Assembly: GCA_965248925.1 (NCBI GenBank) | Contig: CBDFLE010000006.1 | Coordinates: 3,616,001 to 3,680,000 of the forward strand | Direction: 5' to 3' | Source of the DNA: Candidatus Multivoradales bacterium | GTDB taxonomy: Bacteria > Acidobacteriota > Thermoanaerobaculia > Multivoradales > J023 | Length of the DNA stretch: 64,000 nt | Shown: positions 1 to 64,000 of the stretch, one piece after another | Layout: every line of letters starts with the position of its first letter | Position numbering within the stretch: position 1 is the first letter of the stretch | Notes under the pieces: generated by a model | The model's input: the letters and a program-made list of their open reading frames with translations, nothing else | Databases searched by the model: none | What the model was told of the DNA's origin: nothing | Made by a program: the position numbers and the translations under genes

Positions 1-147
1 GTGGCCAGGATTCCGATCCAATCTGACCACCCATTCCGATCGATCCGGAAAAGTGGTCACTTTCGATCGGAATCGGTGGTCATATTCCGTTGGAATCACT
101 GGTCACTTTCAATCGGAATCGGTGGTCGAATTCCGTCGGTGCAGGCA
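1..147. mobile_element. IS21-family-like terminus (multiple ~23-bp subterminal repeats ending in ...GCAGGCA), inserted in the last codons of comM; possibly an internally deleted miniature element
   Basis: Four ~23-bp repeats (GTGGTCA..TTC..TCGGAATC-like) at 53-74, 75-97, 98-120 and 121-143, plus an inverted copy at 9-30. The end is CA at 146-147. Identity with the second comM copy (17672) starts exactly at 148. Confidence 0.6.
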
Positions 148-612
148 GGTCCAGGCTGCGGTATTGAATGGCCTCGGCGGCATGCGCTGCCCGAATCTCC
201 GCCGAACTGTCGAGGTCGGCGATGGTGCGGGATAGCTTGAGGATGCGGCTGAGTGCCCGTGCCGACAGCTTGAGCTTGTCGAAGGCGGTGTCGACCAAGC
301 GCTGGGCATCGGGCGCTAGCACGCAATGCTGCTCGATGCCGTCGCTCCCCAGGGAGGCATTGACCGGCAGGTCCGTCTGGGAGCCGAATCTACTGCGCTG
401 GATCTCTCTCGCCTGGCGCACTCTCCACGCTACTTCCCGAGTCCCTTCGGTGGCTTCGCTGCGCAACTCGGCAAGGCTCACCGCGGGTACCTCGACATGC
501 ATGTCGATGCGGTCGAGCAGCGGCCCTGAGACCCGACTGCGATAGCGCTCGATCATCTGTGGCGAGCATTTGCAGTGATGCCGATCGTCCCCCAAATGCC
601 CGCACTTGCATG
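148..612 (-). pseudogene. comM: 3' half of comM/YifB Mg-chelatase-like ATPase (copy 1); C-terminus replaced by IS sequence
   Basis: Translation CKCGHLGDDRHHCKCSPQMIERYRSRVSGPLLDRIDMHVEV...LSARALSRILKLSRTIADL...AEAIQYR matches the ComM C-terminal region. The N-terminal half is absent and the break lies in the AMNPCxCG motif. Confidence 0.88.
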
Positions 613-1119
613 ATTGCGGCCCCCTTTTGCCATGTCCAGTTGAGAGGACGTATCCCCAAGATTGCGGGGTATCCGCGAGAACTTGTTACGATTGGTAACC
701 ACATCAAGAGATGTCGGCTTGATCGTGGTCAGTTGCAGAAAGACGTTGCCCGAACGCTCGGCGTCTGTCTGGGTTCGATAGTAAATTGGGAACATGACAG
801 GGGCTACCCGGAAGTCCGGTTTTGGCCGGCACTCACGGACTGGCTTGGCTACGATCCAAACCCTGAGCCCGAGAATGTGGCTGAGCTGCTGATGGCTTTG
901 CGGCGCAGGCTCGGATTTTCGCAGCGCTCTCTCGCCACGGTCATCGACGTGGCACCAGAGACGATTTCGGGATGGGAGCAGCAGGCGCACCGGCCGTCAG
1001 GAAAAGCACGCCGACGACTGAGCGGCTGGATTGAGTCGCTGGAGGTCGGAGACGATCTCGCGAGGTGTGCTGCTCGGGTGGTGGTGCTGTTGCGGGGGCG
1101 GAGTGCCGTGGTGGAGTGA
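610..1119 (+). CDS. Tandem Xre-type helix-turn-helix protein at the comM integration junction
   Basis: Two HTH repeats (HIKRCRLDRGQLQKDVARTLGV..SIVNWE; ALRRRLGFSQRSLATVIDVAPETISGWE). The ATG at 610 abuts the comM break point. Confidence 0.75.
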   Translation: MIAAPFCHVQLRGRIPKIAGYPRELVTIGNHIKRCRLDRGQLQKDVARTLGVCLGSIVNWEHDRGYPEVRFWPALTDWLGYDPNPEPENVAELLMALRRRLGFSQRSLATVIDVAPETISGWEQQAHRPSGKARRRLSGWIESLEVGDDLARCAARVVVLLRGRSAVVE

Positions 1120-1456
1120 GCGCTTATTGGTCTTTTGCGAGTTGCGCGAGCAGTGCCCGCCGAATGACCTCGGGATTGGATGTGCGGCTATCGAATGCAC
1201 GCCGCGATTTTGACCATTGATATATGTAGACAATATCAGAATATCGAAAACAAGGAGTTCCCTCGCGTGCAATCTCTGTCATTCAGTGGATCGAGGGGAA
1301 ACGGTTCATTTCCAGCCTGCCAAAATGAACCGTTTGGTCTCTAACATCTTTTCCCATAGCTTGTTTGACGAAACAAAGTCGAGCGGGAACCTGGTGGGCC
1401 TAGGGCCAGTCCAAGCAAGAGAACGAATCTAGAATCTTCCAGAAAGTGAGGTAGCC

Positions 1457-1891
1457 TTGAGAGACAGAATCCCCAGATGTTCGATCCTAAACGCCGCCTG
1501 CCTACTGGCAGTCGCAGTCGCCGCCGCCACCGCCCACGCTCAATGCAACAGCACCCCCATCGCCTCGGGCGACAACGCCGAAGCCGCCTCCGCCCCGATC
1601 CTGATTGATGTCCTGGCCAACGACACCGAGCCCGACGGCGAAGCCCTGACTGTCACCGTCCTCGCCAGCACCTGCCCGGCGAGCACCGAGATCGTGCTCG
1701 ATCTGATCCGATTGACCCCGAACCCGTCGATCGATGCCAACTGCACTTTGACCTACCGCATCGAAGACGAGACCCACCACAGCACCTCGGCCACCGTCGC
1801 CGTCAAGTCCATCGCCGTGCTCTTTGGCGACAACTTTGAGTCTGGCAATGCCAATCAATGGGATAGCACCTGCCCCGGCAGCGGCTGCTGA
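1457..1891 (+). CDS. Secreted Ig-like (Big_9/cadherin-like) protein with C-terminal LFGDNFESG..W motif
   Basis: Signal-like N-terminus (AATAHA|Q), PIASGD..ILIDVLANDTEPDGEALTV and TYRIED motifs; ends 14 bp before the Rhs ATG. Confidence 0.8.
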   Translation: MRDRIPRCSILNAACLLAVAVAAATAHAQCNSTPIASGDNAEAASAPILIDVLANDTEPDGEALTVTVLASTCPASTEIVLDLIRLTPNPSIDANCTLTYRIEDETHHSTSATVAVKSIAVLFGDNFESGNANQWDSTCPGSGC

Positions 1892-1905
1892 AGGAGTCCA
1901 AGACT

Positions 1906-4900
1906 ATGCAACAGAAAATTCTCATCGCCTCACTTCTCTACGTTGCCCTCGCCGGGCCGACCGCCGCGCAACAGCCCCAGAGCCACCAGCGGGGCGTCAC
2001 CGCCGACACCGCCTTCCAAGTCGGCGCCATCGATTCGATCAACCTCTTCTCGGGGAATCTGTCGCTCCGCCTGCCCCTCGGCCAGAGCTACCCGGTGGGT
2101 CCCACTCTGAGCTACGGCTTCACCCTGACCTACAACTCCAGCGGCTGGGACTTTGACGACCAACAGAGCTGCACCGAGGGCACGCCGCCCAACCAGATGC
2201 TGGTTTCCTACAACTTGCCGATTCAAGATCTCGATGCGAATTCTGGCTGGGGGTGGCGGGTCAATCTTGGCCAGTTGGTGCGCTCCGAAGGCGGCAATCC
2301 CGCGCCACCCTTCAGCGGGTTTTCCTATTTGAGCCCTGACGGCGGGCAACACGCCTTCCACGATTTCCTCCACCCGGCCCAGAGCGGCACCTACCCGCCC
2401 GCCGGCACCCAGCCCAACACCTGGTTCACCCGCGACAGTACCTACCTGAGAATGCGCTACTACCCATTCGCCTCGAGCCCCTGCGAGACGCCGTCGAATC
2501 TGCTCGACCAGGATTGCCGGACGGTGGAATTCCCAAGTGGTGAGATGCATGAATTCCATAACATCAGCCACACCAGCTTCGATTGGCGGGTGACCAAGAT
2601 GCTCGACCGCTTCGGCCATTGGGTCAAGATAGCCTACGCCTCGGGCGGCGATTGGAGCGTCACCGATTCCGCCAACAGGAGTCATTCCCTCGATTTCACC
2701 GCCGGCCGACTGGAGAAGGTCACCCTCGCCGCTTTCAACAACCAAAGCGCCGTCTACGATCTAGTCTACTCCGGCCCGGTCGACCTGGAGCGCCAAGGCG
2801 CGCAGCCTTCGTGTGTGCCCGAAGGGGACACCCTTTCCGGCGTCCGCCTGCTCGAACGCCTGGTCTTGCCCGACGACTCGTTCTACCAAATGGACTACTA
2901 CCGCACCGACAATCCGGGAGAGAAGCTCTCGGGCGGCATCAAGTTCCTCCGTCTTCCCACGGATGGCGCCTTCGGCTGGCGGTACCAACAGATCGATTTT
3001 CATGCCCAAAGCCCAGATGTGCCCGAGGGCCGGGAGTGGGCCAACATCGGCACCGGCGTGGCCACCAAGTCGACGTTCTTGAAAGACAGCGACTATCCAA
3101 ACTCGCCCCACGGCACCTGGATCTATGACTACGATCCCCAAGGAGTGCTCGGTCCCGGCCAGATCTCCTGCTACCACACGCTCACCTTGACCGACCCGCT
3201 AGGCAACGACACGAAGCACTGGTTTAACTCCGCGGGCGCTAATCGCCAAGGCTTTGGCCTGCCCTTCACCCGCTGCACACCGGGCACCAACGACTACTAC
3301 AACAACAGCCCGCCCTACTTGTCGCAAGAGATCTATCAGGGCTCGGTGGCCAGCGGCACCAAACGCCGCTCGATCTTCCTGGAGTACGAGAACGACGGCC
3401 CGTCCGGCTTCTACGCCGACCGCAACCACCGGATGAAGTACCGCAAAGTCATCTACCACGACGACGGTGACAAGTTCCGCGAGGTCACCCACTCGGACTT
3501 CGATGGCCTGGGGCATTTTCGCACCACCACCACCGGCGGCAACTTCGCCAGTGGCAACGTGCGCGCGAGCGAGACCTTCTACAACCAGAATCGCGGCTCC
3601 TACTTGATCGCCAACAGCGATACCGGCGCCATCGACCCGGCCACCGATTTCGCCATGTTCGGCCAGACCCAGCCCTGGGTGCTAGAGACCTTCAACTCGC
3701 AATCGGTGACCGAGAACGGCGTCACCGAGACCACCGAGTATGACTTTGCGCTGCTGAACGGCTTCCTGCGCAAACGTCGGGTGCTGGCTGGCAGCTCGCG
3801 GCAGTCGAACGACTTACTAAGCATCTTCGTGCAAGCCGGCACTACCGGCTTCGTCGCCGCTGAGTTGCAGTACGGCGGCGACAGCCAGGCGATCAGCACC
3901 GCAAGCCTGGGCAACATCAACCCGGCCCACTCCGGCGCCCTTTACCGCACCAACCACAGCTACCAGTACGGCGTGCTGAGAAACTCCACGGTGGTCAACC
4001 CCTGCGCCACCAGCGAGGTGCTGCTCAAGCTGGCCGACTACGATCTCGACAAAAACACCGGCCTGGTCAAGCGCAGCCGAGACAGCGCCGGGATCAAGAT
4101 CGACTTCCTCTATGACCGGCAGGGCCGCTTGACCCATGAGTTTCCCGAGAGCGAAGCGGTGCGCCGCTACACCTACCGTTTGGCCACCCAGAGCAACTTC
4201 AACCTGATGCCGCTGCTGACCGAAGAGCAGTGCGTCACCACCGCCGCCTGCTCGGGCTCCGGCCTGCTGGCCTACCGCCAGCACACTTTCGACGGCCTCG
4301 GCCGTAGGGTCAAAGAGCAGGTGCAGTTGCCCGGCGGAGTGCGCTGGTACCGCCACATGAGCTTCAACCCACGGGCCTGGAAGACCGCGGAATCGGTGTG
4401 GACCCTCAACGCCACTTCCGACAGCCGCGTCACCAAGTACGAGCAGTACGACAACTTCGGCCGCCCCGGCAGGATCACCCCACCAAGCCAGCCGGCCACA
4501 TTCCTCAGCTACGAGGGCGAACGCACCAAGACGCGGCGGTTCAAAGTGATGCTCGCCTCCGGAGTGCAAGAAGACACCTACAACACCGAGATCTCCGATG
4601 GCCAGGGCCGATTGTTCGAGGTTTGTGAAGGCAGATCGGCGGCCTGGAATGGCAGCTGCAACGCGGGCGGCTTGCTGACTCGCTACGCCTACGACGCCGG
4701 CTCGCGGCTCACCCACGTTTGCCAGAATCGGACTGGATCGACCTGTGGCCAGCAACGCTTCTTCAACTATGACGGTCGCAGCTTCCTGACCTCCGAGACC
4801 CATCCCGAAGTCGGCCCAGTGGGCAACGGCGCCACGACCTATTCCTATGATGCTCGTGGCAGCGTTTTGAGCAAACGCATCGGTGGCTCCACCGAATTCG

Positions 4901-7026
4901 ACCTCGACTACTTCTACGATCCAGCCGGACGCCTGATCCGAGTTGACGAGAGCAACGGTGGCTCGCCGCGCAAGCTCAAGGAGTTCCGCTACGGCCGCAA
5001 GAACGTCGGTGCCGACAAGCGGGCCGGCAAGCTGGTGCAGACCACCCGCCACAATTGGGTGGATCTGGTGAATCCGCTGAACGCCAATCCTGGCTTCCTC
5101 GATGTCCGAATCTCCGAGAGCTTCGTCTACGCGGGTCGTGGCGGCCGGATGTCCGAGCGCCAGACCCGCTATCAGCTCGGCGTCGGTCACTACGCCTTCC
5201 AGAGTGGGTTCTCCTATGACCTGCAAGGCAACCTCGCGACCCTCGACTATCCCGACTGTCTGCACACCAACGACAGCTGCGACCAGGTCAGCCCACCGCG
5301 GCAGGTGAGCTTCGCTTACGACAAAGGCTTCCTCACCGCGGTGCCCGGCTTCGCCTCCAGCCTCAGCTACCAGAGCGGCGGCATGCTGACCCAGATCAGC
5401 CACCAGAGCGGCATCACCGAAACTCGCCAGGTCGATCCCTCCGGCCTCGCCCGGCCCGAGCGCATCTCCACCAACGCCGGCTGGGACACTGGCACCTTCG
5501 ACTACGACGGATCGGGCAACATCCACCGCATCGGCTCGCTGACCTACCGCTATGATCGTTTGCAGCGGCTGGTCAGCGGCGAGGCCAAGGTGGGAAGTAG
5601 CGACCGCCTGCAAACCGCGTCATATGACAACTTCGGCAATCTCACCCAGATGATCACCAACGGCGCCAGCCAGAGCATGAGCCCGAGCAGCAGCACCAAT
5701 CGCCTCGGCTTGAGCGGCACGGTGTACGATGCTGGGGGCAACCTGACCCGCGTGCGTTACAGTAGCTCGGAGATCTACCAGTACACCTACGACGCCGCCA
5801 ACATGATGAAACACCTGCAAAGCAACACAGATCAGGCGAGCGTGTACATCTACAACGCTGATGACGAGCGCATCGTCACCTTCAGCTGCTTCAGCGCCGC
5901 CGGCAGCAGCTGCGTCAGCAGCCCCGCCAGCGAGACCTGGACCTTGCGCGGGCTCGGCAACGAGGTGCTGCGGGTCTTCACCCATCCGCGGGGCGAAAGC
6001 TTCGAGTGGGAGCGGGACTACGTCTACCGGGGTGGACAGCTCCTAGCCTCGATAGACCCGGACTCCAGTGGTGTCGAGGAGACCTTCAGTTTCCATCTTG
6101 ATCATCTCGGCACGCCGCGGCAGGTAACGAAGAGTGGTAGCCAGGTGGCGCTGCACAGCTACTATCCGTTTGGGCAGGAGGCGACCAGCGCTAGCTCAGA
6201 CGAGTTTCAGCTGAAGTTTACCGGGCATGAGCGGGATCAGAACGGGGTGGGGGCGAAGAGCGAGCTGGACTACATGCATGCCAGGCATTGCAGTCCGGTG
6301 GTGGGGAGGTTCTTGGCAGTTGATCCTGTCCGGGGAAAACAGGCGTTGCCTCAGAGCTGGAACCGATTCTCCTATGTCCTGAATAATCCCCTTGCCTATA
6401 CCGATCCAGAAGGAGAGCGGACGGCGGCGCAGCTAGGACAGGCCGGGCAGGACTTGCTCTTCGATCTGACTGAGGAGGCGACGGCCCGCACGGGAGTGGG
6501 TCCGCTTAGTGTTGCTGTCGACACAGCCCTCGGAATGGGTCGAGATCTTGCGAGTGGTGTTCTCGACATCATGAAGGCTGGTGACGGGATTGGCACCGTT
6601 CTTGGGGGCGGAGCGACCGGCGGGGCAGCAGTGCTCGAGATCGGCAAGGATGTTCTCAGAGTCTCTGCGTTGGCTGGGGGCGGAGCGGTTGTTGTTCGCT
6701 CAGCAGCAAAGAAAAGCCTTGTTTCAGGGGGAGAAGCGGCTCTGTCTAAAGCGGCGGGGGCAGCTGACCGCAATGGGCTAACAAAGGCAGGACGGTCTCT
6801 TCAAAAGCATTCGTCCAGACCGGGTAGCGCATTCAATACATCGGCCACACGGGCTAAGGATCTGAACGCTGCGGGCCAGTCCGTTGTCGATGACATTCTT
6901 ACGGCACCTGGGTCGATCCAGAGAACAAACCGCCTCGGGGGTGTCGATGTCGGCCTACCAAACGGCCGAGGTATTCGCTACAACGCGGACGGGTCGTTCC
7001 GGAATTTCTTGGAGCCGAACGGATAG
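1906..7026 (+). CDS. Full-length Rhs/YD-repeat polymorphic toxin RhsA (Sec signal peptide; toxin tip CT1 'GRSLQKH...FLEP')
   Basis: 1706 aa with signal peptide MQQKILIASLLYVALAGPTAA, YD repeats, Rhs core (HLDHLGTPR, KFTGHERD, SWNRFSYVLNNPLAYTDPEG) and a variable C-terminus. Confidence 0.95.
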   Translation: MQQKILIASLLYVALAGPTAAQQPQSHQRGVTADTAFQVGAIDSINLFSGNLSLRLPLGQSYPVGPTLSYGFTLTYNSSGWDFDDQQSCTEGTPPNQMLVSYNLPIQDLDANSGWGWRVNLGQLVRSEGGNPAPPFSGFSYLSPDGGQHAFHDFLHPAQSGTYPPAGTQPNTWFTRDSTYLRMRYYPFASSPCETPSNLLDQDCRTVEFPSGEMHEFHNISHTSFDWRVTKMLDRFGHWVKIAYASGGDWSVTDSANRSHSLDFTAGRLEKVTLAAFNNQSAVYDLVYSGPVDLERQGAQPSCVPEGDTLSGVRLLERLVLPDDSFYQMDYYRTDNPGEKLSGGIKFLRLPTDGAFGWRYQQIDFHAQSPDVPEGREWANIGTGVATKSTFLKDSDYPNSPHGTWIYDYDPQGVLGPGQISCYHTLTLTDPLGNDTKHWFNSAGANRQGFGLPFTRCTPGTNDYYNNSPPYLSQEIYQGSVASGTKRRSIFLEYENDGPSGFYADRNHRMKYRKVIYHDDGDKFREVTHSDFDGLGHFRTTTTGGNFASGNVRASETFYNQNRGSYLIANSDTGAIDPATDFAMFGQTQPWVLETFNSQSVTENGVTETTEYDFALLNGFLRKRRVLAGSSRQSNDLLSIFVQAGTTGFVAAELQYGGDSQAISTASLGNINPAHSGALYRTNHSYQYGVLRNSTVVNPCATSEVLLKLADYDLDKNTGLVKRSRDSAGIKIDFLYDRQGRLTHEFPESEAVRRYTYRLATQSNFNLMPLLTEEQCVTTAACSGSGLLAYRQHTFDGLGRRVKEQVQLPGGVRWYRHMSFNPRAWKTAESVWTLNATSDSRVTKYEQYDNFGRPGRITPPSQPATFLSYEGERTKTRRFKVMLASGVQEDTYNTEISDGQGRLFEVCEGRSAAWNGSCNAGGLLTRYAYDAGSRLTHVCQNRTGSTCGQQRFFNYDGRSFLTSETHPEVGPVGNGATTYSYDARGSVLSKRIGGSTEFDLDYFYDPAGRLIRVDESNGGSPRKLKEFRYGRKNVGADKRAGKLVQTTRHNWVDLVNPLNANPGFLDVRISESFVYAGRGGRMSERQTRYQLGVGHYAFQSGFSYDLQGNLATLDYPDCLHTNDSCDQVSPPRQVSFAYDKGFLTAVPGFASSLSYQSGGMLTQISHQSGITETRQVDPSGLARPERISTNAGWDTGTFDYDGSGNIHRIGSLTYRYDRLQRLVSGEAKVGSSDRLQTASYDNFGNLTQMITNGASQSMSPSSSTNRLGLSGTVYDAGGNLTRVRYSSSEIYQYTYDAANMMKHLQSNTDQASVYIYNADDERIVTFSCFSAAGSSCVSSPASETWTLRGLGNEVLRVFTHPRGESFEWERDYVYRGGQLLASIDPDSSGVEETFSFHLDHLGTPRQVTKSGSQVALHSYYPFGQEATSASSDEFQLKFTGHERDQNGVGAKSELDYMHARHCSPVVGRFLAVDPVRGKQALPQSWNRFSYVLNNPLAYTDPEGERTAAQLGQAGQDLLFDLTEEATARTGVGPLSVAVDTALGMGRDLASGVLDIMKAGDGIGTVLGGGATGGAAVLEIGKDVLRVSALAGGGAVVVRSAAKKSLVSGGEAALSKAAGAADRNGLTKAGRSLQKHSSRPGSAFNTSATRAKDLNAAGQSVVDDILTAPGSIQRTNRLGGVDVGLPNGRGIRYNADGSFRNFLEPNG

Positions 7027-7032
7027 CTGGCC

Positions 7033-7275
7033 ATGGAAAGCGGTGATTTTGAAGTTCAGGTAATGGATGATCCAGACCACGAGGATCTCATTGCCGAGGT
7101 TCTCTACAAGGGGGAGTTTTGTTTCTTGATAAGCCAGGAGACAGGTTTTCGGAATCTGGAGATTCAGGTCCAGAGTCGGCAATCAGGCCAACCATGGCGG
7201 TTCAGTGTGGCTGAGATGGAGGACTCGATCAAACGAGCCAAGAAGCGCCTTTGGGAGCTGCAGCGTGTCGAGTGA
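7033..7275 (+). CDS. Putative immunity protein for CT1
   Basis: Small acidic 80-aa ORF 6 bp after the toxin stop; always travels with CT1 (repeated at 15764). Confidence 0.8.
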   Translation: MESGDFEVQVMDDPDHEDLIAEVLYKGEFCFLISQETGFRNLEIQVQSRQSGQPWRFSVAEMEDSIKRAKKRLWELQRVE

Positions 7276-7348
7276 TTGACACCGTCCTGGCCTAGTACAA
7301 GCCGCTTCGCATCAGCCCGGCTCCGGCCGGGCTTTCGTGCGTCTGGCT

Positions 7349-7711
7349 TCAGGTCGTGGCGTAGGACTGCCGGGTTCGCGCATCGCGGATGAGTCCGTCG
7401 ACCAAGTAGAGGATCCGGTCGCGATCTTCTCCAGAGATCTCTTCGAGGGCCTTCCAGCGGTCGAGCATCTCGCGGTCCTGGAGAGCGTGCGGCAAGGAGT
7501 TCTCGTTGACGAGGTAATCGACGGTGACCCCAAAGATGCTGGCCAGCTTGCGTGCAACCTCGACCGAAGGTGTCATGGCCCCTCGCTCGTAGCGCCCAAT
7601 GATGGTTCCCGAAGTACCGAGCTTCTCGCCAAGTACAGGTTGGGACCACCCCTTGCTCTTCCTCAGCTCGTGAATTCGGTGTCCGAGAGGGCTGTCGGAT
7701 CGCTTTGCCAT
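7349..7711 (-). CDS. Xre-family HTH repressor
   Basis: RIHELRKSKGWSQPVLGEKLGTSGTIIGRYERGAMTPSVEVARKLASIFGVTVDYL; transcribed divergently from the symE-primase operon. Confidence 0.92.
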   Translation of the reverse strand: MAKRSDSPLGHRIHELRKSKGWSQPVLGEKLGTSGTIIGRYERGAMTPSVEVARKLASIFGVTVDYLVNENSLPHALQDREMLDRWKALEEISGEDRDRILYLVDGLIRDARTRQSYATT

Positions 7712-7764
7712 GACCTAATCATCCTGAAATCAACGGTTTTGGCTCCTAACACATCACATTAGCG

Positions 7765-7841
7765 GACGTTTTCGTGCTGGTCAAGACGGCAGGGGCTTGA
7801 CAGTTAGTAGACGAATCGGTCATCATCGGGACGAAAAGGTT
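7765..7841 (+). promoter_or_regulatory. Divergent promoter with three candidate Xre operators
   Basis: TTGACA at 7797-7802 with CATCAT at 7821-7826. Imperfect palindromes GACG-N4-(C/G)GT at 7765-7776, 7810-7821 and 7830-7841. Confidence 0.5.
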
Positions 7842-7868
7842 CTGATGAAGAAAATCGAGGAGAGCAAA

Positions 7869-8081
7869 ATGATCGACCGCACCCTGACCATCTCCAGCCT
7901 CTACCCGTCCTCATCGGCTCCCTCGGGCTGGCGCTCGGTGCGCCAGGCTCGTCGGCAGCGGGCAGTGCCCTTTCTGCGGCTATCGGGCCGGTGGCTGGAA
8001 TCGGCGGGCTTCGAGATCGGCTCGAAGGTGCGGGTAGTGGTCGAGGCAGATCGCCTGGTGGTGGAGCCGGCGGATGTGTGA
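7869..8081 (+). CDS. symE: SymE-family (AbrB-fold) protein
   Basis: VPFLRLSGRWLESAGFEIGSKVRVVVEADRLVV is the SymE signature; GAGGAG RBS before ATG 7869. Confidence 0.85.
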   Translation: MIDRTLTISSLYPSSSAPSGWRSVRQARRQRAVPFLRLSGRWLESAGFEIGSKVRVVVEADRLVVEPADV

Positions 8082-8295
8082 GCAGAGGCTTCGGGTGTCG
8101 AGCTTCTACCGCCCCGGTTGGCCGGCGGCACCTGCTCTGGAGCGGCCGTCGCCGCTCCTGCTGCTGGTGGGCTCGTGGCTGGCTGAGGCGGGGTTTGCTC
8201 CTGGGGATGAGGTGCGGGTGTCGGGGGGGGATGGGCGGTTGCAGGTCGTTCGGCGGGAGCTGGGCGAGAATACGCCGGCTTGGGGAGGGCGGTAG
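8074..8295 (+). CDS. Second SymE-like protein
   Basis: PLLLLVGSWLAEAGFAPGDEVRVSGGDGRLQV is a SymE-like motif; overlaps the previous stop. Confidence 0.65.
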   Translation: MCEQRLRVSSFYRPGWPAAPALERPSPLLLLVGSWLAEAGFAPGDEVRVSGGDGRLQVVRRELGENTPAWGGR

Positions 8296-8297
8296 GG

Positions 8298-11200
8298 GTG
8301 AGCAGGATTCCCGAAGCTGAGGTTGAGCGGCTAAAGCGAGAGGTGTCGGTGGAGCGCCTGGCCTTGGCCCGGGGGGTGAAGCTGAAGCGGCATGGAGCGG
8401 ACCTACTGGGGCTGTGCCCGTTTCACGACGACCGCGAGCCGTCGCTGGTGATCTCGCCGAAGAAGAATCTGTGGCACTGCCTGGGCGCCTGCCAGGCAGG
8501 CGGGTCGGTGATCGATTGGGTGATGCGGGATCGCGGGGTGTCGTTTCGCCACGCGGTGGAGCTGCTGCGCTCGGACCTGCCGGCGGCGGTCGCAGCGGCT
8601 CCGGCCACGGCTCCGGCTCTGCCGTCGCCGGTGGTGGCGGAGGCTGAGGATGCGGAGCTGCTCGGCCAGGTCGTCGGCTACTACCACGAAGCCTTGAAGG
8701 AGAGCCCGGAGGCGCTGGCTTACCTGGAGAGTCGGGGTTTGAAGCATCCGGAGATGATCGAGCATTTCCGGCTTGGCTTTGCCAATCGGACGCTGGGCTA
8801 CCGGCTGCCGCCGAAGCAGGTGAAGGCGGGCAAGGAGATGCGGGGTCGATTGCAGAAGCTCGGTGTGCTGCGCAAGTCGGGGCATGAGCACTTCAATGGC
8901 TCGATCGTCTTTCCGGTCTTCGATTCCACAGGCCAGGTGGCGGAGATGTACGGGCGCAAGATCACGCCGAATCTCCGGAAAGGAACGCCGCTGCATCTCT
9001 ACCTGCCGGGGCTGCACCGGGGCATCTTCAATCCGGAAGCTCTGGTGGCCTCGACCGAGATCATTCTCTGCGAGTCGCTGATCGACGCCTTGACCTTCTG
9101 GTGCGCGGGCTACCGCAACGTCACCAGCGCCTACGGCATCCAGGGCTTCACCGACGAGATGCTAGTGGCCTTTGGCGGTCATGGCACCCGCCGAGTGCTG
9201 ATTGCCTACGACCGGGACGACGCCGGCGAGAAGGCGGCCGGGAAGCTGGCCGAGCAGCTGATGGGTGCCGGGATCGACTGCTACCGAATCCACTTTCCGC
9301 GCGGCATGGACGCCAACGAGTACGCGCTGAAGGTGACCCCCGCCTCGAAGTCGCTGGGGGTGGCCATCCGCCGAGCACAGTGGCTCGGCAAAGGCAAGGC
9401 GCCCGAGGTGAAGCTGGGTTTTGAGCCCGTAGAGGGCGAGGTGGCGCCGCCAGCCGAGCCAACGACATCGCCACACACAGCCGCAGAGGCGGTATTGGTG
9501 CCGCCAGTCCCGGCCGAAGCCTCTCCGCTACCGCCGCCGCCACCGTCGGATGTGCCGGCCGAGGTGCGTGAGCAGGAGGTGGTGCTGTCGCTCGGCGATC
9601 GCCGCTATCGGATTCGCGGCCTGCCGAAGAATCTGGCCTACGACGTGCTCAAGGTCAACGTCCTGGCGTCGCAGGGTGACAGCTTCCACGTCGATACCTT
9701 CGATCTCTACTCGGCACGGCCGCGCTCGGTGTTTCAGCGAGCGGCGGCCGCTGAGCTGGGGGTCGAGGAGCAGGTGGTCAAGAAGGATCTGGGCAAGGTG
9801 CTCTTGAAGCTCGAGGAGCTGCAAGACGAGCAGATCCGCTCGGCGCTTGAGCCGCAGTCGGTGGCCATCGCGCTGTCGGAGGAAGAGAAGGAAGCGGCGC
9901 TTGAGCTGCTGCGCTCGCCGGAGCTGCTCCAGCGCATCCTTGAGGACTTCGAGCGCTGCGGGGTGGTGGGCGAGGAGGTCAACAAGCTGATGGGCTACCT
10001 GGCGGCTACCTCGCGCTTTCTGGAGCGCCCTTTGGCGGTGGTGGTGCAATCGAGCTCAGCGGCCGGCAAGTCGGCGCTGATGGAGGCGGTGCTGGCGCTG
10101 ATGCCGGGTGAGGAGCAAGTGAAGTACTCGGCGATGACCGGGCAATCGCTGTTCTACATGGGCGAGACGAACCTGCAGCACAAGATCTTGGCGATCGTCG
10201 AGGAGGAAGGCGCCGAGCGAGCGAGCTATGCGCTCAAGCTCCTGCAGTCGGAAGGTGAGCTGACGATTGCCTCGACTGGCAAGGACGCTTCAACGGGCAA
10301 GCTGGTGACGCACGAGTACCACGTCGAAGGGCCGGTGATGATCTTCTTGACGACCACGGCGATCGACATCGATGAGGAGCTGCTCAACCGCTGCCTGGTG
10401 CTGTCGGTAGACGAGGCGCGGGAGCAGACGCGGGCGATTCACCGGCTGCAGCGCGAGCGGCGGACCCTCGAAGGGCTGCTATCACGCACCAGGCGCGACG
10501 GGGTGACGGCATTACACCAGAACGCACAGCGGCTGCTGCGGCCGCTGGCCGTGGTCAATCCATTCGCTCCGGAGCTGACCTTTCTCGATACCCAGATCAG
10601 GACGCGGCGGGATCACGAGAAGTACCTGACGCTGATCGATGTGATTGCTCTCCTGCACCAGCACCAGCGGGAGGTGAAGCGGGCGGTGGTCGACGGGCGA
10701 GAGGTCGAGTACGTGGAGGTGGTGGCCACGGACATCGAGACCGCCAACCGCCTGGCGCACGAGGTGCTGGGGCGCTCGCTCGATGAGCTACCACCGCAGA
10801 CGCGGCGCTTGCTGGGGCTGATCGACGCGATGGTCAGCGAAGCCTGCGAAGCGCTGGCGATGGATCGCCCGGACTACCGCTTCAGCCGGCGAGCGGTGCG
10901 CGAGCACACCGGCTGGGGCAACACGCAGCTGAAGCTGCACCTGCGCCGTCTCGAGGAGCTGGAGTATCTGCTGGTGCATCAGGGTGGGCGGGGGCAGAGC
11001 TTCGTCTACGAGCTGGTCTACGTGGCCGGCGACGAGTCCGAGCGGCCGCGACTGCCGGGGCTGATCGAGGTCGAAGCACTCCGGTACGACGGAAAGAAGT
11101 CGGGCCAGGCTGGCGAGAAGTCGGGGCCAAGTCGGCCCCAAGTCGGGGGGGTATCGGGGGGTGGTCGGGGTGCAGTTTCCCCAGCAGAATCAACAGCTTC

Positions 11201-11318
11201 GGCCGGAAATCGTGGGGTTTCGTCGAAAAACGCACATAGGGGGGTGCAAGAAAACGGCTCGTCATATCGTAAATCAACACGTCGTACCCACGACTCAGAG
11301 ACGGCCGAGAGTGCGTGA
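8298..11318 (+). CDS. DNA primase/helicase-like protein: CHC2 zinc finger + Toprim + P-loop ATPase
   Basis: CPFHDDREPSL..WHCLGAC zinc finger; CESLIDALT and AYDRDDAG Toprim motifs; Walker A-like SSSAAGKS; likely GTG start at 8298. Confidence 0.9.
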   Translation: MSRIPEAEVERLKREVSVERLALARGVKLKRHGADLLGLCPFHDDREPSLVISPKKNLWHCLGACQAGGSVIDWVMRDRGVSFRHAVELLRSDLPAAVAAAPATAPALPSPVVAEAEDAELLGQVVGYYHEALKESPEALAYLESRGLKHPEMIEHFRLGFANRTLGYRLPPKQVKAGKEMRGRLQKLGVLRKSGHEHFNGSIVFPVFDSTGQVAEMYGRKITPNLRKGTPLHLYLPGLHRGIFNPEALVASTEIILCESLIDALTFWCAGYRNVTSAYGIQGFTDEMLVAFGGHGTRRVLIAYDRDDAGEKAAGKLAEQLMGAGIDCYRIHFPRGMDANEYALKVTPASKSLGVAIRRAQWLGKGKAPEVKLGFEPVEGEVAPPAEPTTSPHTAAEAVLVPPVPAEASPLPPPPPSDVPAEVREQEVVLSLGDRRYRIRGLPKNLAYDVLKVNVLASQGDSFHVDTFDLYSARPRSVFQRAAAAELGVEEQVVKKDLGKVLLKLEELQDEQIRSALEPQSVAIALSEEEKEAALELLRSPELLQRILEDFERCGVVGEEVNKLMGYLAATSRFLERPLAVVVQSSSAAGKSALMEAVLALMPGEEQVKYSAMTGQSLFYMGETNLQHKILAIVEEEGAERASYALKLLQSEGELTIASTGKDASTGKLVTHEYHVEGPVMIFLTTTAIDIDEELLNRCLVLSVDEAREQTRAIHRLQRERRTLEGLLSRTRRDGVTALHQNAQRLLRPLAVVNPFAPELTFLDTQIRTRRDHEKYLTLIDVIALLHQHQREVKRAVVDGREVEYVEVVATDIETANRLAHEVLGRSLDELPPQTRRLLGLIDAMVSEACEALAMDRPDYRFSRRAVREHTGWGNTQLKLHLRRLEELEYLLVHQGGRGQSFVYELVYVAGDESERPRLPGLIEVEALRYDGKKSGQAGEKSGPSRPQVGGVSGGGRGAVSPAESTASAGNRGVSSKNAHRGVQENGSSYRKSTRRTHDSETAESA
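11097..11169 (+). repeat. Helically phased AAGTCGG(G)-type repeats (iteron-like) in the 3' end of the primase gene
   Basis: TCGG cores at 11100, 11121, 11132, 11143, 11154 and 11165 (spacing 21, 11, 11, 11, 11). Confidence 0.7.
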
Positions 11319-12391
11319 TGGCGCGCCGTGGTCAGCGCAAGATCCGCCTCTTGCCGGGTGATCCTACTGATCCCAGAGGTTTCATGGTGATGGTTAGCAA
11401 GTACCTGGAGTGGATGGCGGTCAAGAGCTACTCACCGCACACCATCGAGGCCCGCCACCTCTACCTCAGCCACCTCATCATCTGGTGTGAGCAGCGCGGG
11501 GTAACGCGGCCGGCGGAGGTGACCAAGCCGATCCTGGAGCGCTACGCGCAGTGGCTCTACCACTACCGCAAGCCCGCGAACGGACGACCCTTGAGCTTTC
11601 GCACGCAGCTCACGCGGCTAGTGCCGGTGCGCGCCTTCTTCAAGTGGGCGGCACGGGCCAATTACTTGCTCTACAACCCGGCCTCGGAGCTAGAGCTGCC
11701 GAAGCCAGAGCAGCGGCTGCCGGCAGCGGTGCTCACTGCCGCAGAAGCCGACCAGGTGCTCAACCAGCCGGACACGATGGACCCGCTTGGCTTGCGGGAC
11801 AGAGCGATCCTCGAAGTCTTCTACTCGACCGGCATACGCCGGGCCGAGATGATCGGGCTGGGGCGCTACGATCTCGACGTCAACCGGGAAACGCTGATGG
11901 TGCGTCAGGGCAAGGGACGCAAGGACCGGATGATCCCCCTCGGCGAGCGGGCGCTGGCCTGGGTCGACCGCTACGTCACCGAGGTACGGCCCCATCTGGT
12001 GGTCGAGCCGGACGATGGAGCGCTCTTTCTCACCAACGATGGAATGTCCTTCACGACGTCATGGATGACCCCGCTGGTGCGCGGTTACGTGGTGGCCGCC
12101 GATATCGGCAAACCGGGCGCCTGCCACCTCTTTCGCCACACCATGGCGACGCTGATGCTCGAAGGTGGGGCGGATATCCGCTTTGTCCAGCAGATGCTCG
12201 GCCACGCCAGGCTAGAGACGACGCAGATCTACACTCAGGTCTCGATCCGCAAGCTGAGAGAGATTCACGCCACAACGCATCCGGGGGCGAAGCTGGGGAG
12301 CCGGGTGGTGCAGTCGGCGGAAGAAGACGGTAGCAATGAAGTGACCGCCGAGGACTTACTCGATGCGGTGGAGGAAGAAGCGGAGGACTGA
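11318..12391 (+). CDS. XerC/XerD-like tyrosine recombinase
   Basis: RDRAILEVFYSTGIRRAE, GKGRKDR, HLFRHTMAT and LGHARLETTQIY give the full R-K-H-R-H-Y catalytic set; TGATG coupling to the primase. Confidence 0.95.
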   Translation: MARRGQRKIRLLPGDPTDPRGFMVMVSKYLEWMAVKSYSPHTIEARHLYLSHLIIWCEQRGVTRPAEVTKPILERYAQWLYHYRKPANGRPLSFRTQLTRLVPVRAFFKWAARANYLLYNPASELELPKPEQRLPAAVLTAAEADQVLNQPDTMDPLGLRDRAILEVFYSTGIRRAEMIGLGRYDLDVNRETLMVRQGKGRKDRMIPLGERALAWVDRYVTEVRPHLVVEPDDGALFLTNDGMSFTTSWMTPLVRGYVVAADIGKPGACHLFRHTMATLMLEGGADIRFVQQMLGHARLETTQIYTQVSIRKLREIHATTHPGAKLGSRVVQSAEEDGSNEVTAEDLLDAVEEEAED

Positions 12392-12804
12392 CCCTGCCCC
12401 CCACCCGAAGCGGTCCGGGTCTCCGTGCTCGGGCTGCGGCCGGCCTGGCGGCCGTCCTCCGCTCCTGCGCGCGCAGCCCTCGGCTGTGTTTGTTTTCTCA
12501 CCCCTGCCCGCCCCGGTCCGAGCGTCCGTGATCCACCGCCCGTACCCTCCGGTCACCGGCCCAGAGCGGGGCTTCAAGTAGTCCAAGAAAAGAGTCTTCG
12601 AAAGCTCACCCCAAGCTCCGCCGAGGCGTGTGTCCCTCCGGTCGCTACGCTCCCTGCGGGCACGGGCCAGCCGCTGCGGCAAGCCGGGCGCCCGCCGGCC
12701 CCCACCCCTGGCCCTCCGTCGGTCACCCGGCTTGCAATCTCCGCTGTCCGATAGTGCGCCACTATCCGACCTGGCCCTCACAAGCCCCGGCTCCGGGCCT
12801 GCGG

Positions 12805-12834
12805 CCTTTCCATAACGCGTGCATTATGGAAACT
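12805..12834. other. dif/cer-like recombination site
   Basis: CCTTTCCATAA-CGCGTGCA-TTATGGAAACT: 9-bp perfect inverted arms, 8-bp spacer, and the CATAA/TTATG cores of Xer sites; about 415 bp downstream of the recombinase. Confidence 0.7.
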
Positions 12835-13596
12835 TGGGGTGAGCACGCTGGTGGCCTGCGGTGGTCAGCGGCTTCGGAACCACGCCCCGCTCTGGGCCTC
12901 CTTGCCGAGATCCACCAGCCAGCACTCAGGCGGCTCGGGCCGGACACCCGTCCGCCCCCTCAAGGGGGCTCCCCATCCTCCTCCCAAGACCCACCCGGCG
13001 CCAGGTCCTCCGTACCCTGCGCGCGGCGCCCTGCGGTCGCCGTGCTCAGCTCCGGCCCCACCGCCACCCACCCGAGAAGAAGACCCCCGCCCACCCCGTC
13101 CACCAGCTGCGCTCATGGCCGGCCGCCCCCACGCACCCAACGTGCAGCTTGGCTTGCCGGCTACGCCGCCGGCACCAAACTGCCGGGAAGACCCGCACTC
13201 GCTGCGACGATCAGCCCGACGAAAACGACCTAAGAAAACACCCACCGCCCGAAGAACACAGCCTAAGAAAACCGCATCCCGCCCCACCGCACCAACCACC
13301 CTCCCTCCTTTAGCCGCCGTCTTCGAGCACCAACAGCGGCGTAGAATGGCCCAGCATGAGGCAGGCAGCTAAAGGAAGAAGCATCTGGCGATCGCGCTCG
13401 GCTTGGTCGTCGTGCTTCTGGCCGTGACGATACCGGCGGCAGTGATCGCATCGGCGATGCACCGAGCTACGCCAAAACTCGCCTCTGGGTCTTCGAGAGC
13501 CAAGACCCCGCAGGCATCAGGTACGAGCGAGCTTAAGTGCAAACAGCTCTATGGGATACGTCGCGTCTTGCCCGAAACTTGCGTCGGGGTGTCCAC

Positions 13597-15757
13597 TTTG
13601 AGCAAACGCATCGGTGGCTCCACCGAATTCGACCTCGACTACTTCTACGATCCAGCCGGACGCCTGATCCGAGTTGACGAGAGCAACGGTGGCTCGCCGC
13701 GCAAGCTCAAGGAGTTCCGCTACGGCCGCAAGAACGTCGGTGCCGACAAGCGGGCCGGCAAGCTGGTGCAGACCACCCGCCACAATTGGGTGGATCTGGT
13801 GAATCCGCTGAACGCCAATCCTGGCTTCCTCGATGTCCGAATCTCCGAGAGCTTCGTCTACGCGGGTCGTGGCGGCCGGATGTCCGAGCGCCAGACCCGC
13901 TATCAGCTCGGCGTCGGTCACTACGCCTTCCAGAGTGGGTTCTCCTATGACCTGCAAGGCAACCTCGCGACCCTCGACTATCCCGACTGTCTGCACACCA
14001 ACGACAGCTGCGACCAGGTCAGCCCACCGCGGCAGGTGAGCTTCGCTTACGACAAAGGCTTCCTCACCGCGGTGCCCGGCTTCGCCTCCAGCCTCAGCTA
14101 CCAGAGCGGCGGCATGCTGACCCAGATCAGCCACCAGAGCGGCATCACCGAAACTCGCCAGGTCGATCCCTCCGGCCTCGCCCGGCCCGAGCGCATCTCC
14201 ACCAACGCCGGCTGGGACACTGGCACCTTCGACTACGATGGATCGGGCAACATCCACCGAATCGGCTCGCTGCAATACCGCTATGATCGTCTGCAGCGGC
14301 TGGTCAGCGGCGAAGCCAAGGTGGGCAGCAGCGACCGCCTACAAACCGCGTCGTATGACAACTTCGGCAACCTCACGCAGATGATCACCAACGGCGCAAG
14401 CCAGAGCATGAGCCCGAGCAGCGCCACCAACCGCCTCGGTCTCAGCGGCACCACCTATGACGCTGGCGGCAACCTGACCCGCGTGCGTTACAGTAGCTCG
14501 GAGATCTACGAGTACACGTACGACGCCGCCAACATGATGAAACACCTGCAATCCAACACCGACCAGGCGAGCGTGTACATCTACAACGCTGATGACGAGC
14601 GCATCGTCACCTTCAGCTGCTTCAGCGCCGCCGGCAGCAGCTGCGTCAGTAGCCCGGCCAGCGAGACCTGGACCCTGCGCGGGCTGGGCAACGAGGTGCT
14701 GCGGGTCTTTAGCCATCCACGTGGGGAGAGCTTCGAGTGGGAGCGCGACTACGTCTATCGGGGTGGACAGCTCCTAACCTCGGTAGACCCGGACGCCAGT
14801 GGTGTCGAGGAGACCTTCAGTTTCCATCTTGATCATCTCGGCACGCCGCGGCAGGTAACGAAGAGTGGTAGCCAGGTGGCGCTGCACAGCTACTATCCGT
14901 TTGGGCAGGAGGCGACCAGCGCTAGCTCAGACGAGTTTCAGCTGAAGTTTACCGGGCATGAGCGGGATCAGAACGGGGTGGGGGCGAAGAGCGAGCTGGA
15001 CTACATGCATGCCAGGCATTGCAGTCCGGTGGTGGGGAGGTTCTTGGCAGTTGATCCTGTCCGGGGAAAACAGGCGTTGCCTCAGAGCTGGAACCGATTC
15101 TCCTATGTCCTGAATAATCCCCTTGCCTATACCGATCCAGAAGGAGAGCGGACGGCGGCGCAGCTAGGACAGGCCGGGCAGGACTTGCTCTTCGATCTGA
15201 CTGAGGAGGCGACGGCCCGCACGGGAGTGGGTCCGCTTAGTGTTGCTGTCGACACAGCCCTCGGAATGGGTCGAGATCTTGCGAGTGGTGTTCTCGACAT
15301 CATGAAGGCTGGTGACGGGATTGGCACCGTTCTTGGGGGCGGAGCGACCGGCGGGGCAGCAGTGCTCGAGATCGGCAAGGATGTTCTCAGGGTCTCTGCG
15401 TTGGCTGGGGGCGGAGCGGTTGTTGTTCGCTCAGCAGCAAAGAAAAGCCTTGTTTCAGGGGGAGAAGCGGCTCTGTCTAAAGCGGCGGGGGCAGCTGACC
15501 GCAATGGGCTAACAAAGGCAGGACGGTCTCTTCAAAAGCATTCGTCCAGACCGGGTAGCGCATTCAATACATCGGCCACACGGGCTAAGGATCTGAACGC
15601 TGCGGGCCAGTCCGTTGTCGATGACATTCTTACGGCACCTGGGTCGATCCAGAGAACAAACCGCCTCGGGGGTGTCGATGTCGGCCTACCAAACGGCCGA
15701 GGTATTCGCTACAACGCGGACGGGTCGTTCCGGAATTTCTTGGAGCCGAACGGATAG
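13597..15757 (+). pseudogene. Orphan Rhs 3' cassette carrying toxin tip CT1
   Basis: Rhs homology starts abruptly at 13597 (LSKRIGGSTEF...). The frame is open upstream to 13373 through a non-Rhs leader. The CT is the same as in RhsA. Confidence 0.88.
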
Positions 15758-15763
15758 CTGGCC

Positions 15764-16006
15764 ATGGAAAGCGGTGATTTTGAAGTTCAGGTAATGGATG
15801 ATCCAGACCACGAGGATCTCATTGCCGAGGTTCTCTACAAGGGGGAGTTTTGTTTCTTGATAAGCCAGGAGACAGGTTTTCGGAATCTGGAGATTCAGGT
15901 CCAGAGTCGGCAATCAGGCCAACCATGGCGGTTCAGTGTGGCTGAGATGGAGGACTCGATCAAACGAGCCAAGAAGCGCCTTTGGGAGCTGCAGCGTGTC
16001 GAGTGA
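15764..16006 (+). CDS. CT1 immunity protein, copy 2
   Basis: Identical translation to 7033-7275. Confidence 0.8.
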   Translation: MESGDFEVQVMDDPDHEDLIAEVLYKGEFCFLISQETGFRNLEIQVQSRQSGQPWRFSVAEMEDSIKRAKKRLWELQRVE

Positions 16007-16079
16007 TTGACACCGTCCTGGCCTAGTACAAGCCGCTTCGCATCAGCCCGGCTCCGGCCGGGCTTTCGTGCGTCTGGCT

Positions 16080-16442
16080 TCAGGTCGTGGCGTAGGACTG
16101 CCGGGTTCGCGCATCGCGGATGAGTCCGTCGACCAAGTAGAGGATCCGGTCGCGATCTTCTCCAGAGATCTCTTCGAGGGCCTTCCAGCGGTCGAGCATC
16201 TCGCGGTCCTGGAGAGCGTGCGGCAAGGAGTTCTCGTTGACGAGGTAATCGACGGTGACCCCAAAGATGCTGGCCAGCTTGCGTGCAACCTCGACCGAAG
16301 GTGTCATGGCCCCTCGCTCGTAGCGCCCAATGATGGTTCCCGAAGTACCGAGCTTCTCGCCAAGTACAGGTTGGGACCACCCCTTGCTCTTCCTCAGCTC
16401 GTGAATTCGGTGTCCGAGAGGGCTGTCGGATCGCTTTGCCAT
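16080..16442 (-). CDS. Xre-family repressor, copy 2
   Basis: Identical translation to 7349-7711. Confidence 0.92.
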   Translation of the reverse strand: MAKRSDSPLGHRIHELRKSKGWSQPVLGEKLGTSGTIIGRYERGAMTPSVEVARKLASIFGVTVDYLVNENSLPHALQDREMLDRWKALEEISGEDRDRILYLVDGLIRDARTRQSYATT

Positions 16443-16599
16443 GACCTAATCATCCTGAAATCAACGGTTTTGGCTCCTAACACATCACATTAGCGGACGT
16501 TTTCGTGCTGGTCAAGACGGCAGGGGCTTGACAGTTAGTAGACGAATCGGTCATCATCGGGACGAAAAGGTTCTGATGAAGAAAATCGAGGAGAGCAAA

Positions 16600-16687
16600 A
16601 TGATCGACCGCACCCTGACCATCTCCAGCCTCTACCCGTCCTCATCGGCTCCCTCGGGCTGGCGCTCGGTGCGCCAGGCTCGTCGGC
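16600..16687 (+). pseudogene. 5' fragment of symE, truncated at the RAYT flank
   Basis: Matches 7869-7956, then switches to CAGAGAAATAGGTGCC. Confidence 0.8.
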
Positions 16688-16712
16688 CAGAGAAATAGGT
16701 GCCAGGCACATT
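16686..16712. repeat. REP-like palindrome at the 3' end of the RAYT gene
   Basis: GTGCC-A-GGCAC (16699-16709); GCCAGAGAAATAGGTGCC recurs at 26919-26936. Confidence 0.55.
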
Positions 16713-17652
16713 ATGAAGAGTCAGAAGGGGTGTTGGTGTCAACGAATTTTGGTCTTGGCGGGAAGGAGTTTTCAGGAAATCCGCTAGGTGCTCCACGGCT
16801 TCGAAGTTTCTCCGCGGCCGTACGGTATGCAGTGAGGAATTCGCCCAAGGCCAAGCGCATCGCGTGCCGGACTTTCTTCCGATAGACGTGAAAGAAGGGG
16901 GGTGGGTTTGTCGGTTGCTGGCCGGGGCGTCGATGTGTCTGCTGCTGGCCGACGAGGAATGCGCCGAGGGGCTCGGTTCCTCGGTCTTGATGGAGTCTTG
17001 CAGTATCTCTCTCGATCTTCTCGATGAGTTCCAAGATGTGTTGCTGCCGAGCTTCTGGCGCAAGATGCTTCCAGCATGGCAGGGTGTCGAGCTTTAACTC
17101 GACGTCGGTTTCGAAGTCGGACTCCTCGGTGTCGGCCTCGCGCTGGCTCGCCGCCCATTGCCGAGTGCGGTCGATCCAGATTCCCCTCAGCGGATAGCCC
17201 GTCAGGAGCGCTCCTGCGCAGTGGGCTCCCGGCCACTCGAGGGGTGACATCACGAGACTTTTTTTGCACCCTTGAGAGAGGATGTATTCGAGGCGCTTGA
17301 TCTGAGCTTCCTCTTCGTCGCTGACCGGAATCATGGTGTAGCGCCGGTCGAACATCGAGCCGGGCCAGTCGTGGAGACGACCTATTTCTTTGGCTATGTT
17401 GGTCTTGAGGTGTCCCATAAATCGCGCAATCTGTTCGACGGTGGCCGGTGAAGCGAGTAGGTGGAAGTGATTTGAGAGGACGGCGATCGCCTGGACGGCG
17501 AGCTCGGTTTCTTGCTGGGCTTTGGCAAGAATTCCGATTAGAAGCTGATTGAGACGCCGGCTCGGTCGTAGGAGGTAGCGCCCTTGCAGAGTCCGCTGGG
17601 TGATCTCGACCAAGCAGCCGGGACGCGGCAAGTAGCGTGGTAAACGTGGCAT
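16711..17652 (-). CDS. RAYT-like HUH (Y1) transposase
   Basis: MPRLPRY..VEITQRT..AVLSNHFHLL (HUH)..FDRRY..LEYILSQ..PLEWPG; 313 aa from ATG 17652, which overlaps the comM stop (TGATG). Confidence 0.85.
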   Translation of the reverse strand: MPRLPRYLPRPGCLVEITQRTLQGRYLLRPSRRLNQLLIGILAKAQQETELAVQAIAVLSNHFHLLASPATVEQIARFMGHLKTNIAKEIGRLHDWPGSMFDRRYTMIPVSDEEEAQIKRLEYILSQGCKKSLVMSPLEWPGAHCAGALLTGYPLRGIWIDRTRQWAASQREADTEESDFETDVELKLDTLPCWKHLAPEARQQHILELIEKIERDTARLHQDRGTEPLGAFLVGQQQTHRRPGQQPTNPPPFFHVYRKKVRHAMRLALGEFLTAYRTAAEKLRSRGAPSGFPENSFPPRPKFVDTNTPSDSS

Positions 17653-18136
17653 CAGCCTCGCTCCGATCGCTGGTCCAGGCTGCGGTATTGAATGGCCTCG
17701 GCGGCATGCGCTGCCCGAATCTCCGCCGAACTGTCGAGGTCGGCGATGGTGCGGGATAGCTTGAGGATGCGGCTGAGTGCCCGTGCCGACAGCTTGAGCT
17801 TGTCGAAGGCGGTGTCGACCAAGCGCTGGGCATCGGGCGCTAGCACGCAATGCTGCTCGATGCCGTCGCTCCCCAGGGAGGCATTGACCGGCAGGTCCGT
17901 CTGGGAGCCGAATCTACTGCGCTGGATCTCTCTCGCCTGGCGCACTCTCCACGCTACTTCCCGAGTCCCTTCGGTGGCTTCGCTGCGCAACTCGGCAAGG
18001 CTCACCGCGGGTACCTCGACATGCATGTCGATGCGGTCGAGCAGCGGCCCTGAGACCCGACTGCGATAGCGCTCGATCATCTGTGGCGAGCATTTGCAGT
18101 GATGCCGATCGTCCCCCAAATGCCCGCACTTGCATG
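17652..18136 (-). pseudogene. comM: 3' half of comM (copy 2, native C-terminus ...SLDQRSERG)
   Basis: Identical to 148-612 at offset 17,524 bp; same break point. Confidence 0.88.
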
Positions 18137-18643
18137 ATTGCGGCCCCCTTTTGCCATGTCCAGTTGAGAGGACGTATCCCCAAGATTGCGGGGTATCCGC
18201 GAGAACTTGTTACGATTGGTAACCACATCAAGAGATGTCGGCTTGATCGTGGTCAGTTGCAGAAAGACGTTGCCCGAACGCTCGGCGTCTGTCTGGGTTC
18301 GATAGTAAATTGGGAACATGACAGGGGCTACCCGGAAGTCCGGTTTTGGCCGGCACTCACGGACTGGCTTGGCTACGATCCAAACCCTGAGCCCGAGAAT
18401 GTGGCTGAGCTGCTGATGGCTTTGCGGCGCAGGCTCGGATTTTCGCAGCGCTCTCTCGCCACGGTCATCGACGTGGCACCAGAGACGATTTCGGGATGGG
18501 AGCAGCAGGCGCACCGGCCGTCAGGAAAAGCACGCCGACGACTGAGCGGCTGGATTGAGTCGCTGGAGGTCGGAGACGATCTCGCGAGGTGTGCTGCTCG
18601 GGTGGTGGTGCTGTTGCGGGGGCGGAGTGCCGTGGTGGAGTGA
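18134..18643 (+). CDS. Tandem HTH protein, copy 2
   Basis: Identical to 610-1119. Confidence 0.75.
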   Translation: MIAAPFCHVQLRGRIPKIAGYPRELVTIGNHIKRCRLDRGQLQKDVARTLGVCLGSIVNWEHDRGYPEVRFWPALTDWLGYDPNPEPENVAELLMALRRRLGFSQRSLATVIDVAPETISGWEQQAHRPSGKARRRLSGWIESLEVGDDLARCAARVVVLLRGRSAVVE

Positions 18644-18927
18644 GCGCTTATTGGTCTTTTGCGAGTTGCGCGAGCAGTGCCCGCCGAATGACCTCGGGAT
18701 TGGATGTGCGGCTATCGAATGCACGCCGCGATTTTGACCATTGATATATGTAGACAATATCAGAATATCGAAAACAAGGAGTTCCCTCGCGTGCAATCTC
18801 TGTCATTCAGTGGATCGAGGGGAAACGGTTCATTTCCAGCCTGCCAAAATGAACCGTTTGGTCTCTAACATCTTTTCCCATAGCTTGTTTGACGAAACAA
18901 AGTCGAGCGGGAACCTGGTGGGCCTAG

Positions 18928-20424
18928 CAGCCCGTGGTGAAAGTCCCGATTACGGCCGTCTTGGCGATCTTCCCTGGTAGAATCTTTCCACCCGAGGGAG
19001 GTAGCGACCATGGCGATGGGCAGGCGAAGCAAACGAAGACAGCGGCAGCTCTGGGTGGAAACCCAGGCGCTGGCCAAGTCCCCAGGACATCCTTTCTACG
19101 AGCGTCTGTCCAAGATTCTCGACAAGCACGGTTTCGATCGCTTTATCGAGGAGCAGTGCGCGAGGTTTTACGCTACGAGGATGGGACGGCCTTCGCTGGC
19201 GCCCGCGGTGTATTTTCGGTTGCTGTTGATCGGCTTCTTCGAGGGTATCGACTCTGAGCGAGGTATCGCATGGCGGCTTGCGGATTCGATGACTCTGCGC
19301 GACTTTCTGGGCTTCGAACTCTCGGACCAGACCCCGGACCATTCGACGCTCTCTCGGACCCGTCGCCTGATCGATCTCGAGACCCATGAGGCGGTGTTTG
19401 CTTGGGCTTTGCAAGTACTGGCGAAGGCTGGCTTGCTCCGGGGAAAGACGCTGGGCATCGATGCGACGACCCTCGAGGCGAACGCGGCGATGCGCAGCAT
19501 CGTGCGTCGAGACTCGGGCGAGAGCTACGAAGAGTTTCTCACGCGCCTGGCCGAGGCTTCGGGTGTGGAGACCCCGACGCGAGCGGATCTGGCGCGTTTT
19601 GACCGCCAAAGGAAGAACAAAAAGACGTCGAACGGCGACTGGAAGAACCCCCACGATCCCGACGCCAAAGTCACGCGAATGAAGGATGGGCGGACGCATC
19701 TGGCGCACAAAGCCGAGCATGCGGTGGATATGGAGACGGGTGCGGTTGTGGCGGTGACGGTGCAACCTGCAGACCGAGGGGACACGTCGAGCCTAGAGCG
19801 GACGTTGGATGAAGTCGCTGCGGTGCTGGAAGATGTCGTTGAGGATTCGGAGGCTGGCGATCACTTGAGCGAGAAAGTCCGTTCAGAGCTGGTGGCTGAC
19901 AAGGGCTATCACAGTAACGCGGTCATGAAGGCACAGCGTCAAGGGAAGATTCGAACCTATATTTCGGAACCGGATCGAGGCCGACGCAACTGGTGCGGCA
20001 AAGAGGCGGAGAAGCAAGCGGTGTATGCCAACCGTCGACGGATCAAGGGTCGTCGAGGCCGCGAGCTGTCGCGGCGTCGAGGAGAGAAAGTAGAACGCAC
20101 CTTTGCCCATTGCTACGAGACTGGCGGTATGAGAAGGACCCACCTTCGAGGTCACGACAACATCCGCAAAAGGTTGCTGATTCACATCGCGGGATTCAAT
20201 CTTGGGCTGCTGCTTCGTCAAATGTATGGAGCCGGCACTCCACGGGCCCTTCAGGGCTTTCTTTCGGCTCTCGAACAGGGCTTTCGCGCCGTATATAGCT
20301 TGCTGAGCTGGCTTCTGCCGCACGAGAGCGGATATTGGCCACTAAGATCTTCGATCAGACCACCTGCGCCGGCTGGCCTCAATTTAGGCCACATTTTGTA
20401 GAAACGGACTTCTGCCACGGGCTG
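18928..20424 (+). mobile_element. Complete 1,497-bp IS (IS1182/IS5-like) with CTAG target duplication
   Basis: IRs CAGCCCGTGGTGAAAGTCC / rc CAGCCCGTGGCAGAAGTCC (16/19). CTAG at 18924-18927 and 20425-20428; the empty site is visible at 1400-1403. Confidence 0.93.
19010..20401 (+). CDS. DDE transposase
   Basis: GRPSLAP..SERGIAW..PDHSTLSR N-terminus; IDATTLEANA, VADKGYHS and KVERTFAH catalytic motifs. Confidence 0.93.
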   Translation: MAMGRRSKRRQRQLWVETQALAKSPGHPFYERLSKILDKHGFDRFIEEQCARFYATRMGRPSLAPAVYFRLLLIGFFEGIDSERGIAWRLADSMTLRDFLGFELSDQTPDHSTLSRTRRLIDLETHEAVFAWALQVLAKAGLLRGKTLGIDATTLEANAAMRSIVRRDSGESYEEFLTRLAEASGVETPTRADLARFDRQRKNKKTSNGDWKNPHDPDAKVTRMKDGRTHLAHKAEHAVDMETGAVVAVTVQPADRGDTSSLERTLDEVAAVLEDVVEDSEAGDHLSEKVRSELVADKGYHSNAVMKAQRQGKIRTYISEPDRGRRNWCGKEAEKQAVYANRRRIKGRRGRELSRRRGEKVERTFAHCYETGGMRRTHLRGHDNIRKRLLIHIAGFNLGLLLRQMYGAGTPRALQGFLSALEQGFRAVYSLLSWLLPHESGYWPLRSSIRPPAPAGLNLGHIL

Positions 20425-20481
20425 CTAGGGCCAGTCCAAGCAAGAGAACGAATCTAGAATCTTCCAGAAAGTGAGGTAGCC

Positions 20482-20916
20482 TTGAGAGACAGAATCCCCA
20501 GATGTTCGATCCTAAACGCCGCCTGCCTACTGGCAGTCGCAGTCGCCGCCGCCACCGCCCACGCTCAATGCAACAGCACCCCCATCGCCTCGGGCGACAA
20601 CGCCGAAGCCGCCTCCGCCCCGATCCTGATTGATGTCCTGGCCAACGACACCGAGCCCGACGGCGAAGCCCTGACTGTCACCGTCCTCGCCAGCACCTGC
20701 CCGGCGAGCACCGAGATCGTGCTCGATCTGATCCGCTTGACCCCCAACCCCTCGATCGATGCCAACTGCACCCTGACCTACCGCATCGAAGACGAGACCC
20801 ACCACAGCACCTCGGCCACCGTCGCCGTCAAGTCCATCGCCGTGCTCTTTGGCGACAACTTTGAGTCTGGCAATGCCAATCAATGGGATAGCACCTGCCC
20901 CGGCAGCGGCTGCTGA
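20482..20916 (+). CDS. Secreted Ig-like protein, copy 2
   Basis: Same protein as 1457-1891. Confidence 0.8.
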   Translation: MRDRIPRCSILNAACLLAVAVAAATAHAQCNSTPIASGDNAEAASAPILIDVLANDTEPDGEALTVTVLASTCPASTEIVLDLIRLTPNPSIDANCTLTYRIEDETHHSTSATVAVKSIAVLFGDNFESGNANQWDSTCPGSGC

Positions 20917-20930
20917 AGGAGTCCAAGACT

Positions 20931-23900
20931 ATGCAACAGAAAATTCTCATCGCCTCACTTCTCTACGTTGCCCTCGCCGGGCCGACCGCCGCGCAACAGC
21001 CCCAGAGCCACCAGCGGGGCGTCACCGCCGACACCGCCTTCCAAGTCGGCGCCATCGATTCGATCAACCTCTTCTCGGGGAATCTGTCGCTCCGCCTGCC
21101 CCTCGGCCAGAGCTACCCGGTGGGTCCCACTCTGAGCTACGGCTTCACCCTGACCTACAACTCCAGCGGCTGGGACTTTGACGACCAACAGAGCTGCACC
21201 GAGGGCACGCCGCCCAACCAGATGCTGGTTTCCTACAACTTGCCGATTCAAGATCTCGATGCGAATTCTGGCTGGGGGTGGCGGGTCAATCTTGGCCAGT
21301 TGGTGCGCTCCGAAGGCGGCAATCCCGCGCCACCCTTCAGCGGGTTTTCCTATTTGAGCCCTGACGGCGGGCAACACGCCTTCCACGATTTCCTCCACCC
21401 GGCCCAGAGCGGCACCTACCCGCCCGCCGGCACCCAGCCCAACACCTGGTTCACCCGCGACAGTACCTACCTGAGAATGCGCTACTACCCATTCGCCTCG
21501 AGCCCCTGCGAGACGCCGTCGAATCTGCTCGACCAGGATTGCCGGACGGTGGAATTCCCAAGTGGTGAGATGCATGAATTCCATAACATCAGCCACACCA
21601 GCTTCGATTGGCGGGTGACCAAGATGCTCGACCGCTTCGGCCATTGGGTCAAGATAGCCTACGCCTCGGGCGGCGATTGGAGCGTCACCGATTCCGCCAA
21701 CAGGAGTCATTCCCTCGATTTCACCGCCGGCCGACTGGAGAAGGTCACCCTCGCCGCTTTCAACAACCAAAGCGCCGTCTACGATCTAGTCTACTCCGGC
21801 CCGGTCGACCTGGAGCGCCAAGGCGCGCAGCCTTCGTGTGTGCCCGAAGGGGACACCCTTTCCGGCGTCCGCCTGCTCGAACGCCTGGTCTTGCCCGACG
21901 ACTCGTTCTACCAAATGGACTACTACCGCACCGACAATCCGGGAGAGAAGCTCTCGGGCGGCATCAAGTTCCTCCGTCTTCCCACGGATGGCGCCTTCGG
22001 CTGGCGGTACCAACAGATCGATTTTCATGCCCAAAGCCCAGATGTGCCCGAGGGCCGGGAGTGGGCCAACATCGGCACCGGCGTGGCCACCAAGTCGACG
22101 TTCTTGAAAGACAGCGATTATCCAAACTCGCCCCACGGCACCTGGATCTATGACTACGATCCCCAAGGAGTGCTCGGTCCCGGCCAGATCTCCTGCTACC
22201 ACACGCTCACCTTGACCGACCCGCTAGGCAACGACACGAAGCACTGGTTTAACTCCGCGGGCGCTAATCGCCAAGGCTTTGGCCTGCCCTTCACCCGCTG
22301 CACACCGGGCACCAACGACTACTACAACAACAGCCCGCCCTACTTGTCGCAAGAGATCTATCAGGGCTCGGTGGCCAGCGGCACCAAACGCCGCTCGATC
22401 TTCCTGGAGTACGAGAACGACGGCCCGTCCGGCTTCTACGCCGACCGCAACCACCGGATGAAGTACCGCAAAGTCATCTACCACGACGACGGCGACAAGT
22501 TCCGCGAGGTCACCCACTCGGACTTCGATGGCCTGGGGCATTTTCGCACCACCACCACCGGCGGCAACTTCGCCAGTGGCAACGTGCGCGCGAGCGAGAC
22601 CTTCTACAACCAGAATCGCGGCTCCTACTTGATCGCCAACAGCGATACCGGCGCCATCGACCCGGCCACCGATTTCGCCATGTTCGGCCAGACCCAGCCC
22701 TGGGTGCTAGAGACCTTCAACTCGCAATCGGTGACCGAGAACGGCGTCACCGAGACCACCGAGTATGACTTTGCGCTGCTGAACGGCTTCCTGCGCAAAC
22801 GTCGGGTGCTGGCTGGCAGCTCGCGGCAGTCGAACGACTTACTAAGCATCTTCGTGCAAGCCGGCACTACCGGCTTCGTCGCCGCTGAGTTGCAGTACGG
22901 CGGCGACAGCCAGGCGATCAGCACCGCAAGCCTGGGCAACATCAACCCGGCCCACTCCGGCGCCCTTTACCGCACCAACCACAGCTACCAGTACGGCGTG
23001 CTGAGAAACTCCACGGTGGTCAACCCCTGCGCCACCAGCGAGGTGCTGCTCAAGCTGGCCGACTACGATCTCGACAAAAACACCGGCCTGGTCAAGCGCA
23101 GCCGAGACAGCGCCGGGATCAAGATCGACTTCCTCTATGACCGGCAGGGCCGCTTGACCCATGAGTTTCCCGAGAGCGAAGCGGTGCGCCGCTACACCTA
23201 CCGTTTGGCCACCCAGAGCAACTTCAACCTGATGCCGCTGCTGACCGAAGAGCAGTGCGTCACCACCGCCGCCTGCTCGGGCTCCGGCCTGCTGGCCTAC
23301 CGCCAGCACACTTTCGACGGCCTCGGCCGTAGGGTCAAAGAGCAGGTGCAGTTGCCCGGCGGAGTGCGCTGGTACCGCCACATGAGCTTCAACCCACGGG
23401 CCTGGAAGACCGCGGAATCGGTGTGGACCCTCAACGCCACTTCCGACAGCCGCGTCACCAAGTACGAGCAGTACGACAACTTCGGCCGCCCCGGCAGGAT
23501 CACCCCACCAAGCCAGCCGGCCACATTCCTCAGCTACGAGGGCGAACGCACCAAGACGCGGCGGTTCAAAGTGATGCTCGCCTCCGGAGTGCAAGAAGAC
23601 ACCTACAACACCGAGATCTCCGATGGCCAGGGCCGATTGTTCGAGGTTTGTGAAGGCAGATCGGCGGCCTGGAATGGCAGCTGCAACGCGGGCGGCTTGC
23701 TGACTCGCTACGCCTACGACGCCGGCTCGCGGCTCACCCACGTTTGCCAGAATCGGACTGGATCGACCTGTGGCCAGCAACGCTTCTTCAACTATGACGG
23801 TCGCAGCTTCCTGACCTCCGAGACCCATCCCGAAGTCGGCCCAGTGGGCAACGGCGCCACGACCTATTCCTATGATGCTCGTGGCAGCGTTTTGAGCAAA

Positions 23901-25967
23901 CGCATCGGTGGCTCCACCGAATTCGACCTCGACTACTTCTACGATCCAGCCGGACGCCTGATCCGAGTTGACGAGAGCAACGGTGGCTCGCCGCGCAAGC
24001 TCAAGGAGTTCCGCTACGGCCGCAAGAACGTCGGTGCCGACAAGCGGGCCGGCAAGCTGGTGCAGACCACCCGCCACAATTGGGTGGATCTGGTGAATCC
24101 GCTGAACGCCAATCCTGGCTTCCTCGATGTCCGAATCTCCGAGAGCTTCGTCTACGCGGGTCGTGGCGGCCGGATGTCCGAGCGCCAGACCCGCTATCAG
24201 CTCGGCGTCGGTCACTACGCCTTCCAGAGTGGGTTCTCCTATGACCTGCAAGGCAACCTCGCGACCCTCGACTATCCCGACTGTCTGCACACCAACGACA
24301 GCTGCGACCAGGTCAGCCCACCGCGGCAGGTGAGCTTCGCTTACGACAAAGGCTTCCTCACCGCGGTGCCCGGCTTCGCCTCCAGCCTCAGCTACCAGAG
24401 CGGCGGCATGCTGACCCAGATCAGCCACCAGAGCGGCATCACCGAAACTCGCCAGGTCGATCCCTCCGGCCTCGCCCGGCCCGAGCGCATCTCCACCAAC
24501 GCCGGCTGGGACACTGGCACCTTCGACTACGACGGATCGGGCAACATCCACCGCATCGGCTCGCTGACCTACCGCTATGATCGTTTGCAGCGGCTGGTCA
24601 GCGGCGAGGCCAAGGTGGGAAGTAGCGACCGCCTGCAAACCGCGTCATATGACAACTTCGGCAATCTCACCCAGATGATCACCAACGGCGCCAGCCAGAG
24701 CATGAGCCCGAGCAGCAGCACCAATCGCCTCGGCTTGAGCGGCACGGTGTACGATGCTGGGGGCAACCTGACCCGCGTGCGTTACAGTAGCTCGGAGATC
24801 TACCAGTACACCTACGACGCCGCCAACATGATGAAACACCTGCAAAGCAACACAGATCAGGCGAGCGTGTACATCTACAACGCTGATGACGAGCGCATCG
24901 TCACCTTCAGCTGCTTCAGCGCCGCCGGCAGCAGCTGCGTCAGCAGCCCCGCCAGCGAGACCTGGACCTTGCGCGGGCTCGGCAACGAGGTGCTGCGGGT
25001 CTTCACCCATCCGCGGGGCGAAAGCTTCGAGTGGGAGCGGGACTACGTCTACCGGGGTGGACAGCTCCTAGCCTCGATAGACCCGGACTCCAGTGGTGTC
25101 GAAGAGACTTTCAGCTTCCATCTTGATCACCTTGGTTCGCCGCGGCAGGTGACAAAGGGCGGCAGCCAGGTGGCGCTGCACAGCTACTATCCCTTCGGGC
25201 AAGAGGCCACCAACTCCAGCTCGGATGAGTTTCAGCTGAAATTTACCGGCCATGAGCGGGATAAAAACGGGGTGGGGGCGAAGAGCGAGTTGGACTATAT
25301 GCATGCTCGGCATTGCAGTCCGGTCGTGGGGAGGTTTCTTGGTGTAGACCAGCGAAGAGTAAGCTCTTTCCAGTTTGGAAAGTCCGAAGAACAGGAGGAG
25401 TTCGCCCGATCGCTACGGCAAACTCAGTCTTGGAACCGGTATTCATACACTCAGAACAACCCTCTGAAGTACCTCGATCCCGACGGAAACAACGAAGTTC
25501 TTGCATTGAGTTGGGCCTTCGAACTTGCTGGTGGGGGAGCGGGTACAGCCACGAGCGCCACAGGGGCTGCAGTTGCGTTGCCTCTCGTTGCCGCCGCGGG
25601 CGTTGGCGTAGCGCTAGGCTACGGAGTGAACCAGATGCCCGGAGTGAGCGACACCTTGACCAGCGATCGAATGTCCGGGATGTTGTCGAATGTCATCTTC
25701 TCTTCTCGCGCGAACGACAGTCGACAATTTATCAACAGCAAGGTGCTTACAACACTAGAACACATAGGAAGATATGCTCCTCCTGATCCCAACGACCCAA
25801 ATGACTTGAATAATAATAAGAATATCTATGAGAGAATGAAGAAACATTTGGAAGCAGCTGAGAAAAGGCTGAACAGGCTCCGGGGAAAATCTCGCGCTGA
25901 CGCCGAAGCTCTGATTCGAAGAACCTTGGACCAACTTGAAAAGTGGTGGAGTGGAGGTGGCCAGTGA
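20931..25967 (+). CDS. Full-length Rhs toxin RhsB (toxin tip CT2, helical, function unknown)
   Basis: 1678 aa; identical to RhsA up to the core, then NNPLKYLDPDG and a different, AT-richer tip. Confidence 0.95.
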   Translation: MQQKILIASLLYVALAGPTAAQQPQSHQRGVTADTAFQVGAIDSINLFSGNLSLRLPLGQSYPVGPTLSYGFTLTYNSSGWDFDDQQSCTEGTPPNQMLVSYNLPIQDLDANSGWGWRVNLGQLVRSEGGNPAPPFSGFSYLSPDGGQHAFHDFLHPAQSGTYPPAGTQPNTWFTRDSTYLRMRYYPFASSPCETPSNLLDQDCRTVEFPSGEMHEFHNISHTSFDWRVTKMLDRFGHWVKIAYASGGDWSVTDSANRSHSLDFTAGRLEKVTLAAFNNQSAVYDLVYSGPVDLERQGAQPSCVPEGDTLSGVRLLERLVLPDDSFYQMDYYRTDNPGEKLSGGIKFLRLPTDGAFGWRYQQIDFHAQSPDVPEGREWANIGTGVATKSTFLKDSDYPNSPHGTWIYDYDPQGVLGPGQISCYHTLTLTDPLGNDTKHWFNSAGANRQGFGLPFTRCTPGTNDYYNNSPPYLSQEIYQGSVASGTKRRSIFLEYENDGPSGFYADRNHRMKYRKVIYHDDGDKFREVTHSDFDGLGHFRTTTTGGNFASGNVRASETFYNQNRGSYLIANSDTGAIDPATDFAMFGQTQPWVLETFNSQSVTENGVTETTEYDFALLNGFLRKRRVLAGSSRQSNDLLSIFVQAGTTGFVAAELQYGGDSQAISTASLGNINPAHSGALYRTNHSYQYGVLRNSTVVNPCATSEVLLKLADYDLDKNTGLVKRSRDSAGIKIDFLYDRQGRLTHEFPESEAVRRYTYRLATQSNFNLMPLLTEEQCVTTAACSGSGLLAYRQHTFDGLGRRVKEQVQLPGGVRWYRHMSFNPRAWKTAESVWTLNATSDSRVTKYEQYDNFGRPGRITPPSQPATFLSYEGERTKTRRFKVMLASGVQEDTYNTEISDGQGRLFEVCEGRSAAWNGSCNAGGLLTRYAYDAGSRLTHVCQNRTGSTCGQQRFFNYDGRSFLTSETHPEVGPVGNGATTYSYDARGSVLSKRIGGSTEFDLDYFYDPAGRLIRVDESNGGSPRKLKEFRYGRKNVGADKRAGKLVQTTRHNWVDLVNPLNANPGFLDVRISESFVYAGRGGRMSERQTRYQLGVGHYAFQSGFSYDLQGNLATLDYPDCLHTNDSCDQVSPPRQVSFAYDKGFLTAVPGFASSLSYQSGGMLTQISHQSGITETRQVDPSGLARPERISTNAGWDTGTFDYDGSGNIHRIGSLTYRYDRLQRLVSGEAKVGSSDRLQTASYDNFGNLTQMITNGASQSMSPSSSTNRLGLSGTVYDAGGNLTRVRYSSSEIYQYTYDAANMMKHLQSNTDQASVYIYNADDERIVTFSCFSAAGSSCVSSPASETWTLRGLGNEVLRVFTHPRGESFEWERDYVYRGGQLLASIDPDSSGVEETFSFHLDHLGSPRQVTKGGSQVALHSYYPFGQEATNSSSDEFQLKFTGHERDKNGVGAKSELDYMHARHCSPVVGRFLGVDQRRVSSFQFGKSEEQEEFARSLRQTQSWNRYSYTQNNPLKYLDPDGNNEVLALSWAFELAGGGAGTATSATGAAVALPLVAAAGVGVALGYGVNQMPGVSDTLTSDRMSGMLSNVIFSSRANDSRQFINSKVLTTLEHIGRYAPPDPNDPNDLNNNKNIYERMKKHLEAAEKRLNRLRGKSRADAEALIRRTLDQLEKWWSGGGQ

Positions 25968-26281
25968 AGAGCCTAAACAAGATCCAAGAGAAGAATCAAC
26001 GACAATTTGACCTCATCTCATCTCAGCTCACTCGGCTTAGTGCGGATGAGCGTATTCCAGAAGGTCTCGTTGGTGACGTTCATGATTTGAAGGTCACTCT
26101 TGAGAAGACAATAGACAGATTAAACAGTATGTTTTTCTTGAAGAATGGAAACCTGCCAGAGGAGCTCACTCGGGATAGCGTTTTCGCCCTTGAGCTGATG
26201 ATTGAAGAGGAGCTTGGCTGGATTGTCTCTGATATCTTGAGTGGACTAAAGAGCCTGAGAGAGTCAGGTGAGAACTCTTGA
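25964..26281 (+). CDS. Putative immunity protein for CT2
   Basis: GTG start overlapping the toxin stop (GTGA) with GGAGG RBS; about 105 aa, acidic and helical. Confidence 0.72.
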   Translation: MKSLNKIQEKNQRQFDLISSQLTRLSADERIPEGLVGDVHDLKVTLEKTIDRLNSMFFLKNGNLPEELTRDSVFALELMIEEELGWIVSDILSGLKSLRESGENS

Positions 26282-26430
26282 CATTCCAGAAGCCCCGCCG
26301 ACTAGGTGCTGAATAGCCCTGAATATGTGCTAGCCTATTCGCAAGCCACCTAGGATCAGCCACTTGCATTGAGTGAAGCCCGGTGCGAGCCGGGCCTTCG
26401 GTACACCTGAGATTCGGGCATCGCTATCTT

Positions 26431-26740
26431 CTAAGGAGCCGCGCTACCGGCGCCTACCGCACCCTGGGCCCGGTGCTTGAGAATCATCGCGTCGATGAGT
26501 CTGATGATGGCTTCCTGGTCCTCTGCCTCGAAGCCCTCCAGTGCCCGAAACCTGTCGAGAAGCCGCGAGCTGTGCAGCGGTACAGCCTCCGTGGTGTCCC
26601 CGGCTAGGAGGAAGTCGACGGTGGTATCGAGGACTCCTGCAAGCTCGATGAGCTTCTCCGGTGGCGGGGCGTGTGCAGCCCGCTCTCGTACTTGTTGAGC
26701 TGCGAGAAACGGGTATCGATCTTGGCTGCTATTTGACTTC
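26431..26740 (-). pseudogene. Frameshifted, 5'-truncated Xre repressor paralog
   Basis: AAKIDTRFSQLNKYESGLH / APPPEKLIELAGVLDTTVDFLL..LLDRFRALE..IIRLIDAMI; frameshift near 26672; same position and orientation after the immunity gene as 7349-7711. Confidence 0.75.
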
Positions 26741-26938
26741 AAGCTGCGCGAGCAGTGCCCGCCGAATGAACTCGGCCTTTGAGACTCGATCTCGCCGAGC
26801 ACGAGCTGCGAGCAATTCTGCCTCATCAGGGAAGAGGTAGGTCACCTCTCGCACTCGGTTTGTGCCGTGGAAGAGTCGGGGGGTCGTCGAAGCCGTGCCC
26901 GTCTGCTTTTTCTCGTCTGCCAGAGAAATAGGTGCCCA

Positions 26939-27029
26939 GATCAGGTGCCACCCTTCTCGTATCCCCTTGTTATCAGTAGCTTACGCCAAGAAGCCAAAGA
27001 AGCCACCGAAGGTTGATCCGCGTCGACGA
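26939..27029 (+). repeat. Conserved cassette leader, copy 1 (pairs with 29566-29819)
   Basis: GATCAGGTGCCACCCTTCTCGTATCCCCTTGTTATCAGTAGCTTA is identical in both copies; both continue into Rhs at TGATCCGCGTCGACGA. Confidence 0.85.
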
Positions 27030-29037
27030 TAACAACGGGGGCTCGCCGCGCAAGCTCAAGGAGTTCCGCTACGGCCGCCAGAACGTCGGCAGTGACAAGC
27101 GGGCCGGCAAGCTGGTGCAGACCACCCGCCACAACTGGGTGGATCTGGTGAATCCGCTGAACGCCAATCCTGGCTTCCTCGATGTCCGGACCTCCGAGAG
27201 CTTCGTCTACGCTGGCCGCGGTGGGCGGATGTCCGAGCGCCAGACCCGCTACCAGCTCGGCGTCGGCCACTACGCCTTCCAGGCCGGCTTCACCTTCGAT
27301 CTGCAAGGCAACCTCGCGACTCTCGACTATCCTGACTGCCTGCACAGCAACGACAGCTGCGACCAGGTCAGCCCGCCGCGGCAGGTGAGTTACGCCTACG
27401 ACAAGGGCTTCCTCACCGCGGTCCCCGGCTTCGCCTCCAGCCTCAGCTACCAGAGCGGCGGCATGCTGACCCAGATCAGCCACCAGAGCGGCATCACCGA
27501 GACCCACCAGGTCGATCCCTCCGGCCTCGCCCGGCCCGAGCGCATCTCTACCAACGCCGGCTGGGACACCGGCACCTTCGACTACGACGGATCGGGGAAC
27601 ATCCACCGCATCGGCTCGCTGACCTATCGCTATGATCGCTTGCAGCGGCTGGTCAGCGGCGAAGCCAAGGTGGGCAGCAGCGGCCGCCTACAAACCGCGT
27701 CGTATAACAACTTCGGCAATCTCACCCAGATGATCACCCACGGCGCCAGCCAGAGCATGAGCCCGAGCTCTTCCACCAACCGCCTCGGTCTCAGCGGCAC
27801 CAGCTACGACGCTCGCGGCAACCTGATCCGCTTGCGTTACAGTAGCTAGGAGATCTACCAGTACACCTACGACGCCGCCAACATGATGAAGCACCTGCAA
27901 TCCAACACTGACCAGGCGAGCGTGTACATCTACAACGCTGATGACGAGCGCATCGTCACCTTCAGCTGCTTCAGCGCCGCCGGCAGCAGCTGCGTCAGCA
28001 GCCCGGCCAGCGAGACCTGGACCTTGCGCGGGCTGGGTAACGAAGTGCTGAGGGTCTTCAGTCATCCACGCGGGGAGAGCTTCGAGTGGGAGCGGGACTA
28101 CGTCTATCGGCGTGGGCTGCTGCTGGCCTCGGTGGACTCCGACGCCAGTGGTTTCGAAGAGACTTTCAGCTTCCATCTTGATCACCTTGGCTCGCCGCGG
28201 CAGGTGACAAAGGGCGGCAGCCAGGTGGCGCTGCACAGCTACTATCCGTTTGGGCAGGAAGCGACCAGCTCTAGCTCGGATGAGTTTCAACTGAAATTTA
28301 CCGGTCATGAGCGGGATAAAAACGGGGCGGGGGCGAAGAGTGAGCTGGACTACATGCATGCGCGGCATTGTAGTCCGGTTCTAGGGCGGTTCCTGAGTAT
28401 AGATCCTGCGGTTGGTAGGAAGACGAGGTCGCAGTCTTGGAATCGATACACTTATGGGTTGGATGGCCCAGTGCGATTCGTAGACCCGAATGGATTGGAG
28501 CCGCTGGATGCCACAATTTTACAATTCTACAACACTGCGCTAGGAGATGATTTTGGTAATGTTGACCTTCGCCTTGATTCCAAGAGAGTACCTAAGAACT
28601 TTGGCGGTATTACGATCGGTCGAAATCTTCATCTTGCCAGAACGGAGAGTAACGACTATCGAAATCGAGCTCTTGATGGTATCGTTCTAGTTGGGCATGA
28701 ACTGGTTCCTGTTGGTCAGTATCGAAAGCATGGAAAGATTGGTTTTCTGAAGAGATATCTGAGAGAGTATCGTAGGAATCGAAAGCAGGGTCAGACCAAG
28801 AACGAAGCATATCGAAACATAAGTTTTGAAGAGCGAGCTGCGGAATTTGGAGAAAATGTCAGAGCTTTCCTTAAAGCAAATCCGGAAATTCTTGGAAAAC
28901 TACAAGAAGGAGAAGAGCTGAATGAAGCAGATATCACTGCAGTCAATCGCGCACTTCGTGAAGCTCTTGATGAGAGTGGAATCCAAGAGGGCTATCAATT
29001 CATCGGAGGGAGGGTTTTCTATGTACGCATTCAGTAG
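27013..29037 (+). pseudogene. Orphan Rhs cassette with zincin/DUF4157-like metallopeptidase tip CT3 (degenerate)
   Basis: Rhs core with premature TAG at 27847-27849 (TCG in paralogs); DGPVRFVDPNG boundary; GITIG..GHELVPVGQY..YRNISFEERA, where HExxH reads HELVP. Confidence 0.85.
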
Positions 29038-29500
29038 GCGATACTTCGCACGCGGATGGCGAGATTATCTCGTGTTTGGTTTGTTGGTGGTTGGCGCAAT
29101 TGGCTGCGACCCGTCGTTTAGGTACCATCCTGTTGGGTGGCAGGATGTCCTTGACAACGAGAGGATACTAATATGGGAAGGAGTTGAGTTCAGGGCTCTT
29201 GGTGCGGGTGGGTTGACGGGCTCAAGTTGGATCGACCCTGAGTTTATTGTCAGAAATTCAAGCAATCTTGAACTCAAATTTCGAGACGTGTCATTAGAGG
29301 GCGCTGGCGGAGAGTATCAGGGTGAAATCTTAGGGTCGCGAATTATTGGAGCTAAGGAAGATGGGAGAATAGTCTTTACATTTGATCTCGGCAAAGAAGC
29401 TACAGGAGTTCTTGGGCATACTTGTTTATTGGACATTAACTTGCTTCTCGGAGAAGAAGATCGAGTTTTGGTGATACGATATTCTCGTAGTGCATTCTGA
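29021..29500 (+). CDS. Lipoprotein, putative immunity protein for CT3
   Basis: GGAGGG RBS; ATG overlaps the toxin end; hydrophobic stretch with lipobox-like AIG-C; AT-rich like CT3. Confidence 0.7.
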   Translation: MYAFSRRYFARGWRDYLVFGLLVVGAIGCDPSFRYHPVGWQDVLDNERILIWEGVEFRALGAGGLTGSSWIDPEFIVRNSSNLELKFRDVSLEGAGGEYQGEILGSRIIGAKEDGRIVFTFDLGKEATGVLGHTCLLDINLLLGEEDRVLVIRYSRSAF

Positions 29501-29565
29501 CGAGAGTGCTTTTTCCTGGCTTGTCAGCGAAGAAGTGTTGAGTGCGGTGTCGAGAGGGGCAAGCC

Positions 29566-29826
29566 GATCAGGTGCCACCCTTCTCGTATCCCCTTGTTAT
29601 CAGTAGCTTAGCAGCCTGTGGTAAGAGTCTCGCAACGCTCCGAGCGGCCATTGTTCGCCAGCTCCGCGTTGCAAAACCTCGCAAGATTCCCAATATTCCT
29701 GCGATTTTGCGCCTTGATCTGACGAAAACTTGCTCGCTCTCGCAAGCGGCAGACTTCCACCACAGGTTGTTAGGCCAAGAAGTTAAAGAAGACCACCGAA
29801 GGCTGATCCGCGTCGACGAGAACAAA
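29566..29826 (+). repeat. Cassette leader, copy 2, interrupted by a MITE and followed by a ~20-bp Rhs stub
   Basis: Matches 26939-27029 on both sides of the insertion. Confidence 0.8.
29612..29769. mobile_element. 158-bp MITE with TTAG target duplication
   Basis: IRs CAGCCTGTGGTAAGAGTCT / rc CAACCTGTGGTGGAAGTCT (15/19). TTAG at 29608-29611 and 29770-29773; empty site at about 26981; IRs resemble those of the IS at 18928. Confidence 0.85.
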
Positions 29827-30357
29827 CGGGAGCAGTTCAGATGCCTCCCAAGAAGGCGAAGCCTTCCGCCACTACCTCTACCATCCCTTCCGGGAATCTT
29901 GCTTGGCCGAACTCTCACCCGCTCGCGCGGAGCTGGTGCGCCGCTTCGGCATCCTGATGTACACCGCGCTGGGCGCGTCTGCCTTCTCCGGGCACGATCG
30001 AGGAGGTACGCGGCGGACTGCTCGACATCGAGCACGCCTTGCGAGCGTTCGGTGAGTACACGGGCGATGGCGAGACTCCGCTGTGCCCGCCCCTCAGAAG
30101 CTGGTGCAAGCGCCTTTGGGTAATTGCCACCGAGATGCGAGAGGCTTTCGGCTTCTTGCCCGGCGAGCTGCCGGGCGCGGTTGCTGCTACGGAGACGGAT
30201 GCCAGGCCAATAGGGGTGGATCTAGAGGGAAGACTGCGTTCCGAAGGCGGCTGAATCCGTCACTATTGCGCGACTTGACTTGTCTATTTAGAGTTTGTAG
30301 GCTTTGTGCGTTTCGCTCTAGCCGACTTGCTGTTGGATGTTCTAGGAGGATTGAAGT

Positions 30358-30723
30358 ATGACTGTTCGGACTTTTCTGGCTCTTCTTCTCATAGTAGTTT
30401 TGGTTTGTTTGCAGGCAAGCCCGGCTCAGGCGGGCTGTTGGCGCTGTGACGAAAATGCCAAGTGCAAGCAGCAATATACCGGCAGTCAAGGAAAGACTCG
30501 TTGCGAGAGCAGGACTTTCTGCTTGGCGTTCTGCATCACAGAGTGCGCCCTGACAGGGAATGGCTGCACTGGTTCTGGCGGAGACCCCGACTGCGGCCCC
30601 GCGAAAGAGTGCCCCGACATCATATTTGCACCCGAAACTGTGCCCAATGGGAAGCCCTCGGTGGCTTTCGGTACTCAACCGCCAGCTGCCGTGCCCAAGA
30701 AACCCCCTGAAGAGGACAGCTGA
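30358..30723 (+). CDS. Small secreted cysteine-rich protein
   Basis: AGGAGG RBS; signal peptide ending PAQA; 10 Cys in the mature part. Confidence 0.8.
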   Translation: MTVRTFLALLLIVVLVCLQASPAQAGCWRCDENAKCKQQYTGSQGKTRCESRTFCLAFCITECALTGNGCTGSGGDPDCGPAKECPDIIFAPETVPNGKPSVAFGTQPPAAVPKKPPEEDS

Positions 30724-30725
30724 GG

Positions 30726-32711
30726 ATGGCGGCGCTGAAGGCGCTGCTCCTTCTTTTGGCTGTTTCGGCGCTGCCAGCCGAGAGGGTGGTGACAGCACAG
30801 CTGAGCCCTCCTCCGGAGGCCGGTACCGCGGTCGTGGTGCAAGGATGGGCCAGGCCTGGCGAGGGTCCGCCACAGTCTTTCGAGGTTTCCGCGACCACCG
30901 GGGAAGGTGGTTTGCTCGAACTCACCATCCCCTTGTCGCGGGCGGTCGATCTTCGCTTGGCAGTGGCTGGTCGAGCGCCGGTTTACTTTTGGAATTTGCA
31001 GGCGGATGCCGAGCAAATCGGCGAGATCCGGCTGGCTGCTGGGGGTTCGATCTCGGGTTATATCCGCGATGGCGTGACCGAAGATGCCGCGGTTAGCGCC
31101 GTGGTGCGCTTGGCGGGGTCGGGGGCTGGCTTGACCCCTGAGGAGCGCCGCAGGCAGGCGAATTTGGCCATCAGCACGCACGCAGATTCGCGGGGCTGGT
31201 TTCAGCTCAGTGGAGTACCTGCTGGGCGCTGGTGGCTCGAAGTGAGGGCTGAGGGCCGGGCGAGCACCCGCGAGGCAGTCGAAGTCACCGCTGATGCTGA
31301 GACCATCGTCGACCTCGTCGTGATGGGGCGGCTGGCGTTGACCGTGGCGGTAGACCCATTGCCACCAGCGGCGGGAGTCTGGTTTCTATTCTTGAGACGA
31401 ACTGACGATAGCGGCAGCAGCCTCTCGGTGCCGTTCGACGGTCAAGGGCTGGGTTTCGTCTCCGAGCTTGATCCGGGCCTCTACGAAGTCGGAATCCAAG
31501 TGGAAGAGGCTGGCCGAGTAGCGAATATTTGGCGCGAAGAGATAGAGCTGGCGGCAGACACTTTTCTACCTGTCGAGCTGGAAGTCGTGGAGTTGCGTGG
31601 GCGAGTACGGCTCGGCTCGCAGCCGCTTTCCGGGGCTGCCATCGAGCTTCGTACCGGTGCCGGCGACAGCTGGCGTTTTACCACCGATGCCAACGGTGAG
31701 CTATCCGGCTTGGCTCGGGTGCCGCGGCGCCAGGCGCTCTTCGCCAGCATCCGCTCAGCCGAGCCGAAGATCGAGACCGATCTGAGGATTCGGGACTATG
31801 AGCTGACCGATCAAGCGCTTGAAATCGAAATCAAGCTCTCACCTGCTGAGATCTCTGGCGTTGTGCTGATGCCGGAGGGTCGACCGGCTGCTGGAGCCAC
31901 CGTGCAGCTGGAAGCGCAGGAGCTGAGTGCGGTAGAAGGTGCCGCTACCAAAGTCGATGACAAGGGGCGTTTTGAGCTGCGGGGGCTTCCCCAAGGCCGA
32001 TACCTGTTGCATGCCAGCGGTGCTGGCGGTCTGGGTTCGGCGGCAGTCACGGTCGAGCTGGGTGAGGTGTCGCCAGCACCTGTTGAATTGCAGTTGGTGC
32101 GCAGCGGTTGGGTTTCGGGTCGGGTGGTGGCCGTGGGTGCCGAGCAGGTCGGTCTGTCGGGGGTCAAGATCGAGGTTTCCGTGACCTCGCCGGCATTTAC
32201 CCACTGGAGCGCCACCTCTGACTTGGATGGCTATTTCCGGTTGTTTCTTCCCGTCGGAGCAGATCGGGCGGCGGTGCAAGTTTATGCGCCATCCGTCGGA
32301 CTGTGGGCCGCTTGCCGCGGTCTGCCATCCGCTGGCGAACAATGGCTTTGGGCGCTACCCGCGGCGGGGGAGCTAGTGTTCGATATCAAGGCTGACGAGT
32401 CGTTACCGCCGGTCTCAGCCGGACAGCTCTTTGTGGCGACCAGTGGTGGCGGCCTGTTGCGGATGACAGATTTTTTTCGCTGGCAAGCGATGCGCGGCGA
32501 GCCGAGAGATGCCGAGAAATTTGCTGGGGTTGCCGCGGATTCCTACGCCCTGGACTATCACCTGGGCTCGCGGTGGACGCTGGTCGACCAGCTCTGCACC
32601 CAGGGCTACGGGACACCCGCGAAAGGGTGGGAGATCTTGGCAGCTGGTGGCAGTGTTGAGCTGGCATTGGATCTACGCCCGGCACAGAAAGCCGAGGCTT
32701 CTCTGCCCTGA
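30726..32711 (+). CDS. Secreted protein with repeated carboxypeptidase-regulatory-like (beta-sandwich) domains
   Basis: Signal peptide; repeats such as ISGVVLMPEGRPAAGATV..DDKGRFELRGLPQGRY. Confidence 0.8.
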   Translation: MAALKALLLLLAVSALPAERVVTAQLSPPPEAGTAVVVQGWARPGEGPPQSFEVSATTGEGGLLELTIPLSRAVDLRLAVAGRAPVYFWNLQADAEQIGEIRLAAGGSISGYIRDGVTEDAAVSAVVRLAGSGAGLTPEERRRQANLAISTHADSRGWFQLSGVPAGRWWLEVRAEGRASTREAVEVTADAETIVDLVVMGRLALTVAVDPLPPAAGVWFLFLRRTDDSGSSLSVPFDGQGLGFVSELDPGLYEVGIQVEEAGRVANIWREEIELAADTFLPVELEVVELRGRVRLGSQPLSGAAIELRTGAGDSWRFTTDANGELSGLARVPRRQALFASIRSAEPKIETDLRIRDYELTDQALEIEIKLSPAEISGVVLMPEGRPAAGATVQLEAQELSAVEGAATKVDDKGRFELRGLPQGRYLLHASGAGGLGSAAVTVELGEVSPAPVELQLVRSGWVSGRVVAVGAEQVGLSGVKIEVSVTSPAFTHWSATSDLDGYFRLFLPVGADRAAVQVYAPSVGLWAACRGLPSAGEQWLWALPAAGELVFDIKADESLPPVSAGQLFVATSGGGLLRMTDFFRWQAMRGEPRDAEKFAGVAADSYALDYHLGSRWTLVDQLCTQGYGTPAKGWEILAAGGSVELALDLRPAQKAEASLP

Positions 32712-32966
32712 GGGGGACAAGCAGGAACGCTGACTCAGCCGGCCGCTGTCGGCTGATCGGCGTCCTCTCAGTGGGTCGCTCGGGTCCGTTGCTGATCACG
32801 TCGCGCCTTTGTTTCCTCATCATCAGCTCTCTATTGCCGGTCTGGCTGTTGCCGGTCGGGGTTGGCACCTGCCTTGCTCTCTCTGTCTGGTGGGAAGGGC
32901 TGGGGAGGAACGCGACACCAAGCTTGCCGCCACCTGTTGAATGACTGACCGAGAGGAGGCTCAACC

Positions 32967-35051
32967 ATGTGCCCACTCCATGATCTATACCGCTCTCATC
33001 TGCACATTCCTCTATTGCTGCTCGGTTCGGTGCTGGTCACGGGCACGGCGCTGGCGGCTACCACCGCCGAACTGGAGCCCAGCTACCAGCGCCAGGGTGA
33101 GGCATCTCGCCGGCCGGCGGTGCGCTCGCCGAACAGCAGGCTGCCCGAGGAGCTGCGGGCTGAGCTGGGAGATCTCGCGCCGCGACAGCGCGGCTACGCT
33201 GAGCGCCGGGCAAGTACGGAGTCGAAGTCGCACGAAGATCCGATCTATCGCGCCGCTAGCCTTGCCGCGCGGCAGACCGCCAGCCGTTGGGCCGAGCCTG
33301 CGGGTCGGCGCCAGCTCTACCGGCTGGGTTTCACGCGGGGCTCTCGGCGGGCTCTCGACGATCCCCACTTGGCGGAGTGGGATTTTCGCCAAGGGCGTTT
33401 CCGTGGCGAGGATGATCCGCAAGCTCACTCGGCAGGGGGCCAGGTGGGTCATGAGGCAGCTGTGAATCATGCCGAGTCGAATGCCTTGGAGCGCGTCGCC
33501 GAGCAGTTTCACGATCTAAGGGTCGAACCGCGGCGGGAAGCAACGCCGGCGTTGCGGCCCGATTGGCAGCCACCGGAGATTGTCGCGCCACGCATTGAGG
33601 AGGCTTTCCATGAGGTGCCTCTGCGGCATTTTTGGCAGGGTGGAGATAGCCGCCAGCCAAGCCCCCGGCAGCTGCTGCGTCACACCGGGTGGCGGAGCCA
33701 CTACTCGGGCGACTGGTGCGATCCGGCACGGGGCTGGAGCCATTGGCGGCGACATGGTGAGCGGTCTGTGCTGTGGGAGCAATTGGACGAGGCCGACCGC
33801 GAGCACTTTGCCGTACTGTTTCGCCAGACCTTCGCGGCTGAGATCAGTCGGCGGGCGGCTGAATTCTCAGACACCGTTTTTGATCATGGCTTTGACGATG
33901 GCTGGCGCTGGGGAGCCGAGGTCAGCTTTGAGTGGGCTTACCGGCGTGGCTATCACCAAGGATTCGCCGCCACCCACCAACGAGCGGCCGAAGTTGCCTA
34001 CCTCGATTCCTACTCCACGGCCTGGCGGGGGGCCTACCTGGATGAATTCGAGCGCTGGTCGTCGACGGCGCAGCTGGAGATCGTCACAGTGGAACTTACG
34101 GATGGCAGTGACGATGGTGTGTTCGAGCCTGGCGAGGAAGTTCTGGCGAATTGGCGGCTGGTCAATTTCGGCGGTGCAGACACCGAGATCTCTGTGTCTC
34201 TAGACGGCCTCGTGTTACTTACTGGCGATCTCCACCGGGTGCGCTTGCCGCGCCGCCGCGCGCTGCGGGGCTCGCGTCCTCTAGCGGTGGTTATCGAGCC
34301 TGCCACCCGGCCGCGCAGCACCGTCCGTCTGAGCTTTCGTGCTGGAGCGTTGCAGCGAGATCTGGAGTTGGCGGTCGCCTACCCGCTGCAGCTGGAACGC
34401 TCGGTGGTCCTGGGCGCGCACGACAGCCTGGCTGGCTGGGCCGAGTTGCAGGTCGAGGTGGTCAACATCAGTCGTCGCGCGGTGCCGGCCAACTTTGAGC
34501 TGTTGGGTCCCGCGGGAGAATTAGTGTCGGCCGACCCGACGCCGGATCTGATGGCGTCGGGCGAGAGGCGCCGGCTGACCTTCCATCTTGGTGGAGTCGA
34601 GCCACTCGCTTTCTTGGCCGGTGAGTTGCAGGTGTCGCTGGTGGCGCGATCCGCGGCTTTCGTGCACGATCGGATGAATTACCGCTTTCCGGAACTGGCC
34701 GCGGATCTCGACAATCGCGACTTGTTGCGTTTCATGGTCCAACTGGCGCGCCGGCCAATAGCGAGTAACAGCGAGATCGAGCGGGCGCAGGGGTTGATGG
34801 TGCGCCGGCTGCAGCTGGATTGGACCGCCGCGGTTGCCGCCAAGGGGAATCCCTATCGTGACGACTACCGCGCCGGTTCGCGGCGCACCGCGTTGGGGGA
34901 TCTAGTGGTCACCGCTGCCGCGATCGGGGGCGACCGGCACCAGGTGTTCGTCGACCTGGCTCCGCGTCTCGATCGCATGGCTGGCGAGTTGCCGGGTAGC
35001 CATCCCTTCCTTCGCCGCTGGGCGCGCAAGCTGGTTCGCCGGCTGAGTTGA
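32967..35051 (+). CDS. Hypothetical secreted protein (helical region + Ig-like C-terminus)
   Basis: 694-aa ORF with N-terminal hydrophobic stretch, G(Y/F)xxG(F/W) repeats and DGSDDGVFEPGEEV. Confidence 0.6.
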   Translation: MCPLHDLYRSHLHIPLLLLGSVLVTGTALAATTAELEPSYQRQGEASRRPAVRSPNSRLPEELRAELGDLAPRQRGYAERRASTESKSHEDPIYRAASLAARQTASRWAEPAGRRQLYRLGFTRGSRRALDDPHLAEWDFRQGRFRGEDDPQAHSAGGQVGHEAAVNHAESNALERVAEQFHDLRVEPRREATPALRPDWQPPEIVAPRIEEAFHEVPLRHFWQGGDSRQPSPRQLLRHTGWRSHYSGDWCDPARGWSHWRRHGERSVLWEQLDEADREHFAVLFRQTFAAEISRRAAEFSDTVFDHGFDDGWRWGAEVSFEWAYRRGYHQGFAATHQRAAEVAYLDSYSTAWRGAYLDEFERWSSTAQLEIVTVELTDGSDDGVFEPGEEVLANWRLVNFGGADTEISVSLDGLVLLTGDLHRVRLPRRRALRGSRPLAVVIEPATRPRSTVRLSFRAGALQRDLELAVAYPLQLERSVVLGAHDSLAGWAELQVEVVNISRRAVPANFELLGPAGELVSADPTPDLMASGERRRLTFHLGGVEPLAFLAGELQVSLVARSAAFVHDRMNYRFPELAADLDNRDLLRFMVQLARRPIASNSEIERAQGLMVRRLQLDWTAAVAAKGNPYRDDYRAGSRRTALGDLVVTAAAIGGDRHQVFVDLAPRLDRMAGELPGSHPFLRRWARKLVRRLS

Positions 35052-35382
35052 CCAGCCGCTCGGCACCTGACGGTTGCGGCGGGCGAGAAGGCGTAGCCGT
35101 TGGGCGGGTCGATCCCACACTCCTTGGATGCGCTGGAGACGGCTACTTGGATGATCCCCTGCAGACGGGTCTTGAGATGCCCTCATGGGTTGAGGTAAAC
35201 TTAACGAAGCCTGCCAATTCAGCGGACCTCTTGAGATCCAGCCACCTATTTAGGGCCTTAGCTACAGAACATCAGCGGTATCGAGTGTCGGAAGAACCCG
35301 CGCCTTGGCAGCGTAAGAAGGCTCCCGCAATCGCTGATCCCCGAATCAACTCGCCGTCGACCCAGGCATCCGGAGTAAGTCA

Positions 35383-37152
35383 ATGCCCGAGCAGCTCGAA
35401 GAAACCCGCACGGACGAAGCGTCCGAGACCCTAGAAGCCTCGCCAGCCGAGGACAGCAAAACGCCAGAGCCCTCCGCTGACGAGGCCGTGGCGACCACTG
35501 CTGAAGAGCTGACCGAGGCCGCGGATGGGGCGACGGAAAAGGCGGTGAAGACCGCAGAAGCCGCCGTCGAGGTCGCTACCGAACCAGCGAGCGAAGCCGG
35601 GCCCGCGGTGAAGGAAGTCGAGGCAGCTGCAGAAGCCGCCGTCGACGGGGCCAAAGCCAAAGCCAAGGCAGTCGCGGAAGAGCCGGCAGCGGCCGAAGAA
35701 CCTGCGGCTGACGAGGTCGAGGTGGCCGCTCAAGAGCCCGCCGAGGCGGAGCAGGCTGCTGCTGAGAAGGCTGCCGAGATCGAGGTGACGGCCGCGGTGG
35801 CGAAGACCGCTGCCAAGCCCAAGCCCAAGGCCAAGAAAGCCGCGAAGGCCAAGAAGGCCAAGAAGGCCAAGACGCCTGCCGAGGCGCTAGCGGCCGAGGT
35901 GAAGACCGCCGCCGCTGGCGAGAGCGACCAGCCGGCCACCAAGGCTGCCGCTGAGTCGAGCGGTAGTACGAAAGAAAAGGCAGCTCCTTCCGAGCGCACT
36001 CTGCGGCAACAGGAGACCATGGTTGAGCTGGCCAAGGCGATGGAGGCGAAGACTGTTGTCGAAGGCCGAGTAATCGGCTGGAACAAGGGCGGCTACCACG
36101 TCGCGGTGGGTGAGATTGCCGCCTTCTGCCCGGTATCGCAGATCGAGATTGGCAACCCCCGCAGCCCCAAACGCTATGTGGAGAAAGAATTCTCCTTCCA
36201 CATCATCGAGATCGAGAAGGGCGGTAAGCGGGTGGTCTTGTCCCGGGGCGACGCACTCAAGGCGGCGCGTAAGCATCGCGCTTCGCAGGTGCGCTCCAAA
36301 CTTGCCCAGGGCGCGGTGCTCGAAGGCCGGGTGAGTTCGATCACCGACTTCGGTGCTTTCGTCAGTCTGGGTGGGGGCATCGAAGGTCTGATCCACGTTT
36401 CCGAGATCAGCCGTCGCCGGGTGGAGCATGCCAAGGAGTTGCTCAAGTCCGGCCAGCAAGTCCAGGTGCAAGTGATCAAGATCGAGAACAAAGGCAAGCG
36501 CATTGGCCTGTCGATGAAGCGGCTGGAGAAGGATCCTTGGAAAGGGGCCGACGAGCGCCACAAGCCGGGTGAGAGTTTCAAGGGCACGATCTTGCGCAAG
36601 GCCGAATTTGGCCTGTTTGTCGAGGTCGAGCCGGGTCTCGAAGGCTTGGTGCACAGCTCCCGCTTGGCTCTTGGGCTGACCTTGTCCAGTGACGAACTTG
36701 AGGTCGGCAAGGAGATCGAAGGTTGGGTGCAGGAGTGCAGCCCCAAGCGGCGGCGGCTGGCGCTGTCAATGCGCGAAGTGGCTAAGAACGACCCTTGGAT
36801 CGGTGTCGCCGATCGTTACGAGGTGGGCTCGGTGGTCAAGGGTACGGTCGAGCGTTTGGCCAGCTTCGGCGCTTTTGTCGAGATTGAGCCTGGACTGACC
36901 GGCCTGCTGCCTTTCTCTGAGGTTTCTCTGTCGCCGGGCTCGAACCCCAAGCGTCAATTCCACGCTGGCAAAGTGGTCACCGTGCAGGTGTTGACGGTGG
37001 AGCCGGGACGGCGGCGGATGTCACTCGGTACCGAGACCTCCAAAGCCGAAGGCACGCCGGCCGATTTCAAAGACTTCAAGAAGCAAGAGCAGGTTGATAC
37101 GGGCAGTGGTCTCAGCGCCATGGCCGCGGCTTTCGCCAAACTCAAAGGTTAG
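35383..37152 (+). CDS. S1 RNA-binding domain protein (bS1-like, four S1 domains) with long A/E/K-rich N-terminus
   Basis: LEGRVSSITDFGAFVSLGGGIEGLIHVSEIS and three similar repeats; ends MAAAFAKLKG. Confidence 0.9.
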   Translation: MPEQLEETRTDEASETLEASPAEDSKTPEPSADEAVATTAEELTEAADGATEKAVKTAEAAVEVATEPASEAGPAVKEVEAAAEAAVDGAKAKAKAVAEEPAAAEEPAADEVEVAAQEPAEAEQAAAEKAAEIEVTAAVAKTAAKPKPKAKKAAKAKKAKKAKTPAEALAAEVKTAAAGESDQPATKAAAESSGSTKEKAAPSERTLRQQETMVELAKAMEAKTVVEGRVIGWNKGGYHVAVGEIAAFCPVSQIEIGNPRSPKRYVEKEFSFHIIEIEKGGKRVVLSRGDALKAARKHRASQVRSKLAQGAVLEGRVSSITDFGAFVSLGGGIEGLIHVSEISRRRVEHAKELLKSGQQVQVQVIKIENKGKRIGLSMKRLEKDPWKGADERHKPGESFKGTILRKAEFGLFVEVEPGLEGLVHSSRLALGLTLSSDELEVGKEIEGWVQECSPKRRRLALSMREVAKNDPWIGVADRYEVGSVVKGTVERLASFGAFVEIEPGLTGLLPFSEVSLSPGSNPKRQFHAGKVVTVQVLTVEPGRRRMSLGTETSKAEGTPADFKDFKKQEQVDTGSGLSAMAAAFAKLKG

Positions 37153-37249
37153 AAGCCGCCTGCCGCTGAGCGGCGCACGCTCAAGACTAGGCGTGTCGCC
37201 TCGGCCACCGTTTTTTGTCTGCGGGTGGGTGCCCGGAGGTATGTAGTAG

Positions 37250-38113
37250 ATGTCTGAGGAAATCCGAACGATTGGCGTCATCGGCGCAGGCACTATGGGC
37301 CATGGAATCGCTCAGGTGGCGGCGGCGGCTGGCTTTGAAGTCTGCATGGTCGATATTGCCGAAGCCGCCCTGGAGCGGGGCCTGGCGAAGATCGGCAAGG
37401 GCTTCGATCGCTTGCTGGCGAAGGATAAGATCACTGCCGAAGAGCGCGCTGCCGCTTTGGCTCGCTTGACCACTTCTTCCGAGTTGTCGAGCTTGTCGAG
37501 TGCCGATCTGGTGATCGAAGCAGCGGTCGAGAAGCTCGATATCAAGCGGCGGATTCTTGCTGATATCGATAGCGTGCTCGACCGTGGCGCGATTCTTGCC
37601 ACCAACACCAGCTCGATCTCGATCACTCAGCTGGCGGCCGCCACCGGCCGACCCGAGAAGATGATCGGCATGCACTTCATGAATCCGGTACCAGTGATGA
37701 AACTGGTCGAGGTCATCCGCGGCTTGGCCACCGATCAGCAGACCTACGACCGGATTGAGGCCGCCGCGAAAGCGATGGGCAAGACGCCGGTCGAAGTTCA
37801 CGACTCGCCGGGTTTCGTCTCCAACCGAGTGTTGCTGCCGATGATCAACGAGGCGGTTTTCTGTCTCTGGGAAGGGGTCGGCAAGCCAGAGGCTATCGAT
37901 CAGGTGCTGAAGCTGGGCATGAATCACCCGATGGGGCCGCTGGCACTGGCCGATTTGATCGGTTTGGATGTCTGCCTTGATATTCTGCGCGTGCTGCAAG
38001 AGGGCTTTGGCGATCCGAAGTATCGCCCGTGTCCACTGCTGGTGAAGATGGTTGACGCTGGTCGCCTGGGGCGCAAATCCGGTCACGGGTTCTACGACTA
38101 CTCCCAGGCCTGA
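37250..38113 (+). CDS. hbd: 3-hydroxybutyryl-CoA dehydrogenase
   Basis: [39 protein letters not shown] and [11 protein letters not shown]. Confidence 0.93.
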
Positions 38114-38153
38114 GAGCAGGGAGAGTCCCTGCATTTAGTTCTTCGAGACAACT

Positions 38154-39974
38154 ATGCTCTGTCAGGTCTGTGGTCGCAAAAGCTCCGAAGACGCCGAGTA
38201 TTGCTACCACTGTCATCACAAGCTGCTAGTTCTATCCGGTCCCTTCACGGTCGAAGATCAAGAGGCTTTCGAGTCCAACCCGGAAGAGCAGTTCTCCTTC
38301 GACGAGCACTTGCTCGAGCGCATTTCGATCCTCGAAGAAGTGCTCAAACGCACCGCTGGCACCTTGCGACAGGTGCTCGGCGCTCTCTACAAGTTAGAGC
38401 AGAAGACGCTGGTCAACCAGACCGGCCTGACATCACTGCGCGAGTTGCTCGACGCCAAAGAGGTAGTGGCCCGTGGCGAGTGGAGCGAGCTGTGGGAATC
38501 GCGCATGGACTACCAGTTGCTGGCTTTGGAGAAGCGCGAGCGCTTTATTTCCGTGCGCGAGAATATCCTAGCGCTCTATAGCGGCGAGCAGCGCGAAGCC
38601 TTTGAGAGTCATCTCGACAGCGCCGAGGTCGCACTGTTGAGTTTCCACATCGAGGGCGCGGTGGAATCTCTGGAGCGTGCTCACCAGCTAGATCCAGAGA
38701 ATCACGAGTTGGCGTTTTTTCTCGGTGAGACCTCCTTCAACGAGGGCGAGACCGAGCGCGCGCTGAAGTATTTCGACAAGGTGTTGGTGGTCAAACCAGA
38801 ACACTACGAAAGCCTGGTCTATGGCGGTGTGCTATGCCACGAGCAAGGCCGCATTGAGCGCGCCGAGGAGTTGCTCAAGCTGGCCGTCGGTCTTTATGGA
38901 GATGCTTTCCTCCCTGCCTTCAGCCTCGGCGCGGTTTACTCGGGTCAGGGGCGTTTGCCGCAAGCGGTGCATTTTCTCGAACGTGCGGCGGCTCTCGACT
39001 CGGTGCCACAAGCGCTCTATCTCTTGGGTAGCTGCTACTACGAGATGGGCAAGGTGGGTCCCTCGATCCGACACTTGCAGGCCGCCTTGCAGGTGGATCC
39101 AACTTACGAAGAAGCCCAGTTCCTATTGGGTTTGGCGTATCTCGACCGGCGCTGGTACCGTAAAGCGATGGCGGCCTTTGGCGACGCCTATCAACTGCAT
39201 CCTCGCCATCTAAGTTATGCCGAGCTAGCTCAGTTTCTTGGCGGTGGCGCTGGCGAGGGTGCCGATGAGTGGCTGGTGCGGGCCAAGACTCTGCTCGACG
39301 AGGGTAAGGTGCGGCAGGCTCTGGCGGTCTATCGCAGTGCCCTCGGTCAGCGACCCGAGGATCCCCGCTTGCTGGTGGGCTACGCGATGGCCTGCTTGGA
39401 AGTTAATCGGGCGCAGGAGAGTGCCTCGGTGATCGACCGCCTATTGCGTCTCGAGCCAGGCGAGCAGTTGCGCGCCACCGCCTATGCCACCTTGCTCGAA
39501 GCCTTGCGGCTACAGGGCAAGTTGCGCGAAGGGCAGCGCATCGGCAGCCGGCTGCTCGAAGAGGGTGGCACCTCGTTGGCGCAGAGCGTGGCTTGCTATG
39601 AGATGGCCTTCATCCACGCCGAGATGGAAGAGGATCTCGATGCGGCTCTGCGCTTTGCCCACCGCTCACTCGAGCTGTCGCCGCCCGAGCTGCGTCGCCT
39701 GTCCCTCGATGCCCTCGGCTGGGTACATTACAAACGTCGTGAATTCTCCCAGGCGGTCGACTACCTGAGCCGTTCGAACGATCTTGAGTCGTCGCCGCGA
39801 ACCCTCACCCACCTGGGTATGGCGCTACTCGCCAAAGGGGAACGAGAGCGGGCCCGCAGCGTATTGGTGGACGCCCGCCGACTCGAAGTGCGGCAGGTCA
39901 GCCTGGGCTCGAAAGTACTCGAGTGCTTGCGAGAGAACGCTCGCTTGCTGCCCGCGGGCAAGGCAAAAAAGTAA
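38154..39974 (+). CDS. Zinc-ribbon + TPR protein
   Basis: CQVC..CYHC N-terminus followed by multiple TPR motifs. Confidence 0.85.
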   Translation: MLCQVCGRKSSEDAEYCYHCHHKLLVLSGPFTVEDQEAFESNPEEQFSFDEHLLERISILEEVLKRTAGTLRQVLGALYKLEQKTLVNQTGLTSLRELLDAKEVVARGEWSELWESRMDYQLLALEKRERFISVRENILALYSGEQREAFESHLDSAEVALLSFHIEGAVESLERAHQLDPENHELAFFLGETSFNEGETERALKYFDKVLVVKPEHYESLVYGGVLCHEQGRIERAEELLKLAVGLYGDAFLPAFSLGAVYSGQGRLPQAVHFLERAAALDSVPQALYLLGSCYYEMGKVGPSIRHLQAALQVDPTYEEAQFLLGLAYLDRRWYRKAMAAFGDAYQLHPRHLSYAELAQFLGGGAGEGADEWLVRAKTLLDEGKVRQALAVYRSALGQRPEDPRLLVGYAMACLEVNRAQESASVIDRLLRLEPGEQLRATAYATLLEALRLQGKLREGQRIGSRLLEEGGTSLAQSVACYEMAFIHAEMEEDLDAALRFAHRSLELSPPELRRLSLDALGWVHYKRREFSQAVDYLSRSNDLESSPRTLTHLGMALLAKGERERARSVLVDARRLEVRQVSLGSKVLECLRENARLLPAGKAKK

Positions 39975-40059
39975 AGCGAGCGGGCGCCGTCCCCGGCGGT
40001 CGGTTAAGATCCGCCCGCCGAACTACCCATTCCCTCGCTGAGATCCGCGGAGAACAACC

Positions 40060-41769
40060 ATGCGCTGGACCGACTACTATCTTTTTACCGCTCGCGAGGT
40101 GCCGGCCGATGCTGAAGTTGTCAGCCATCGCCTGATGCTACGCGCCGGCATGATCCGCAAGGCCGCTGCCGGGATCTACAGCTACCTTCCCTTCGGCTGG
40201 CGTAGCTTGGAGAAGTTGTCGGCGATCGTCCGCCGTGAACTCAATGCCAAGGGGGCTCTGGAGCTCACCATGCCGGCGGTGCAGCCGGCTGAGCTGTGGC
40301 AGGAGACCGGCCGTTGGCAGAAGTACGGCAAAGAGCTGCTGCGGATCAAGGATCGCCACCAGCGGGACTTCTGTTTCGCCCCCACCGCCGAGGAAGTAGT
40401 GACCGACATCGTGCGCAACGATGTGCGCAGTTACCGCCAGCTGCCCTTCAACCTCTACCAGATTCACACCAAGTTTCGCGACGAGATCAGGCCCCGCTTC
40501 GGCCTCATGCGCGGGCGCGAGTTCCTGATGAAGGATGCCTACTCCTTCCATGCCGGCGAGGAGTCCCTCGATGCCACCTATCGCGATATGGCCGACGCCT
40601 ACCGGCGTATTTTCGAGGCTTGCGGGCTAGATCACATCCAGGTCGAAGCCGACACCGGCACCATCGGTGGTTCGTCGTCGCACGAGTTCATGGTGGTAGC
40701 GCAGACCGGCGAGAGTCTGGTGGTGCGTTGTCCCTCAAGCAGCTACGCGGCCAATGTCGAGCGGGCCGAAGCCGGTGCCCTCGAAGTTCCGGACGGGGGC
40801 GAGCCGGCGGCGCTCGAAGAGGTCGCCACGCCGGGAAAGAAGACCATCCAGCAGGTCGCGGAGTTTCTCGACATCGACCCGCGCAGCTCGATCAAGGCGC
40901 TGGTCTATGACAGCGAGCGCGATGAGCGCGTCTTGGTGTTCATCCGCGGCGACCGCGAGGTCAACGAGATCAAGCTGGCCAACCATCTTGACGTGCAGCA
41001 TCTGGTGTTGGCCAGCGAAGCCCAACTCGAAGAGTTCACCGGTTCGCCGGTGGGTTTCGTCGGTCCGGTGGGGTTGCCGGCGGGGGTGCGGGTGATCGCC
41101 GACCTGACGGTCAAGGGTTTGAGCAATTTCGTCTGCGGCGCCAACCGGCTCGATTTTCACCTGAAGAACGTCAACTGGGGCCGCGATGCCGAGCCCAGTG
41201 AGTGGGTTGATCTGTTGCATGTCCGTGGCGGCGATCCCAGTCCCGATGGCCAAGGGATGCTCGAGGAGTACCGCGGTATCGAGGTGGGTCACATCTTCAA
41301 GCTCGGCAACAAATACTCCACCGATATGGGCTGCACCTACCTCGACCAGGAAGGTAAGAGCCAGCCGATGGAGATGGGTTGCTACGGCCTCGGCATCGGC
41401 CGCACGGTGGCGGCGGCGATCGAGCAGAACCATGACGACGACGGCATCATCTGGCCGCTGCCCCTGGCGCCTTTCCAGGTGTTGCTGCTGGGTCTCAACA
41501 CCAACGTCGAGGAGGTTTGCGCGGCCGCCGACATGCTCTACGACGAGCTGCGCGAGCAAGGCATCGAGGTGCTCTATGACGATCGCAAGGAGCGCCCGGG
41601 GGTCAAATTCAAGGATGCTGATCTGATTGGTATCCCGCTGCGGGTGGTGGTCGGCAAGCGCTCCCTCGACGAAGGCAAGGTCGAATTTTCTCTGCGCCGT
41701 GATCGTGAGAAGCAGATGATCGACCGTGGTGACGTGGTCGCCAAGCTGCGCCAGTTGATCGATAACTGA
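40060..41769 (+). CDS. proS: Proline--tRNA ligase (with editing domain)
   Basis: KFRDEIRPRFGLMRGREFLMKDAYSF, GIEVGHIFKLG and MGCYGLGIGR. Confidence 0.98.
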   Translation: MRWTDYYLFTAREVPADAEVVSHRLMLRAGMIRKAAAGIYSYLPFGWRSLEKLSAIVRRELNAKGALELTMPAVQPAELWQETGRWQKYGKELLRIKDRHQRDFCFAPTAEEVVTDIVRNDVRSYRQLPFNLYQIHTKFRDEIRPRFGLMRGREFLMKDAYSFHAGEESLDATYRDMADAYRRIFEACGLDHIQVEADTGTIGGSSSHEFMVVAQTGESLVVRCPSSSYAANVERAEAGALEVPDGGEPAALEEVATPGKKTIQQVAEFLDIDPRSSIKALVYDSERDERVLVFIRGDREVNEIKLANHLDVQHLVLASEAQLEEFTGSPVGFVGPVGLPAGVRVIADLTVKGLSNFVCGANRLDFHLKNVNWGRDAEPSEWVDLLHVRGGDPSPDGQGMLEEYRGIEVGHIFKLGNKYSTDMGCTYLDQEGKSQPMEMGCYGLGIGRTVAAAIEQNHDDDGIIWPLPLAPFQVLLLGLNTNVEEVCAAADMLYDELREQGIEVLYDDRKERPGVKFKDADLIGIPLRVVVGKRSLDEGKVEFSLRRDREKQMIDRGDVVAKLRQLIDN

Positions 41770-41779
41770 AACCGAGGAG

Positions 41780-42613
41780 TTGCTGGTGAGTGCGCCCTTT
41801 GTCATTGATGCCTGGATGCAGCATCCCACGCAGCGTTTCTTGGCGCAGCCCTATTTCGCCTCCCTGCGTCGCTGGCTGGGTGAGCCAGGTATCCCGCAAG
41901 ACGAACTGCCAATCACCGCCACGCTGGCTAGCCTGGACGCCAGCGGAGTGCGCCTTGGCCTGCTCAGTGCCTGGCACGGGCCGCAGGGTGAGCTGATCTC
42001 GAACGACGAGGTCGCCGCAGCTGTTGCCGCTGCCCCCGACCGTCTGGTCGGCATCGCCTCGGTGGATATCTCGCGGCCGATGGCTGCGGTCGCTGAAATT
42101 CGTCGCGCGGTAGGCGAGCTTGGCTTCAAAGGTGTGCGGGTGCTGCCCTGGCTGTGGAATCTACCTCCTGATGACCGCCGGTTCTATCCGGTCTACGTCG
42201 CCTGCTGCGAGCTGGGGGTACCTTTCTGTTTGCAAGTGGGCCACACCGGCCCACTGTGTCCGTCGGAGCCGGGGCGGCCGATCCCCTACCTCGAAAACGT
42301 TGCTCTCGACTTCCCCGAGCTGAAAATCGTCGCCGGCCACATCGGCGCGCCTTGGGCGGAGGAGATGATCTCGCTGGCCACTAAATTTCCCAATCTTTAC
42401 ATCGATAGCTCGGCCTACAAGGCGAGCCGGTATCCGCCTGCCTTCGTCAACTACCTACGGGGCCATGGACGCAAGAAAGTACTCTTCGGCAGCAACTACC
42501 CGATGCTCACCGCCGCCGATTGCCTACGCGATCTCGATAGTCTGGAACTCGATGACGATGCTCAGCAACGTTTCCTATACCAGAACGCCGAACGGGTCTT
42601 TGGACTGTCCTGA
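41780..42613 (+). CDS. Amidohydrolase_2 family protein
   Basis: IDAWMQHP, QVGHTGP, FPELKIVAGHIG and VLFGSNYP. Confidence 0.88.
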   Translation: MLVSAPFVIDAWMQHPTQRFLAQPYFASLRRWLGEPGIPQDELPITATLASLDASGVRLGLLSAWHGPQGELISNDEVAAAVAAAPDRLVGIASVDISRPMAAVAEIRRAVGELGFKGVRVLPWLWNLPPDDRRFYPVYVACCELGVPFCLQVGHTGPLCPSEPGRPIPYLENVALDFPELKIVAGHIGAPWAEEMISLATKFPNLYIDSSAYKASRYPPAFVNYLRGHGRKKVLFGSNYPMLTAADCLRDLDSLELDDDAQQRFLYQNAERVFGLS

Positions 42614-42654
42614 CGTCGGTCTTTGATCGAGTGGTTGCGAAACAGCGGATGGGC

Positions 42655-43197
42655 TCAGGCGGTTAGCTCGAAGTCGAAGTCGAAGTCGAGCATTCTATCG
42701 CCATCAAAAATCGAGCGGCTATCGATCCGCTCGCTAGCGAGCATTCTGGGCAGCCACAGACGATCGTCAGCCCACATCTCGTCGTAGGGGATGGCTTCCA
42801 GTGGGGTCCACAACGGGATCGCCTCGGCGGTTTCACCGGCTTCGCCACGGTGGCCGCTGGCGCGAAACACCCAGACGTGGAGGGAGTAGCCGTCGACAAA
42901 TTGAAAACGCAGCTGGCCGCACTCGACCAAGCCTGTGGGGGTGATGAGAAGCTCTTCCTCGACTTCGCGCACGGCGCATTCGAGAGGGGTTTCGCCGGTC
43001 TCGATGCGGCCTCCTGGACCGTTGATCTTGCCGGCGCCGAGCCCCCGCTTCTTGCGGATCAAGAGGATCTGCTGCTGCTCAACCACAAAGCACAGGGTGG
43101 CGCGGTCGACCGCTCGCCAATGAGGCCAGTCGATCTCGGCAACGCGGCGGGGAACCGGCTCGAGTGGGGCCTTCCCGGCTGTAGATTCTTCGGCCAT
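42655..43197 (-). CDS. Nudix hydrolase (MTH1-like 8-oxo-dGTPase)
   Basis: [34 protein letters not shown] Nudix box; [14 protein letters not shown]. Confidence 0.9.
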
Positions 43198-43269
43198 GGT
43201 GCAAAAACTACCATGCTATCTGGTGTGGCCAACTCCACTTTGCGGCCGGTTGACGAGTAAAGCTAGCTC

Positions 43270-45936
43270 TTACTTACGTTTTCGCCACCACAGAGTGAGG
43301 AGCAAAGCCGCGACGGCAAGGGCGCTCAGCAGCCATCCGGAGCCGGACCGGCTGCTGGGAAAGGGCACTGTCGAGCCATCGCCCCAGACCACCACTCCGG
43401 CCCAGGCGGCGGCCGGTGCTCCGGCGGCCGCCCGCTCGCGCTGAGTCTCGGCCAGTGCCGTGGCGATGTCCGCGCCGCGAACGAGGTGGTGGTAGAAGGG
43501 GTCGAAGAACTCGCTGGCCTCGTCGTCGCGCAGGGGCCACAGGCTGGCCACGACGGAACTGGCACCGGCTTGGAGGAAAGCTCGGGCCGGGCTTAGCGCA
43601 CCTTCGCCATTCAGCAGTCGGCCGCCGCCGCTGCGACAAGCCGCCAACACGACGACTTCGCCAGCGAGGTCGAGAGCGGCGATCTCGTCGAGTTCGAGCA
43701 GCCCGTCCGCGCTGGCATCGCCAGTCAGCACCAGGCCCGAGGCTTGGCCGCGACGTTCGTCGGTCAAGGCGTGGGTGGCGAAGTGGAGTACCCGATGCTG
43801 ACCTGCCGACACTCGGTGCAAGCTCGATTCGGTGGCCTCGGAGCCGAGCAGCAGGTGGGCTTTGCGGCCCAGTCGGCGACGGATCTGTTGGGCTTCGCGC
43901 CGGGCACCGGGTAAGGGGCGCCAGCTGATGCTCTCGGTGGACTCACGGTCTCCGTCTTCACCATCGGCGCTCCGAGGATCTGCCAGTACCAATACCGAAC
44001 CCTCTCCTTGGCTTGCCGAGTGGATCGACTGCCAATGTGCCCACAGGGTGGCCGAGGGTGCCATCGAGAGGCGGAAACGAGCCAGCAGCAGCTCGCCGGA
44101 GGGGTCGCGAAAAGTGGCGAATGGGAGTCGATTGAGGGCCCCGTCCGGCACCAGGATCAAGTGATCGACCGTCGTCGGTAGATCTGCCAATGCCGGCCAA
44201 AGGAGTCGGCTGGCGAGCTTCTCGGCGACCGCTTCTTGGCGCCCATCGCGGGCTTCAAACATGCCGGTGAAGAGATCGATTGCGGGAGCGGTGTGGGCGG
44301 CGTCGGGCAGGGCGTAGAGCCGTACGCCCTGACGGTGGACAGCCAGCAGCCAGGAGCCGCCCTCGAAATTGCCAAAGAAATTCAGCCATTGGGCTAGTTG
44401 CCAGATGAGGATGGCTTCGTTGGGTCCCAGAGTAGCCTGAAGCCGTGCCAGATCCACGGACGGTTGTGACTGCGGGTCCTTGGCGGCTGAGGATACAGGC
44501 TCCAGATTCTCCCGCAGTAGCCGACCCCGCATGCTCTCGCCGACCTGGAAGGCTTGGTCGAGCCACCGTGGTTCGGTGATCGAAAGTGCCGCTGGTTCCG
44601 TGCTGTTCGCGACCCGTGGTGAAAGCGGCGACTCGTTCACCGACCGTCCGCCCGCTTGCAGGTACAGCCGGCCGGCCAGCCACTGGTGGAGGTTGATCCA
44701 CAGCGAGAAATACTCGCCCCGACCGTGCGTCTGACGGCTGCGCAAGGCCTCGACTTCGGCCAGGACTTCATAGGAGGGTGCCAGCGCCTGATCAGGAGTT
44801 GCCGCGAGGTGCCAGGCGATTCGCAGGCGGTGTAGCCAACCGTCGGCGAGGAAGCTCGCGGGACTCGCATCGGGTAGTGAGCGGTTCGCTTCCGCGGCCA
44901 ACTGCCGGGCCTGATCAGGGTCGTCGTCGGCCAACCGTTCCGCCTGGGCCAATAGAGCGAGGTGGAGTAGCTCCGGATCCTTCAGCTGGCGGGCGATAGC
45001 GACGGCTGCGCCGAGTAGCTCCGCCCCTTGGGCGCCAGCGGTTAGCTGGCCTAGCTTGCGCAGCGCGGCGCCTTGAGTCCGAAGATTGCCAGCCGCCGCC
45101 GCCAGCGTGGCTACTTCTCTCATTTGTTCTTTGGCCTGCCGCAGCAGTGGCTCGGAGGGTAGCCCTGGGAGGCCGCACATGGTGGCGTTGAACCGCGCCG
45201 TAACCGCGGCATAGGCATTGCCGAGCCGCTGCTGGCGCTCGGCCAGAGTTTCGAAAGAGGTGCGAGCTAGATCGAGATCACCCAGGCGAAAACGGGCCTG
45301 GGCTAGCAGGTGCATGGCTTCTAGTTCCAGCTGCGGGTTTGCACTTGGGTCGATGCGGCCGAGTAGCTCCTGCAAGCGTTCCTCGATCTCGCCCAGGTCG
45401 CCGCCTTGTTCGAGCGCCAGGGTCAACAGTTCCACCTCCGCCGCGTCGAGCAGCGCTGGCTCTTCGAGCCGTCGAGCGATGGCGATCCCACGCTCCATCT
45501 CGGTTCGCGCATCCTCGAATAGCGAACGGCTGCGGAGCCAGCGGCCAAGGCTCATTTGGGTGTAATACGCTCCTCTAAACTGGCCATCAGCGGTGTAGAG
45601 ATCAGCCGCTTTGCGGAACTCCCGCGCAGGATCGCCACCGTCTTCGAAGGTTAGACTGGCGAGGTAGAAGAACGGGCAGGCAAGCTCTGGCCGCTGCCGG
45701 GTGAGGGCTTGCAACCGTAGGCTGGCCGCCGAGCGCAGCCGCGGCTCGCGAGCGAGGTGGTAGAAGCAGGCACAGCCGTTCCAGTCGTCCACCTGCGCCA
45801 GATAGTCCGCCTCGCAAGTCGCCAGGCGATCCTCGCCTTGCGCCATACTGCTGATCGTCGCGGAGATCAGCAGCCACAAGAAAGTCCGTTGCCAGTTCAC
45901 CTGTGGTGGCAGGTGTATTTGTTGACGCTCATCCAC
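43270..45936 (-). CDS. CHAT (caspase-like) domain protein with TPR-like N-terminus, signal peptide and C-terminal TM
   Basis: LVPDGALNRLPF, LPGARREA, HFATHA and LAACRSG (His/Cys dyad), VVASLWPL; hydrophobic tail ending WRKRK. Confidence 0.9.
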   Translation of the reverse strand: MDERQQIHLPPQVNWQRTFLWLLISATISSMAQGEDRLATCEADYLAQVDDWNGCACFYHLAREPRLRSAASLRLQALTRQRPELACPFFYLASLTFEDGGDPAREFRKAADLYTADGQFRGAYYTQMSLGRWLRSRSLFEDARTEMERGIAIARRLEEPALLDAAEVELLTLALEQGGDLGEIEERLQELLGRIDPSANPQLELEAMHLLAQARFRLGDLDLARTSFETLAERQQRLGNAYAAVTARFNATMCGLPGLPSEPLLRQAKEQMREVATLAAAAGNLRTQGAALRKLGQLTAGAQGAELLGAAVAIARQLKDPELLHLALLAQAERLADDDPDQARQLAAEANRSLPDASPASFLADGWLHRLRIAWHLAATPDQALAPSYEVLAEVEALRSRQTHGRGEYFSLWINLHQWLAGRLYLQAGGRSVNESPLSPRVANSTEPAALSITEPRWLDQAFQVGESMRGRLLRENLEPVSSAAKDPQSQPSVDLARLQATLGPNEAILIWQLAQWLNFFGNFEGGSWLLAVHRQGVRLYALPDAAHTAPAIDLFTGMFEARDGRQEAVAEKLASRLLWPALADLPTTVDHLILVPDGALNRLPFATFRDPSGELLLARFRLSMAPSATLWAHWQSIHSASQGEGSVLVLADPRSADGEDGDRESTESISWRPLPGARREAQQIRRRLGRKAHLLLGSEATESSLHRVSAGQHRVLHFATHALTDERRGQASGLVLTGDASADGLLELDEIAALDLAGEVVVLAACRSGGGRLLNGEGALSPARAFLQAGASSVVASLWPLRDDEASEFFDPFYHHLVRGADIATALAETQRERAAAGAPAAAWAGVVVWGDGSTVPFPSSRSGSGWLLSALAVAALLLTLWWRKRK

Positions 45937-46945
45937 CGGGTGGAATCATCGGCCCATTGTGGGTCACGGTCAAGCCGGATTTGGCCTCTCCTTCTCGGTG
46001 CCAGATGATTTCGAGGTCGACCGGCAAGCCGTGGGTCATCGGTCCGGTGCCGTTGTCGAAGTCCTGTTGCAGGGCTTCAAACTCCTGCCAACCTTCGTCG
46101 CTCAACAGAATGTGCTGGCGGGCATGGGGGGCTACCCACAGACCTAAGGCGAGGGGGGAGTTGGTCGGGTTCGGCGCGACGCTGAGTTCTAGATCGGCGA
46201 GCTGGCGGGCGGTACCGAGGGTCGGTCCCAGGGCGAGCAAGGATGGCCAGGTGTGATCTGTGGCTAGCACAGGTGGGCGCTGGATCCCTGCGGCTTCGTG
46301 CCACACCGCGGCGAAAACTAGTTGGCCCTGGTCTTGGTAAGTCTCCACGTCCACCAGGTAACGTCCCAGGCCGTTTTGTAGGAGGTCAAGCTGGTCTAGG
46401 AAATCTCGGGAGAGGCCAAGGGCGTAGTGATGGTCCATCGGATGGGGGTGGAAAACCGCCGCCACCAGCTGCCAGCCGGCTAGCTGGTAAACCTCGAGGT
46501 CGACCAGGCGATAGCCGTTGGTGAGTTCCCAGACAGCCAGCGCGTCGAGTTGCCCGATCGGTAGGTCGATGATCAGGTGCGAGGTCTGTGAGAAGCCATT
46601 GGCTTCGATGGACGCCTGGTGCCAGATGCCGGCGAATCGCCGCCCGGCCACGCCGCCGACTTCCTCACCGGCGAGCTCAAAGTCGACCAACTGAAAGCCC
46701 GCCGCCTGATAGGTGCTGTTGCGGGCCAAGAAGGTAGCGAAGGAGTGGGTCGAGGTGATTCTCGACTCTCCCGGAGTTTCGGACCACACCATGCCGTAGG
46801 TGGTTTGGAAGGAGTCGGACTGTGGTGGAGTCCACGGATTCTCCGCGCTCGCGATTTTGGCGGCCAAGACTAAGGTAAGACCGACGAGAAGGGCTCGTAG
46901 GTGGATGTTCTTCGAGCAAGGCAGCTGAGCTGTAGTCTGAGTCAT
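45929..46945 (-). CDS. Secreted protein with tandem repeats (polyglycine-hydrolase/BTRD1-like)
   Basis: Repeats G(F/Y)xLVD(F/L/V)ExY..FA(G/A)(I/V)WH; ATG 46945 followed by a signal peptide. Confidence 0.7.
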   Translation of the reverse strand: MTQTTAQLPCSKNIHLRALLVGLTLVLAAKIASAENPWTPPQSDSFQTTYGMVWSETPGESRITSTHSFATFLARNSTYQAAGFQLVDFELAGEEVGGVAGRRFAGIWHQASIEANGFSQTSHLIIDLPIGQLDALAVWELTNGYRLVDLEVYQLAGWQLVAAVFHPHPMDHHYALGLSRDFLDQLDLLQNGLGRYLVDVETYQDQGQLVFAAVWHEAAGIQRPPVLATDHTWPSLLALGPTLGTARQLADLELSVAPNPTNSPLALGLWVAPHARQHILLSDEGWQEFEALQQDFDNGTGPMTHGLPVDLEIIWHREGEAKSGLTVTHNGPMIPPGG

Positions 46946-47101
46946 GTGGGTTCTCCAACTTGAGGTCCTAGAGTAACGCCCGCTGCCCGGAGAAGGCGGG
47001 CAGCGAATTCTCCTCAATTGCTCTAACCCAACGAGTGTCGAGACGACTTTCCCTCACTCGAAGTGAGCACCGGCTGAATCGGATGGCAAGCCCTGCTCAA
47101 G

Positions 47102-47532
47102 TCACCTCAGTGGGTTGCTCCAGCGCAAGCCGGAGAAGCGGCCAAAGTCGGAGTCGTTGGAGCACAGCTTAGCTTGGCATTCGATGGCGATGGCGGCCAA
47201 GTGAATGTCTGCGGTGAGCTTGCCGGCGGTTCCCGCTTCGGCGGTCAAGGTCGCCAACAGGCCGAGATGGCGAGAACCAGGATTGAGAATCTGCGTCTGG
47301 GGGCGGTCGAACCACGTCCGAAGATGGTGCAGAGCCTGCTCGGCCGGCAACGGCTCGACCAGAATGCTGCGGCTAGTCATCAGGCGCAAGAACCCCAGTA
47401 GCACCACCCACGGTAGACCCACCGGGCGTTCGCCGGAGAGAATATCTTCCTACCATGCCCGAGCCCGTGGGTGTTGGGGGGGGCGTCCGAATTGTAGGCG
47501 TAGATCAGCAGATTGATGTAGGGCAGGATCAT
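47102..47532 (-). pseudogene. vapC: VapC PIN toxin pseudogene
   Basis: MILPYINLLIYAYNSDAP..(frameshift in G8 run 47476-47483)..ARAW*EDILSG..DIHLAAIAIE..SNDSDFGRFSGLRWSNPL. Confidence 0.85.
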
Positions 47533-47807
47533 CAGCGGCCGATTTTCTCCGCGTGAACTCGGTTGAAATCCTCGAGTTCCAGGTCGTCTAGGAGCTGATT
47601 GAGCTTCCCTGGGTCGATTGCCGTCCTGAAGCCGTGGGCCTTCGCTTCGACGACGAACCGGGGCTGCGGTGGCTTTGGCATCTCACCTCGGAGCAGTCCT
47701 CTGCGCAATACAGCGTTGACCACCGCCTTGAAACTCACCCCGCTATGGCGCGCCTTCTCACGAAGCTTTTTCGCCAGATCGTCGTCCAAAGTCAATGTTG
47801 TTCTCGT
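47532..47807 (-). pseudogene. vapB: VapB antitoxin; expected start codon reads ACG
   Basis: (T)RTTLTLDDDLAKKLRE..SFKAVVNAVLRRGL; palindrome CATCATGATG directly upstream. Confidence 0.75.
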
Positions 47808-47940
47808 CTCGACATCATGATGCCTCGCTATTCTGACTTCAAGGGGCCAAGCCTCCTAGCCCGAATAAGTGGCCGCCTTCAATCGAAAGCGGCGGTCGGT
47901 TTCGCTGAGCGCAGGCAATTCTGATTAACTGCCAACGAGT

Positions 47941-48864
47941 CTAGACAGACCAGGAGTAGCGTTGGCTACTGTCTTGCTTGTAGGTCTTGTCACGTAGCAC
48001 GTACGGAGTCGCGCAGAATTCGACAATCTGGTTGTCTTTCACTTCAATCCCCAGCAGACTAAACGAATTCTCTGAGCGGGCGGGGATCAACTTATACCTC
48101 TGCGTCAGAAATGTCGCGCCCGCGCAAGCGATACGGAGCTGGGCGCTGCCGGAAGTTAGAGAGTAAAATATCGTCTCGTGGACATGGCCAGCGACAAGCT
48201 GGTTGACTCCGCATCTTTTGGCGGCTGCGACCACTCGCCGCCATTCTTTCAGCCGTAAAGCTCGCTTTACATTGTCCCCTGGAGGAAAGTGGAAGACCCA
48301 CAGTACGGCATAGTTTTTTCTGGTCTTCTCTGTCAGCAGCTTGAGCTTGGCGACGGTTTCTTCGTGGGCCCTGCCTTGCCCGAGAAAACCAGGCTCCAAG
48401 GATTCCAAACTAAAGTCAGCGAAGATAATCGCAAGCCCATCGCCTTCGGGTTTCCCGAAATACTCGACTCGAACAGCGTCCCCCTGCCAGTAGTTCGAAA
48501 AAACGTCTTCAAAAGCTGTGCCTCCGGGTAGAAGGCCGCGGCGATAACGGTCGTGGTTTCCCGGCAGTAGAACTGTTCGGAGGCCACTGCTCTTTAGGGT
48601 GGCAAGGCCATTCCAATAGTCTGAGTTGTTGGTAGATTCGACGAACGACAATGCTCTCTCCAGACTCGGTCTGGAACCAACTGCTGCCAAGTCGCCGGAG
48701 ATCAGTATCGCATCGAGCAGAGACTTCTGGCGGAAAGCAAATTGAGCTACTAGAGATGCCAGAAATCTGTCAGCCTCCGAAATCTGACTCGCATCCTCGG
48801 GCAGCCAGTGCTCTTGCAGAAAATGAAAATCCGAAAGGTGGAGAAGCGAGTACCTCTTCGCCAT
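47941..48864 (-). CDS. Calcineurin-like metallophosphoesterase
   Basis: HLSDFHF, SGDL, PGNHD, HFPP and GHVHE motifs. Confidence 0.88.
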   Translation of the reverse strand: MAKRYSLLHLSDFHFLQEHWLPEDASQISEADRFLASLVAQFAFRQKSLLDAILISGDLAAVGSRPSLERALSFVESTNNSDYWNGLATLKSSGLRTVLLPGNHDRYRRGLLPGGTAFEDVFSNYWQGDAVRVEYFGKPEGDGLAIIFADFSLESLEPGFLGQGRAHEETVAKLKLLTEKTRKNYAVLWVFHFPPGDNVKRALRLKEWRRVVAAAKRCGVNQLVAGHVHETIFYSLTSGSAQLRIACAGATFLTQRYKLIPARSENSFSLLGIEVKDNQIVEFCATPYVLRDKTYKQDSSQRYSWSV

Positions 48865-48891
48865 TGAGACTGGATGCTCCTATTATCTTTT

Positions 48892-49569
48892 TTACAGGCC
48901 GAGGACGTGACGGACTTGCCTGGTTTCTTCACCAACGTTCGGGGCCGTTGGGTGGAACCAAATATTGTCATCTTGCATTTCGAGACGGCCCCAGTCTCCA
49001 TCTAGAATCCCCCTGGCAGCATGGACGACAGTCTTGAATTCACCGAGAAGGTCTCGCAAGAGATCGCTGTCACCAACGCCAAGATGGAGGCTTAGGGTGA
49101 TCTGGGTCTTGAATGGCTCGCAGAACTTGACTCCTTCGCTTACCAAAAGGCGATCGACCCCCTGTTCGATCCAGATAGCAGGGAAGAGTCCTCGAAGATG
49201 GTCGCGTAAGACCACAGAGTATTCTTTGGCCGCTTCAAGCGAGGTTTCAATCGGCGGAGAACGCCGCTGAGAACTCTCTTCCTGCGCTTGCAGCAAGCGG
49301 AGGGTGAAGGCCGGACTTGGGAAGAGTTCTGCGGCGGGCGCCACTTCTTCCACTACGTCCGAATGAGCTTCCAGGCACTGCTCGGCAGGCGCCGCAATCT
49401 CATTCACTGATTCAGTCGAAGTCTCCATACACTGTTTTGCGGCGGACTGCTCTTGGGCCCAAGGCATTGTGTCTACCTCCTGATCCTTGCGTGGAAGATG
49501 CTGTTCCACATCAAGAGAAGCGCTTCTCACATCTCTTTCCGAGCCGGAAGAGTGGAGCTTATCATCCAT
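48892..49569 (-). CDS. Hypothetical acidic protein
   Basis: ORF upstream of and co-oriented with the phosphoesterase; contains an 18-aa internal repeat. Confidence 0.5.
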   Translation of the reverse strand: MDDKLHSSGSERDVRSASLDVEQHLPRKDQEVDTMPWAQEQSAAKQCMETSTESVNEIAAPAEQCLEAHSDVVEEVAPAAELFPSPAFTLRLLQAQEESSQRRSPPIETSLEAAKEYSVVLRDHLRGLFPAIWIEQGVDRLLVSEGVKFCEPFKTQITLSLHLGVGDSDLLRDLLGEFKTVVHAARGILDGDWGRLEMQDDNIWFHPTAPNVGEETRQVRHVLGL

Positions 49570-49735
49570 AGGCAACCCTGCAACCAAAGCCTAGCGGCAT
49601 GGCGGGCCACATAGTATAATTACATGGCCATGAATGCAAGCGCGTCGTGACTGATTCAGCGCTTCTGTTGCGTCTCTTCGGGCTATTAGGGAACACTATC
49701 ACTATCTGCTCTTGTCCCTTCTACCTGTCCGCGAC

Positions 49736-49781
49736 GGGAATTGCTGCGATCCAAAGTTGGGAATTGCTGCGATCCAAAGTT
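49736..49781. repeat. 23-bp tandem duplication GGGAATTGCTGCGATCCAAAGTT x2
   Basis: Directly visible in the sequence. Confidence 0.85.
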
Positions 49782-50069
49782 GGTGGCGGTGTCCTCGAAT
49801 TCCGGAGAGAGCGGCCGATCTAGGTCATCACCTCATTGCTGTCTATACGGGCCGGTCCTGGTTGCATCCTGTTTCTGGGACGACTTGTCGCTGTTCTGCC
49901 ACTAGCTGCCACCACTCACTAATTATTACGCAAAAACCGCGCCAACGACGTTCTTGTGGCTGGCACAGTGGGCGGACGGCGTGAGGTGAATCCTTAGCAG
50001 GAAGTTCGGAAAAGACAACTCGATACTGATTGCGGCGCTGGTCAAGAAGTCGTTATGGGGTTCTTCGAC

Positions 50070-52988
50070 CTAGAACGGATTGCCGAAAGTGATGAAGAAG
50101 GTCGGGGCGGCGTCTTCGAAGGCTTCGCGGTCGAGTTTCCAGCCGATGTCGAAGCGCAACGGGCCGATCGGCGAGCGGTAGCGTAGGCCGAGGCCGGCGC
50201 CAGGCTTGAGATCGCCAGCGTCAAAATCGCGCCAGTCGGCCCAGATGTTGCCGGTATCTAAGAACACGGTGCCACCTAGGTCGCCGGAGATGGGGAAGCG
50301 GTAGTCGAGGTTGAGCAGAAAAAGGCCGTTGCCGCCGACCTCGACTTGCTGTCCAGCACTTTCGACCAGGGTCTGACCGAGAATGCCGAGGCTGTCGCGG
50401 TCGTAGGCGCGGTGAGTGGTGCGGCCGCCGAGGAAGAAGCGCTCAGAGATCGGCACCCGGGCGCTGGCCAGAGTCGCGGGCACTAGCGGATCGGGGGTGG
50501 CGCCCCGGCCGTAGGGCTGGATTGCGCCGAGCCGCAGGCTGGTGGCGAGAATGCCGAAGCGCCGTAGTTTGAGATATTGGGTTTGCTGCCAGAAGAGCTT
50601 GAGGAACTCGGCGTTGGCGTCGAGCAGCGGAAAGGCGTACTCGAGCTGCAAGGCGGTGGACCACCCGCGGCTGGCATCGAGTGGGTCGTCGCGACGATCA
50701 ATGAACAGATTTGGGGTCAAACTAGAGATCTGGATCTCGCGGTCGGCACGGTCGATCTCGCCCAGGCTCAGGTTGTCGAAGCGTGAGTCCACCAGGCGGT
50801 ACTCGTAAGCCAGACCGAAACGGGCGCCCTGGGTGTCCTTGGTTATCGCCACCCGCACGCCGAGATCGTCGACGGTGAAAGCGTCGCGTTTTTCCCGCTG
50901 GCGAAACAAGCTGTAAGTGATCGGCAGCCGCCAGCGGCCCACTGAGGGCTGGTCGAAGAGTAGCCGGAAGCGGCTATCCACCTGATTGCCGCGAAAATCG
51001 AGCTGTAGCCGGCCGGCCTTGCCGCCGATATTGGTGCGCGACAAGCCGAGCAAGCCGCCGATGCCGTCGTCGGAGTGATAGCTCAAGCCGTAGGAAAGTC
51101 GCCAGCGACGCCCTTCTTCGAGCCGCACCAGTACGTCGCGACGGCCATCGCCGGTGTGGTCTGGACCGCGCTCGACGTCGACTCGCGAGAAGATCCCCAG
51201 GCGATAGAGATCGCGCTCGGCTTCAAGCAGGCGCCGCCGGCTGATTGGCTGGCCGGATTCCAGGGGCAAGAATCTCCGCACCACTTCCGGGCGGGTGAGT
51301 TCCAGACCGCGCAGGATGACTCGGTCGATGTTCTCTTGCCGCCCCGGAGCGATCTCGAAGGCAACATCGACCAAGGTGTTGTCGGAGTTCCAGTCGAGTT
51401 GGGTTTCGATGGTGATCTCGCGATAGCCCTCTTCTTCGTAAAGGGCACGGAGCAGGTTGAGGGACTCGTCGAGCAGGGCCCGGTGGTAGGGGCCGCCGGG
51501 TTCAAGCGGCAGCGAGGCGCGGACCTGCGAGTCGTCGAACGTTGTGCTCTCCGTGGAAGCCGTCCCGCCACCGAGGGTCAGCTCAACCAGCCGTTGGCGT
51601 GGCCCCTCGGTGATCGGGATGTGGAGTTCGAGTTGGCCGTCGCTATGCACCACCTCGGCCGGGCCGACTTTGGGTTCTGGGAAACCGTTCAGTAGGTAAT
51701 AAGAGCGGATGTTGGCTAAGTCTTCTGCCAACACCTCGTCGACCAATCGGCCGCCGCGGTGCAAGAGACCGGACGGGGTGGCGGTGTTCATCAGGGTGAG
51801 CAGGGTTATGGCGTCGGCGAATTGGTTGCCGGAGAAGCGGATCTCGCCGAGCTGCCAGGTTTCGCCGAGTGCGACCTCGATACGGCGGTGCAGCTCCACG
51901 CCGATCCGTTCCTCCGGGCAGTCGATGGTGACTTGGTGGTAGCCCTGGCGTTGGAAGTGTGACCGCAGACGGTTGCAGGTTTGAATCACCAGCGCATCGT
52001 CGTAGACCTGGTCGTCGAGGAAGGGCAGCAGGCCCTTCTTCTCCAGCTCTTGGCGCTCAGCGCCGGTGACTTCGATCACCACCCGTGGGCCGACCTCCAG
52101 GTGGTGAGTGATCGACATGCGGTCGCTGGAGGCGTCGTAGATCTCTTCCGGGGTGCCGACCTGGGCGGCCAAGCGACCTTCCGCCACCAACCAGGTGCGA
52201 AGGTCGCGAGCGTCGGCCTTTAGCTGCCGGGGATCGAATCCCTTGCCCTCCTGCAAGCGCAGGGGTTGTAGTAGTTGGGCGCGGTCAAAGGGGCCGAGGT
52301 CGCCCTCGAAATGCACTTCGCCGACCGTCATGCGCGGTCCGCTGACGACCGCGAAGGTGACATCCACGCCGCTGCCCTCGCCGATAGGCTCAACGGCCAC
52401 CCGTACTTGATGGCGGCGAAAACCCCGCTGTTCGTAGAGGTCTTGCAAGGCATAGACGCTGCGTAGCACTCGGGTATCGATCAGCGGGGTACCAGCTTTT
52501 TGTTCGATGGTGCGTTCGAGTTCGATCCGTCGCAAGCCCAGTTCTTCGCCTTCGAGCCGTACACTGCGCACCCAGGTGTGGGTTCGCACCACCACCACGG
52601 CGACCAGTCCCAAGGGCTCGTCGCGAGTCCACAGATCGGCTTCCGCTACCAACCCGGTGGTGTAGAGATTCGATAGCGTGCGGCGGATTCGCAGCGGGTC
52701 GATAGGCTCGCCGACCGCGATGGCCAGGTGCTCGCTGAGGTCGAGGGCACGTTGGGGCAAGCCGTCGACCCGCAGTTCAATGGCCACCAAAGGAGCCGTC
52801 GTAGGCGCGGTTGCCGCCAGCGGCGGAGTGAGAATTGGCAGCAAGGCCAAGCCCAAGAACAGCCAGCCAGCGGCTCGCCAGATTTGTAAGGGAGGGCTCA
52901 GAAGGTCTTCTCCCAACGGGCGTCGGCGGAGTAGCTGCCGTCGCCATTCTGAGTCAACACCAAGGTCAGACCGCGGTCTACTTGCCAT
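50070..52988 (-). CDS. Omp85/BamA-TamA family outer-membrane protein (POTRA repeats + barrel); true start uncertain
   Basis: POTRA-like repeats; ERFFLGG..RAY and GLGLRYRSPIGPLRFDIG..FGNPF C-terminus. Confidence 0.9.
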   Translation of the reverse strand: MASRPRSDLGVDSEWRRQLLRRRPLGEDLLSPPLQIWRAAGWLFLGLALLPILTPPLAATAPTTAPLVAIELRVDGLPQRALDLSEHLAIAVGEPIDPLRIRRTLSNLYTTGLVAEADLWTRDEPLGLVAVVVVRTHTWVRSVRLEGEELGLRRIELERTIEQKAGTPLIDTRVLRSVYALQDLYEQRGFRRHQVRVAVEPIGEGSGVDVTFAVVSGPRMTVGEVHFEGDLGPFDRAQLLQPLRLQEGKGFDPRQLKADARDLRTWLVAEGRLAAQVGTPEEIYDASSDRMSITHHLEVGPRVVIEVTGAERQELEKKGLLPFLDDQVYDDALVIQTCNRLRSHFQRQGYHQVTIDCPEERIGVELHRRIEVALGETWQLGEIRFSGNQFADAITLLTLMNTATPSGLLHRGGRLVDEVLAEDLANIRSYYLLNGFPEPKVGPAEVVHSDGQLELHIPITEGPRQRLVELTLGGGTASTESTTFDDSQVRASLPLEPGGPYHRALLDESLNLLRALYEEEGYREITIETQLDWNSDNTLVDVAFEIAPGRQENIDRVILRGLELTRPEVVRRFLPLESGQPISRRRLLEAERDLYRLGIFSRVDVERGPDHTGDGRRDVLVRLEEGRRWRLSYGLSYHSDDGIGGLLGLSRTNIGGKAGRLQLDFRGNQVDSRFRLLFDQPSVGRWRLPITYSLFRQREKRDAFTVDDLGVRVAITKDTQGARFGLAYEYRLVDSRFDNLSLGEIDRADREIQISSLTPNLFIDRRDDPLDASRGWSTALQLEYAFPLLDANAEFLKLFWQQTQYLKLRRFGILATSLRLGAIQPYGRGATPDPLVPATLASARVPISERFFLGGRTTHRAYDRDSLGILGQTLVESAGQQVEVGGNGLFLLNLDYRFPISGDLGGTVFLDTGNIWADWRDFDAGDLKPGAGLGLRYRSPIGPLRFDIGWKLDREAFEDAAPTFFITFGNPF

Positions 52989-55900
52989 TCCAGGCGCAAG
53001 CGCTGTTCCTCGGTCGAGGAGGGATCCACCGAGTAGGTTAAGAAGAGGTCTTCAGCCACTCTCTTGCCGACCGTCACTCGGGCGCGGGAGATCGAGTCGC
53101 CGCTCTCGGTCAGCGGATCGATGCGGAACTTGTCGAAGCCGAACAGATTCGATACCCGGTTGCCGATCACCGAGGCGGCTTGGCCATAGAGGAAGCTGGC
53201 GGCGGCCAAGCTCTGCTCGCCCCGTTCCTCGTTTTGGCGCACGGCGCGGGCGGTGAGTTCTTGCTCATCGCCGGTCGAGAGAATTCGGAATAGCTCGGTA
53301 CTGGGCAGCGGCGGTTCTGAAGAGAAGCGTGTTTCGGGCCGATCCAAGGGACCCGAGATTGCCAAGGTAATGTCGTGGTTACGGACTCGGGTAACCGCTT
53401 CCAAGTCGATCTCGGGCTCGATGGAATAAGGGTTGGTGAAGGTTAGTTTGCAGCGCCGCACCTCGTAGTCGGTGCTGAGGTAGCGCAATTGGCCGCCAGG
53501 ATCGATGTCGACATCGCCGTAGATCACCGGCCGGGCGGCGGTGCCACGCAACACCAAATCGGCGCTGCCGGTGAGTTCGGCCAGATTGTTGTGCATCGCG
53601 ACCGCGCCGAGGCCGTCAATGTCGATATTGAGGTGGATCGACGACAGGAGTTCGTCCGATTCTTCGACCTCTAGCCGTTGTCTTTGGAAAAAGCCGCGCA
53701 GTAGGTCGTCAAAGCCCACCGGCAGATCTGGCAGGTACTCAATCAGCTCAAGCTGGGCACTGCCGCCGAGGCTCATTGCTTGCAGATCGTCGTCGCCCGC
53801 TTCGGCATAGGGGCGCAGGTCGAGGTCGGCGTCGCCGACCAAGGCGAATCCCTCCGGATAGCGCAGCCGGAGGTCGCGGCCGACGAGCTGCAGCTGGTAG
53901 TCGAGCGGCTGGTGCTCTTGCGGCAGCTCGAACCTTCCCTCGACCGAGACCTGGCCCCCAGCGAGGCGCGCTTTGAGCTGATCGATCACCACCCGGTGAG
54001 GGTAGAAGAGCAGCACTCCGGACATGCCGTCGACGGTGTGCGGAAATTCCTTGGGCAACATCATCGTCGCCTGGCTGACCTCGCCCTGGCCGTCCAACCA
54101 AGGAGAGGCCAAAGTGCCGCCAATCTTGCCCAGCAGGTCGAAGTAGCCATCGAGTTCGAGGTCGGGGTAGAGCAGCCGCAGCCAACTGGTCGAGAGCGAG
54201 CTTTGCAGACGCAGATCGAGGGGCGCGCCGGAAGCAAAGCCGATATCGCCAGAGAGGAAAAAATCGCTGGCGGTTGCGTCTTCGCTGACGAAGAACGACT
54301 CGATGCGTGCTCGGTCTTGGCTTAGGTGGACGACGATCGGTTCCAGGTTGTGTAGCTGGCGGCCGCGCAGGGCGATGTCTAGTGAGTCGAATTCCAAGGT
54401 GATATCGGGCTGCTGCCGGTGCTCCAGGTTGCCGGCGATCAACAGCTGACCGCGAAACGAGCCACCGAGAGTCTCGGGCGGTCGTTCGAGCAGCAGATCG
54501 AGCAGGCCACGCAGGTTGGGACCCACCAAATCGATGGCCAGGTTGGCGCGCTGCTTGTCGAGTCGGCCGCCGCCTTCGATGGTAATTAGATCGAGTAGAC
54601 GGCCGCTGGCCTGCAACTGGTCACCCGCCCAGCTCAGCTGTAGCCGGGAAGCTCCTGCGGCGAGTGCTTGGCCGCCCAAGAAGATCTTTGGCAGCTCGGC
54701 GAGCAGTTGGATTTCTGGGCTTTCCAAGGTGCCGCCTAGATTGGCGTCGAGACTGATTCGGGCGCGCATATCCGGGCGCGGGAGGAAGCCCTTCAAAGGG
54801 GCTTCGCCGATTTCCAGACCGGGACTGCTGAAATGCAGGTTCAGGGTGCCGTCTTGCCAGCCAAAAGTGCCGCCGCCGGCCAGCCGGCCACTGCGGGAGC
54901 GGATTTCGAGATGATCGATGCGCAGTTCTTGCGCGTCCCAGCTCAGCCGAGTTTCCACCTGCTCGACGTCGATCACCGTGTCCGGATTGGCCACCAGATG
55001 AGCAGGGTCGAGGGTGGCGCGGAGGGTGCCCGAAGTGGCCTCCGCATCGATTTCCAGATCGAGCCGGCCGCTGACCCGGCCGTCGAGCGGCAGGTCGAAA
55101 GACAACCATGGGCGAATGGTCTCCAGGGTGCAGCCAACGGCGTCGAAAGACAGCAGTGTACTCTCCCCGCTCTGCTCGTAGTCAAACGGCACCCGACCTT
55201 TGATCAACAAGGCTTCTCGACCGCTGCTGATCTCCAGCTGCAAGCCGTTTATGGAGTTTTCGCTGATTTCGAAGGAGCCGTTGACCACGTCCCCACTCAG
55301 GCCGGGGGTGCGTACTCGCGACAGCTTCATCCGCACTTCGCTGTGGCTGTCCTGGGGAGAGAGGTAAAAGGTGCCTGCCAGTTCTCCCTCGCCCGAGTGC
55401 GGTAGCCACAGCTGCGGCGTGCTGAGCTGCTCGTCGCTGAGCGGCAGGAGGGCAGCCAGCTCACCGAGATCGGCGGTGGCCAACTGGTAGTCCCACTGGC
55501 CGTTTTTTTGCCGCAAGTCATACCAACCATCGATCAGGCCGTTCTGATTGCCGGCGGCCAGCCGCACTGGGTCGGTGCGCACCACCCCGCGTTCGATAGA
55601 GATCGGTACGGTGCCGCTGAGCAGCAGGCCGGCGGCTTGCGGATCCGGCCGTAGTTCGAGTTCCCCACCGCCCTTGCCGAGGTCGCCCTGTTGGCGCGGG
55701 AAGCGATAGCGCAAGGCGCCGCTAGCGCGCGCCGCCAGGCCATCGACGGGAATCTTCTGGTCGGCCAACAAAGTGTCGAGGCCGACATCCTTGATCGCCA
55801 AATCGATGGTGATCGGTTCGCCGGGCTCAGAGCGCTCGAAGGCAACGTTGCCGCTCAACTGGCCGCCGCCATAGCTGGCGCTGTTGATCACCAACTGCAA

Positions 55901-56962
55901 TCCGTAGCGGTCGGCCACCAGGGTGCCGCTGGCGTTGTCGATCTGGCGATCCCAGAGGGTCAAGCGCGGCGAGCTCACCTGGCTACGCCAGCCGTAGGTC
56001 AGCGGCCGCCAGTGAAAGCTGCCATCGATCTTCAGCTCACCCTCCAAATCGGTGAAATAACCCAGCTCGGCGAGGGCGCGGCCGCGGGTGTTGGCGCGGG
56101 TCTGGAAATAACACTTTTTGTCGTCACTCTGCCGCGTCCACTGGCAGAAGCCGTCGCCGGTAGCGTCGAAATCCGTGCTTGAGACTGCCGCCTTGAGGAT
56201 GTCCAAGCGGCCCCGGCCGAGTTCGCCCTCGGCGACAAAGTCGAGTACTTGGGGGGCCGCCGCGTTGGGCAATCGTAGGGTGACGTTCTGTCCCGACAAA
56301 CTACCGGTCAGGCGCATCTCCCCGAGCCCTTGCAGCTGGCCGTGGAGATCGTCGGCGCTGATTGACAGCCGCACCGATTCTTGATCCAGGGCGAACTCGG
56401 CGCGGTCGATTTCGATGTGGTCGATAAACAGGTCGAAGCGCCGTTGGTGCTGGCGGCGATGCCGCAGGTCGAGCAGGTTGTGGCTACCGTCGGGCAGGAA
56501 GTGCAGGAATACCCTGGGTCGTTCGACCTTGATCTGCCGCAGGTGAATGCGCTGTTGCGGCAGCGACGATATGTCAGCCTCGACATAGGCCCAGGGGACT
56601 TCCAAGAAGGCGGCGTCGCCGTTTTCAGGGCCGGCCACCGCCAGGCCCCAGATCTCGAGCGAGAAAGGCAACAGCTCAAAAGAAATATCGTCGATCACCA
56701 CGGGTCGGTCGAGGTAGACCTCGAGCCGTTGGGTGATCAGTTTGCGCCCCCAATCGCGGGCCCGGCGGGTGTCGAGGAAGAGTTGCAGCACGAAGAGCAG
56801 CACTACCGCCGCCGCCAAGCTCCACAGCAAAGGTCGGAGAATCCAGCGCCGAAAACGTCCAGGGCGCCAGCGTGGTGGTCGGCTGGCACTCGCTTGCTCG
56901 CTGGCGCTAGATTCGTCGGCATTCACCTCAGCCACCCCAGCCGAGCTTCTGCCGCAAGGCAT
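52898..56962 (-). CDS. TamB/DUF490 family protein
   Basis: N-terminal TM, long beta-rich body, C-terminal ARVTVGKRVAEDLFLTYS..; adjacent to the Omp85 gene. Confidence 0.85.
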   Translation of the reverse strand: MPCGRSSAGVAEVNADESSASEQASASRPPRWRPGRFRRWILRPLLWSLAAAVVLLFVLQLFLDTRRARDWGRKLITQRLEVYLDRPVVIDDISFELLPFSLEIWGLAVAGPENGDAAFLEVPWAYVEADISSLPQQRIHLRQIKVERPRVFLHFLPDGSHNLLDLRHRRQHQRRFDLFIDHIEIDRAEFALDQESVRLSISADDLHGQLQGLGEMRLTGSLSGQNVTLRLPNAAAPQVLDFVAEGELGRGRLDILKAAVSSTDFDATGDGFCQWTRQSDDKKCYFQTRANTRGRALAELGYFTDLEGELKIDGSFHWRPLTYGWRSQVSSPRLTLWDRQIDNASGTLVADRYGLQLVINSASYGGGQLSGNVAFERSEPGEPITIDLAIKDVGLDTLLADQKIPVDGLAARASGALRYRFPRQQGDLGKGGGELELRPDPQAAGLLLSGTVPISIERGVVRTDPVRLAAGNQNGLIDGWYDLRQKNGQWDYQLATADLGELAALLPLSDEQLSTPQLWLPHSGEGELAGTFYLSPQDSHSEVRMKLSRVRTPGLSGDVVNGSFEISENSINGLQLEISSGREALLIKGRVPFDYEQSGESTLLSFDAVGCTLETIRPWLSFDLPLDGRVSGRLDLEIDAEATSGTLRATLDPAHLVANPDTVIDVEQVETRLSWDAQELRIDHLEIRSRSGRLAGGGTFGWQDGTLNLHFSSPGLEIGEAPLKGFLPRPDMRARISLDANLGGTLESPEIQLLAELPKIFLGGQALAAGASRLQLSWAGDQLQASGRLLDLITIEGGGRLDKQRANLAIDLVGPNLRGLLDLLLERPPETLGGSFRGQLLIAGNLEHRQQPDITLEFDSLDIALRGRQLHNLEPIVVHLSQDRARIESFFVSEDATASDFFLSGDIGFASGAPLDLRLQSSLSTSWLRLLYPDLELDGYFDLLGKIGGTLASPWLDGQGEVSQATMMLPKEFPHTVDGMSGVLLFYPHRVVIDQLKARLAGGQVSVEGRFELPQEHQPLDYQLQLVGRDLRLRYPEGFALVGDADLDLRPYAEAGDDDLQAMSLGGSAQLELIEYLPDLPVGFDDLLRGFFQRQRLEVEESDELLSSIHLNIDIDGLGAVAMHNNLAELTGSADLVLRGTAARPVIYGDVDIDPGGQLRYLSTDYEVRRCKLTFTNPYSIEPEIDLEAVTRVRNHDITLAISGPLDRPETRFSSEPPLPSTELFRILSTGDEQELTARAVRQNEERGEQSLAAASFLYGQAASVIGNRVSNLFGFDKFRIDPLTESGDSISRARVTVGKRVAEDLFLTYSVDPSSTEEQRLRLEWQVDRGLTLVLTQNGDGSYSADARWEKTF

Positions 56963-57797
56963 CGTAGAAGGTGCGGTCGTTCAGCCGTACCAGTCGCACC
57001 GGCGCCGCACTGCGCTTCACCCGCACCACATGGCGATGGCCGATGCTGCTGCCCTCCTGGCCATCGACCGACAGGTAGACCTCCTCACCTTGGGTTTCCA
57101 GCGTCACTTCGATGATTTCAGAGTCCGGCACGACGATCGGCCGCAGTGACAGAGTGTGAGGGCAGATCGGTGTTAGGACGGCGACCGGTAACTGGGGGTA
57201 GATGATCGGTCCGCCGGCCGACAAGTTGTAGGCGGTCGAACCGTTAGGCGTCGAGATGATCAGGCCGTCGGCACGGTAGCGCGCCACCTGACTGCCACCT
57301 ACCCGCACGGTCAGTTCGATGATGCTGGCCAGCGCTGCTTTCGACAATACCGCGTCGTTGAAAGCTCTGTAGCGGGCCACGTTGCCGCCGGGTCGGCAGA
57401 GTTCGACGTCGAATAAAGAGCGTTCTTCGAAGTGGAATTCGCCTTTCAGCACCTGCACCAGGCTGGGGTAAAGCTCAGGCCGAGAAACTTCGGTGAGAAA
57501 GCCCAGCCGGCCCAGGTTGACCCCCAGCAGCGGTACTCCGGCGGCCACGGATCTGGCGACGCCGAGGAGGGTGCCGTCGCCCCCCAGAACCACGACCAGA
57601 TCGTAAGGATGGTTCGCTTGGATGGGGCTGATTCCGGCGCTGCCACAAGACCGCAGACTGGCCTCGTCGAGAGCGATCTCAATGCCGCGGCGTCGCAGCC
57701 AGTCGGCCACTTCGGAGGCGGTTCGTACCGCATCTCGGCTCTCAGTGCGGGCGACAACGGCAGCCTGTCGGATTTTATGCACGGACATCGTCTCCAC
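56928..57797 (-). CDS. nadK: NAD kinase
   Basis: LGGDGTLL, GVNLGRLGFL and DGLIISTPNGSTAYNLSAGGP. Confidence 0.96.
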   Translation of the reverse strand: METMSVHKIRQAAVVARTESRDAVRTASEVADWLRRRGIEIALDEASLRSCGSAGISPIQANHPYDLVVVLGGDGTLLGVARSVAAGVPLLGVNLGRLGFLTEVSRPELYPSLVQVLKGEFHFEERSLFDVELCRPGGNVARYRAFNDAVLSKAALASIIELTVRVGGSQVARYRADGLIISTPNGSTAYNLSAGGPIIYPQLPVAVLTPICPHTLSLRPIVVPDSEIIEVTLETQGEEVYLSVDGQEGSSIGHRHVVRVKRSAAPVRLVRLNDRTFYDALRQKLGWGG

Positions 57798-58566
57798 TGG
57801 GTGACGGGCTCATTCGGCTTTCTTGGCCGATGCGGCGCAGCAGGGTAAAGGCTTCGCGATTGCCGCCAACCCCGGTGACCGGCGAATCGAAGACTCCCGC
57901 CGATTCCAGGCCGAGGGCACAGAGTTCTTCCACCCGGCGGTCGATCACCTGGCGGCGCAGCTGCGGGTCACGGACGATGCCTCCTTTGCCGACCTGGCCT
58001 CGGCCGGCTTCGAATTGGGGCTTGATCATCGGTAGCAGAAGGCCGTCCGCGGTCAAATGTGCAAGCAAGGCCGGTACCACCTTGGTAAGGGAGATGAAAG
58101 AAACGTCGATGGTGATCAAGCTACAGCGCTCGGGGAGGGCCTCGGCCTCGAGGTAGCGGGCGTTGATCCGCTCCATGGCCACCACCCGGGGGTCGTTGCG
58201 CAGGCGGTAGTCGAGTTGGCCGTAGCCAACATCGAGGGCATAGATCCGCCGGGCGCCCCGCTGTAGAAGGCAGTCGGTAAAACCGCCGGTCGAGGCACCG
58301 ATATCCAGGCAAATCCGTCCGCTCGGGTCGATGGCGAAGTGGTCGAGGGCGTGGGCCAACTTGCGGCCTGCGCGGGAGACGTAGGGCTCGCGCACCGCGG
58401 TGACTCGGAGTTCTGCCCGTTCCGCAATCGCCGTGCCGGGTTTGTCCATCCGCTGGCCGTCGACCTCCACCACCCCGGCCATTACCGCCCGACGGGCCTT
58501 CTCGCGGCTGCCAAAAAGGCCGCGCTGGAAGAGCAGTTGATCGAGGCGCACGGTGCTTCGCCTCAA
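57775..58566 (-). CDS. tlyA: TlyA family rRNA 2'-O-methyltransferase
   Basis: S4 domain; YVSRAGRKL, LDIGASTGGFTDCLLQRGA, DVSFISL and KPQFE. Confidence 0.95.
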   Translation of the reverse strand: MRRSTVRLDQLLFQRGLFGSREKARRAVMAGVVEVDGQRMDKPGTAIAERAELRVTAVREPYVSRAGRKLAHALDHFAIDPSGRICLDIGASTGGFTDCLLQRGARRIYALDVGYGQLDYRLRNDPRVVAMERINARYLEAEALPERCSLITIDVSFISLTKVVPALLAHLTADGLLLPMIKPQFEAGRGQVGKGGIVRDPQLRRQVIDRRVEELCALGLESAGVFDSPVTGVGGNREAFTLLRRIGQESRMSPSPSGDDVRA

Positions 58567-58588
58567 CTCACCGCGGCGAGAGACAGAA

Positions 58589-59527
58589 TCAACGGTCGCG
58601 GGTCGAAAGGTAGGAGATCAGTGATGGGAACAGCCCTCCTTGCGCCGGCAGATCTCGCGCCAATTCTAGTGCTTGATCGCGGGTTCGCCGCAGCAGGCGC
58701 TTGCTTTTCTCAAGGCCGTGGAGTCCCGGATAGGTCAGCTTACGGGCCGCTGCGTCCTTGCCGGCGGTTTTTCCCAAGGTCTCGTCAGTGCCCTCGATGT
58801 CGAGTATATCATCGGCAATCTGGAACATCAGGCCGAGCAGATCTCCCAGCTGGCCTAGCTCGTTGGCCTGCCGCCCCTCGGCGCCGGCGTAGATACCGGC
58901 CAGATCGATGCACACTCGTAGCAGGGCGCCGGTTTTCCGCCGGTGGATTGCCTCCAGCATCGCCGGTGGGTCGTCGGGCCATTGGCGCTCGGCCAGCAGG
59001 TCGTCCACTTGGCCGCCGATCATCCCCGTGCTGCCGATCACCCGTCCCACCTCGGCGGTGGCCCGACGTCGCCGTTCGCTGCCGAGGTCGGCGGGTTCGG
59101 CGGCCAGGGTTTGCAGGCCCAGAGTCAGCAGAGAGTCGCCCACCAAGATTGCCGTGGCTTCGTCCCAGCGCCGGTGGACGGTCGCGCGGCCGCGGCGCAG
59201 GTCGTCGTCGTCCAGTGCTGGCAGGTCGTCGTGGACCAGGCTGTAGGTGTGGATCATCTCCAGAGCGGCGGCGCCGGGCAGTGCTAGTCGAGGTTCGACC
59301 CCAAGGGTGTCGGCGGTCAGCATGACCAGCGCCGGGCGCACCCGCTTGCCGCCAGCGAAAACAGCGTAGCGCATAGCTTGGTGGAGCAGCGCAGGCGAGC
59401 AGTCGGTAGCTGGCAAGAGGCGGTCGAGTTCAGCTTCCACCGCTGGACGCAGGGTTTTTAAGTAGGCGCTAAAGGTGGCGCCGCTGTTGCTCGCCGGCTT
59501 TGGCTGGTGGGTGTCGGTGCTCATCAC
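58589..59527 (-). CDS. ispA: Farnesyl-diphosphate synthase (polyprenyl synthetase)
   Basis: GGKRVRP, HDDLPALDDDDLRRG and FQIADDILD..GKTAGKD. Confidence 0.94.
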   Translation of the reverse strand: MMSTDTHQPKPASNSGATFSAYLKTLRPAVEAELDRLLPATDCSPALLHQAMRYAVFAGGKRVRPALVMLTADTLGVEPRLALPGAAALEMIHTYSLVHDDLPALDDDDLRRGRATVHRRWDEATAILVGDSLLTLGLQTLAAEPADLGSERRRRATAEVGRVIGSTGMIGGQVDDLLAERQWPDDPPAMLEAIHRRKTGALLRVCIDLAGIYAGAEGRQANELGQLGDLLGLMFQIADDILDIEGTDETLGKTAGKDAAARKLTYPGLHGLEKSKRLLRRTRDQALELARDLPAQGGLFPSLISYLSTRDR

Positions 59528-59547
59528 AGGTTCATCTCGGTGGTTCT

Positions 59548-60816
59548 TCAGTGCTCGTCTGCACTGCTGTTCTGCTCTGCTTTACCCGGTGCTTTCTCAG
59601 TCGCTGCGGATTGGCCTAGGTGGCCGGCCGTGAGGCCGGTGGGTAGGGCCAGGAGTACCAGGAAGACGCGTTGGACCTCCGAGTCGCTCCAGTTGGCTTC
59701 GAAGAGTCCGGCGATAGCGAAGGCCAGGATTGCCAGCAGGGGGCCGAAGTAGAGGTCGGCGTCGCCACCGGTAGGTCCCTGGCGTCGGTAGCCACGCCAA
59801 GCCATCACCAGCCCGGCTCCTAGCAACCAAAGGTAGGCCGCCAGGCAAGGTAAACCCCGTTCAGCGGCAATCTGCAAGTAGGAGTTGTGCAAGTGGGCGA
59901 CGGTCAGTCGTGGTGCCGAGGGATGGCGATAGATCGGATACAGCTGCCGCACCATCTCGGGGCCGAGGCCGAAGATCGGCCGCTCGCCGATCATGTAGAG
60001 GCCGGCTTCAGCCATGCATAGACGGTCGTAATTCGAAGCGTCGCCGAGATCGGTGATCGACACGAGTCGGGTGCGCCAGGTCTGCGGACCGGTGACTAGC
60101 AAGATGCCACCTAACAGCACCAAGAGGGGCAGCCGGCGGGGGGCTCGTAGGACCAACGCCACGACGACGCTGAGGGCGATCGCCACCCACGAGCCGCGGG
60201 ACAGGCTGAGCAGCAGCGCCCAGCTGACTATCATCAGTCCGCTGATTTCCGCCAGGCGGCGGCGCCATCCCTGATGTGGACGCCCACAGAGCAGCCGGCC
60301 AACCAGCAACAGATGGCCCAGCATCAGTACGCCGGCATAGGTCAGGTAATGGGCGAAGGGGCCGCGAATGCGGTTGTTCAAGTCACCGTAATCGGTGGCA
60401 TAAAACTGCCAAACGCCGTGCAGCGCCAGACCGACGGCGACCCAGATCAACACATTCAGTAGCCGCCGGGCGTGCCGCGGATCGCGCAGCAGAGCGATGC
60501 CCAGAAGGACTGGCGCCAGCGAGAAGGCTTCCTTCACCTCGCCCAAGCTGACCGCGGGATCCACCGACATCACCATCGCCGCCAGCGACCAGGCCATGTA
60601 GATCCCCAGGGGCAATAGCAGCACTCTGCCGGTGGCCCCTCCGAGGTCGAGCAAGCGCCGTCGCCACAGCGCCCAGAGAATGCTCAGGCCAAGCAGAATG
60701 CTCGATGGGCTCATGCCGAGGAACGTCAACGCCTGGCCGCCAAAGAGGGTCAGACCGGTGCGCAGAGATCCCGCCAAGCTTGATTTGCTAACCGGGGCGG
60801 GGGCGGGCGGACTCAT
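59548..60816 (-). CDS. O-antigen ligase family membrane protein
   Basis: Multi-TM protein with SLSRGSW, PIFGLG and HLHNSYLQIAAERG. Confidence 0.88.
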   Translation of the reverse strand: MSPPAPAPVSKSSLAGSLRTGLTLFGGQALTFLGMSPSSILLGLSILWALWRRRLLDLGGATGRVLLLPLGIYMAWSLAAMVMSVDPAVSLGEVKEAFSLAPVLLGIALLRDPRHARRLLNVLIWVAVGLALHGVWQFYATDYGDLNNRIRGPFAHYLTYAGVLMLGHLLLVGRLLCGRPHQGWRRRLAEISGLMIVSWALLLSLSRGSWVAIALSVVVALVLRAPRRLPLLVLLGGILLVTGPQTWRTRLVSITDLGDASNYDRLCMAEAGLYMIGERPIFGLGPEMVRQLYPIYRHPSAPRLTVAHLHNSYLQIAAERGLPCLAAYLWLLGAGLVMAWRGYRRQGPTGGDADLYFGPLLAILAFAIAGLFEANWSDSEVQRVFLVLLALPTGLTAGHLGQSAATEKAPGKAEQNSSADEH

Positions 60817-60946
60817 GAGTTCTAGGATGTGTTGGCGACTTCGCGATTTGCACTTCGATCCGGCTCAGATTGGGCTTGGGGAAAGCGTCTCCATGCTAGC
60901 ATCCGCCCTCCGACTCGAGCTGTCCCAGAAGGTGAGAATCCCTACC

Positions 60947-62179
60947 ATGAACTCTCTAGAATGCCGTTTCTGTGCCGCCGCGCTGACCGAGACCTTCGTC
61001 GATCTTGGCATGTCGCCGCTGGCCAACTCCTATGTCGAGCCGTCAGATCTGAATCGCGGAGAGAAATTCTACCCTCTGCACACTTACGTCTGCACTTGCT
61101 GCTGGTTGGTGCAGTTGCCGGAGGTGGAGTCGAGGGAGAAGATCTTCGGCGACTACTCCTACTTCTCCTCCTATTCCGAGTCTTGGCTGCGCCATGCCAA
61201 GGGCTACAGCGAGGAGATGATCCGTCGCTTTGGCTTCGACCGCGACAGCCAAGTGGTCGAGGTGGCCTCGAATGACGGCTACCTGCTGCGCTACTTCAAG
61301 CAACGCCAGATACCAGTGTTGGGTATCGAACCGGCGGCCAATGTCGCCGCCGTGGCCGAGGCTGATGGCATCCCGACGCGGGTGAAATTCTTCGGCGTCG
61401 AACTTGCCCGCCAGCTGCGTAGCGAAGGGGTGCGGGCCGATTTATTGGTGGGCAATAACGTGCTCGCCCACACGCCCTATCTGAATGACTTCGTCGCCGG
61501 GTTGGCTGAGTTGTTGGCGCCAGCGGGGGTGGTGACTCTGGAGTTCCCCCACTTGCTGCGCTTGGTGGCGGGCAACCAATTCGACACTATTTACCACGAG
61601 CATTACTCCTACTTTTCGTTCACCACGGTGCGGCGAGTGTTGGAGCAGCATGGCTTGGAAGTCTTCGATGTCGAGGAACTCAGCACCCACGGTGGTTCGC
61701 TGCGGATCTACTCGCGACACCCTGGTGGCCGCTCGGAAGCGATCAGCGAACGGGTCGAGGAACTCGCGGCGCGCGAGCTGGCAGCGGGATACGCTACCCT
61801 TGAGCCCTATCGCGCGTTTGCCCAGCAGGTCCGTGAGACCAAGCGCAACTTGCTCGAATTCCTGATCAAGACCCAGCACGACGGCAAACGGCTGGCGGCC
61901 TATGGTGCGCCGGCCAAGGGCAATACCTTGCTCAACTATTGCGGCTTGCGTGGCGACTTTGTCGACTACACCGTCGACCGTAGTCCGCATAAACAGGGGC
62001 GCTACTTGCCGGGCACCCGCATTCCGGTGTACGCGCCAGACAGGCTGCTCGAAACCCGGCCGGACTACGTCTGGATCTTGCCATGGAATCTTCGCCAAGA
62101 GATCGTCGAGCAGATGGCCGCGATCCGCGACTGGGGAGGTCGCTTCGTAGTTGCCATTCCCGAGGTAGAGGTGCTGTGA
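60947..62179 (+). CDS. NDP-sugar C-methyltransferase (zinc-binding, SAM-dependent)
   Basis: CRFC..DLGMSPLAN..C..CWLVQL, EVASNDGYLL, FDTIYHEHYSY, THGGSLR and YGAPAKGNTLLNYCG. Confidence 0.92.
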   Translation: MNSLECRFCAAALTETFVDLGMSPLANSYVEPSDLNRGEKFYPLHTYVCTCCWLVQLPEVESREKIFGDYSYFSSYSESWLRHAKGYSEEMIRRFGFDRDSQVVEVASNDGYLLRYFKQRQIPVLGIEPAANVAAVAEADGIPTRVKFFGVELARQLRSEGVRADLLVGNNVLAHTPYLNDFVAGLAELLAPAGVVTLEFPHLLRLVAGNQFDTIYHEHYSYFSFTTVRRVLEQHGLEVFDVEELSTHGGSLRIYSRHPGGRSEAISERVEELAARELAAGYATLEPYRAFAQQVRETKRNLLEFLIKTQHDGKRLAAYGAPAKGNTLLNYCGLRGDFVDYTVDRSPHKQGRYLPGTRIPVYAPDRLLETRPDYVWILPWNLRQEIVEQMAAIRDWGGRFVVAIPEVEVL

Positions 62180-62706
62180 GATTTTGTCAGCTCGACATTC
62201 CGGGCGCTTTTTTGCTTGAGCCCGAGGAGCAGAAAGACCGCCACGGATTCTTCACCCGCGGCTATTGCAAACATCAGCTCGAGGCGCGCGGTCTCGATCC
62301 GGCGATCGTTCGCTGCGATATCGCCATCAGCCACCAGCGCGGCACCTTGCGGGGTCTACATTGGCAGGCGGCGCCCTATGCCTCTGCTCGGCTGCTGCGT
62401 GCTACTCGCGGCCGCGCCCATTTCGTGATTGCTGATCTGCGCCCCGAATCGCCGGCTTACAAGCGCCATTGGGCAATCGAACTCGACGATCAAAGCCGTT
62501 GCTCGCTCTACGTGCCCGCGGGGGTGGCGCATGGTTTCCAAACTCTGACCGATGAGGCTGAGGTATTGGCTCAAGCGTCGGAATTTCATCATGCCGAGTC
62601 TAGCTGTGGGGTGCGCTGGAACGATCCGGCTTTGGCCATCTCCTGGCCACTACCGGTCAGCGAAATCTCGGAGCAAGACCGCTCCTTTCCTGACTTTGAC
62701 AGCTGA
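62176..62706 (+). CDS. RmlC-like dTDP-sugar epimerase
   Basis: DRHGFFTR, GTLRGLHWQ, PAGVAHGFQTL and RWNDPALAISWP; GTG start overlaps the upstream stop. Confidence 0.88.
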   Translation: MRFCQLDIPGAFLLEPEEQKDRHGFFTRGYCKHQLEARGLDPAIVRCDIAISHQRGTLRGLHWQAAPYASARLLRATRGRAHFVIADLRPESPAYKRHWAIELDDQSRCSLYVPAGVAHGFQTLTDEAEVLAQASEFHHAESSCGVRWNDPALAISWPLPVSEISEQDRSFPDFDS

Positions 62707-62714
62707 GCGCGACC

Positions 62715-63623
62715 GTGGCACCTTGGCGGGCGTTGGAGCTGTTTTGCGGCCTAGGTGGATTCGCCGCTGTCGCTGCTGAGCAGGTCGAGGTGAAGGCGGC
62801 AGTGGATGTCAGTCAAGTGGCGCTCGGTGTCTACGCCCACAATTTCCCCCATCCCACTTACTGCCGTGCTGTGGAGTCGCTCACAGCGGCTGAGATCGCT
62901 GCTTTCGAGGCTGATCTGTGGTGGCTGTCGCCGCCCTGCCAGCCTTACACCCGCCGCGGTCATGGTCGAGGGCTGCAAGATCCTCGCGGTCGCGGCTTCT
63001 TGGCCGTCCTGGATCACCTGGCCGAGTTGTTGCCGCTGGCGGTGGCGTTAGAGAATGTTCCTGAGTTCTGCCGCTCCGAGGCCCATCGCCGACTGCGTGC
63101 GGTGCTCGATGGGGCGGACTACGAGGTGGCCGAGCAGCAGCTCTGTCCTTCGGACTTGGGCCTGCCCAACCGCCGCCGCCGGTTCTACCTGGTGGCTTGT
63201 CGACAGGGTTTGCAGCAGCCTAAGTTCGCCCAGTCAATAACTCGGCGCCCGCTGAGTAGTTTTCTCGATCGGCGACCGTTTGCCGAGTTGCGGGTCAGCG
63301 AGGAGTTCGCAGAGCGTTATCGCGGTGCTCTCAGAATCGTCGAAGCCGAGGATCCGCAGGCCGTTACCGCCTGTTTCACCTCGGCCTATGGCCGCTCGCA
63401 TGTGCGCAGCGGCTCTTACCTACGCGATGCGCAGGGCTTGCGCCGCTTTTCACCGGCCGAAATCCTGCGCCTGCTGGGATTTCCCGCCGACTACCGGCTG
63501 CCGCCGGAGTTGCCGCTCAAGAATGCTTGGCGGTTGACCGGCAACAGTCTGTCGTTGTCGGCGGTGGGCAAGATCCTGGCGAGATTGCCGAAGTGGCCTC
63601 GGGGAAAGCAGCCGGGCCAATGA
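62715..63623 (+). CDS. C5-cytosine methyltransferase, Dnmt2-like
   Basis: ELFCGLGG, SPPCQPYTR, LENV, PNRRRRFY, CFTSAYG and LRRFSPAEILRLLGFP..GNSLS. Confidence 0.85.
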   Translation: MAPWRALELFCGLGGFAAVAAEQVEVKAAVDVSQVALGVYAHNFPHPTYCRAVESLTAAEIAAFEADLWWLSPPCQPYTRRGHGRGLQDPRGRGFLAVLDHLAELLPLAVALENVPEFCRSEAHRRLRAVLDGADYEVAEQQLCPSDLGLPNRRRRFYLVACRQGLQQPKFAQSITRRPLSSFLDRRPFAELRVSEEFAERYRGALRIVEAEDPQAVTACFTSAYGRSHVRSGSYLRDAQGLRRFSPAEILRLLGFPADYRLPPELPLKNAWRLTGNSLSLSAVGKILARLPKWPRGKQPGQ

Positions 63624-64000
63624 GCACCGCTCCACTCAGCGAGGAGGGGATTTTCGATGTTGGGCTGGAGAAGACCCCGTCAATTGCACCTGCGATAGCA
63701 TTGATGTACCATCCCCAGCCAGCGATCACTGAGTTTTGTCGCTATGCCCCCGAAATCTGGGCATTTGCCCGGAGAGCGGGCGCGATCTGCTTGGCTGGGA
63801 TATGATTTACCTAAGGGGTTGAGGGTGTCGGATAGTGCATCTGGTCGGTGAAGGGATGCGATCGGCAGTGGTCTTCTTGAGTAGCGAGGGAGGATTTGTT
63901 GCGGAGGAACGATGTTTGGAAGAGCAGCTCAGAGCTGGCTTGGTCCAGGTGGCGCGAGCAGAACCCGTCTGCGGGCCGAACAAGGCTGGCTTTCATACGT

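Follow-up and report, generated by a model that had tools for sequence, protein, structure and literature searches.

What has brought a set of replication and recombination genes into the space between two copies of the end of an Rhs toxin gene? The question is raised by a locus in the window, a stretch of 64,000 nucleotides from the genome of Candidatus Multivoradales bacterium (GCA_965248925.1, contig CBDFLE010000006.1). Tip exchange and the orphan arrays of Rhs and CdiA toxins have so far been explained by homologous recombination acting on DNA of unknown origin. A first, sequence-only reading of the window had proposed a replicon-like element that swaps Rhs toxin tips. The analysis described here leans towards a related answer, namely that a family of small, probably self-replicating integrative elements is specialised on polymorphic-toxin genes and that the unit is one of its copies. 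This widespread family is apparently undescribed, and its members probably spread and reshuffle toxin tips together with their antidotes.

The full-length gene Rhs1 has the organisation of Rhs/YD-repeat polymorphic toxins, with PF05593 repeats and a TIGR03696 core ahead of a variable tip. The tips of Rhs1 and of its paralogue Rhs2 diverge from about position 6066 onward, and the Rhs1 tip, CT1, has no family match. The 80-aa open reading frame (ORF) behind it has no match in Pfam, NCBIfam or PHROG. An ORF with 36% identity follows CT1-like tips at two other loci; by its position and this co-occurrence, the 80-aa ORF is a candidate immunity gene. Flank Y, on the right of the locus, also follows three other Rhs1-family genes on contig C5 (97.6-98.2% identity over 760-979 bp), and shorter or more diverged pieces of it lie near further Rhs1-family genes. 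The region is generally repeat-rich, containing the Rhs1/Rhs2 tandem paralogues, an IS and REP-like sequences.

Self-BLAST and gene scans bore out the earlier description of an 8,731-bp unit bounded by a 3.09-kb direct repeat. The two repeat copies, each of 3,091 bp, are 98.4% identical at a spacing of 8,731 bp. Of their 49 mismatches, 48 fall within 5508-6064, where the left copy carries the Rhs2 sequence, and the remaining one lies at 6660. Between the copies is a 5,640-bp module comprising two SymE-like genes, a gene for a primase fused to a P-loop NTPase, an Xer-like recombinase gene and a leader of 1.2 kb (Table 1). The gene content given by the sequence-only reading was confirmed, but its layout needed correction: the Xre gene and the start of the first symE gene (53 codons) lie inside the repeat and are hence both duplicated, the second symE copy (16528-16687) being cut at the repeat end. 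In four runs of a single sample, short-read contigs span the repeat end and continue into the module (6286-8085) as well as the right flank (15017-16720), so the arrangement is not an assembly artefact. In short-read assemblies of the same sample, unitigs break at 4866/4895. Both repeat copies in the window carry the same tip CT1, and no tip swap is visible at this unit; what is seen is hence a duplication of the unit, Campbell-type or tandem, within a locus where this cassette was already present. No transfer genes were seen in this unit or in those annotated relatives that were inspected.

Table 1. Positions of the Rhs genes, the repeat-bounded unit and its components in the window
Feature	Position	Strand	Remarks
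Rhs1, full-length, 1,706 aa	1906..7026	+	RHS_repeat (PF05593); TIGR03696 core at aa 1419-1503
Tip CT1 of Rhs1	~6416 to 7023	+	After core end near aa 1503
Repeat R, left copy	4866..7956	+	Last 1,450 bp of rhs core, CT1, 80-aa ORF, Xre, symE codons 1-53
80-aa ORF, candidate immunity gene	7033..7275	+	By position only; directly after Rhs1; copy 15764-16006
Xre/RstR-like HTH repressor	7349..7711	-	NF041951 77.8 bits (cut-off 80); PHROG transcription regulators; copy 16080-16442
SymE-like gene 1	7797..8081	+	PF08845, 51.5 bits, 1.1e-13; spans repeat boundary 7956/7957
SymE-like gene 2	8074..8295	+	87%-identical paralogue L001:7960-8181 matches PF08845 (34.4 bits, 2.3e-8)
Primase fused to P-loop NTPase and C-terminal region, 1,012 aa	8280..11318	+	CHC2 Zn ribbon, DNAG_N, Toprim, then Walker-A
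Xer-like tyrosine recombinase, 358 aa	11315..12391	+	PF00589 2.8e-36; NF002331 'XerC' 432.3 bits (cut-off 371)
Leader	12392..13596	+	84-88% identical to leaders of other modules
Terminator-like hairpin in leader	12471-12489
Palindrome P1, conserved, GTCCGATAGTG-cgc-CACTATCCGAC	12746..12770	.	Similar palindromes after int in L038, L058, L085
Dif-like palindrome P2, 24 nt, TTCCATAA-CGCGTGCA-TTATGGAA	12808..12831	+	Candidate recombinase site
Leader ORF remnant	13356..13596	+	ATG at 13356; two frameshifts relative to 12 sister units
Open frame from leader into Rhs 3' half	13403-15757	+	ORF reading
Leader terminus motif TGCGTCGGGGTGTCCAC	13580..13596	+	Ends exactly at start of rhs homology
Repeat R, right copy	13597..16687	+	Orphan Rhs 3' half, CT1, 80-aa ORF, Xre, truncated symE
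Right flank Y	16688..17668	.	Usual downstream flank of Rhs1-family loci
RAYT-type Y1 transposase	16711-17850	-	PF01797; in flank Y
Rhs2, tandem paralogue with different tip	20931..25967	+	100% identical to Rhs1 over 4866-6065; 99.2% over 1400-6316
Orphan 2	about 27014-28408		Downstream of Rhs2

The Xre gene is divergent from the module genes and varies between units (34-54% amino acid identity). SymE-like gene 1 encodes a SymE/AbrB-fold protein (PF08845), the product of gene 2 itself has no match in NCBIfam or PHROGs, and an Rfam scan of 6900-17800 returned nothing relevant. Because SymE is missing from many distant modules, it is not a core part of the module. The large protein contains a DnaG-type primase (PF01807, PF08275 and PF13155; PDB 2au3 at 1e-33). 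With a score of 156 against the dnaG equivalog cut-off of 284, it is therefore not the housekeeping enzyme. The G-K-S of its Walker A motif is invariant in 35 primase-NTPase sequences. The family signals in the NTPase half are weak: 11 of the 35 sequences match AAA_29, and 9 match DUF5906, the latter with a best E-value of 9e-4. Neither a similarity to solved helicases nor a PDB match was found for this half. The NTPase half of this CHC2/Toprim/ATPase protein could thus be assigned to no helicase family, and calling the protein a 'replicase' depends on its primase half and the genetic context. The recombinase exceeds the cut-off of NF002331 in addition to matching PF00589, while the XerC and XerD equivalog models remain below theirs. 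The residues R..HxxR..H..Y, which we take to be the tyrosine recombinase catalytic motif, were read by eye in its sequence. It is of the simple Xer type and not an arm-binding phage integrase. The 1,012-aa and 358-aa frames are intact in most module copies.

Palindrome P2 occurs exactly 12 times in the 7.98-Mb genome, always in a module leader and always identical at 24 of 24 positions, while the leader around it diverges by 12-16%. It is most likely the 'dif-like site' of the sequence-only reading, whose pairing of such a site with an Xer-like recombinase finds support in this perfect conservation. An assignment of P2 as the chromosomal dif is ruled out by the presence of 12 sites, only inside elements, as opposed to a single terminus dif. 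Analogous palindromes of the form CATAA-N7/8-TTATG lie 50-370 nt after int in other phyla; at one Polyangiaceae locus, the arms of the P2-like palindrome are GTGCGCATAA. One array unit is chimeric, with the switch located between 88 nt before and 31 nt after the P2 start.

The genome contains 14 modules at six loci, including tandem arrays of seven and three. All 14 are co-oriented, each following immediately on either a full-length rhs gene or a preceding unit. Every single-unit locus shows the same order, consisting of the main rhs gene with the repeat DR and tip A, the module, the leader, and a second DR with tip B immediately at the leader end. DR is a core fragment of 202, 1,450 or 2,432 bp which matches the locus's own rhs family. 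In line with the proposal, units carry a piece of toxin core that matches the resident rhs gene. This cassette-module-cassette topology is repeated in the C5 array (4,516 bp at 100%) and in E. coli. The leader ORF continues in frame into the core fragment in 12 of the 14 units and is broken in the window copy. Integration at tRNA genes had been named beforehand as speaking against the proposal; ARAGORN found no tRNA gene near any of the six loci (window 1-32000 and nine loci covering the other five sites). A pair of otherwise identical occupied and empty loci was looked for and not found.

More than 558 relatives of the core Xre-primase-recombinase module are present among genome contigs, of which 80, with MAG labels of many phyla, were kept for analysis. 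Rhs core-end matches lie on the same strand on either side of the module in 14 of the 20 modules whose flanks were long enough, 13 of the 80 loci contain at least two modules in tandem, and the core-tip motif was found 46 times on the module strand versus once on the opposite strand. Eight cassette ORFs were scanned from six loci without an Rhs-model match near the examined module, and toxin domains (TNT, EndoU, NucA/B and CdiA_C) were detected in four. In E. coli, 56 of 5,426 complete genomes contain the module, at 201 places with a median of four per genome; the two places inspected both belong to vgrG-rhs loci. In an Enterobacter plasmid, cdiB-cdiA-cdiI is followed by tandem modules and these in turn by cdiA-CT orphans. 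The sequence-only reading had mentioned similar neighbourhoods near rhs and cdiA, and the genome survey confirmed them in 14 of 14 copies in this genome, in MAGs, at E. coli rhs and at Enterobacter cdiA. Two records were deposited as complete circular plasmids, from Lonsdalea (11,289 bp, two units) and from Shigella (8,758 bp, one unit), and among 46 short loci three are contigs of unit length with end overlaps of 122-141 nt, although such small plasmid records and self-closing contigs can also come from collapsed tandem repeats.

In the element reading that we favour, a unit extends from the rhs core fragment through tip, immunity gene, Xre, two SymE genes, primase/NTPase and recombinase to the leader. 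Integrase, replicase and repressor form the standard kit of integrative replicating elements. In a first step, the unit would be released as a circle, which could come about by homologous recombination between neighbouring units or the repeats on either side, or through the unit's own recombinase at P2. The circle would then be replicated by the primase-NTPase under control of the Xre-type repressor, and the recombinase may resolve multimers and shift units between circles and arrays at P2. Finally, the circle would enter a resident toxin gene via the core fragment it carries, the crossover depending on RecA-type homology or on the recombinase acting at the leader/core joint. Entry would place the new tip in frame on the full-length gene and leave the old tip behind the leader as an orphan; repeated entry would build tandem arrays.

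A tentative extension regards each tip cassette as its own replicon, in an integron-like system with autonomous cassettes that would serve Rhs, CdiA and actinobacterial toxins in many phyla and in E. coli as well. In this view, small circles integrated as a hetero-multimer would make up the array that follows a toxin gene, with arrays and circles interconverted by the Xer-like recombinase at the invariant dif-like site. A second precise joint at the leader end would fuse the adjoining toxin core in frame to the leader ORF with its signal-peptide-like start, and this fusion would keep displaced tips and their immunity genes expressed.

Entry purely by rhs-core homology, as originally proposed, fails to explain one feature of the joint: whichever of the three junction types is considered, the leader stops at one and the same nucleotide (within 2), beside three different and unrelated rhs positions. 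The joint between leader and rhs may have been made by the element's own recombinase. This precision also supports the possible, if doubtful, explanation that the units are site-specific toxin-gene islands. The recombinase would then integrate the circle at a core site located exactly at the leader/rhs joint, and homology to the right of the joint would only rebuild an in-frame toxin gene; tRNA-targeting islands likewise carry the 3' end of their target gene. Consistent with a core site, the first 10 nt past the joint are identical in all 12 main-type units while the rest of the core fragment differs by 9-19%, and the joint of the third rhs family matches the main-type site at 12 of 16 positions, though not at a homologous protein position. 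In MAGs with labels of several taxa, the motif CGCGTCRGGTC precedes the joint by 11-13 nt and sits in different reading frames, and inverted arms GCTGTCCCCT / AGGGGGTCAGC around a 7-nt spacer were read at the joint by eye, without statistics. Furthermore, the duplicated first unit of the C5 array starts exactly at the joint, without a chimeric core fragment. However, the window's own joint has no inverted symmetry, the spacing between motif and joint is about 90-120 nt in E. coli and Lonsdalea, and the invariant P2 is the better-looking recombinase site. Nor is the leader/core joint the place where identity between arrays stops, the block shared by two of them ending about 500 bp to its left, and the main rhs at C6:1342651, which adjoins a unit, lacks element-type sequence at the joint. 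To judge from these last two observations, ordinary homologous recombination clearly reshapes the arrays; together with the differing motif spacing, they also count against the element reading.

If such exchange were the only process, the modules would be fixed, domesticated machinery in arrays that change solely by unequal crossing-over, and the recombinase and primase would serve the host (for example in copy-number control or orphan immunity expression) or be decaying relics. We regard this as unlikely. The arrays are indeed mosaic, with long blocks of near identity such as unequal exchange and gene conversion typically produce, all 201 places in E. coli are chromosomal, and some modules are damaged by IS elements, internal stops or deletions. 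In addition, the leader ORF provides orphan tips with a start codon in the 12 units in which it is open, which resembles a host-level expression device. Against this stand the 50-64% identity between primases of MAGs that bear labels of distant phyla, which argues for horizontal movement as a unit, and the unrelated nature of the carriers, which comprise three rhs families, cdiA and actinobacterial TNT and EndoU tips. The small circular plasmid records and the mostly intact large frames also do not fit immobile relics.

Less probable still is a helper-dependent satellite of the P4 or PICI type, or a mobilisable island, that would be induced by a helper phage or plasmid and carry tips as cargo. 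The combination of integrase, primase-NTPase and Xre/RstR-like repressor in 5.6 kb does resemble the replication/lysogeny core of small satellites, and some relatives contain DinJ/RelE or DUF4258 addiction modules. However, no entry of the phage collection matched over at least 80% of the primase, the matches listed covering only the DnaG-like N-terminal third. A comparison of the C-terminal NTPase profile with P4 alpha gave an hhalign probability of 0.1, so that a P4-like alpha primase-helicase was rejected on both counts. The simple Xer type of the recombinase likewise disagrees with a satellite, and the annotation of the relatives inspected shows no capsid, packaging or excisionase genes. 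A chance neighbour of rhs combined with plain segmental duplication or mis-assembly, which the repeats of the region might suggest, is contradicted by the association of all 14 copies, its recurrence across phylum labels and in E. coli, and the independent short-read contigs that bridge both kinds of repeat end, and has next to no probability.

If the element reading is true, the missing vector for toxin-tip exchange would be a dedicated vehicle: a module of 5-8 kb that encodes a primase and a recombinase and transports a tip together with the antidote to it and part of the target gene. Since 56 complete E. coli genomes contain the module, which lies at vgrG-rhs in both loci inspected, the question can be addressed by ordinary genetics in a model organism. 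Further leads are a large primase-NTPase family without an assigned helicase fold, an Xer-type enzyme with a private candidate site, and 'orphan' tips that are possibly translated from a leader with an export-like signal. When genomes are annotated, genes called 'XerC' or 'DNA primase' beside rhs/cdi loci ought to be interpreted as components of this element.

Orphan rhs-CT and cdiA-CT arrays and the displacement of C-termini were reportedly described by Jackson (2009), Poole (2011), Koskiniemi (2014) and Kirchberger (2017). The loci discussed here share with them a full-length toxin gene followed by co-oriented tip/immunity cassettes that keep a short core piece, in which recombination can change the expressed tip. 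To our knowledge, the arrays as described involve no dedicated machinery, whereas most cassettes here bring along a primase-NTPase, recombinase, repressor and leader of their own.

The sites used by Xer-type enzymes are about 28-30 bp long and have centres of 6-8 bp; such enzymes are exploited in cer/psi plasmid resolution and by CTX-type IMEX. P2 appears similar to such sites in its short inverted arms, which end in CATAA/TTATG around an asymmetric 8-nt centre, and the module repressor resembles the CTX RstR family, albeit with an NF041951 score just below the cut-off. Unlike these exploiters, the units encode their own recombinase, and P2 occurs only inside elements. P4-type satellites are comparable in small size, integrase, large primase-NTPase, repressor and non-coding repeated sites next to int. 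They differ in the C-terminal half of the primase protein, in an arm-type rather than Xer-type integrase and in their target, which is a toxin gene for the units; helper-exploiting genes (sid, psu, delta, epsilon) and cos are not annotated in the relatives inspected.

Integrons and the rAID arrays of Bacteroidales have one recombinase at the array head and passive cassettes (PMC12247911), and XerC/D genes have been noted beside polyimmunity loci by Zhang et al. 2012 (PMC3482391). As far as the available portions of these sources describe them, integrons and rAID arrays resemble the present loci in associating an Xer-like recombinase with co-oriented toxin-defence cassette arrays and conserved intergenic motifs, but here each cassette has its own recombinase and primase. 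An integron was rejected, as a recombinase is found in every cassette and the integrase models score below their cut-offs (TIGR02249 105 vs 265; NF011946 78 vs 435). GMT (Gamma-Mobile-Trio) islands are a recently defined class whose cargo includes antibacterial toxins (bioRxiv 10.1101/2023.03.28.534373); by the accessible part of their description, they are unlike the units in having a different protein trio, no primase and no link to toxin-core fragments.

Tycheposons of Prochlorococcus are integrative elements with a tyrosine recombinase, primase/helicase and cargo that target seven tRNA/tmRNA genes (bioRxiv 10.1101/2020.12.28.424599). Going by the part of that report available, rhs units share with them the tyrosine recombinase, genes for autonomous replication, cargo and tandem accretion at the target; tycheposons have no conjugation genes, and none were seen in the units inspected. 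On the same partial account, rhs units differ in lying away from tRNA genes, with toxin-core fragments as the partial target copies, in a recombinase of the Xer type that exceeds the NF002331 cut-off, and in a cargo that replaces the working end of the target protein.

Self-comparison of the window revealed a direct repeat of 3,091 bp with 98.4% identity between its copies, bounding the 8,731-bp unit that the sequence-only reading had described. The copies differ at 49 positions, 48 of which lie within a patch of 557 bp (5508-6064); outside this patch they are identical save for position 6660. In the patch, the left copy carries the sequence of Rhs2, which is 100% identical to Rhs1 over 4866-6065. 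The 5,640 bp between the copies constitute the module. Its gene content agrees with the earlier list, except that the Xre gene and the first 53 symE codons are part of the repeat and that the second symE copy is cut, ending at 16687. From 16688 onwards follows the usual downstream flank of Rhs1-family loci in this genome, with a RAYT gene and REP-like sequence (flank Y).

Features of the window around Rhs1, the module and Rhs2
Feature	Position	Description
Rhs1 and Rhs2	145-6316 and 17669-25342	matching blocks of two tandem paralogues, upstream sequence included
Upstream block	145-1403	99.9% identical between the Rhs1 and Rhs2 copies
HTH protein	559-1119 (copy 18083-18643)	two HTH regions; upstream of full-length rhs
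Small Big_9/cadherin-like protein	1457-1891 (copy 20482-20916)	upstream of full-length rhs
Direct repeat	4866-7956 and 13597-16687
80-aa ORF		after Rhs1; no family match
Xre/RstR-like regulator		divergent from the module genes
Module	7957-13596
Two SymE-like genes		between Xre-like gene and primase gene
Primase, 1,012 aa		CHC2 zinc ribbon, DnaG core and Toprim, then Walker-A region
Tyrosine recombinase, 358 aa		NCBI 'XerC' subfamily model, 432 bits (cut-off 371)
Terminator-like hairpin		leader, 3' of recombinase gene; conserved
Palindrome P1	12746-12770	leader
Palindrome P2	12808-12831	8-nt arms ending CATAA/TTATG, asymmetric 8-nt centre
Open frame	13403 onward	into orphan Rhs half
REP-like motif	16688-16720 and ~26925-26945	CAGAGAAATAGGTGCC, hairpin-forming; right end of cassette, adjoining RAYT gene
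IS5-like insertion	18928-20424	transposase 19010-20401; splits second copy; flanking matches overlap by 4 nt

Four of six sequencing runs (three studies), all from one sample, contain 54-60% of the module's sampled words; none of the runs listed as containing it was of RNA. Short-read contigs of these four runs bridge the end of the repeat both into the module and into the right flank, and thus the repeat-module-repeat arrangement is not an assembly error. The runs were used as contigs, whose depth cannot give copy number: k-mer depth of the repeat's cassette part against module-specific contigs was 46.4 to ~20.7 and 25.6 to 12.9 in two runs, and 50.7 to 21.7 and 9.6 to 2.9-5 in the other two. 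A roughly twofold cassette depth is expected from the chromosomal repeat-module-repeat layout alone. The main joint analysis of the read contigs over 3500-18500 gave no joints; in contigs of all four runs, 16718 is joined to 4004 with the letters CG between.

Over 1400-6316, Rhs1 and Rhs2 are 99.2% identical. No vgrG or PAAR gene was identified among the scanned ORFs, and no leader remnant lies upstream of the second orphan tip cassette. The REP-like motif also occurs as short tandem copies at other places on contigs C5 and C6 of the genome and was dropped as an att candidate, being genome-wide not specific to rhs loci. An Rfam scan of 6900-17800 gave one sub-threshold miRNA match and nothing more.

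BLAST and tblastn searches located 14 modules at six loci in the 7.98-Mb, six-contig genome, namely seven in tandem on C5, three on C6 and four singles. All 14 are co-oriented and stand directly behind a full-length rhs gene or another unit; their primases are 79-92% and their recombinases 77-81% identical to those of the window. At a single-unit locus, the main rhs gene ends in a core fragment and is followed by tip A, a small ORF, an Xre gene on the opposite strand, two SymE genes, primase, recombinase and leader, to which a second core fragment with tip B is joined. The commonest rhs family repeats a 202-bp fragment at such loci, the window's family one of 1,450 bp and the third family one of 2,432 bp. 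The window's repeat exceeds its core fragment only because the same tip cassette flanks the module on both sides. The same cassette duplication is found in units 1 and 2 of the C5 array, with 4,516 bp at 100% identity. Array backbones are 94-100% identical, and the variable part consists of tip, small ORF and Xre. None of the six loci has a tRNA gene nearby, so that integration at tRNA genes, which would have spoken against the sequence-only reading, is not seen in this genome.

Several units carry additional changes. In the seven-module array (C5:919000-990500, loci L006-L009), a 2.9-kb insertion interrupts the primase of unit 1 and is found again in the unit 4 leader. A 1.64-kb insertion is present immediately beside P2 in units 4 and 5, and deletions in two other leaders likewise end beside P2. 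The third-family unit (L001) has a small addiction-type gene, DUF4258/BrnT-like, between recombinase gene and leader (L001:12337-12633), a place taken by DinJ-RelE/ParE genes in units of Lonsdalea (L113) and Enterobacter (L116).

Among 40 relatives, full-length primase homologues occur in five genomes (E = 0 or far below 1e-100). In one of these, four modules recur every ~7 kb behind an rhs gene. A further 22 matches, at 1e-21 to 1e-28, extend over the DnaG-like N-terminus only and resemble housekeeping primases. A wider search of genome contigs, with one genome per species, returned more than 558 relatives, of which 80 were kept (35-73% identical). These are from MAGs whose labels include Acidobacteriota, Myxococcota, Gamma- and Alphaproteobacteria, Actinomycetota and Dormibacterota. 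The order Xre (opposite strand)-primase-recombinase is conserved across the 80 loci, SymE is not, and 13 loci contain at least two tandem modules. In four loci with primases 35-40% identical (L076, L078, L080 and L084), two recombinase ORFs follow the primase in tandem and may represent an XerC/XerD-like pair; here the toxin fragment follows within ~40-90 nt, without a long leader.

The toxin association extends across these loci, so that modules without toxin fragments are not the usual case, as the sequence-only reading had anticipated. Of 41 modules, 17 have an Rhs-model match on the module strand no more than 4.5 kb upstream; of 35, 17 have one no more than 3 kb downstream; and 14 of the 20 modules with both flanks long enough have one on either side; for other phyla these counts are lower bounds, as the HMM was built from the 17 full-length Rhs proteins of this genome only. 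Six modules with both flanks available had no Rhs-model match on either side. Eight cassette ORFs, from four Rhs-negative loci plus L093 and L023, were scanned for toxin domains. Four matched, specifically CdiA_C (L042), EndoU (L061), TNT (L099) and NucA/B (L093); the remaining four gave a sub-threshold Peptidase_M76 match only (L061) or no match (L054, L085, L099). Furthermore, a peptide pattern typical of the toxin-core end has 46 occurrences on the module strand against a single one on the opposite strand.

Plasmid records match at 1e-60 or better in 34 cases, many of them Ralstonia/Caballeronia megaplasmids or Leptospira plasmids. On a plasmid of Enterobacter sp. JBIWA003 (L116), cdiB-cdiA-cdiI is followed by two tandem modules with cdiA-CT-like orphans after each. 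The module is present in 56 of 5,426 complete E. coli genomes; its 201 places in them are all chromosomal, and the median genome has four. In two strains that were looked at in detail, HD12481 and SCU-113 (L117 and L119), modules lie behind vgrG-rhs, near ydcC, pptA and narZ, and an 84-87-nt 'partial RHS core' follows each recombinase gene after ~950 nt. RefSeq names the module genes of both strains 'DNA primase' and 'XerC', and ISEc1 (H-repeat) copies lie within their units. At these loci, a HYD1 ADP-ribosyltransferase tip cassette flanks a module on both sides; of the 45 genomes that match it, 44 have a place covering most of the cassette, and the median number of places per genome is two. 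No tip swap is seen in SCU-113, because the HYD1 tip is again an orphan there. Among the matches listed, no E. coli genome has the same main rhs without a module, and all 42 tip-bearing genomes are module-bearing.

Some records of relatives are circular. The 11,289-bp record NZ_CP072857.1 of Lonsdalea populi, deposited as a complete circular plasmid, comprises two units. Both include a nuclease tip, an immunity gene and a short end of toxin core. The primase is truncated in one of them, whereas the other contains Xre, SymE, primase, XerC, a DinJ/RelE pair and a ~900-nt leader. A single unit with an IS makes up an 8,758-bp record from Shigella flexneri. Three of the 46 loci of at most 13 kb are unit-length contigs (7,865, 7,638 and 7,569 bp) with terminal overlaps of 127, 122 and 141 nt. 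These records are consistent with free circles, but the collapse of identical tandem units could produce them as well.

The 1.2-kb leader of the window is 84-88% conserved in its paralogues. A promoter and terminator scan remained at chance level, except for the conserved terminator-like hairpin after the recombinase gene. Exactly 12 copies of P2 are present in the genome, all of them in leaders and identical over 24 nt, and a looser pattern yielded no further match genome-wide. Comparable palindromes stand 50-370 nt after the recombinase gene in distant loci; the arms are GTGCGCATAA in a Polyangiaceae locus, and Acidobacteriaceae loci have a different palindrome, CTTTAGCTGT-N7-ACAGCTAAAG. P2 is the obvious candidate for the site at which the recombinase acts, and is probably what had earlier been called a dif-like site. 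Unit 2 of the C6 array is a chimera: over 1,605 nt it is identical to C5 unit 3, up to a point 31 nt beyond the start of P2, and from 88 nt ahead of that start it is almost identical to C6 unit 1. This single case comes from a comparison of 8 of the 14 units; C5 units 4 and 5 were excluded for their insertions, C6 unit 3 and C6one for their deletions, and the window unit and C4b for being too divergent.

All 14 units share one leader end point (to within 2 nt), which follows GCGTCGGG(G/C)T(G/A)TCC. Homology to the rhs gene of the respective locus starts directly thereafter, at three unrelated positions in the three rhs families. The first 10 nt past this joint are invariant in the 12 common-type units, although the remainder of the fragment varies by 9-19% from unit to unit. 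By eye, inverted arms of 10-11 nt can be seen at the joint, separated by a 7-nt spacer. Across the window, the leader-terminus pattern shows no enrichment, with 15 matches against 13.3 expected. In MAGs carrying several other labels, a related motif, CGCGTCRGGTC, precedes the joint by 11-13 nt and falls in different reading frames; it is therefore a DNA or RNA signal and not a protein signal; in E. coli and Lonsdalea, the motif is ~90-120 nt from the fragment.

A leader ORF begins with an ATG 244 nt before the joint in 12 of the 14 units and continues in frame into core fragment and tip. It is broken in the other two, by two frameshifts in the window's copy and by a stop in the third-family copy. 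Its start, with basic residues, ~20 hydrophobic residues and Ala-x-Ala, appears signal-peptide-like. The cdiA-CT-like orphans of L116 (16895-18930 and 25289 onward), which follow each module and are annotated 'adhesin', also start with Met, basic residues and a hydrophobic stretch, as the Rhs-linked leader ORFs do; the rhs orphans of E. coli lack such a start. Orphan tips may be independently translated and exported.

Where a recombinase, a large primase-NTPase and a variable repressor travel as a set across phyla, the standard reading is an integrative element capable of autonomous replication. On balance, we favour the view that the unit is an integrative element, probably self-replicating, that is specialised on polymorphic-toxin genes. 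It carries a toxin tip, the presumed antidote and a piece of the target gene. A circle of the form [fragment-tip-..-leader] would enter the 3' core of a toxin gene repeatedly. With each entry, the full-length gene would receive the incoming tip and the previous tip would be placed behind the leader, and repeated entries would give arrays of the form main gene-[tip..module-leader/fragment]n-tip. Excision, replication, resolution at P2 and entry are steps that we infer. Anatomy, toxin association, conserved sites and the circular records of relatives are directly shown and support the sequence-only interpretation in part; entry by homology alone does not explain the precise leader terminus.

Entry may proceed by homologous recombination in the core fragment, as that interpretation had it. 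The mosaic identity blocks and the duplicated cassettes in the window, C5 and E. coli argue for this route, and a replicated circle would recombine most easily with its own parent copy. Alternatively, the leader/core joint may be a place of site-specific recombination, as favoured by the precise leader terminus, the invariant first 10 nt and the joints at two unrelated rhs positions, which are alike in 12 of 16 nt; however, the identity switch between the C6 and C5 arrays lies ~500 bp from the joint and not at it. We consider this route less likely. Two histories fit the window. Either an 8,731-bp circle re-entered by homology a locus already ending in CT1 (the Rhs1 tip), ORF, Xre and symE', an old remnant abutting flank Y, or the unit was duplicated in tandem and the stretch from symE to Y was then deleted. 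The expressed tip would be unchanged under both.

Integrons and rAID arrays have an Xer-like enzyme and a cassette logic in common with the modules, but one recombinase per array instead of one per cassette (PMC12247911). That the cassettes are autonomous and form an integron-like system with a second in-frame fusion joint is a bolder and less likely reading. A P4-type satellite fails on the tested features, and the C-terminal half of the primase shows no similarity to P4 alpha by hhalign, nor a fold by PDB sequence search or Pfam (35 members).

To our knowledge, descriptions of orphan-tip arrays and C-terminal displacement cover the cassettes and not the machinery. No description of the module was found in full-text literature; subscription journals and supplements lay outside this search, and 'undescribed' is therefore provisional. 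With this proviso, what appears to be new is a probable integrative replicating element that targets a toxin gene and brings cargo to take the place of that gene's working end. The element is widespread, its presence in E. coli makes it experimentally approachable, and it is a concrete candidate vector for the old question of how toxin tips move. In Zhang et al. 2012, only XerC/D genes beside polyimmunity loci are mentioned (PMC3482391). Closest in kind are the tycheposons, which have a recombinase, replication genes and cargo and lie next to one another with partial target copies between them (bioRxiv 10.1101/2020.12.28.424599); tycheposons target tRNA genes, whereas the modules described here probably target toxin genes.

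Follow-up and report, generated by a model that had tools for sequence, protein, structure and literature searches.

A chimeric RhsA gene with a 13-base switch from RhsB-type body to orphan-type tip, probably formed by homologous recombination within a mosaic Rhs family

Shuffling of Rhs tips, of the kind described here for RhsA, is already well documented. In Salmonella, recombination between a main rhs gene and an orphan was shown experimentally to produce a chimeric, deployed Rhs toxin (the Koskiniemi type; 2014, PMC3967940). The locus is there duplicated first and the main tip is deleted in one copy, giving the order chimera, main, orphan, and the homology involved amounts to 522 bp at 95% identity. 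Jackson et al. (2009, PMC2935791) described C-terminal displacement, in which incoming DNA replaces the tip, and proposed recombination via a circular tip intermediate. In the bee gut bacterium Snodgrassella alvi, integrase-like genes found near Rhs loci were suggested as possible aids to capture (Steele et al. 2017, PMC5727410). Two comparable types of element are the Bacteroidales rAID arrays, in which a Xer-like tyrosine recombinase accompanies arrays of toxin-related and immunity genes (bioRxiv 10.1101/471110), and the tycheposons, elements with an integrase and a primase/helicase found in tandem at tRNA genes (bioRxiv 10.1101/2020.12.28.424599).

We examined a locus of Candidatus Multivoradales bacterium (Acidobacteriota) in a stretch of 64,000 nucleotides, hereafter named the window. 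It holds the Rhs genes RhsA and RhsB, an orphan fragment ending in the same tip as RhsA, and a second orphan, D (Table 1). YD/RHS repeats (Pfam PF05593, and TIGR01643 as well) were found in RhsA (E 1.5e-19), RhsB (2.6e-18) and the orphan (1.4e-12), and residues 1419-1503 of RhsA match Rhs_assc_core, TIGR03696, with 58.1 bits for a cut-off of 32.5. The N-terminus of RhsA resembles, as judged by eye, a Sec signal peptide. A DPxG-type motif (NPLAYTDPEG, 6388-6414) precedes the variable C-terminal domain, and beyond DPEG the tips of RhsA, RhsB and D are mutually unrelated. Neither Pfam nor NCBIfam returned a family for the RhsA tip, the RhsB tip or the candidate immunity gene; the RhsA toxin domain matches PDB 6d7y_A ('Hemagglutinin') weakly, with E 1.1e-4, and the D tip has a weak eCIS_core match (PF13699). 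The toxin and immunity functions are putative. A link to type VI secretion (PAAR, vgrG/hcp) was sought at RhsA and RhsB and none was found, Pfam reporting RHS_repeat only; next to them lie genes for an HTH and a Big_9 protein (Pfam). The insertion sequence at the left edge of the window (C6:3613246-3616148) has more than 20 copies, about 99% identical.

Table 1. Coordinates of the features discussed, numbered from the first base of the window.
Feature	Position	Strand	Basis or remark
Insertion sequence, right end	1..148		2.9 kb element; adjoins left limit of RhsA/RhsB homology (145)
B-type block, upstream genes and RhsA body	145..6077	+	near-identical to 17669-18927 plus 20425-25102
RhsA, 1706 aa, intact frame	1906..7026	+	RHS_repeat and Rhs_assc_core matches
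Patch where RhsA equals RhsB, 48 sites unlike the orphan	5508..6064	+	sequence comparison
Exchange interval, 13 bases, CCAGTGGTGTCGA	6065..6077	+	sequence comparison
Tip cassette common to RhsA and orphan	6065..7956	+	1 mismatch in 1892 bases; homology stops sharply at 7956/16687
C-terminal toxin domain (predicted)	6415..7026	+	follows DPEG motif; no family match
Candidate immunity gene, 80 aa	7033..7275	+	ORF directly after RhsA stop; role suggested by position only
XRE/RstR-like repressor of the module	7349..7711	-	NF041951, 77.8 bits for a cut-off of 80; phrog_8
AbrB/SymE-like small gene	7797..8081	+	intact behind RhsA; cut at codon 53 behind the orphan
DnaG-type primase with C-terminal P-loop part, 1012 aa	8280..11318	+	profile matches
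XerC-like tyrosine recombinase, 358 aa	11315..12391	+	NF002331, 432 bits for a cut-off of 371
Module right arm, 1.2 kb	12392..13596	+	conserved; no convincing ORF; ends ...GGGGTGTCCACTT
Orphan Rhs fragment	13597..15757	+	core from the equivalent of RhsA 4866, then toxin tip of RhsA
Orphan-specific patch	14239..14795	+	nearest copy in genome has 38 mismatches
RhsB unit, upstream part	16688..17668		common to units of contig C5; missing upstream of RhsA
IS5-like insertion, CTAG target duplication	18928..20424	+	in RhsB upstream region; RhsA copy lacks it
RhsB, 1678 aa	20931..25967	+	own tip from 25103 on
Second orphan (D)	27014..29037	+	mosaic; in-frame stop in core

RhsA was compared position by position with RhsB and with the orphan (offset from RhsA to orphan, +8731). 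Between RhsA and the orphan there is no mismatch over 4866-5507, there are 48 over 5508-6064, and a single one is left over 6065-7956, a synonymous AGA/AGG difference at 6660. Between RhsA and RhsB, 8 sites differ over 145-6077, one of them in 145-1403 and seven in 1400-6077 (1711, 1720, 1726, 1747, 1748, 3093 and 3468), none being found within 3469-6077; past this point, 33 mismatches fall in 6078-6315 and homology stops thereafter. All 48 sites at which RhsA agrees with RhsB and differs from the orphan are inside 5508-6064, and all 33 at which it agrees with the orphan and differs from RhsB are inside 6078-6315. The 81 informative sites divide cleanly at 6064/6078, with no site breaking the pattern, and the probability of a perfect split in random order is 2/C(81,48) = 3.7e-23. 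RhsA/orphan identity starts at 6065 and RhsA/RhsB identity ends at 6077, which delimits the switch interval. The sequence-only reading, which had placed the switch there and proposed an alignment of the Rhs copies with their informative sites, was right on this point, as well as in the strings it quoted (GACTCC at 6061-6066, CCAGTGGTGTCGA at 6065-6077). Codon changes are mostly synonymous on both sides of the switch: 33 synonymous versus 8 non-synonymous in the 5508-6064 patch between RhsA and the orphan, and 24 versus 5 between the tip regions of RhsA and RhsB.

The joint is recent as well as sharp. Over 5.9 kb, RhsA and RhsB diverge by two private point changes (3093 only in RhsB, 3468 only in RhsA) and one 5-site micro-conversion patch, the cluster 1711-1748, which agrees with another paralogue, C5_716; RhsA and the orphan diverge by one change in 2.5 kb. 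The orphan has no 5' gene part, its core homology beginning immediately past the right end of the module, and its first 642 bases (equivalent to 4866-5507) are identical in all three copies. The RhsA/orphan difference is therefore a 557-base patch flanked by identical blocks, and the orphan, being B-type over these 642 bases, is itself a mosaic and no pure parent. RhsA/orphan identity extends to the final base of the orphan homology, 16687, which cuts the AbrB/SymE-like gene; the RhsA tip cassette is thus the intact one and the orphan copy a truncated duplicate. This cassette runs from the last 250 core bases through the toxin, the candidate immunity gene and the XRE repressor into the first part of the AbrB-like gene, and its duplication gave second copies of the candidate immunity gene (15764-16006) and of the repressor (16080-16442). 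Several claims of the sequence-only reading have to be narrowed. RhsA is indeed a chimera with a B-type left part, an orphan-type right part and a single switch, but the orphan, a truncated and mosaic copy, is only one possible donor. Both sequence types do lie near the recombinant, while the orphan is not a parental type throughout. As for a "toxin swap", RhsA and the orphan share one toxin tip and candidate immunity gene, and since no earlier RhsA tip is visible, replacement by the orphan's tip is at most conjectural.

The genome contains 58 Rhs ends, and the family has 11 close paralogues. In the 3' part of the core of these paralogues, pairwise identity runs end at points spread over 5420-6237, as expected if ongoing homologous exchange gives a patchwork, and tip boundaries vary across the family (5925, 6051, 6065 and 6237). 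A second family is likewise mosaic. Three independent identity-run ends fall inside 6046-6077, so that exchange may be locally preferred around these positions. A DNA search of 40 other genomes and the bacterium's own yielded no unrecombined relative; the best non-self copies were at most 72% identical, so that ancestral states are unreadable. No stretch was returned when metagenomes were scanned for a degenerate pattern of 25 bases that takes in the three types of junction.

The two tip copies are 3091-base direct repeats that flank a 5640-base module encoding a primase and a XerC-like integrase. The unit holds integrase and replication genes and is bordered on either side by these direct repeats of its presumed target. 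A circle arising between the repeats would have continuity from module right end through tip to module as its sole new joint. The genome has 14 copies of the module, and 14/14 right ends adjoin Rhs coding sequence; in 12/14 the start of the orphan core is close to the position corresponding to 6126, and it is at 4866 in the case lying between RhsA and RhsB. Relatives of the module were found beside Rhs ends at 13/75 loci, often in tandem arrays, in several phyla (Acidobacteriota, Planctomycetota, Alpha- and Gammaproteobacteria, Verrucomicrobiota, Riflebacteria and others). A scan of positions 1-32000, right arm included, gave neither an Rfam family nor a tRNA. The idea that recombination is fixed to 6065-6077 finds no support, run ends being variable and module right ends joining the core elsewhere.

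We consider that the RhsA joint arose by homologous recombination or gene conversion within this large mosaic Rhs family, an exchange of the established main-by-orphan, "C-terminal displacement" type, probably in connection with a circular tip-bearing element, and give this reading a probability of about 0.8. The exchange, presumably of RecA type, would have run on the long near-identical core homology common to RhsA, RhsB and the orphan, and the crossover, or the end of a conversion tract, would have been resolved within the 13-base identical stretch. As an outcome, the near-identical and presumably secreted shells of RhsA and RhsB would bear different toxins, the tip of RhsA being also kept as a silent truncated copy in the orphan. 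The tip-module-tip layout is what one would expect if a circular tip-bearing element had been inserted by a single crossover or duplicated in tandem, and the event is for this reason probably linked to that element rather than to simple copying from the orphan to the main gene. The direction of transfer may be either way: a resident tip may equally well have received a B-type body, by joining or by conversion. One exchange explains without coincidence why the RhsA/orphan and RhsA/RhsB boundaries are separated by no more than 13 bases; the equally small divergence on both sides fits one recent event. The first 642 bases of the orphan, being identical to those of RhsA and RhsB, require at least one further exchange or a patchy conversion.

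The joint might be an artefact of assembly or polishing, in which RhsB-type and orphan-type reads were connected across long repeats into a molecule that does not exist. Such repeats are present (4.7 kb identical to RhsB and 1.9 kb identical to the orphan, in a family with 11 close paralogues), and read support comes from contigs of one sample and not from raw long reads. We used Logan contigs from one sample (four runs), from which the assembly was probably made as well; 143 pieces matched, and what follows rests on the 32 of 143 listed. From the assembly, a k=31 graph leads one to expect just one public-run contig, 6065-6168, and a Logan contig spanning exactly these positions was found. Its start at 6065 requires the presence in reads of the phase T6064 with G6078: without RhsA-specific junction k-mers, that is the 17 31-mers starting at 6048-6064, each unique in the assembly, the contig would start at 6048. 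Since the 47-base junction contig itself is absent among the matches listed (32 of 143 pieces), this phase is deduced from the contig boundary rather than read directly. Another Logan contig, 6286-8085, joins the tip to the DNA found uniquely downstream of RhsA, its own flank, and loose contig ends at 7956 reflect the orphan context. Moreover, dozens of repeats of 6-8 kb were resolved in the genome, which comes in as few as 6 contigs, including one of 5.2 Mb and one of 2.4 Mb; this implies spanning reads. An assembly chimera, which the sequence-only reading had itself named as the danger to its claim, is therefore unlikely on read-level k-mer evidence, and we leave it a very small chance; the joint is real.

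Regarding its origin, one may also suppose that RhsA is the older gene, a foreign tip having entered RhsB at 6078, and a foreign 557-base patch ending at 6064 having entered the orphan, a partial copy of RhsA. The pattern of the three sequences alone gives no direction, the classical model has incoming DNA replace the tip (PMC2935791), the mild clustering of run ends at 6046-6077 would favour neighbouring boundaries, and the orphan patch has no close donor in the genome (nearest, 38 mismatches). These two events would, however, require a donor missing from the genome in addition to two independent boundaries at most 13 bases apart, and the tiny, equal RhsA/RhsB and RhsA/orphan divergence favours one event; we judge this history quite improbable. 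About as little credence is due to a site-specific origin of the joint, in which the XerC-like integrase encoded by the adjacent module would have used 6065-6077 as core of the attachment site. The module does sit directly between the tip copies, all of its 14 right ends in the genome touch Rhs coding sequence, and its relatives adjoin Rhs ends in other phyla. However, these right ends start the orphan core near 6126 in 12/14 cases and at 4866 here, not at 6065-6077, and the variable tip boundaries of the family and the mosaic state of the second family speak against one attachment site. Homologous exchange linked to the tip-bearing element remains our preferred reading.

As in Salmonella (PMC3967940), homologous recombination would here join a main body to an orphan toxin tip inside shared core homology, the candidate immunity gene would move with the tip, and ancestral and recombinant forms coexist. 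Unlike in Salmonella, the chimera comes first, followed by the module, the orphan and the main gene; it is the fixed form in the assembly, the tip copies are set apart by an integrase/primase module, RhsA has an apparent Sec signal (by eye), and no PAAR/VgrG link was seen. RhsB keeps its own tip and could be the retained parent, whereas gene order and flanks are unlike those of a duplication-then-deletion scheme. The simple unequal-crossover scheme and the duplication-then-deletion scheme were set aside, since they place the orphan either ahead of chimera and main or behind them and imply flanks other than those observed. The locus shares with the description of Jackson et al. (PMC2935791) an uncoupled evolution of core and tip, orphans with core pieces of variable length, and an arrangement of tip, intervening genes and tip with direct core repeats that corresponds to a single crossover with a circle. 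It differs in that integrase and primase genes lie in the DNA between the tips, and in that the same tip lies on both flanks of the module, no displaced different tip being visible. With S. alvi (PMC5727410) it has in common the many Rhs genes and orphans per genome, fast recombination between toxin and core, and nearby integrase-like genes. The S. alvi loci are T6SS-linked and proteobacterial, unlike RhsA and RhsB, and regular arrays of about 7-8 kb, with one integrase and one primase per cassette as seen here, are not described in the parts of that report used.

The likeness to rAID arrays is that of a Xer-like tyrosine recombinase beside toxin-related and immunity genes. These arrays reportedly have one recombinase each, and carry immunity genes rather than whole toxin tips attached to a delivery gene. 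With tycheposons the module shares, by description only, a small size, a tyrosine recombinase, a replication protein and an arrangement in tandem arrays. Tycheposons are said to carry a copy of the 3' end of their target gene; here the target would differ, as the 3' end of a protein-coding rhs gene, and the cargo would be a toxin tip. In the openly accessible main texts on Rhs genes with integrase, primase or cassette elements, no such module was described.

The RhsA joint provides a natural example of a Rhs shell gaining the tip of a silent cassette, resolved to 13 bases, outside the enterobacteria and in a genome with an unusually large store of tips (58 Rhs ends), in which exchange between paralogues on different large contigs is also seen. 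The module is of greater interest than the joint itself, as each orphan cassette of the genome carries a primase and an integrase of its own, and this module is also found by Rhs ends in distant phyla. It possibly corresponds to the episomal "tip circle" put forward in 2009. A wider and more doubtful view, which we put forward tentatively, is that the joint is a scar marking the left side of a toxin-tip element of 8.7 kb (made up of core fragment, toxin, candidate immunity gene, repressor, primase and XerC-like integrase) entering conserved rhs 3' ends, that this element is the self-replicating, integrase-bearing 'tip circle' which Jackson et al. (2009) postulated without finding it, and that dedicated mobile elements, beyond chance homologous recombination, drive the turnover of Rhs tips across phyla. 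If the modules are active elements, they would answer the question raised in 2009 of how tips could exist as stable circles and insert while sparing the old tip.

We compared the four related Rhs pieces found within the first 30 kb of the window, namely the full-length genes RhsA and RhsB and the orphans O and D (see table), site by site and in a four-way alignment. RhsA and RhsB differ at 1 site in 145-1403 and at 7 sites in 1400-6077, none of them in 3469-6077, and then at 33 sites in 6078-6315, beyond which homology ends. Between RhsA and orphan O, there is no difference in 4866-5507, 48 sites differ in 5508-6064, and over 6065-7956 the sole difference is the synonymous site 6660 (A in RhsA, G in the orphan), the only one separating their two tip copies, i.e. 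the end of the core, the C-terminal toxin and the candidate immunity gene. None of the 81 informative sites violates the boundary at 6064/6078; for randomly ordered sites, a split this clean has a probability of about 4e-23. Most changes are silent: 33 of the 41 differing codons are synonymous in the A versus O patch, as are 24 of the 29 in the A versus B tip. The sequence-only reading, whose quoted strings and coordinates were exact when the sequence was re-read, had placed a switch within 6065-6077, with RhsA matching RhsB to its left and the orphan to its right; the site comparison and the alignment both confirm this.

Features of the window, of the genome (G000, contigs C4, C5 and C6) and of related loci elsewhere (L numbers). 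Coordinates are those of the window unless a contig or locus is named.
Feature	Coordinates	Size	Remarks
ORF with bacterial Ig (Big_9)/cadherin-like domain	1457-1891 (A side); 20482-20916 (B side)	144 aa	
RhsA	1906-7026	1706 aa	YD repeats, Pfam PF05593, E 1.5e-19
Candidate immunity gene	7033-7275 (A copy); 15764-16006 (O copy)	80 aa	
Repressor-primase-integrase unit	7349-13596		divergent XRE/RstR-like repressor precedes the primase and integrase genes
AbrB/SymE-like gene	7797-8081		small; conserved in module relatives
Module DNA between the two tips	7957-13596		
DnaG-type primase	8280-11318		P-loop C-terminal part
XerC-like tyrosine recombinase	11315-12391		NF002331, 432 bits (cut-off 371)
Conserved right arm	12392-13596	1.2 kb	about 85-88% among module copies
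Orphan O	13597-15757		core homology starts at 13597, equivalent of A 4866
IS5-like element	18928-20424		DUF772 + DDE transposase; CTAG target duplication
RhsB	20931-25967	1678 aa	YD repeats, Pfam PF05593, E 2.6e-18
Orphan D	27014-29037		
Insertion sequence	1-148; C6:3613246-3616148	2.9 kb	more than 20 copies, about 99%
Tandem full-length family-1 Rhs units	C5:689783-716239		three units
Further module sites	C4:71212-76280; C4:253745-260096; C5:921976-982386; C6:1344728-1350193; C6:3498166-3518762		
Example related loci	L047 2425-11354; L048 962-12739; L021; L036; L019		

RhsA contains an Rhs-associated core domain (TIGR03696, aa 1419-1503, score above the cut-off), closed by NPLAYTDPEG at 6388-6414. 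By eye, its N-terminus resembles a signal peptide, and a Pfam search found no PAAR domain in it. The Big_9 ORF stops 15 bases 5' of each Rhs start in a different frame, and could encode an accessory protein of its own or be an N-terminal Rhs extension displaced by a frameshift. Orphan D combines A/B-type and orphan-type sites in a mosaic, with an in-frame stop inside its core (RLRYSS*EIYQY) and a weak eCIS_core (PF13699) match in its tip ORF.

The joint could have been created by the assembler, the observed phase being a consensus or a chimera between repeats, as the sequence-only reading had itself envisaged. We consider this very improbable. The 7.98 Mb assembly consists of six contigs, two of them of 5.2 and 2.4 Mb, and resolves dozens of 6-8 kb repeats, implying that read length sufficed to span them. 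In a 31-mer graph built from the assembly, each of the 17 31-mers holding both T6064 and G6078 is single-copy, and a unitig is predicted at 6065-6168; without these k-mers, the orphan-path unitig is predicted to start at 6048. Public data comprise four runs of one sample, probably the source of the assembly, in which the stretch is present as contigs only. One of these (X4 record 22) spans exactly 6065-6168. Two different bases must therefore precede the A/O-specific sequence in the reads, and the second is supplied by the chimeric phase alone; the phase is here deduced from a contig boundary in a single sample, the junction contig itself being absent among the 32 of 143 pieces listed. Another contig (X5 record 30, 6286-8085) connects the tip with downstream DNA unique to RhsA, and the loose ends at 7956 in three contig sets (X2, X3, X4) correspond to the orphan's own continuation. 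Site 6660 appears as a different letter in one public-run contig, where the A and O tip copies were evidently collapsed.

The direction of the exchange is a separate matter. A B-type body carrying the orphan's tip is the only reading needing a single event at this position, and we adopt it to describe RhsA. The further proposal of a toxin swap with the orphan as donor is more conjectural: A and O share the same tip and the same candidate immunity gene, no former RhsA tip being visible. Moreover, A/O identity reaches the last base of orphan homology (7956/16687), where a conversion tract from the orphan would need to end exactly. Position 7956 falls inside the AbrB/SymE-like gene, which is whole behind RhsA and cut short behind the orphan; the RhsA tip thus lies in a complete cassette, and the orphan copy is a truncated duplicate. 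Over its first 642 bases the orphan matches A and B at every position, so it has also exchanged sequence with them. Its following 557-base patch is distant from every other copy in the genome, with 38 mismatches or more, and the B-type patch is common to A and B, and nearly to one C5 copy (4 mismatches). One cassette in two copies would then flank the module, a B-type body having become attached at 6065-6077 to the proximal copy, by crossover or by long conversion from RhsB. The tiny and similar A/B and A/O divergences fit one recent event.

The flanks give no further indication of direction. On the left, A/B homology begins right next to the 2.9 kb insertion sequence, beyond which DNA is unrelated to the RhsB upstream region; this suggests an IS-linked rearrangement. 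Simple unequal-crossover schemes were rejected, as the gene orders they predict were not observed. The IS5-like element, between an HTH gene and the Big_9 ORF 5' of RhsB, has no counterpart upstream of RhsA, where the sequence is otherwise nearly the same; it inserted later and may affect RhsB expression.

Such patchworks are common in the family. Eleven genome copies, RhsA included, share more than 85% identity with A 4866-6316 across 1100 bases or more, and a protein search yielded 58 Rhs ends, of which 50 differ from one another. The last 240 core bases are private to each copy (25-35 mismatches relative to A), except that A and O have them in common. Identical runs between copy pairs end at 5420, 5427, 5477, 5507, 5519, 5552, 5720, 5861, 5904, 5925, 6046, 6051, 6064, 6077 and 6237, and a second Rhs family (75% similar) is equally mosaic. 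Five clustered A/B differences in the upstream Big_9 ORF (1711-1748) are identical to a C5 paralogue, a micro gene conversion indicating that small conversions occur even between two large contigs. From sequence comparison, the family pattern points to ongoing homologous exchange, rather than to one special site, the three independent run ends inside 6046-6077 notwithstanding. On C5, an interrupted copy of the 2.9 kb insertion sequence sits in the region upstream of the third tandem Rhs unit, with an apparent 7-base target duplication.

The module occurs 14 times in the genome (about 82-89% identity), whether counted by its integrase part or by its right end, and most copies lie behind family-2 Rhs genes in arrays that repeat about every 7.8 kb. 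Each of the right ends (...GGGCTGTCCCCTT) passes directly into Rhs coding sequence: 12 continue into the final 190 bases of a core, the one in the window joins core position 4866, and one joins another YD repeat as read by eye. In the right arm we found no convincing ORF, Rfam match or tRNA; an attachment site, an origin or an RNA are candidate roles. In the species collection, the nearest integrases (78-79% aa) belong to Thermoanaerobaculia genomes, a weak hint of an acidobacterial host. By our own count, a primase lies beside the integrase in 44 of 75 related loci from many phyla (L013-L087). Thirteen of the 75 have 17 Rhs-end matches in total, all of them on the same strand and placed 5' of the repressor or 0.3-1.4 kb past the integrase. 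Of 12 loci inspected, 5 are arranged as tandem arrays, their periods being 6.9-7.7 kb. In one alphaproteobacterial locus (L047) the unit includes a relaxase, and in another locus (L036) a NikA-like protein (Pfam matches in 5 of 22 ORFs). The module may be a mobile toxin-tip element. In the library of papers searched, we found no description of Rhs-tip elements with such a module.

Koskiniemi et al. (PMC3967940) showed that, in Salmonella, the main rhs gene is fused to an orphan tip by homologous recombination after duplication, the recombinants then deploying the orphan toxin. C-terminal displacement via a circular tip intermediate was proposed by Jackson et al. (PMC2935791), whose single-crossover step predicts the tip-module-tip layout found here, where the module could in addition supply replication and integration. 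In bee-gut bacteria, integrase-like genes near Rhs loci were reported by Steele et al. (PMC5727410). The chimera and its 13-base switch are confirmed, and this part of the sequence-only interpretation is supported; an orphan donor and a toxin swap are conjectural. Given these precedents, the RhsA joint is a new instance of a known process, and the integrase/primase cassettes around it deserve separate study.

Follow-up and report, generated by a model that had tools for sequence, protein, structure and literature searches.

The palindrome that lies downstream of the recombinase gene in this stretch of DNA is a stem-loop, here called H-B, of a conserved block that also contains a second stem-loop, H-A, and each block-bearing copy of the surrounding element carries one such block. 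The element itself, a small mobile unit with a repressor, a primase and a Xer-like integrase, is widespread, lies behind Rhs toxin genes and is often tandem. We tentatively favour, at less than even confidence, the reading that the element's integrase acts on the block as a cis recombination site, for resolution or unit excision. Multimer resolution, the function put forward in the original prediction, is a live reading, and an origin or priming function is an almost equally good fit.

The window (the whole stretch analysed, 64,000 nucleotides long) is C6:3616001-3680000 of a genome of ~8 Mb in 6 contigs. Its features around the block are these:

1906-7026, plus strand: full-length Rhs gene (1706 aa), which heads the locus
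7033-7275, plus strand: small ORF downstream of Rhs, putative immunity gene
7349-7711, minus strand: XRE-type HTH repressor, divergent from the primase operon (RstR-family model, 77.8 bits, cut-off 80)
7872-8081 and 8074-8295, plus strand: two small AbrB/SymE-like ORFs (weak SymE match; SymE_toxin match in the L005 homologue)
8280-11318, plus strand: DnaG-type primase (1012 aa) with CHC2 zinc finger, DnaG core and Toprim
11315-12391, plus strand: Int, Xer-like tyrosine recombinase (358 aa; PF00589, 2.8e-36), its start overlapping the primase stop
12471-12499, plus strand: terminator-like hairpin and T-run after int, kept in most genome copies, with the block downstream
13301-13596, plus strand: conserved region before the orphan, with an inverted repeat (13301-13318/13364-13381) and an ATG at 13353
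13403-15757: 5'-truncated Rhs fragment with the same toxin tip
13597-16687, plus strand: second copy of 4866-7956 (98.4% identical), start of a truncated second unit

The HTH repressor, the two AbrB/SymE-like ORFs, the primase and the integrase form a module of ~5.7 kb (window ~7349-13596), and both the primase, whose long C-terminal part carries a GKS P-loop motif, and the integrase match PHROGs families. The neighbouring recombinase had been taken to be Xer-like, and it is: it reaches 432 bits with NF002331, the model of an XerC subfamily in NCBIfam (cut-off 371), and ~225 bits against the XerD and XerC equivalog models, under their cut-offs; the XerA model also matches, and integron-integrase models match weakly. 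Many columns of the Int alignment are invariant, R, K, H and Y residues included. After int comes ~1.2 kb without a convincing gene, and the ATG at 13353, which opens a signal-peptide-like leader in other copies, is out of frame in the window through a 1-nt deletion. The repeat at 13597-16687 takes in an Rhs core that lacks its 5' part, a toxin tip, a putative immunity gene, an HTH gene and the first 85 nt of an AbrB ORF; because the sequence of 4866-7956 recurs there and ends 85 nt into that ORF, we read the locus as a tandem array with a truncated second unit. The window contains no tRNAs.

BLAST and tblastn maps place 14 copies of the primase-integrase module in this genome: a seven-copy array on C5, a three-copy array on C6 and four single copies, the window's among them. 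With the window's Rhs as query, a full-length Rhs gene was found at the head of the locus for 13 of the 14, and each of the 13 is followed by an Rhs core-end piece, a 5'-truncated 'orphan'; the same query found no full-length Rhs gene for the copy at C4:253757-258312. The right end of the module is fixed at 13596, the same nucleotide in copies that join different Rhs core positions, and shares just 1-3 T's with the target. Homology alone does not explain so precise a right end shared at different Rhs positions.

Within the non-coding region after int, the sequences at issue are the following:

12628-12840, no strand assigned: discrete module of ~212 bp with every inverted repeat listed in the original prediction, missing from 2 of the 14 element copies
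12634-12660, no strand assigned: motif CCCTCCGGTCGCTACGCTCCCTGCGGG, the third 'stem' of the original prediction, with weak pairing
12712-12854, plus strand: multi-hairpin block as delimited by covariance model R1, with H-A, a short middle helix and H-B; closing helix tentative
12746-12770, no strand assigned: H-A stem-loop GTCCGATAGTG-CGC-CACTATCCGAC, 11-nt arms, 10 of 11 positions pairing (91%)
12807-12832, no strand assigned: H-B palindrome TTTCCATAA-CGCGTGCA-TTATGGAAA, final stem-loop of the conserved block
12840-12932, no strand assigned: hypervariable patch directly 3' of the block, where copies nearly identical elsewhere have 3-4 alleles

The H-B palindrome is real and a chance origin is dismissed: it is the sole match in the window at <=3 mismatches, none of 100 shuffles matched, and its arms can be extended to 12 nt at 92% complementarity. 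They bear the inner CATAA/TTATG motif that had been recognised as a Xer-type core, with 8 nt between CCATAA and TTATGG in the window. The site had been reported as a single copy, which is correct for the window and not for the genome, where a whole-genome pattern search returned 12 exact copies, asymmetric 8-nt spacer included, against 0 for a reversed control pattern. All 12 lie inside primase-integrase modules, spread over three contigs, and none lies elsewhere; since the 12 model matches are likewise all inside element copies, a dispersed REP/MITE-type repeat is ruled out. All 26 of its 26 positions are identical in the 12 copies, although the other copies are overall only ~86% identical to the window's. 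The same 8-nt spacer is found in 12/12 copies within the genome and a different one between genomes. When a host dif was sought genome-wide with the pattern [CA]ATAA-N4..9-TTAT[GT], 4 stray matches appeared besides the 12 element copies, none convincing. In two adjacent C5 units an rve-type IS sits directly after the palindrome; we considered that the IS might target the palindrome and set this aside, unit duplication being the simpler source.

Each of the 12 copies has the whole block within the element, away from its boundaries, as had been noted for the single site, and nowhere is the block divided at an element end; neither half of an attL/attR pair was encountered. The idea that the palindrome is such a half, or the attP by which the element entered the locus, draws on its position beside the integrase gene and is scarcely credible given a block that is complete and internal in 12/12 copies, no partial block at single copies or array ends, and chromosome junctions that fall in Rhs sequence at 13596/13597 and in the 3091-bp repeat. 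The H-B of G045 (L122) is cut after the loop and was examined as an att junction, but that element is degenerate, and a search upstream found no matching right half. Direct repeats flanking six Actinobacteria-type loci, tried as att cores, proved to be the previous tandem unit together with repeated core-end pieces. A tRNA scan of 30 relatives' loci gave 2 calls only, one of them inside apparent coding sequence, and the 'tRNA-Tyr' of L124 was rejected because it sits in apparent coding sequence.

The two further inverted repeats that had been proposed to accompany the palindrome do so, in that all fall within one conserved block. The one at 12746-12770 exists, short of full pairing at one position, whereas the supposed CGCTACGCT-containing stem at ~12634-12660 amounts at best to a 3-bp stem (CGC/GCG) in a DNA fold; its motif nevertheless recurs beside the block in two relatives (L048, L046). 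An extra 20-nt inverted repeat, absent from the original list, joins 12679-12698 to 12716-12735 at 85%. The block measures ~140-220 nt (~140 nt conserved; ~212 nt in this genome), is kept in relatives of several phyla and is the best-conserved portion of the 1.2-kb non-coding region in the six relatives compared. Covariance model R1, built from ten sequences, scores 114.8 bits in the window and finds in this genome precisely the 12 known copies and nothing else among 150 scored candidates; over 95 sources it gives 38 matches at E<=1, and it matches in 8 of 41 genomes. Among relatives G001-G040 the block is present in seven (G009, G011, G013, G016, G033, G023 and, weakly, G037), which include all 5 carriers of an element-type Int (G009, G011, G013, G016, G033).

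Pairing in the block is supported by 33 distinct rows of a model-fitted alignment, in which 90.1% of pairing cells pair, compared with 75.4% in shuffles and 36-50% in slid controls, 22 of 28 pairs have changes on both sides, 0 of 500 shuffles reach the observed values, and the H-B and H-A helices pair in 92.6% and 98.3% of cells, all these figures being biased towards the structure to which the alignment is fitted. Under this model H-A and H-B are robust and the closing helix is tentative; a reverse-strand alignment of H-A and H-B was discarded because H-B was misaligned, and it confirmed H-A alone. The two hairpins lie downstream of Int in the relatives, 41-100 nt apart, with the forms GATAnnn-loop-nnnTATC for H-A and (TT)TACATAA-loop-TTATGTA(AA) for H-B. 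The inner three pairs of H-A vary yet stay complementary (GTG/CAC, ATG/CAT, AGG/CCT, AGA/TCT, ACG/CGT, AAG/CTT), and where GATA has become GAGA or GGGA (G011, G033, G052) the partner side has changed to match. For H-B, G016 has both a type a, ACATAA/TTATGT, and a type b, ACGTAA/TTACGT, and the gap between the hexamers is 4 nt in G009 and G016 type b, 5 nt at seven sites, 6 nt in G013 and L078, 7 nt in L113, and 8 nt in L112 and the window. Such compensatory changes and variable short loops in both inverted repeats indicate stem-loops and not rigid dimer-binding sites. The fixed duplex geometry of dif that the original prediction had implied is therefore not borne out, half-site distances of 4-8 nt and covarying stems disfavouring a rigid dif-type core.

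Variable half-site spacing and covarying stems also argue against an operator for the element's HTH repressor or AbrB-like proteins, a very unlikely reading despite the presence of a palindrome in an element with divergent repressor and AbrB-like genes. The HTH allele varies between units (120, 125 and 162 aa, the latter two in L005), as do the AbrB1 types (44% versus 87-91% identity to the window's), and the 26/26 conservation of H-B across these differing alleles disfavours an allele-specific operator; moreover, the palindrome is >4.5 kb away from the divergent promoter region.

The element recurs well beyond this genome. Of 60 related genomes, 10 have integrases that are 46-78% identical and adjoin a primase, in many cases as tandem units and close to Rhs pieces. 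A one-genome-per-species scan gave 560 Int-encoding stretches, from which 79 loci of many phyla were retained; many are tandem, and 73 of the 79 have a primase match, 3 of the 6 without one having Int within ~250 bp of the contig start. When the ORFs downstream of Int were scanned (142 of 151 candidates, 55 loci), RHS-repeat, toxin or immunity families were found in 15 of the 55 loci and relaxase or type IV secretion in 4. In G047 the block points the opposite way from Int and cargo; it forms convergent inverted pairs, 0.7-1.3 kb apart beside an HTH gene, in G011, G033 and G052; and in G033 it occurs twice before Rhs-type ORFs with neither Int nor primase between. G045 (L122) keeps it beside Int in a primase-less element, H-B being truncated there, and near Int in L124 and L091, which have no primase, no hairpins like H-A or H-B were found.

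In the recombination-site reading that we favour, the Xer-like Int would bind the stems with ATAA/TTAT, crossing over would occur at H-B, on the block's 3' edge, and the conserved ~100-200 bp 5' of H-B, with H-A and its neighbours, would play an architectural or accessory role on DNA that is possibly extruded or single-stranded. Multimers of a circular, primase-replicated form would be resolved by recombination between blocks in direct repeat, which would also remove single units from a tandem array or insert them. Several observations point this way. The palindromes are in element copies in 12/12 cases and nowhere else, with R1 in agreement among its 150 candidates, and the block accompanies the element-type Int in every one of its 5 carriers in G001-G040. 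Int is Xer-like and the arms carry CATAA/TTATG; G009 and G016 type b even have the 6-4-6 spacing of dif, so far as the excerpted account of dif goes. The block stands out as the best-conserved part of the non-coding region, past the terminator-like site after int, with H-B at its 3' edge and conserved sequence on one side only.

Marks of rearrangement are concentrated just 3' of H-B. Two copies with intact primase and Int frames lack 212-230 bp, equivalent to 12628-12840 and 12622-12851 of the window, so that the deletions end at 12840 and 12851; the hypervariable patch starts 7 nt past H-B, its informative sites lying between +33 and +125, counted from the palindrome's first base; and in one copy pair the left type is shared and the right types differ, which places a breakpoint between -88 and +33. 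The 8-nt spacer, identical in the 12 copies and different between genomes, fits the same reading, as partner sites of tyrosine recombinases are expected to need matching overlap regions.

Several points weigh against this reading, among them the variable half-site spacing and covarying stems described above, which do not suit a rigid duplex core of the dif type. When contigs of four sequencing runs of one sample were compared with 7000-14000, they gave neither an informative joint nor a recombination product; they are interrupted at repeats, several of them at 12831, and two joints are single contigs of other element copies. Stems of 7-12 bp would give at most one recombinase-binding box per hairpin. 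The G016 unit types a and b are evenly ~88-90% identical on either side of the block, without an identity break at H-B, and module boundaries lie elsewhere, at the Rhs core-end and, in this genome, also near the primase start. The single recombinant pair could reflect ordinary homologous exchange within a 121-bp interval. Identity of 26/26 at a background of ~86% has a chance of ~0.02 per site, which falls short of decisive, and gene conversion could also explain it. Finally, array ends and single copies are all explicable without a crossover at the block.

The main rival is a replication origin or site of single-strand initiation, in which hairpins in unwound or single-stranded DNA are recognised by the DnaG-type primase-helicase and replication of the circular form starts; we regard this as possible, a little less so than the favoured reading. 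In its favour, the element has its own primase, of DnaG type with a P-loop tail, and offers no other origin candidate that we could identify, and the covarying stem-loops fall within ~140 nt that are AT-rich amid surroundings of 64-68% G+C, in an apparently untranscribed gap past the terminator-like site of int. AT-rich tracts flank the Myxococcota versions of the block, and in DNA folding against shuffles the minus strand reaches z = -2.7, the plus strand z = -1.1. Free orientation (the inversion in G047) and the convergent inverted pairs are likewise as for priming signals on both strands. An origin is harder to reconcile with a block that is kept beside Int in the primase-less G045 (L122), albeit with truncated H-B, and that exists as block-only units with no primase nearby, or with the two copies that have intact primase and Int genes and no block; no iterons were identified beside the block, and an origin has no need of arms that resemble Xer half-sites. 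The block-only units before Rhs fragments in G033 in particular favour a cassette-linked site over an origin.

A further reading is a structured non-coding RNA of the element, or part of one, such as a copy-control or immunity RNA or a regulator of the downstream orphan toxin cassette. We consider this improbable, for all that five helices covary, that hairpins of variable length are inserted at fixed points, and that the block is mostly followed by the promoter-like region and leader of the orphan in the same orientation. On the modelled strand there are 43 G.U pairs against 23 A.C pairs overall, yet on the plus strand of H-A and H-B A.C is the commoner of the two; the signal is contradictory, and these counts give no consistent functional strand. 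An Rfam 15 scan of 7000-14000 returned a sole match at E<=1, an irrelevant miRNA model at 26.7 bits (gathering 78) inside int; no sigma-70-like promoter was found, and the sole terminator-like site lies upstream of the block. Several of the stems form perfect palindromes centred on 2 nt, a feature uncommon in RNA hairpins, and in G047 the block is antisense to both of its neighbours.

If the block is indeed a recombination site, entry into Rhs genes would still take place elsewhere, through crossover in the core-end homology that every unit bears (C-terminal displacement). A circular unit would cross over with a resident Rhs gene in the core-end piece ahead of the unit's toxin tip, so that the resident gene gains the incoming tip and the old tip is left behind the module. 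The G016 units fit such a crossover, being evenly diverged and similar only as far as the boundary between core-end and tip. A bolder version, which we hold to be unlikely, makes the block a folded-DNA recombination site, functionally attC-like, for the Xer-like integrase, and the units self-replicating cassettes that shuttle toxin tips across phyla. Each unit would then comprise a toxin tip, immunity gene, repressor, primase, integrase and block, would be excised from or inserted into an array by block-by-block recombination, and would load its tip onto the host Rhs gene through the shared core-end.

Where orphan toxin tips lie behind Rhs and related genes, the usual account is homologous recombination with incoming DNA whose vehicle is unknown. 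The pattern of C-terminal displacement is already known, and the module would supply its vehicle; in full-text literature searching we found no description of Rhs orphans paired with a primase-integrase module. Should the block be the integrase's site, it would provide both vehicle and mechanism for toxin-tip exchange and a further Xer-related enzyme acting on structured DNA, whereas an origin would define a compact replicon type.

Compared with known systems, the block shares several features with XerCD/dif and cer/psi, single-recombinase Xer systems included: a Xer-family recombinase beside the site, inner CATAA/TTATG motifs, and an internal position, once per replicon-like unit. In the excerpted text of Kono 2011 (PMC3025954), the palindromic hexamers of the 28-bp dif occupy positions 7-12 and 17-22, 4 nt apart, and against that fixed 4 nt, as the excerpt gives it, stand the H-B hexamer gaps of 8 nt in the window and 4-8 nt in relatives. 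Unlike the single terminus site of dif, H-B is present in 12 copies on three contigs, all in mobile modules; and unlike dif, cer and psi, the stems of the block covary like hairpins and the H-B arms are symmetric. At cer and psi ~150-200 bp of accessory sequence lie on one side of the core, and resolution takes place between direct repeats. The block may have a comparable layout around its putative core, its conserved sequence lying only 5' of H-B and variability setting in from 7 nt 3' of it.

With integron attC sites and the folded single-stranded attP of CTX phage the block shares a structure conserved over sequence and variable palindrome centres; as with attC, there is one block per cassette-like unit in tandem arrays, and the recombinase belongs to a Xer-related group. 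An attC site has a long stem with two-box R/L organisation and extrahelical bases and is a strand-specific substrate. The stems here are 7-12 bp without a two-box R/L stem, no strand is consistently indicated, and the unit, unlike a cassette, brings its own integrase and primase. Primases also recognise hairpins as priming signals, of the G4 type and in ssiA/ssiB of RSF1010. By description the block is like these, with several hairpins in ~140 nt beside a DnaG-type primase gene and inverted pairs in relatives, but it also occurs where no primase gene is near.

Among mobile elements and toxin arrays, the Bryopsidales chloroplast case (PMC4487195) was set aside as unrelated, rhs, primase and integrase being separate genes in different species. 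The nearest system among those consulted in the literature is the rAID of Bacteroidales, in which one tyrosine recombinase heads an array of short immunity genes (PMC12247911, in excerpt). Compared by description, and within that excerpt, the two systems share a tyrosine recombinase with orphan toxin/immunity arrays and conserved intergenic motifs; they differ, to the same extent, in that here a recombinase and a primase come with every unit and the arrays are attached to an Rhs gene. The 5-8 kb set of divergent repressor, primase-helicase and tyrosine integrase recalls P4-like or PICI-type islands, from which the element departs in that neither the window nor the 30 relatives' loci scanned yielded a tRNA target, genes for packaging or capsid redirection were not seen, and the cargo consists of toxin tips. 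Another parallel is Rhs C-terminal displacement with orphan toxin arrays, reportedly described by Jackson and colleagues in 2009: core-end fragments truncated at the 5' end come after a full-length Rhs gene, and each has a toxin tip and a small ORF downstream, with the difference that here the tips are separated by a 5.7-kb repressor-primase-integrase module, a hairpin block and a leader with its own start.

The module, a mobile element of about 5.7 kb, ends on its right side at an identical terminal nucleotide (...GTCC[A/C]C TT) in copies joined to three different Rhs positions, as seen by copy comparison in the following intervals:

window 13560-13600, right end of the module
L005 (locus of another module copy) 9410-9460, right end of the module
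L007 (likewise) 10065-10115, right end of the module

The overlap with the Rhs target is limited to 1-3 T's, and the right end looks like a defined, site-specific terminus on the element side. The module is followed by the orphan, a truncated Rhs core fragment with its own toxin tip. In most module copies the orphan begins at a conserved ATG, from which a signal-peptide-like leader (MRQAAKGRSTWTMALGLVVALLAV...) continues in frame into the final ~70 residues of the Rhs core. This frame is disrupted in the window copy by a 1-nt deletion.

window 13353-13600, orphan leader region
L005 9207-10283, orphan leader region

Further Rhs-related sequence lies elsewhere in the window. A second full-length Rhs copy (20931-25967) shares 99.2% identity across 4.9 kb and carries a different tip, and an additional orphan fragment (27014-28408, ~91% identical) is present without the primase-integrase module. 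The 1.26-kb region upstream of Rhs, including an HTH gene, is present twice (145-1403 and 17669-18927, 99.9%). At the window start (54-139) a 23-nt unit (TGGTCAC TTTCGATCGGAATCGG-like) is repeated three to four times in tandem. Two transposase features were also recorded, the first directly adjoining the truncated second unit and the second standing ahead of the next Rhs copy:

window 16711-17850, minus strand, ORF of 379 aa with a Y1 (IS200-like) transposase domain
window 19010-20401, plus strand, DDE transposase IS

Insertions are likewise found on C5, a contig of the same genome with an array of seven module copies, where an IS21-type pair (IstB and a Mu-like transposase; L006 13893-16225) lies inside the non-coding region of one unit, and the primase of the last unit is interrupted at residue 740 by a ~2.9-kb insertion (C5:977235-980139).

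Directly 3' of the conserved hairpin block is a hypervariable 90-bp patch (window 12840-12932), with 3-4 alleles among module copies that are otherwise 95-98% identical. At four loci of relatives the block occurs in convergent inverted pairs with partly palindromic interiors:

L044 8379-9580, convergent inverted block pair
L052 13028-14145, convergent inverted block pair
L046 872-1889, convergent inverted block pair
L048 16224-17828, convergent inverted block pair

ORF-like stretches are present on the minus strand inside the L048 pair.

In 4 distant loci (L066, L088, L116 and L124), three of which also carry the primase, genes for relaxase or type IV secretion lie downstream of the same Int; there the module seems to belong to larger conjugative elements.
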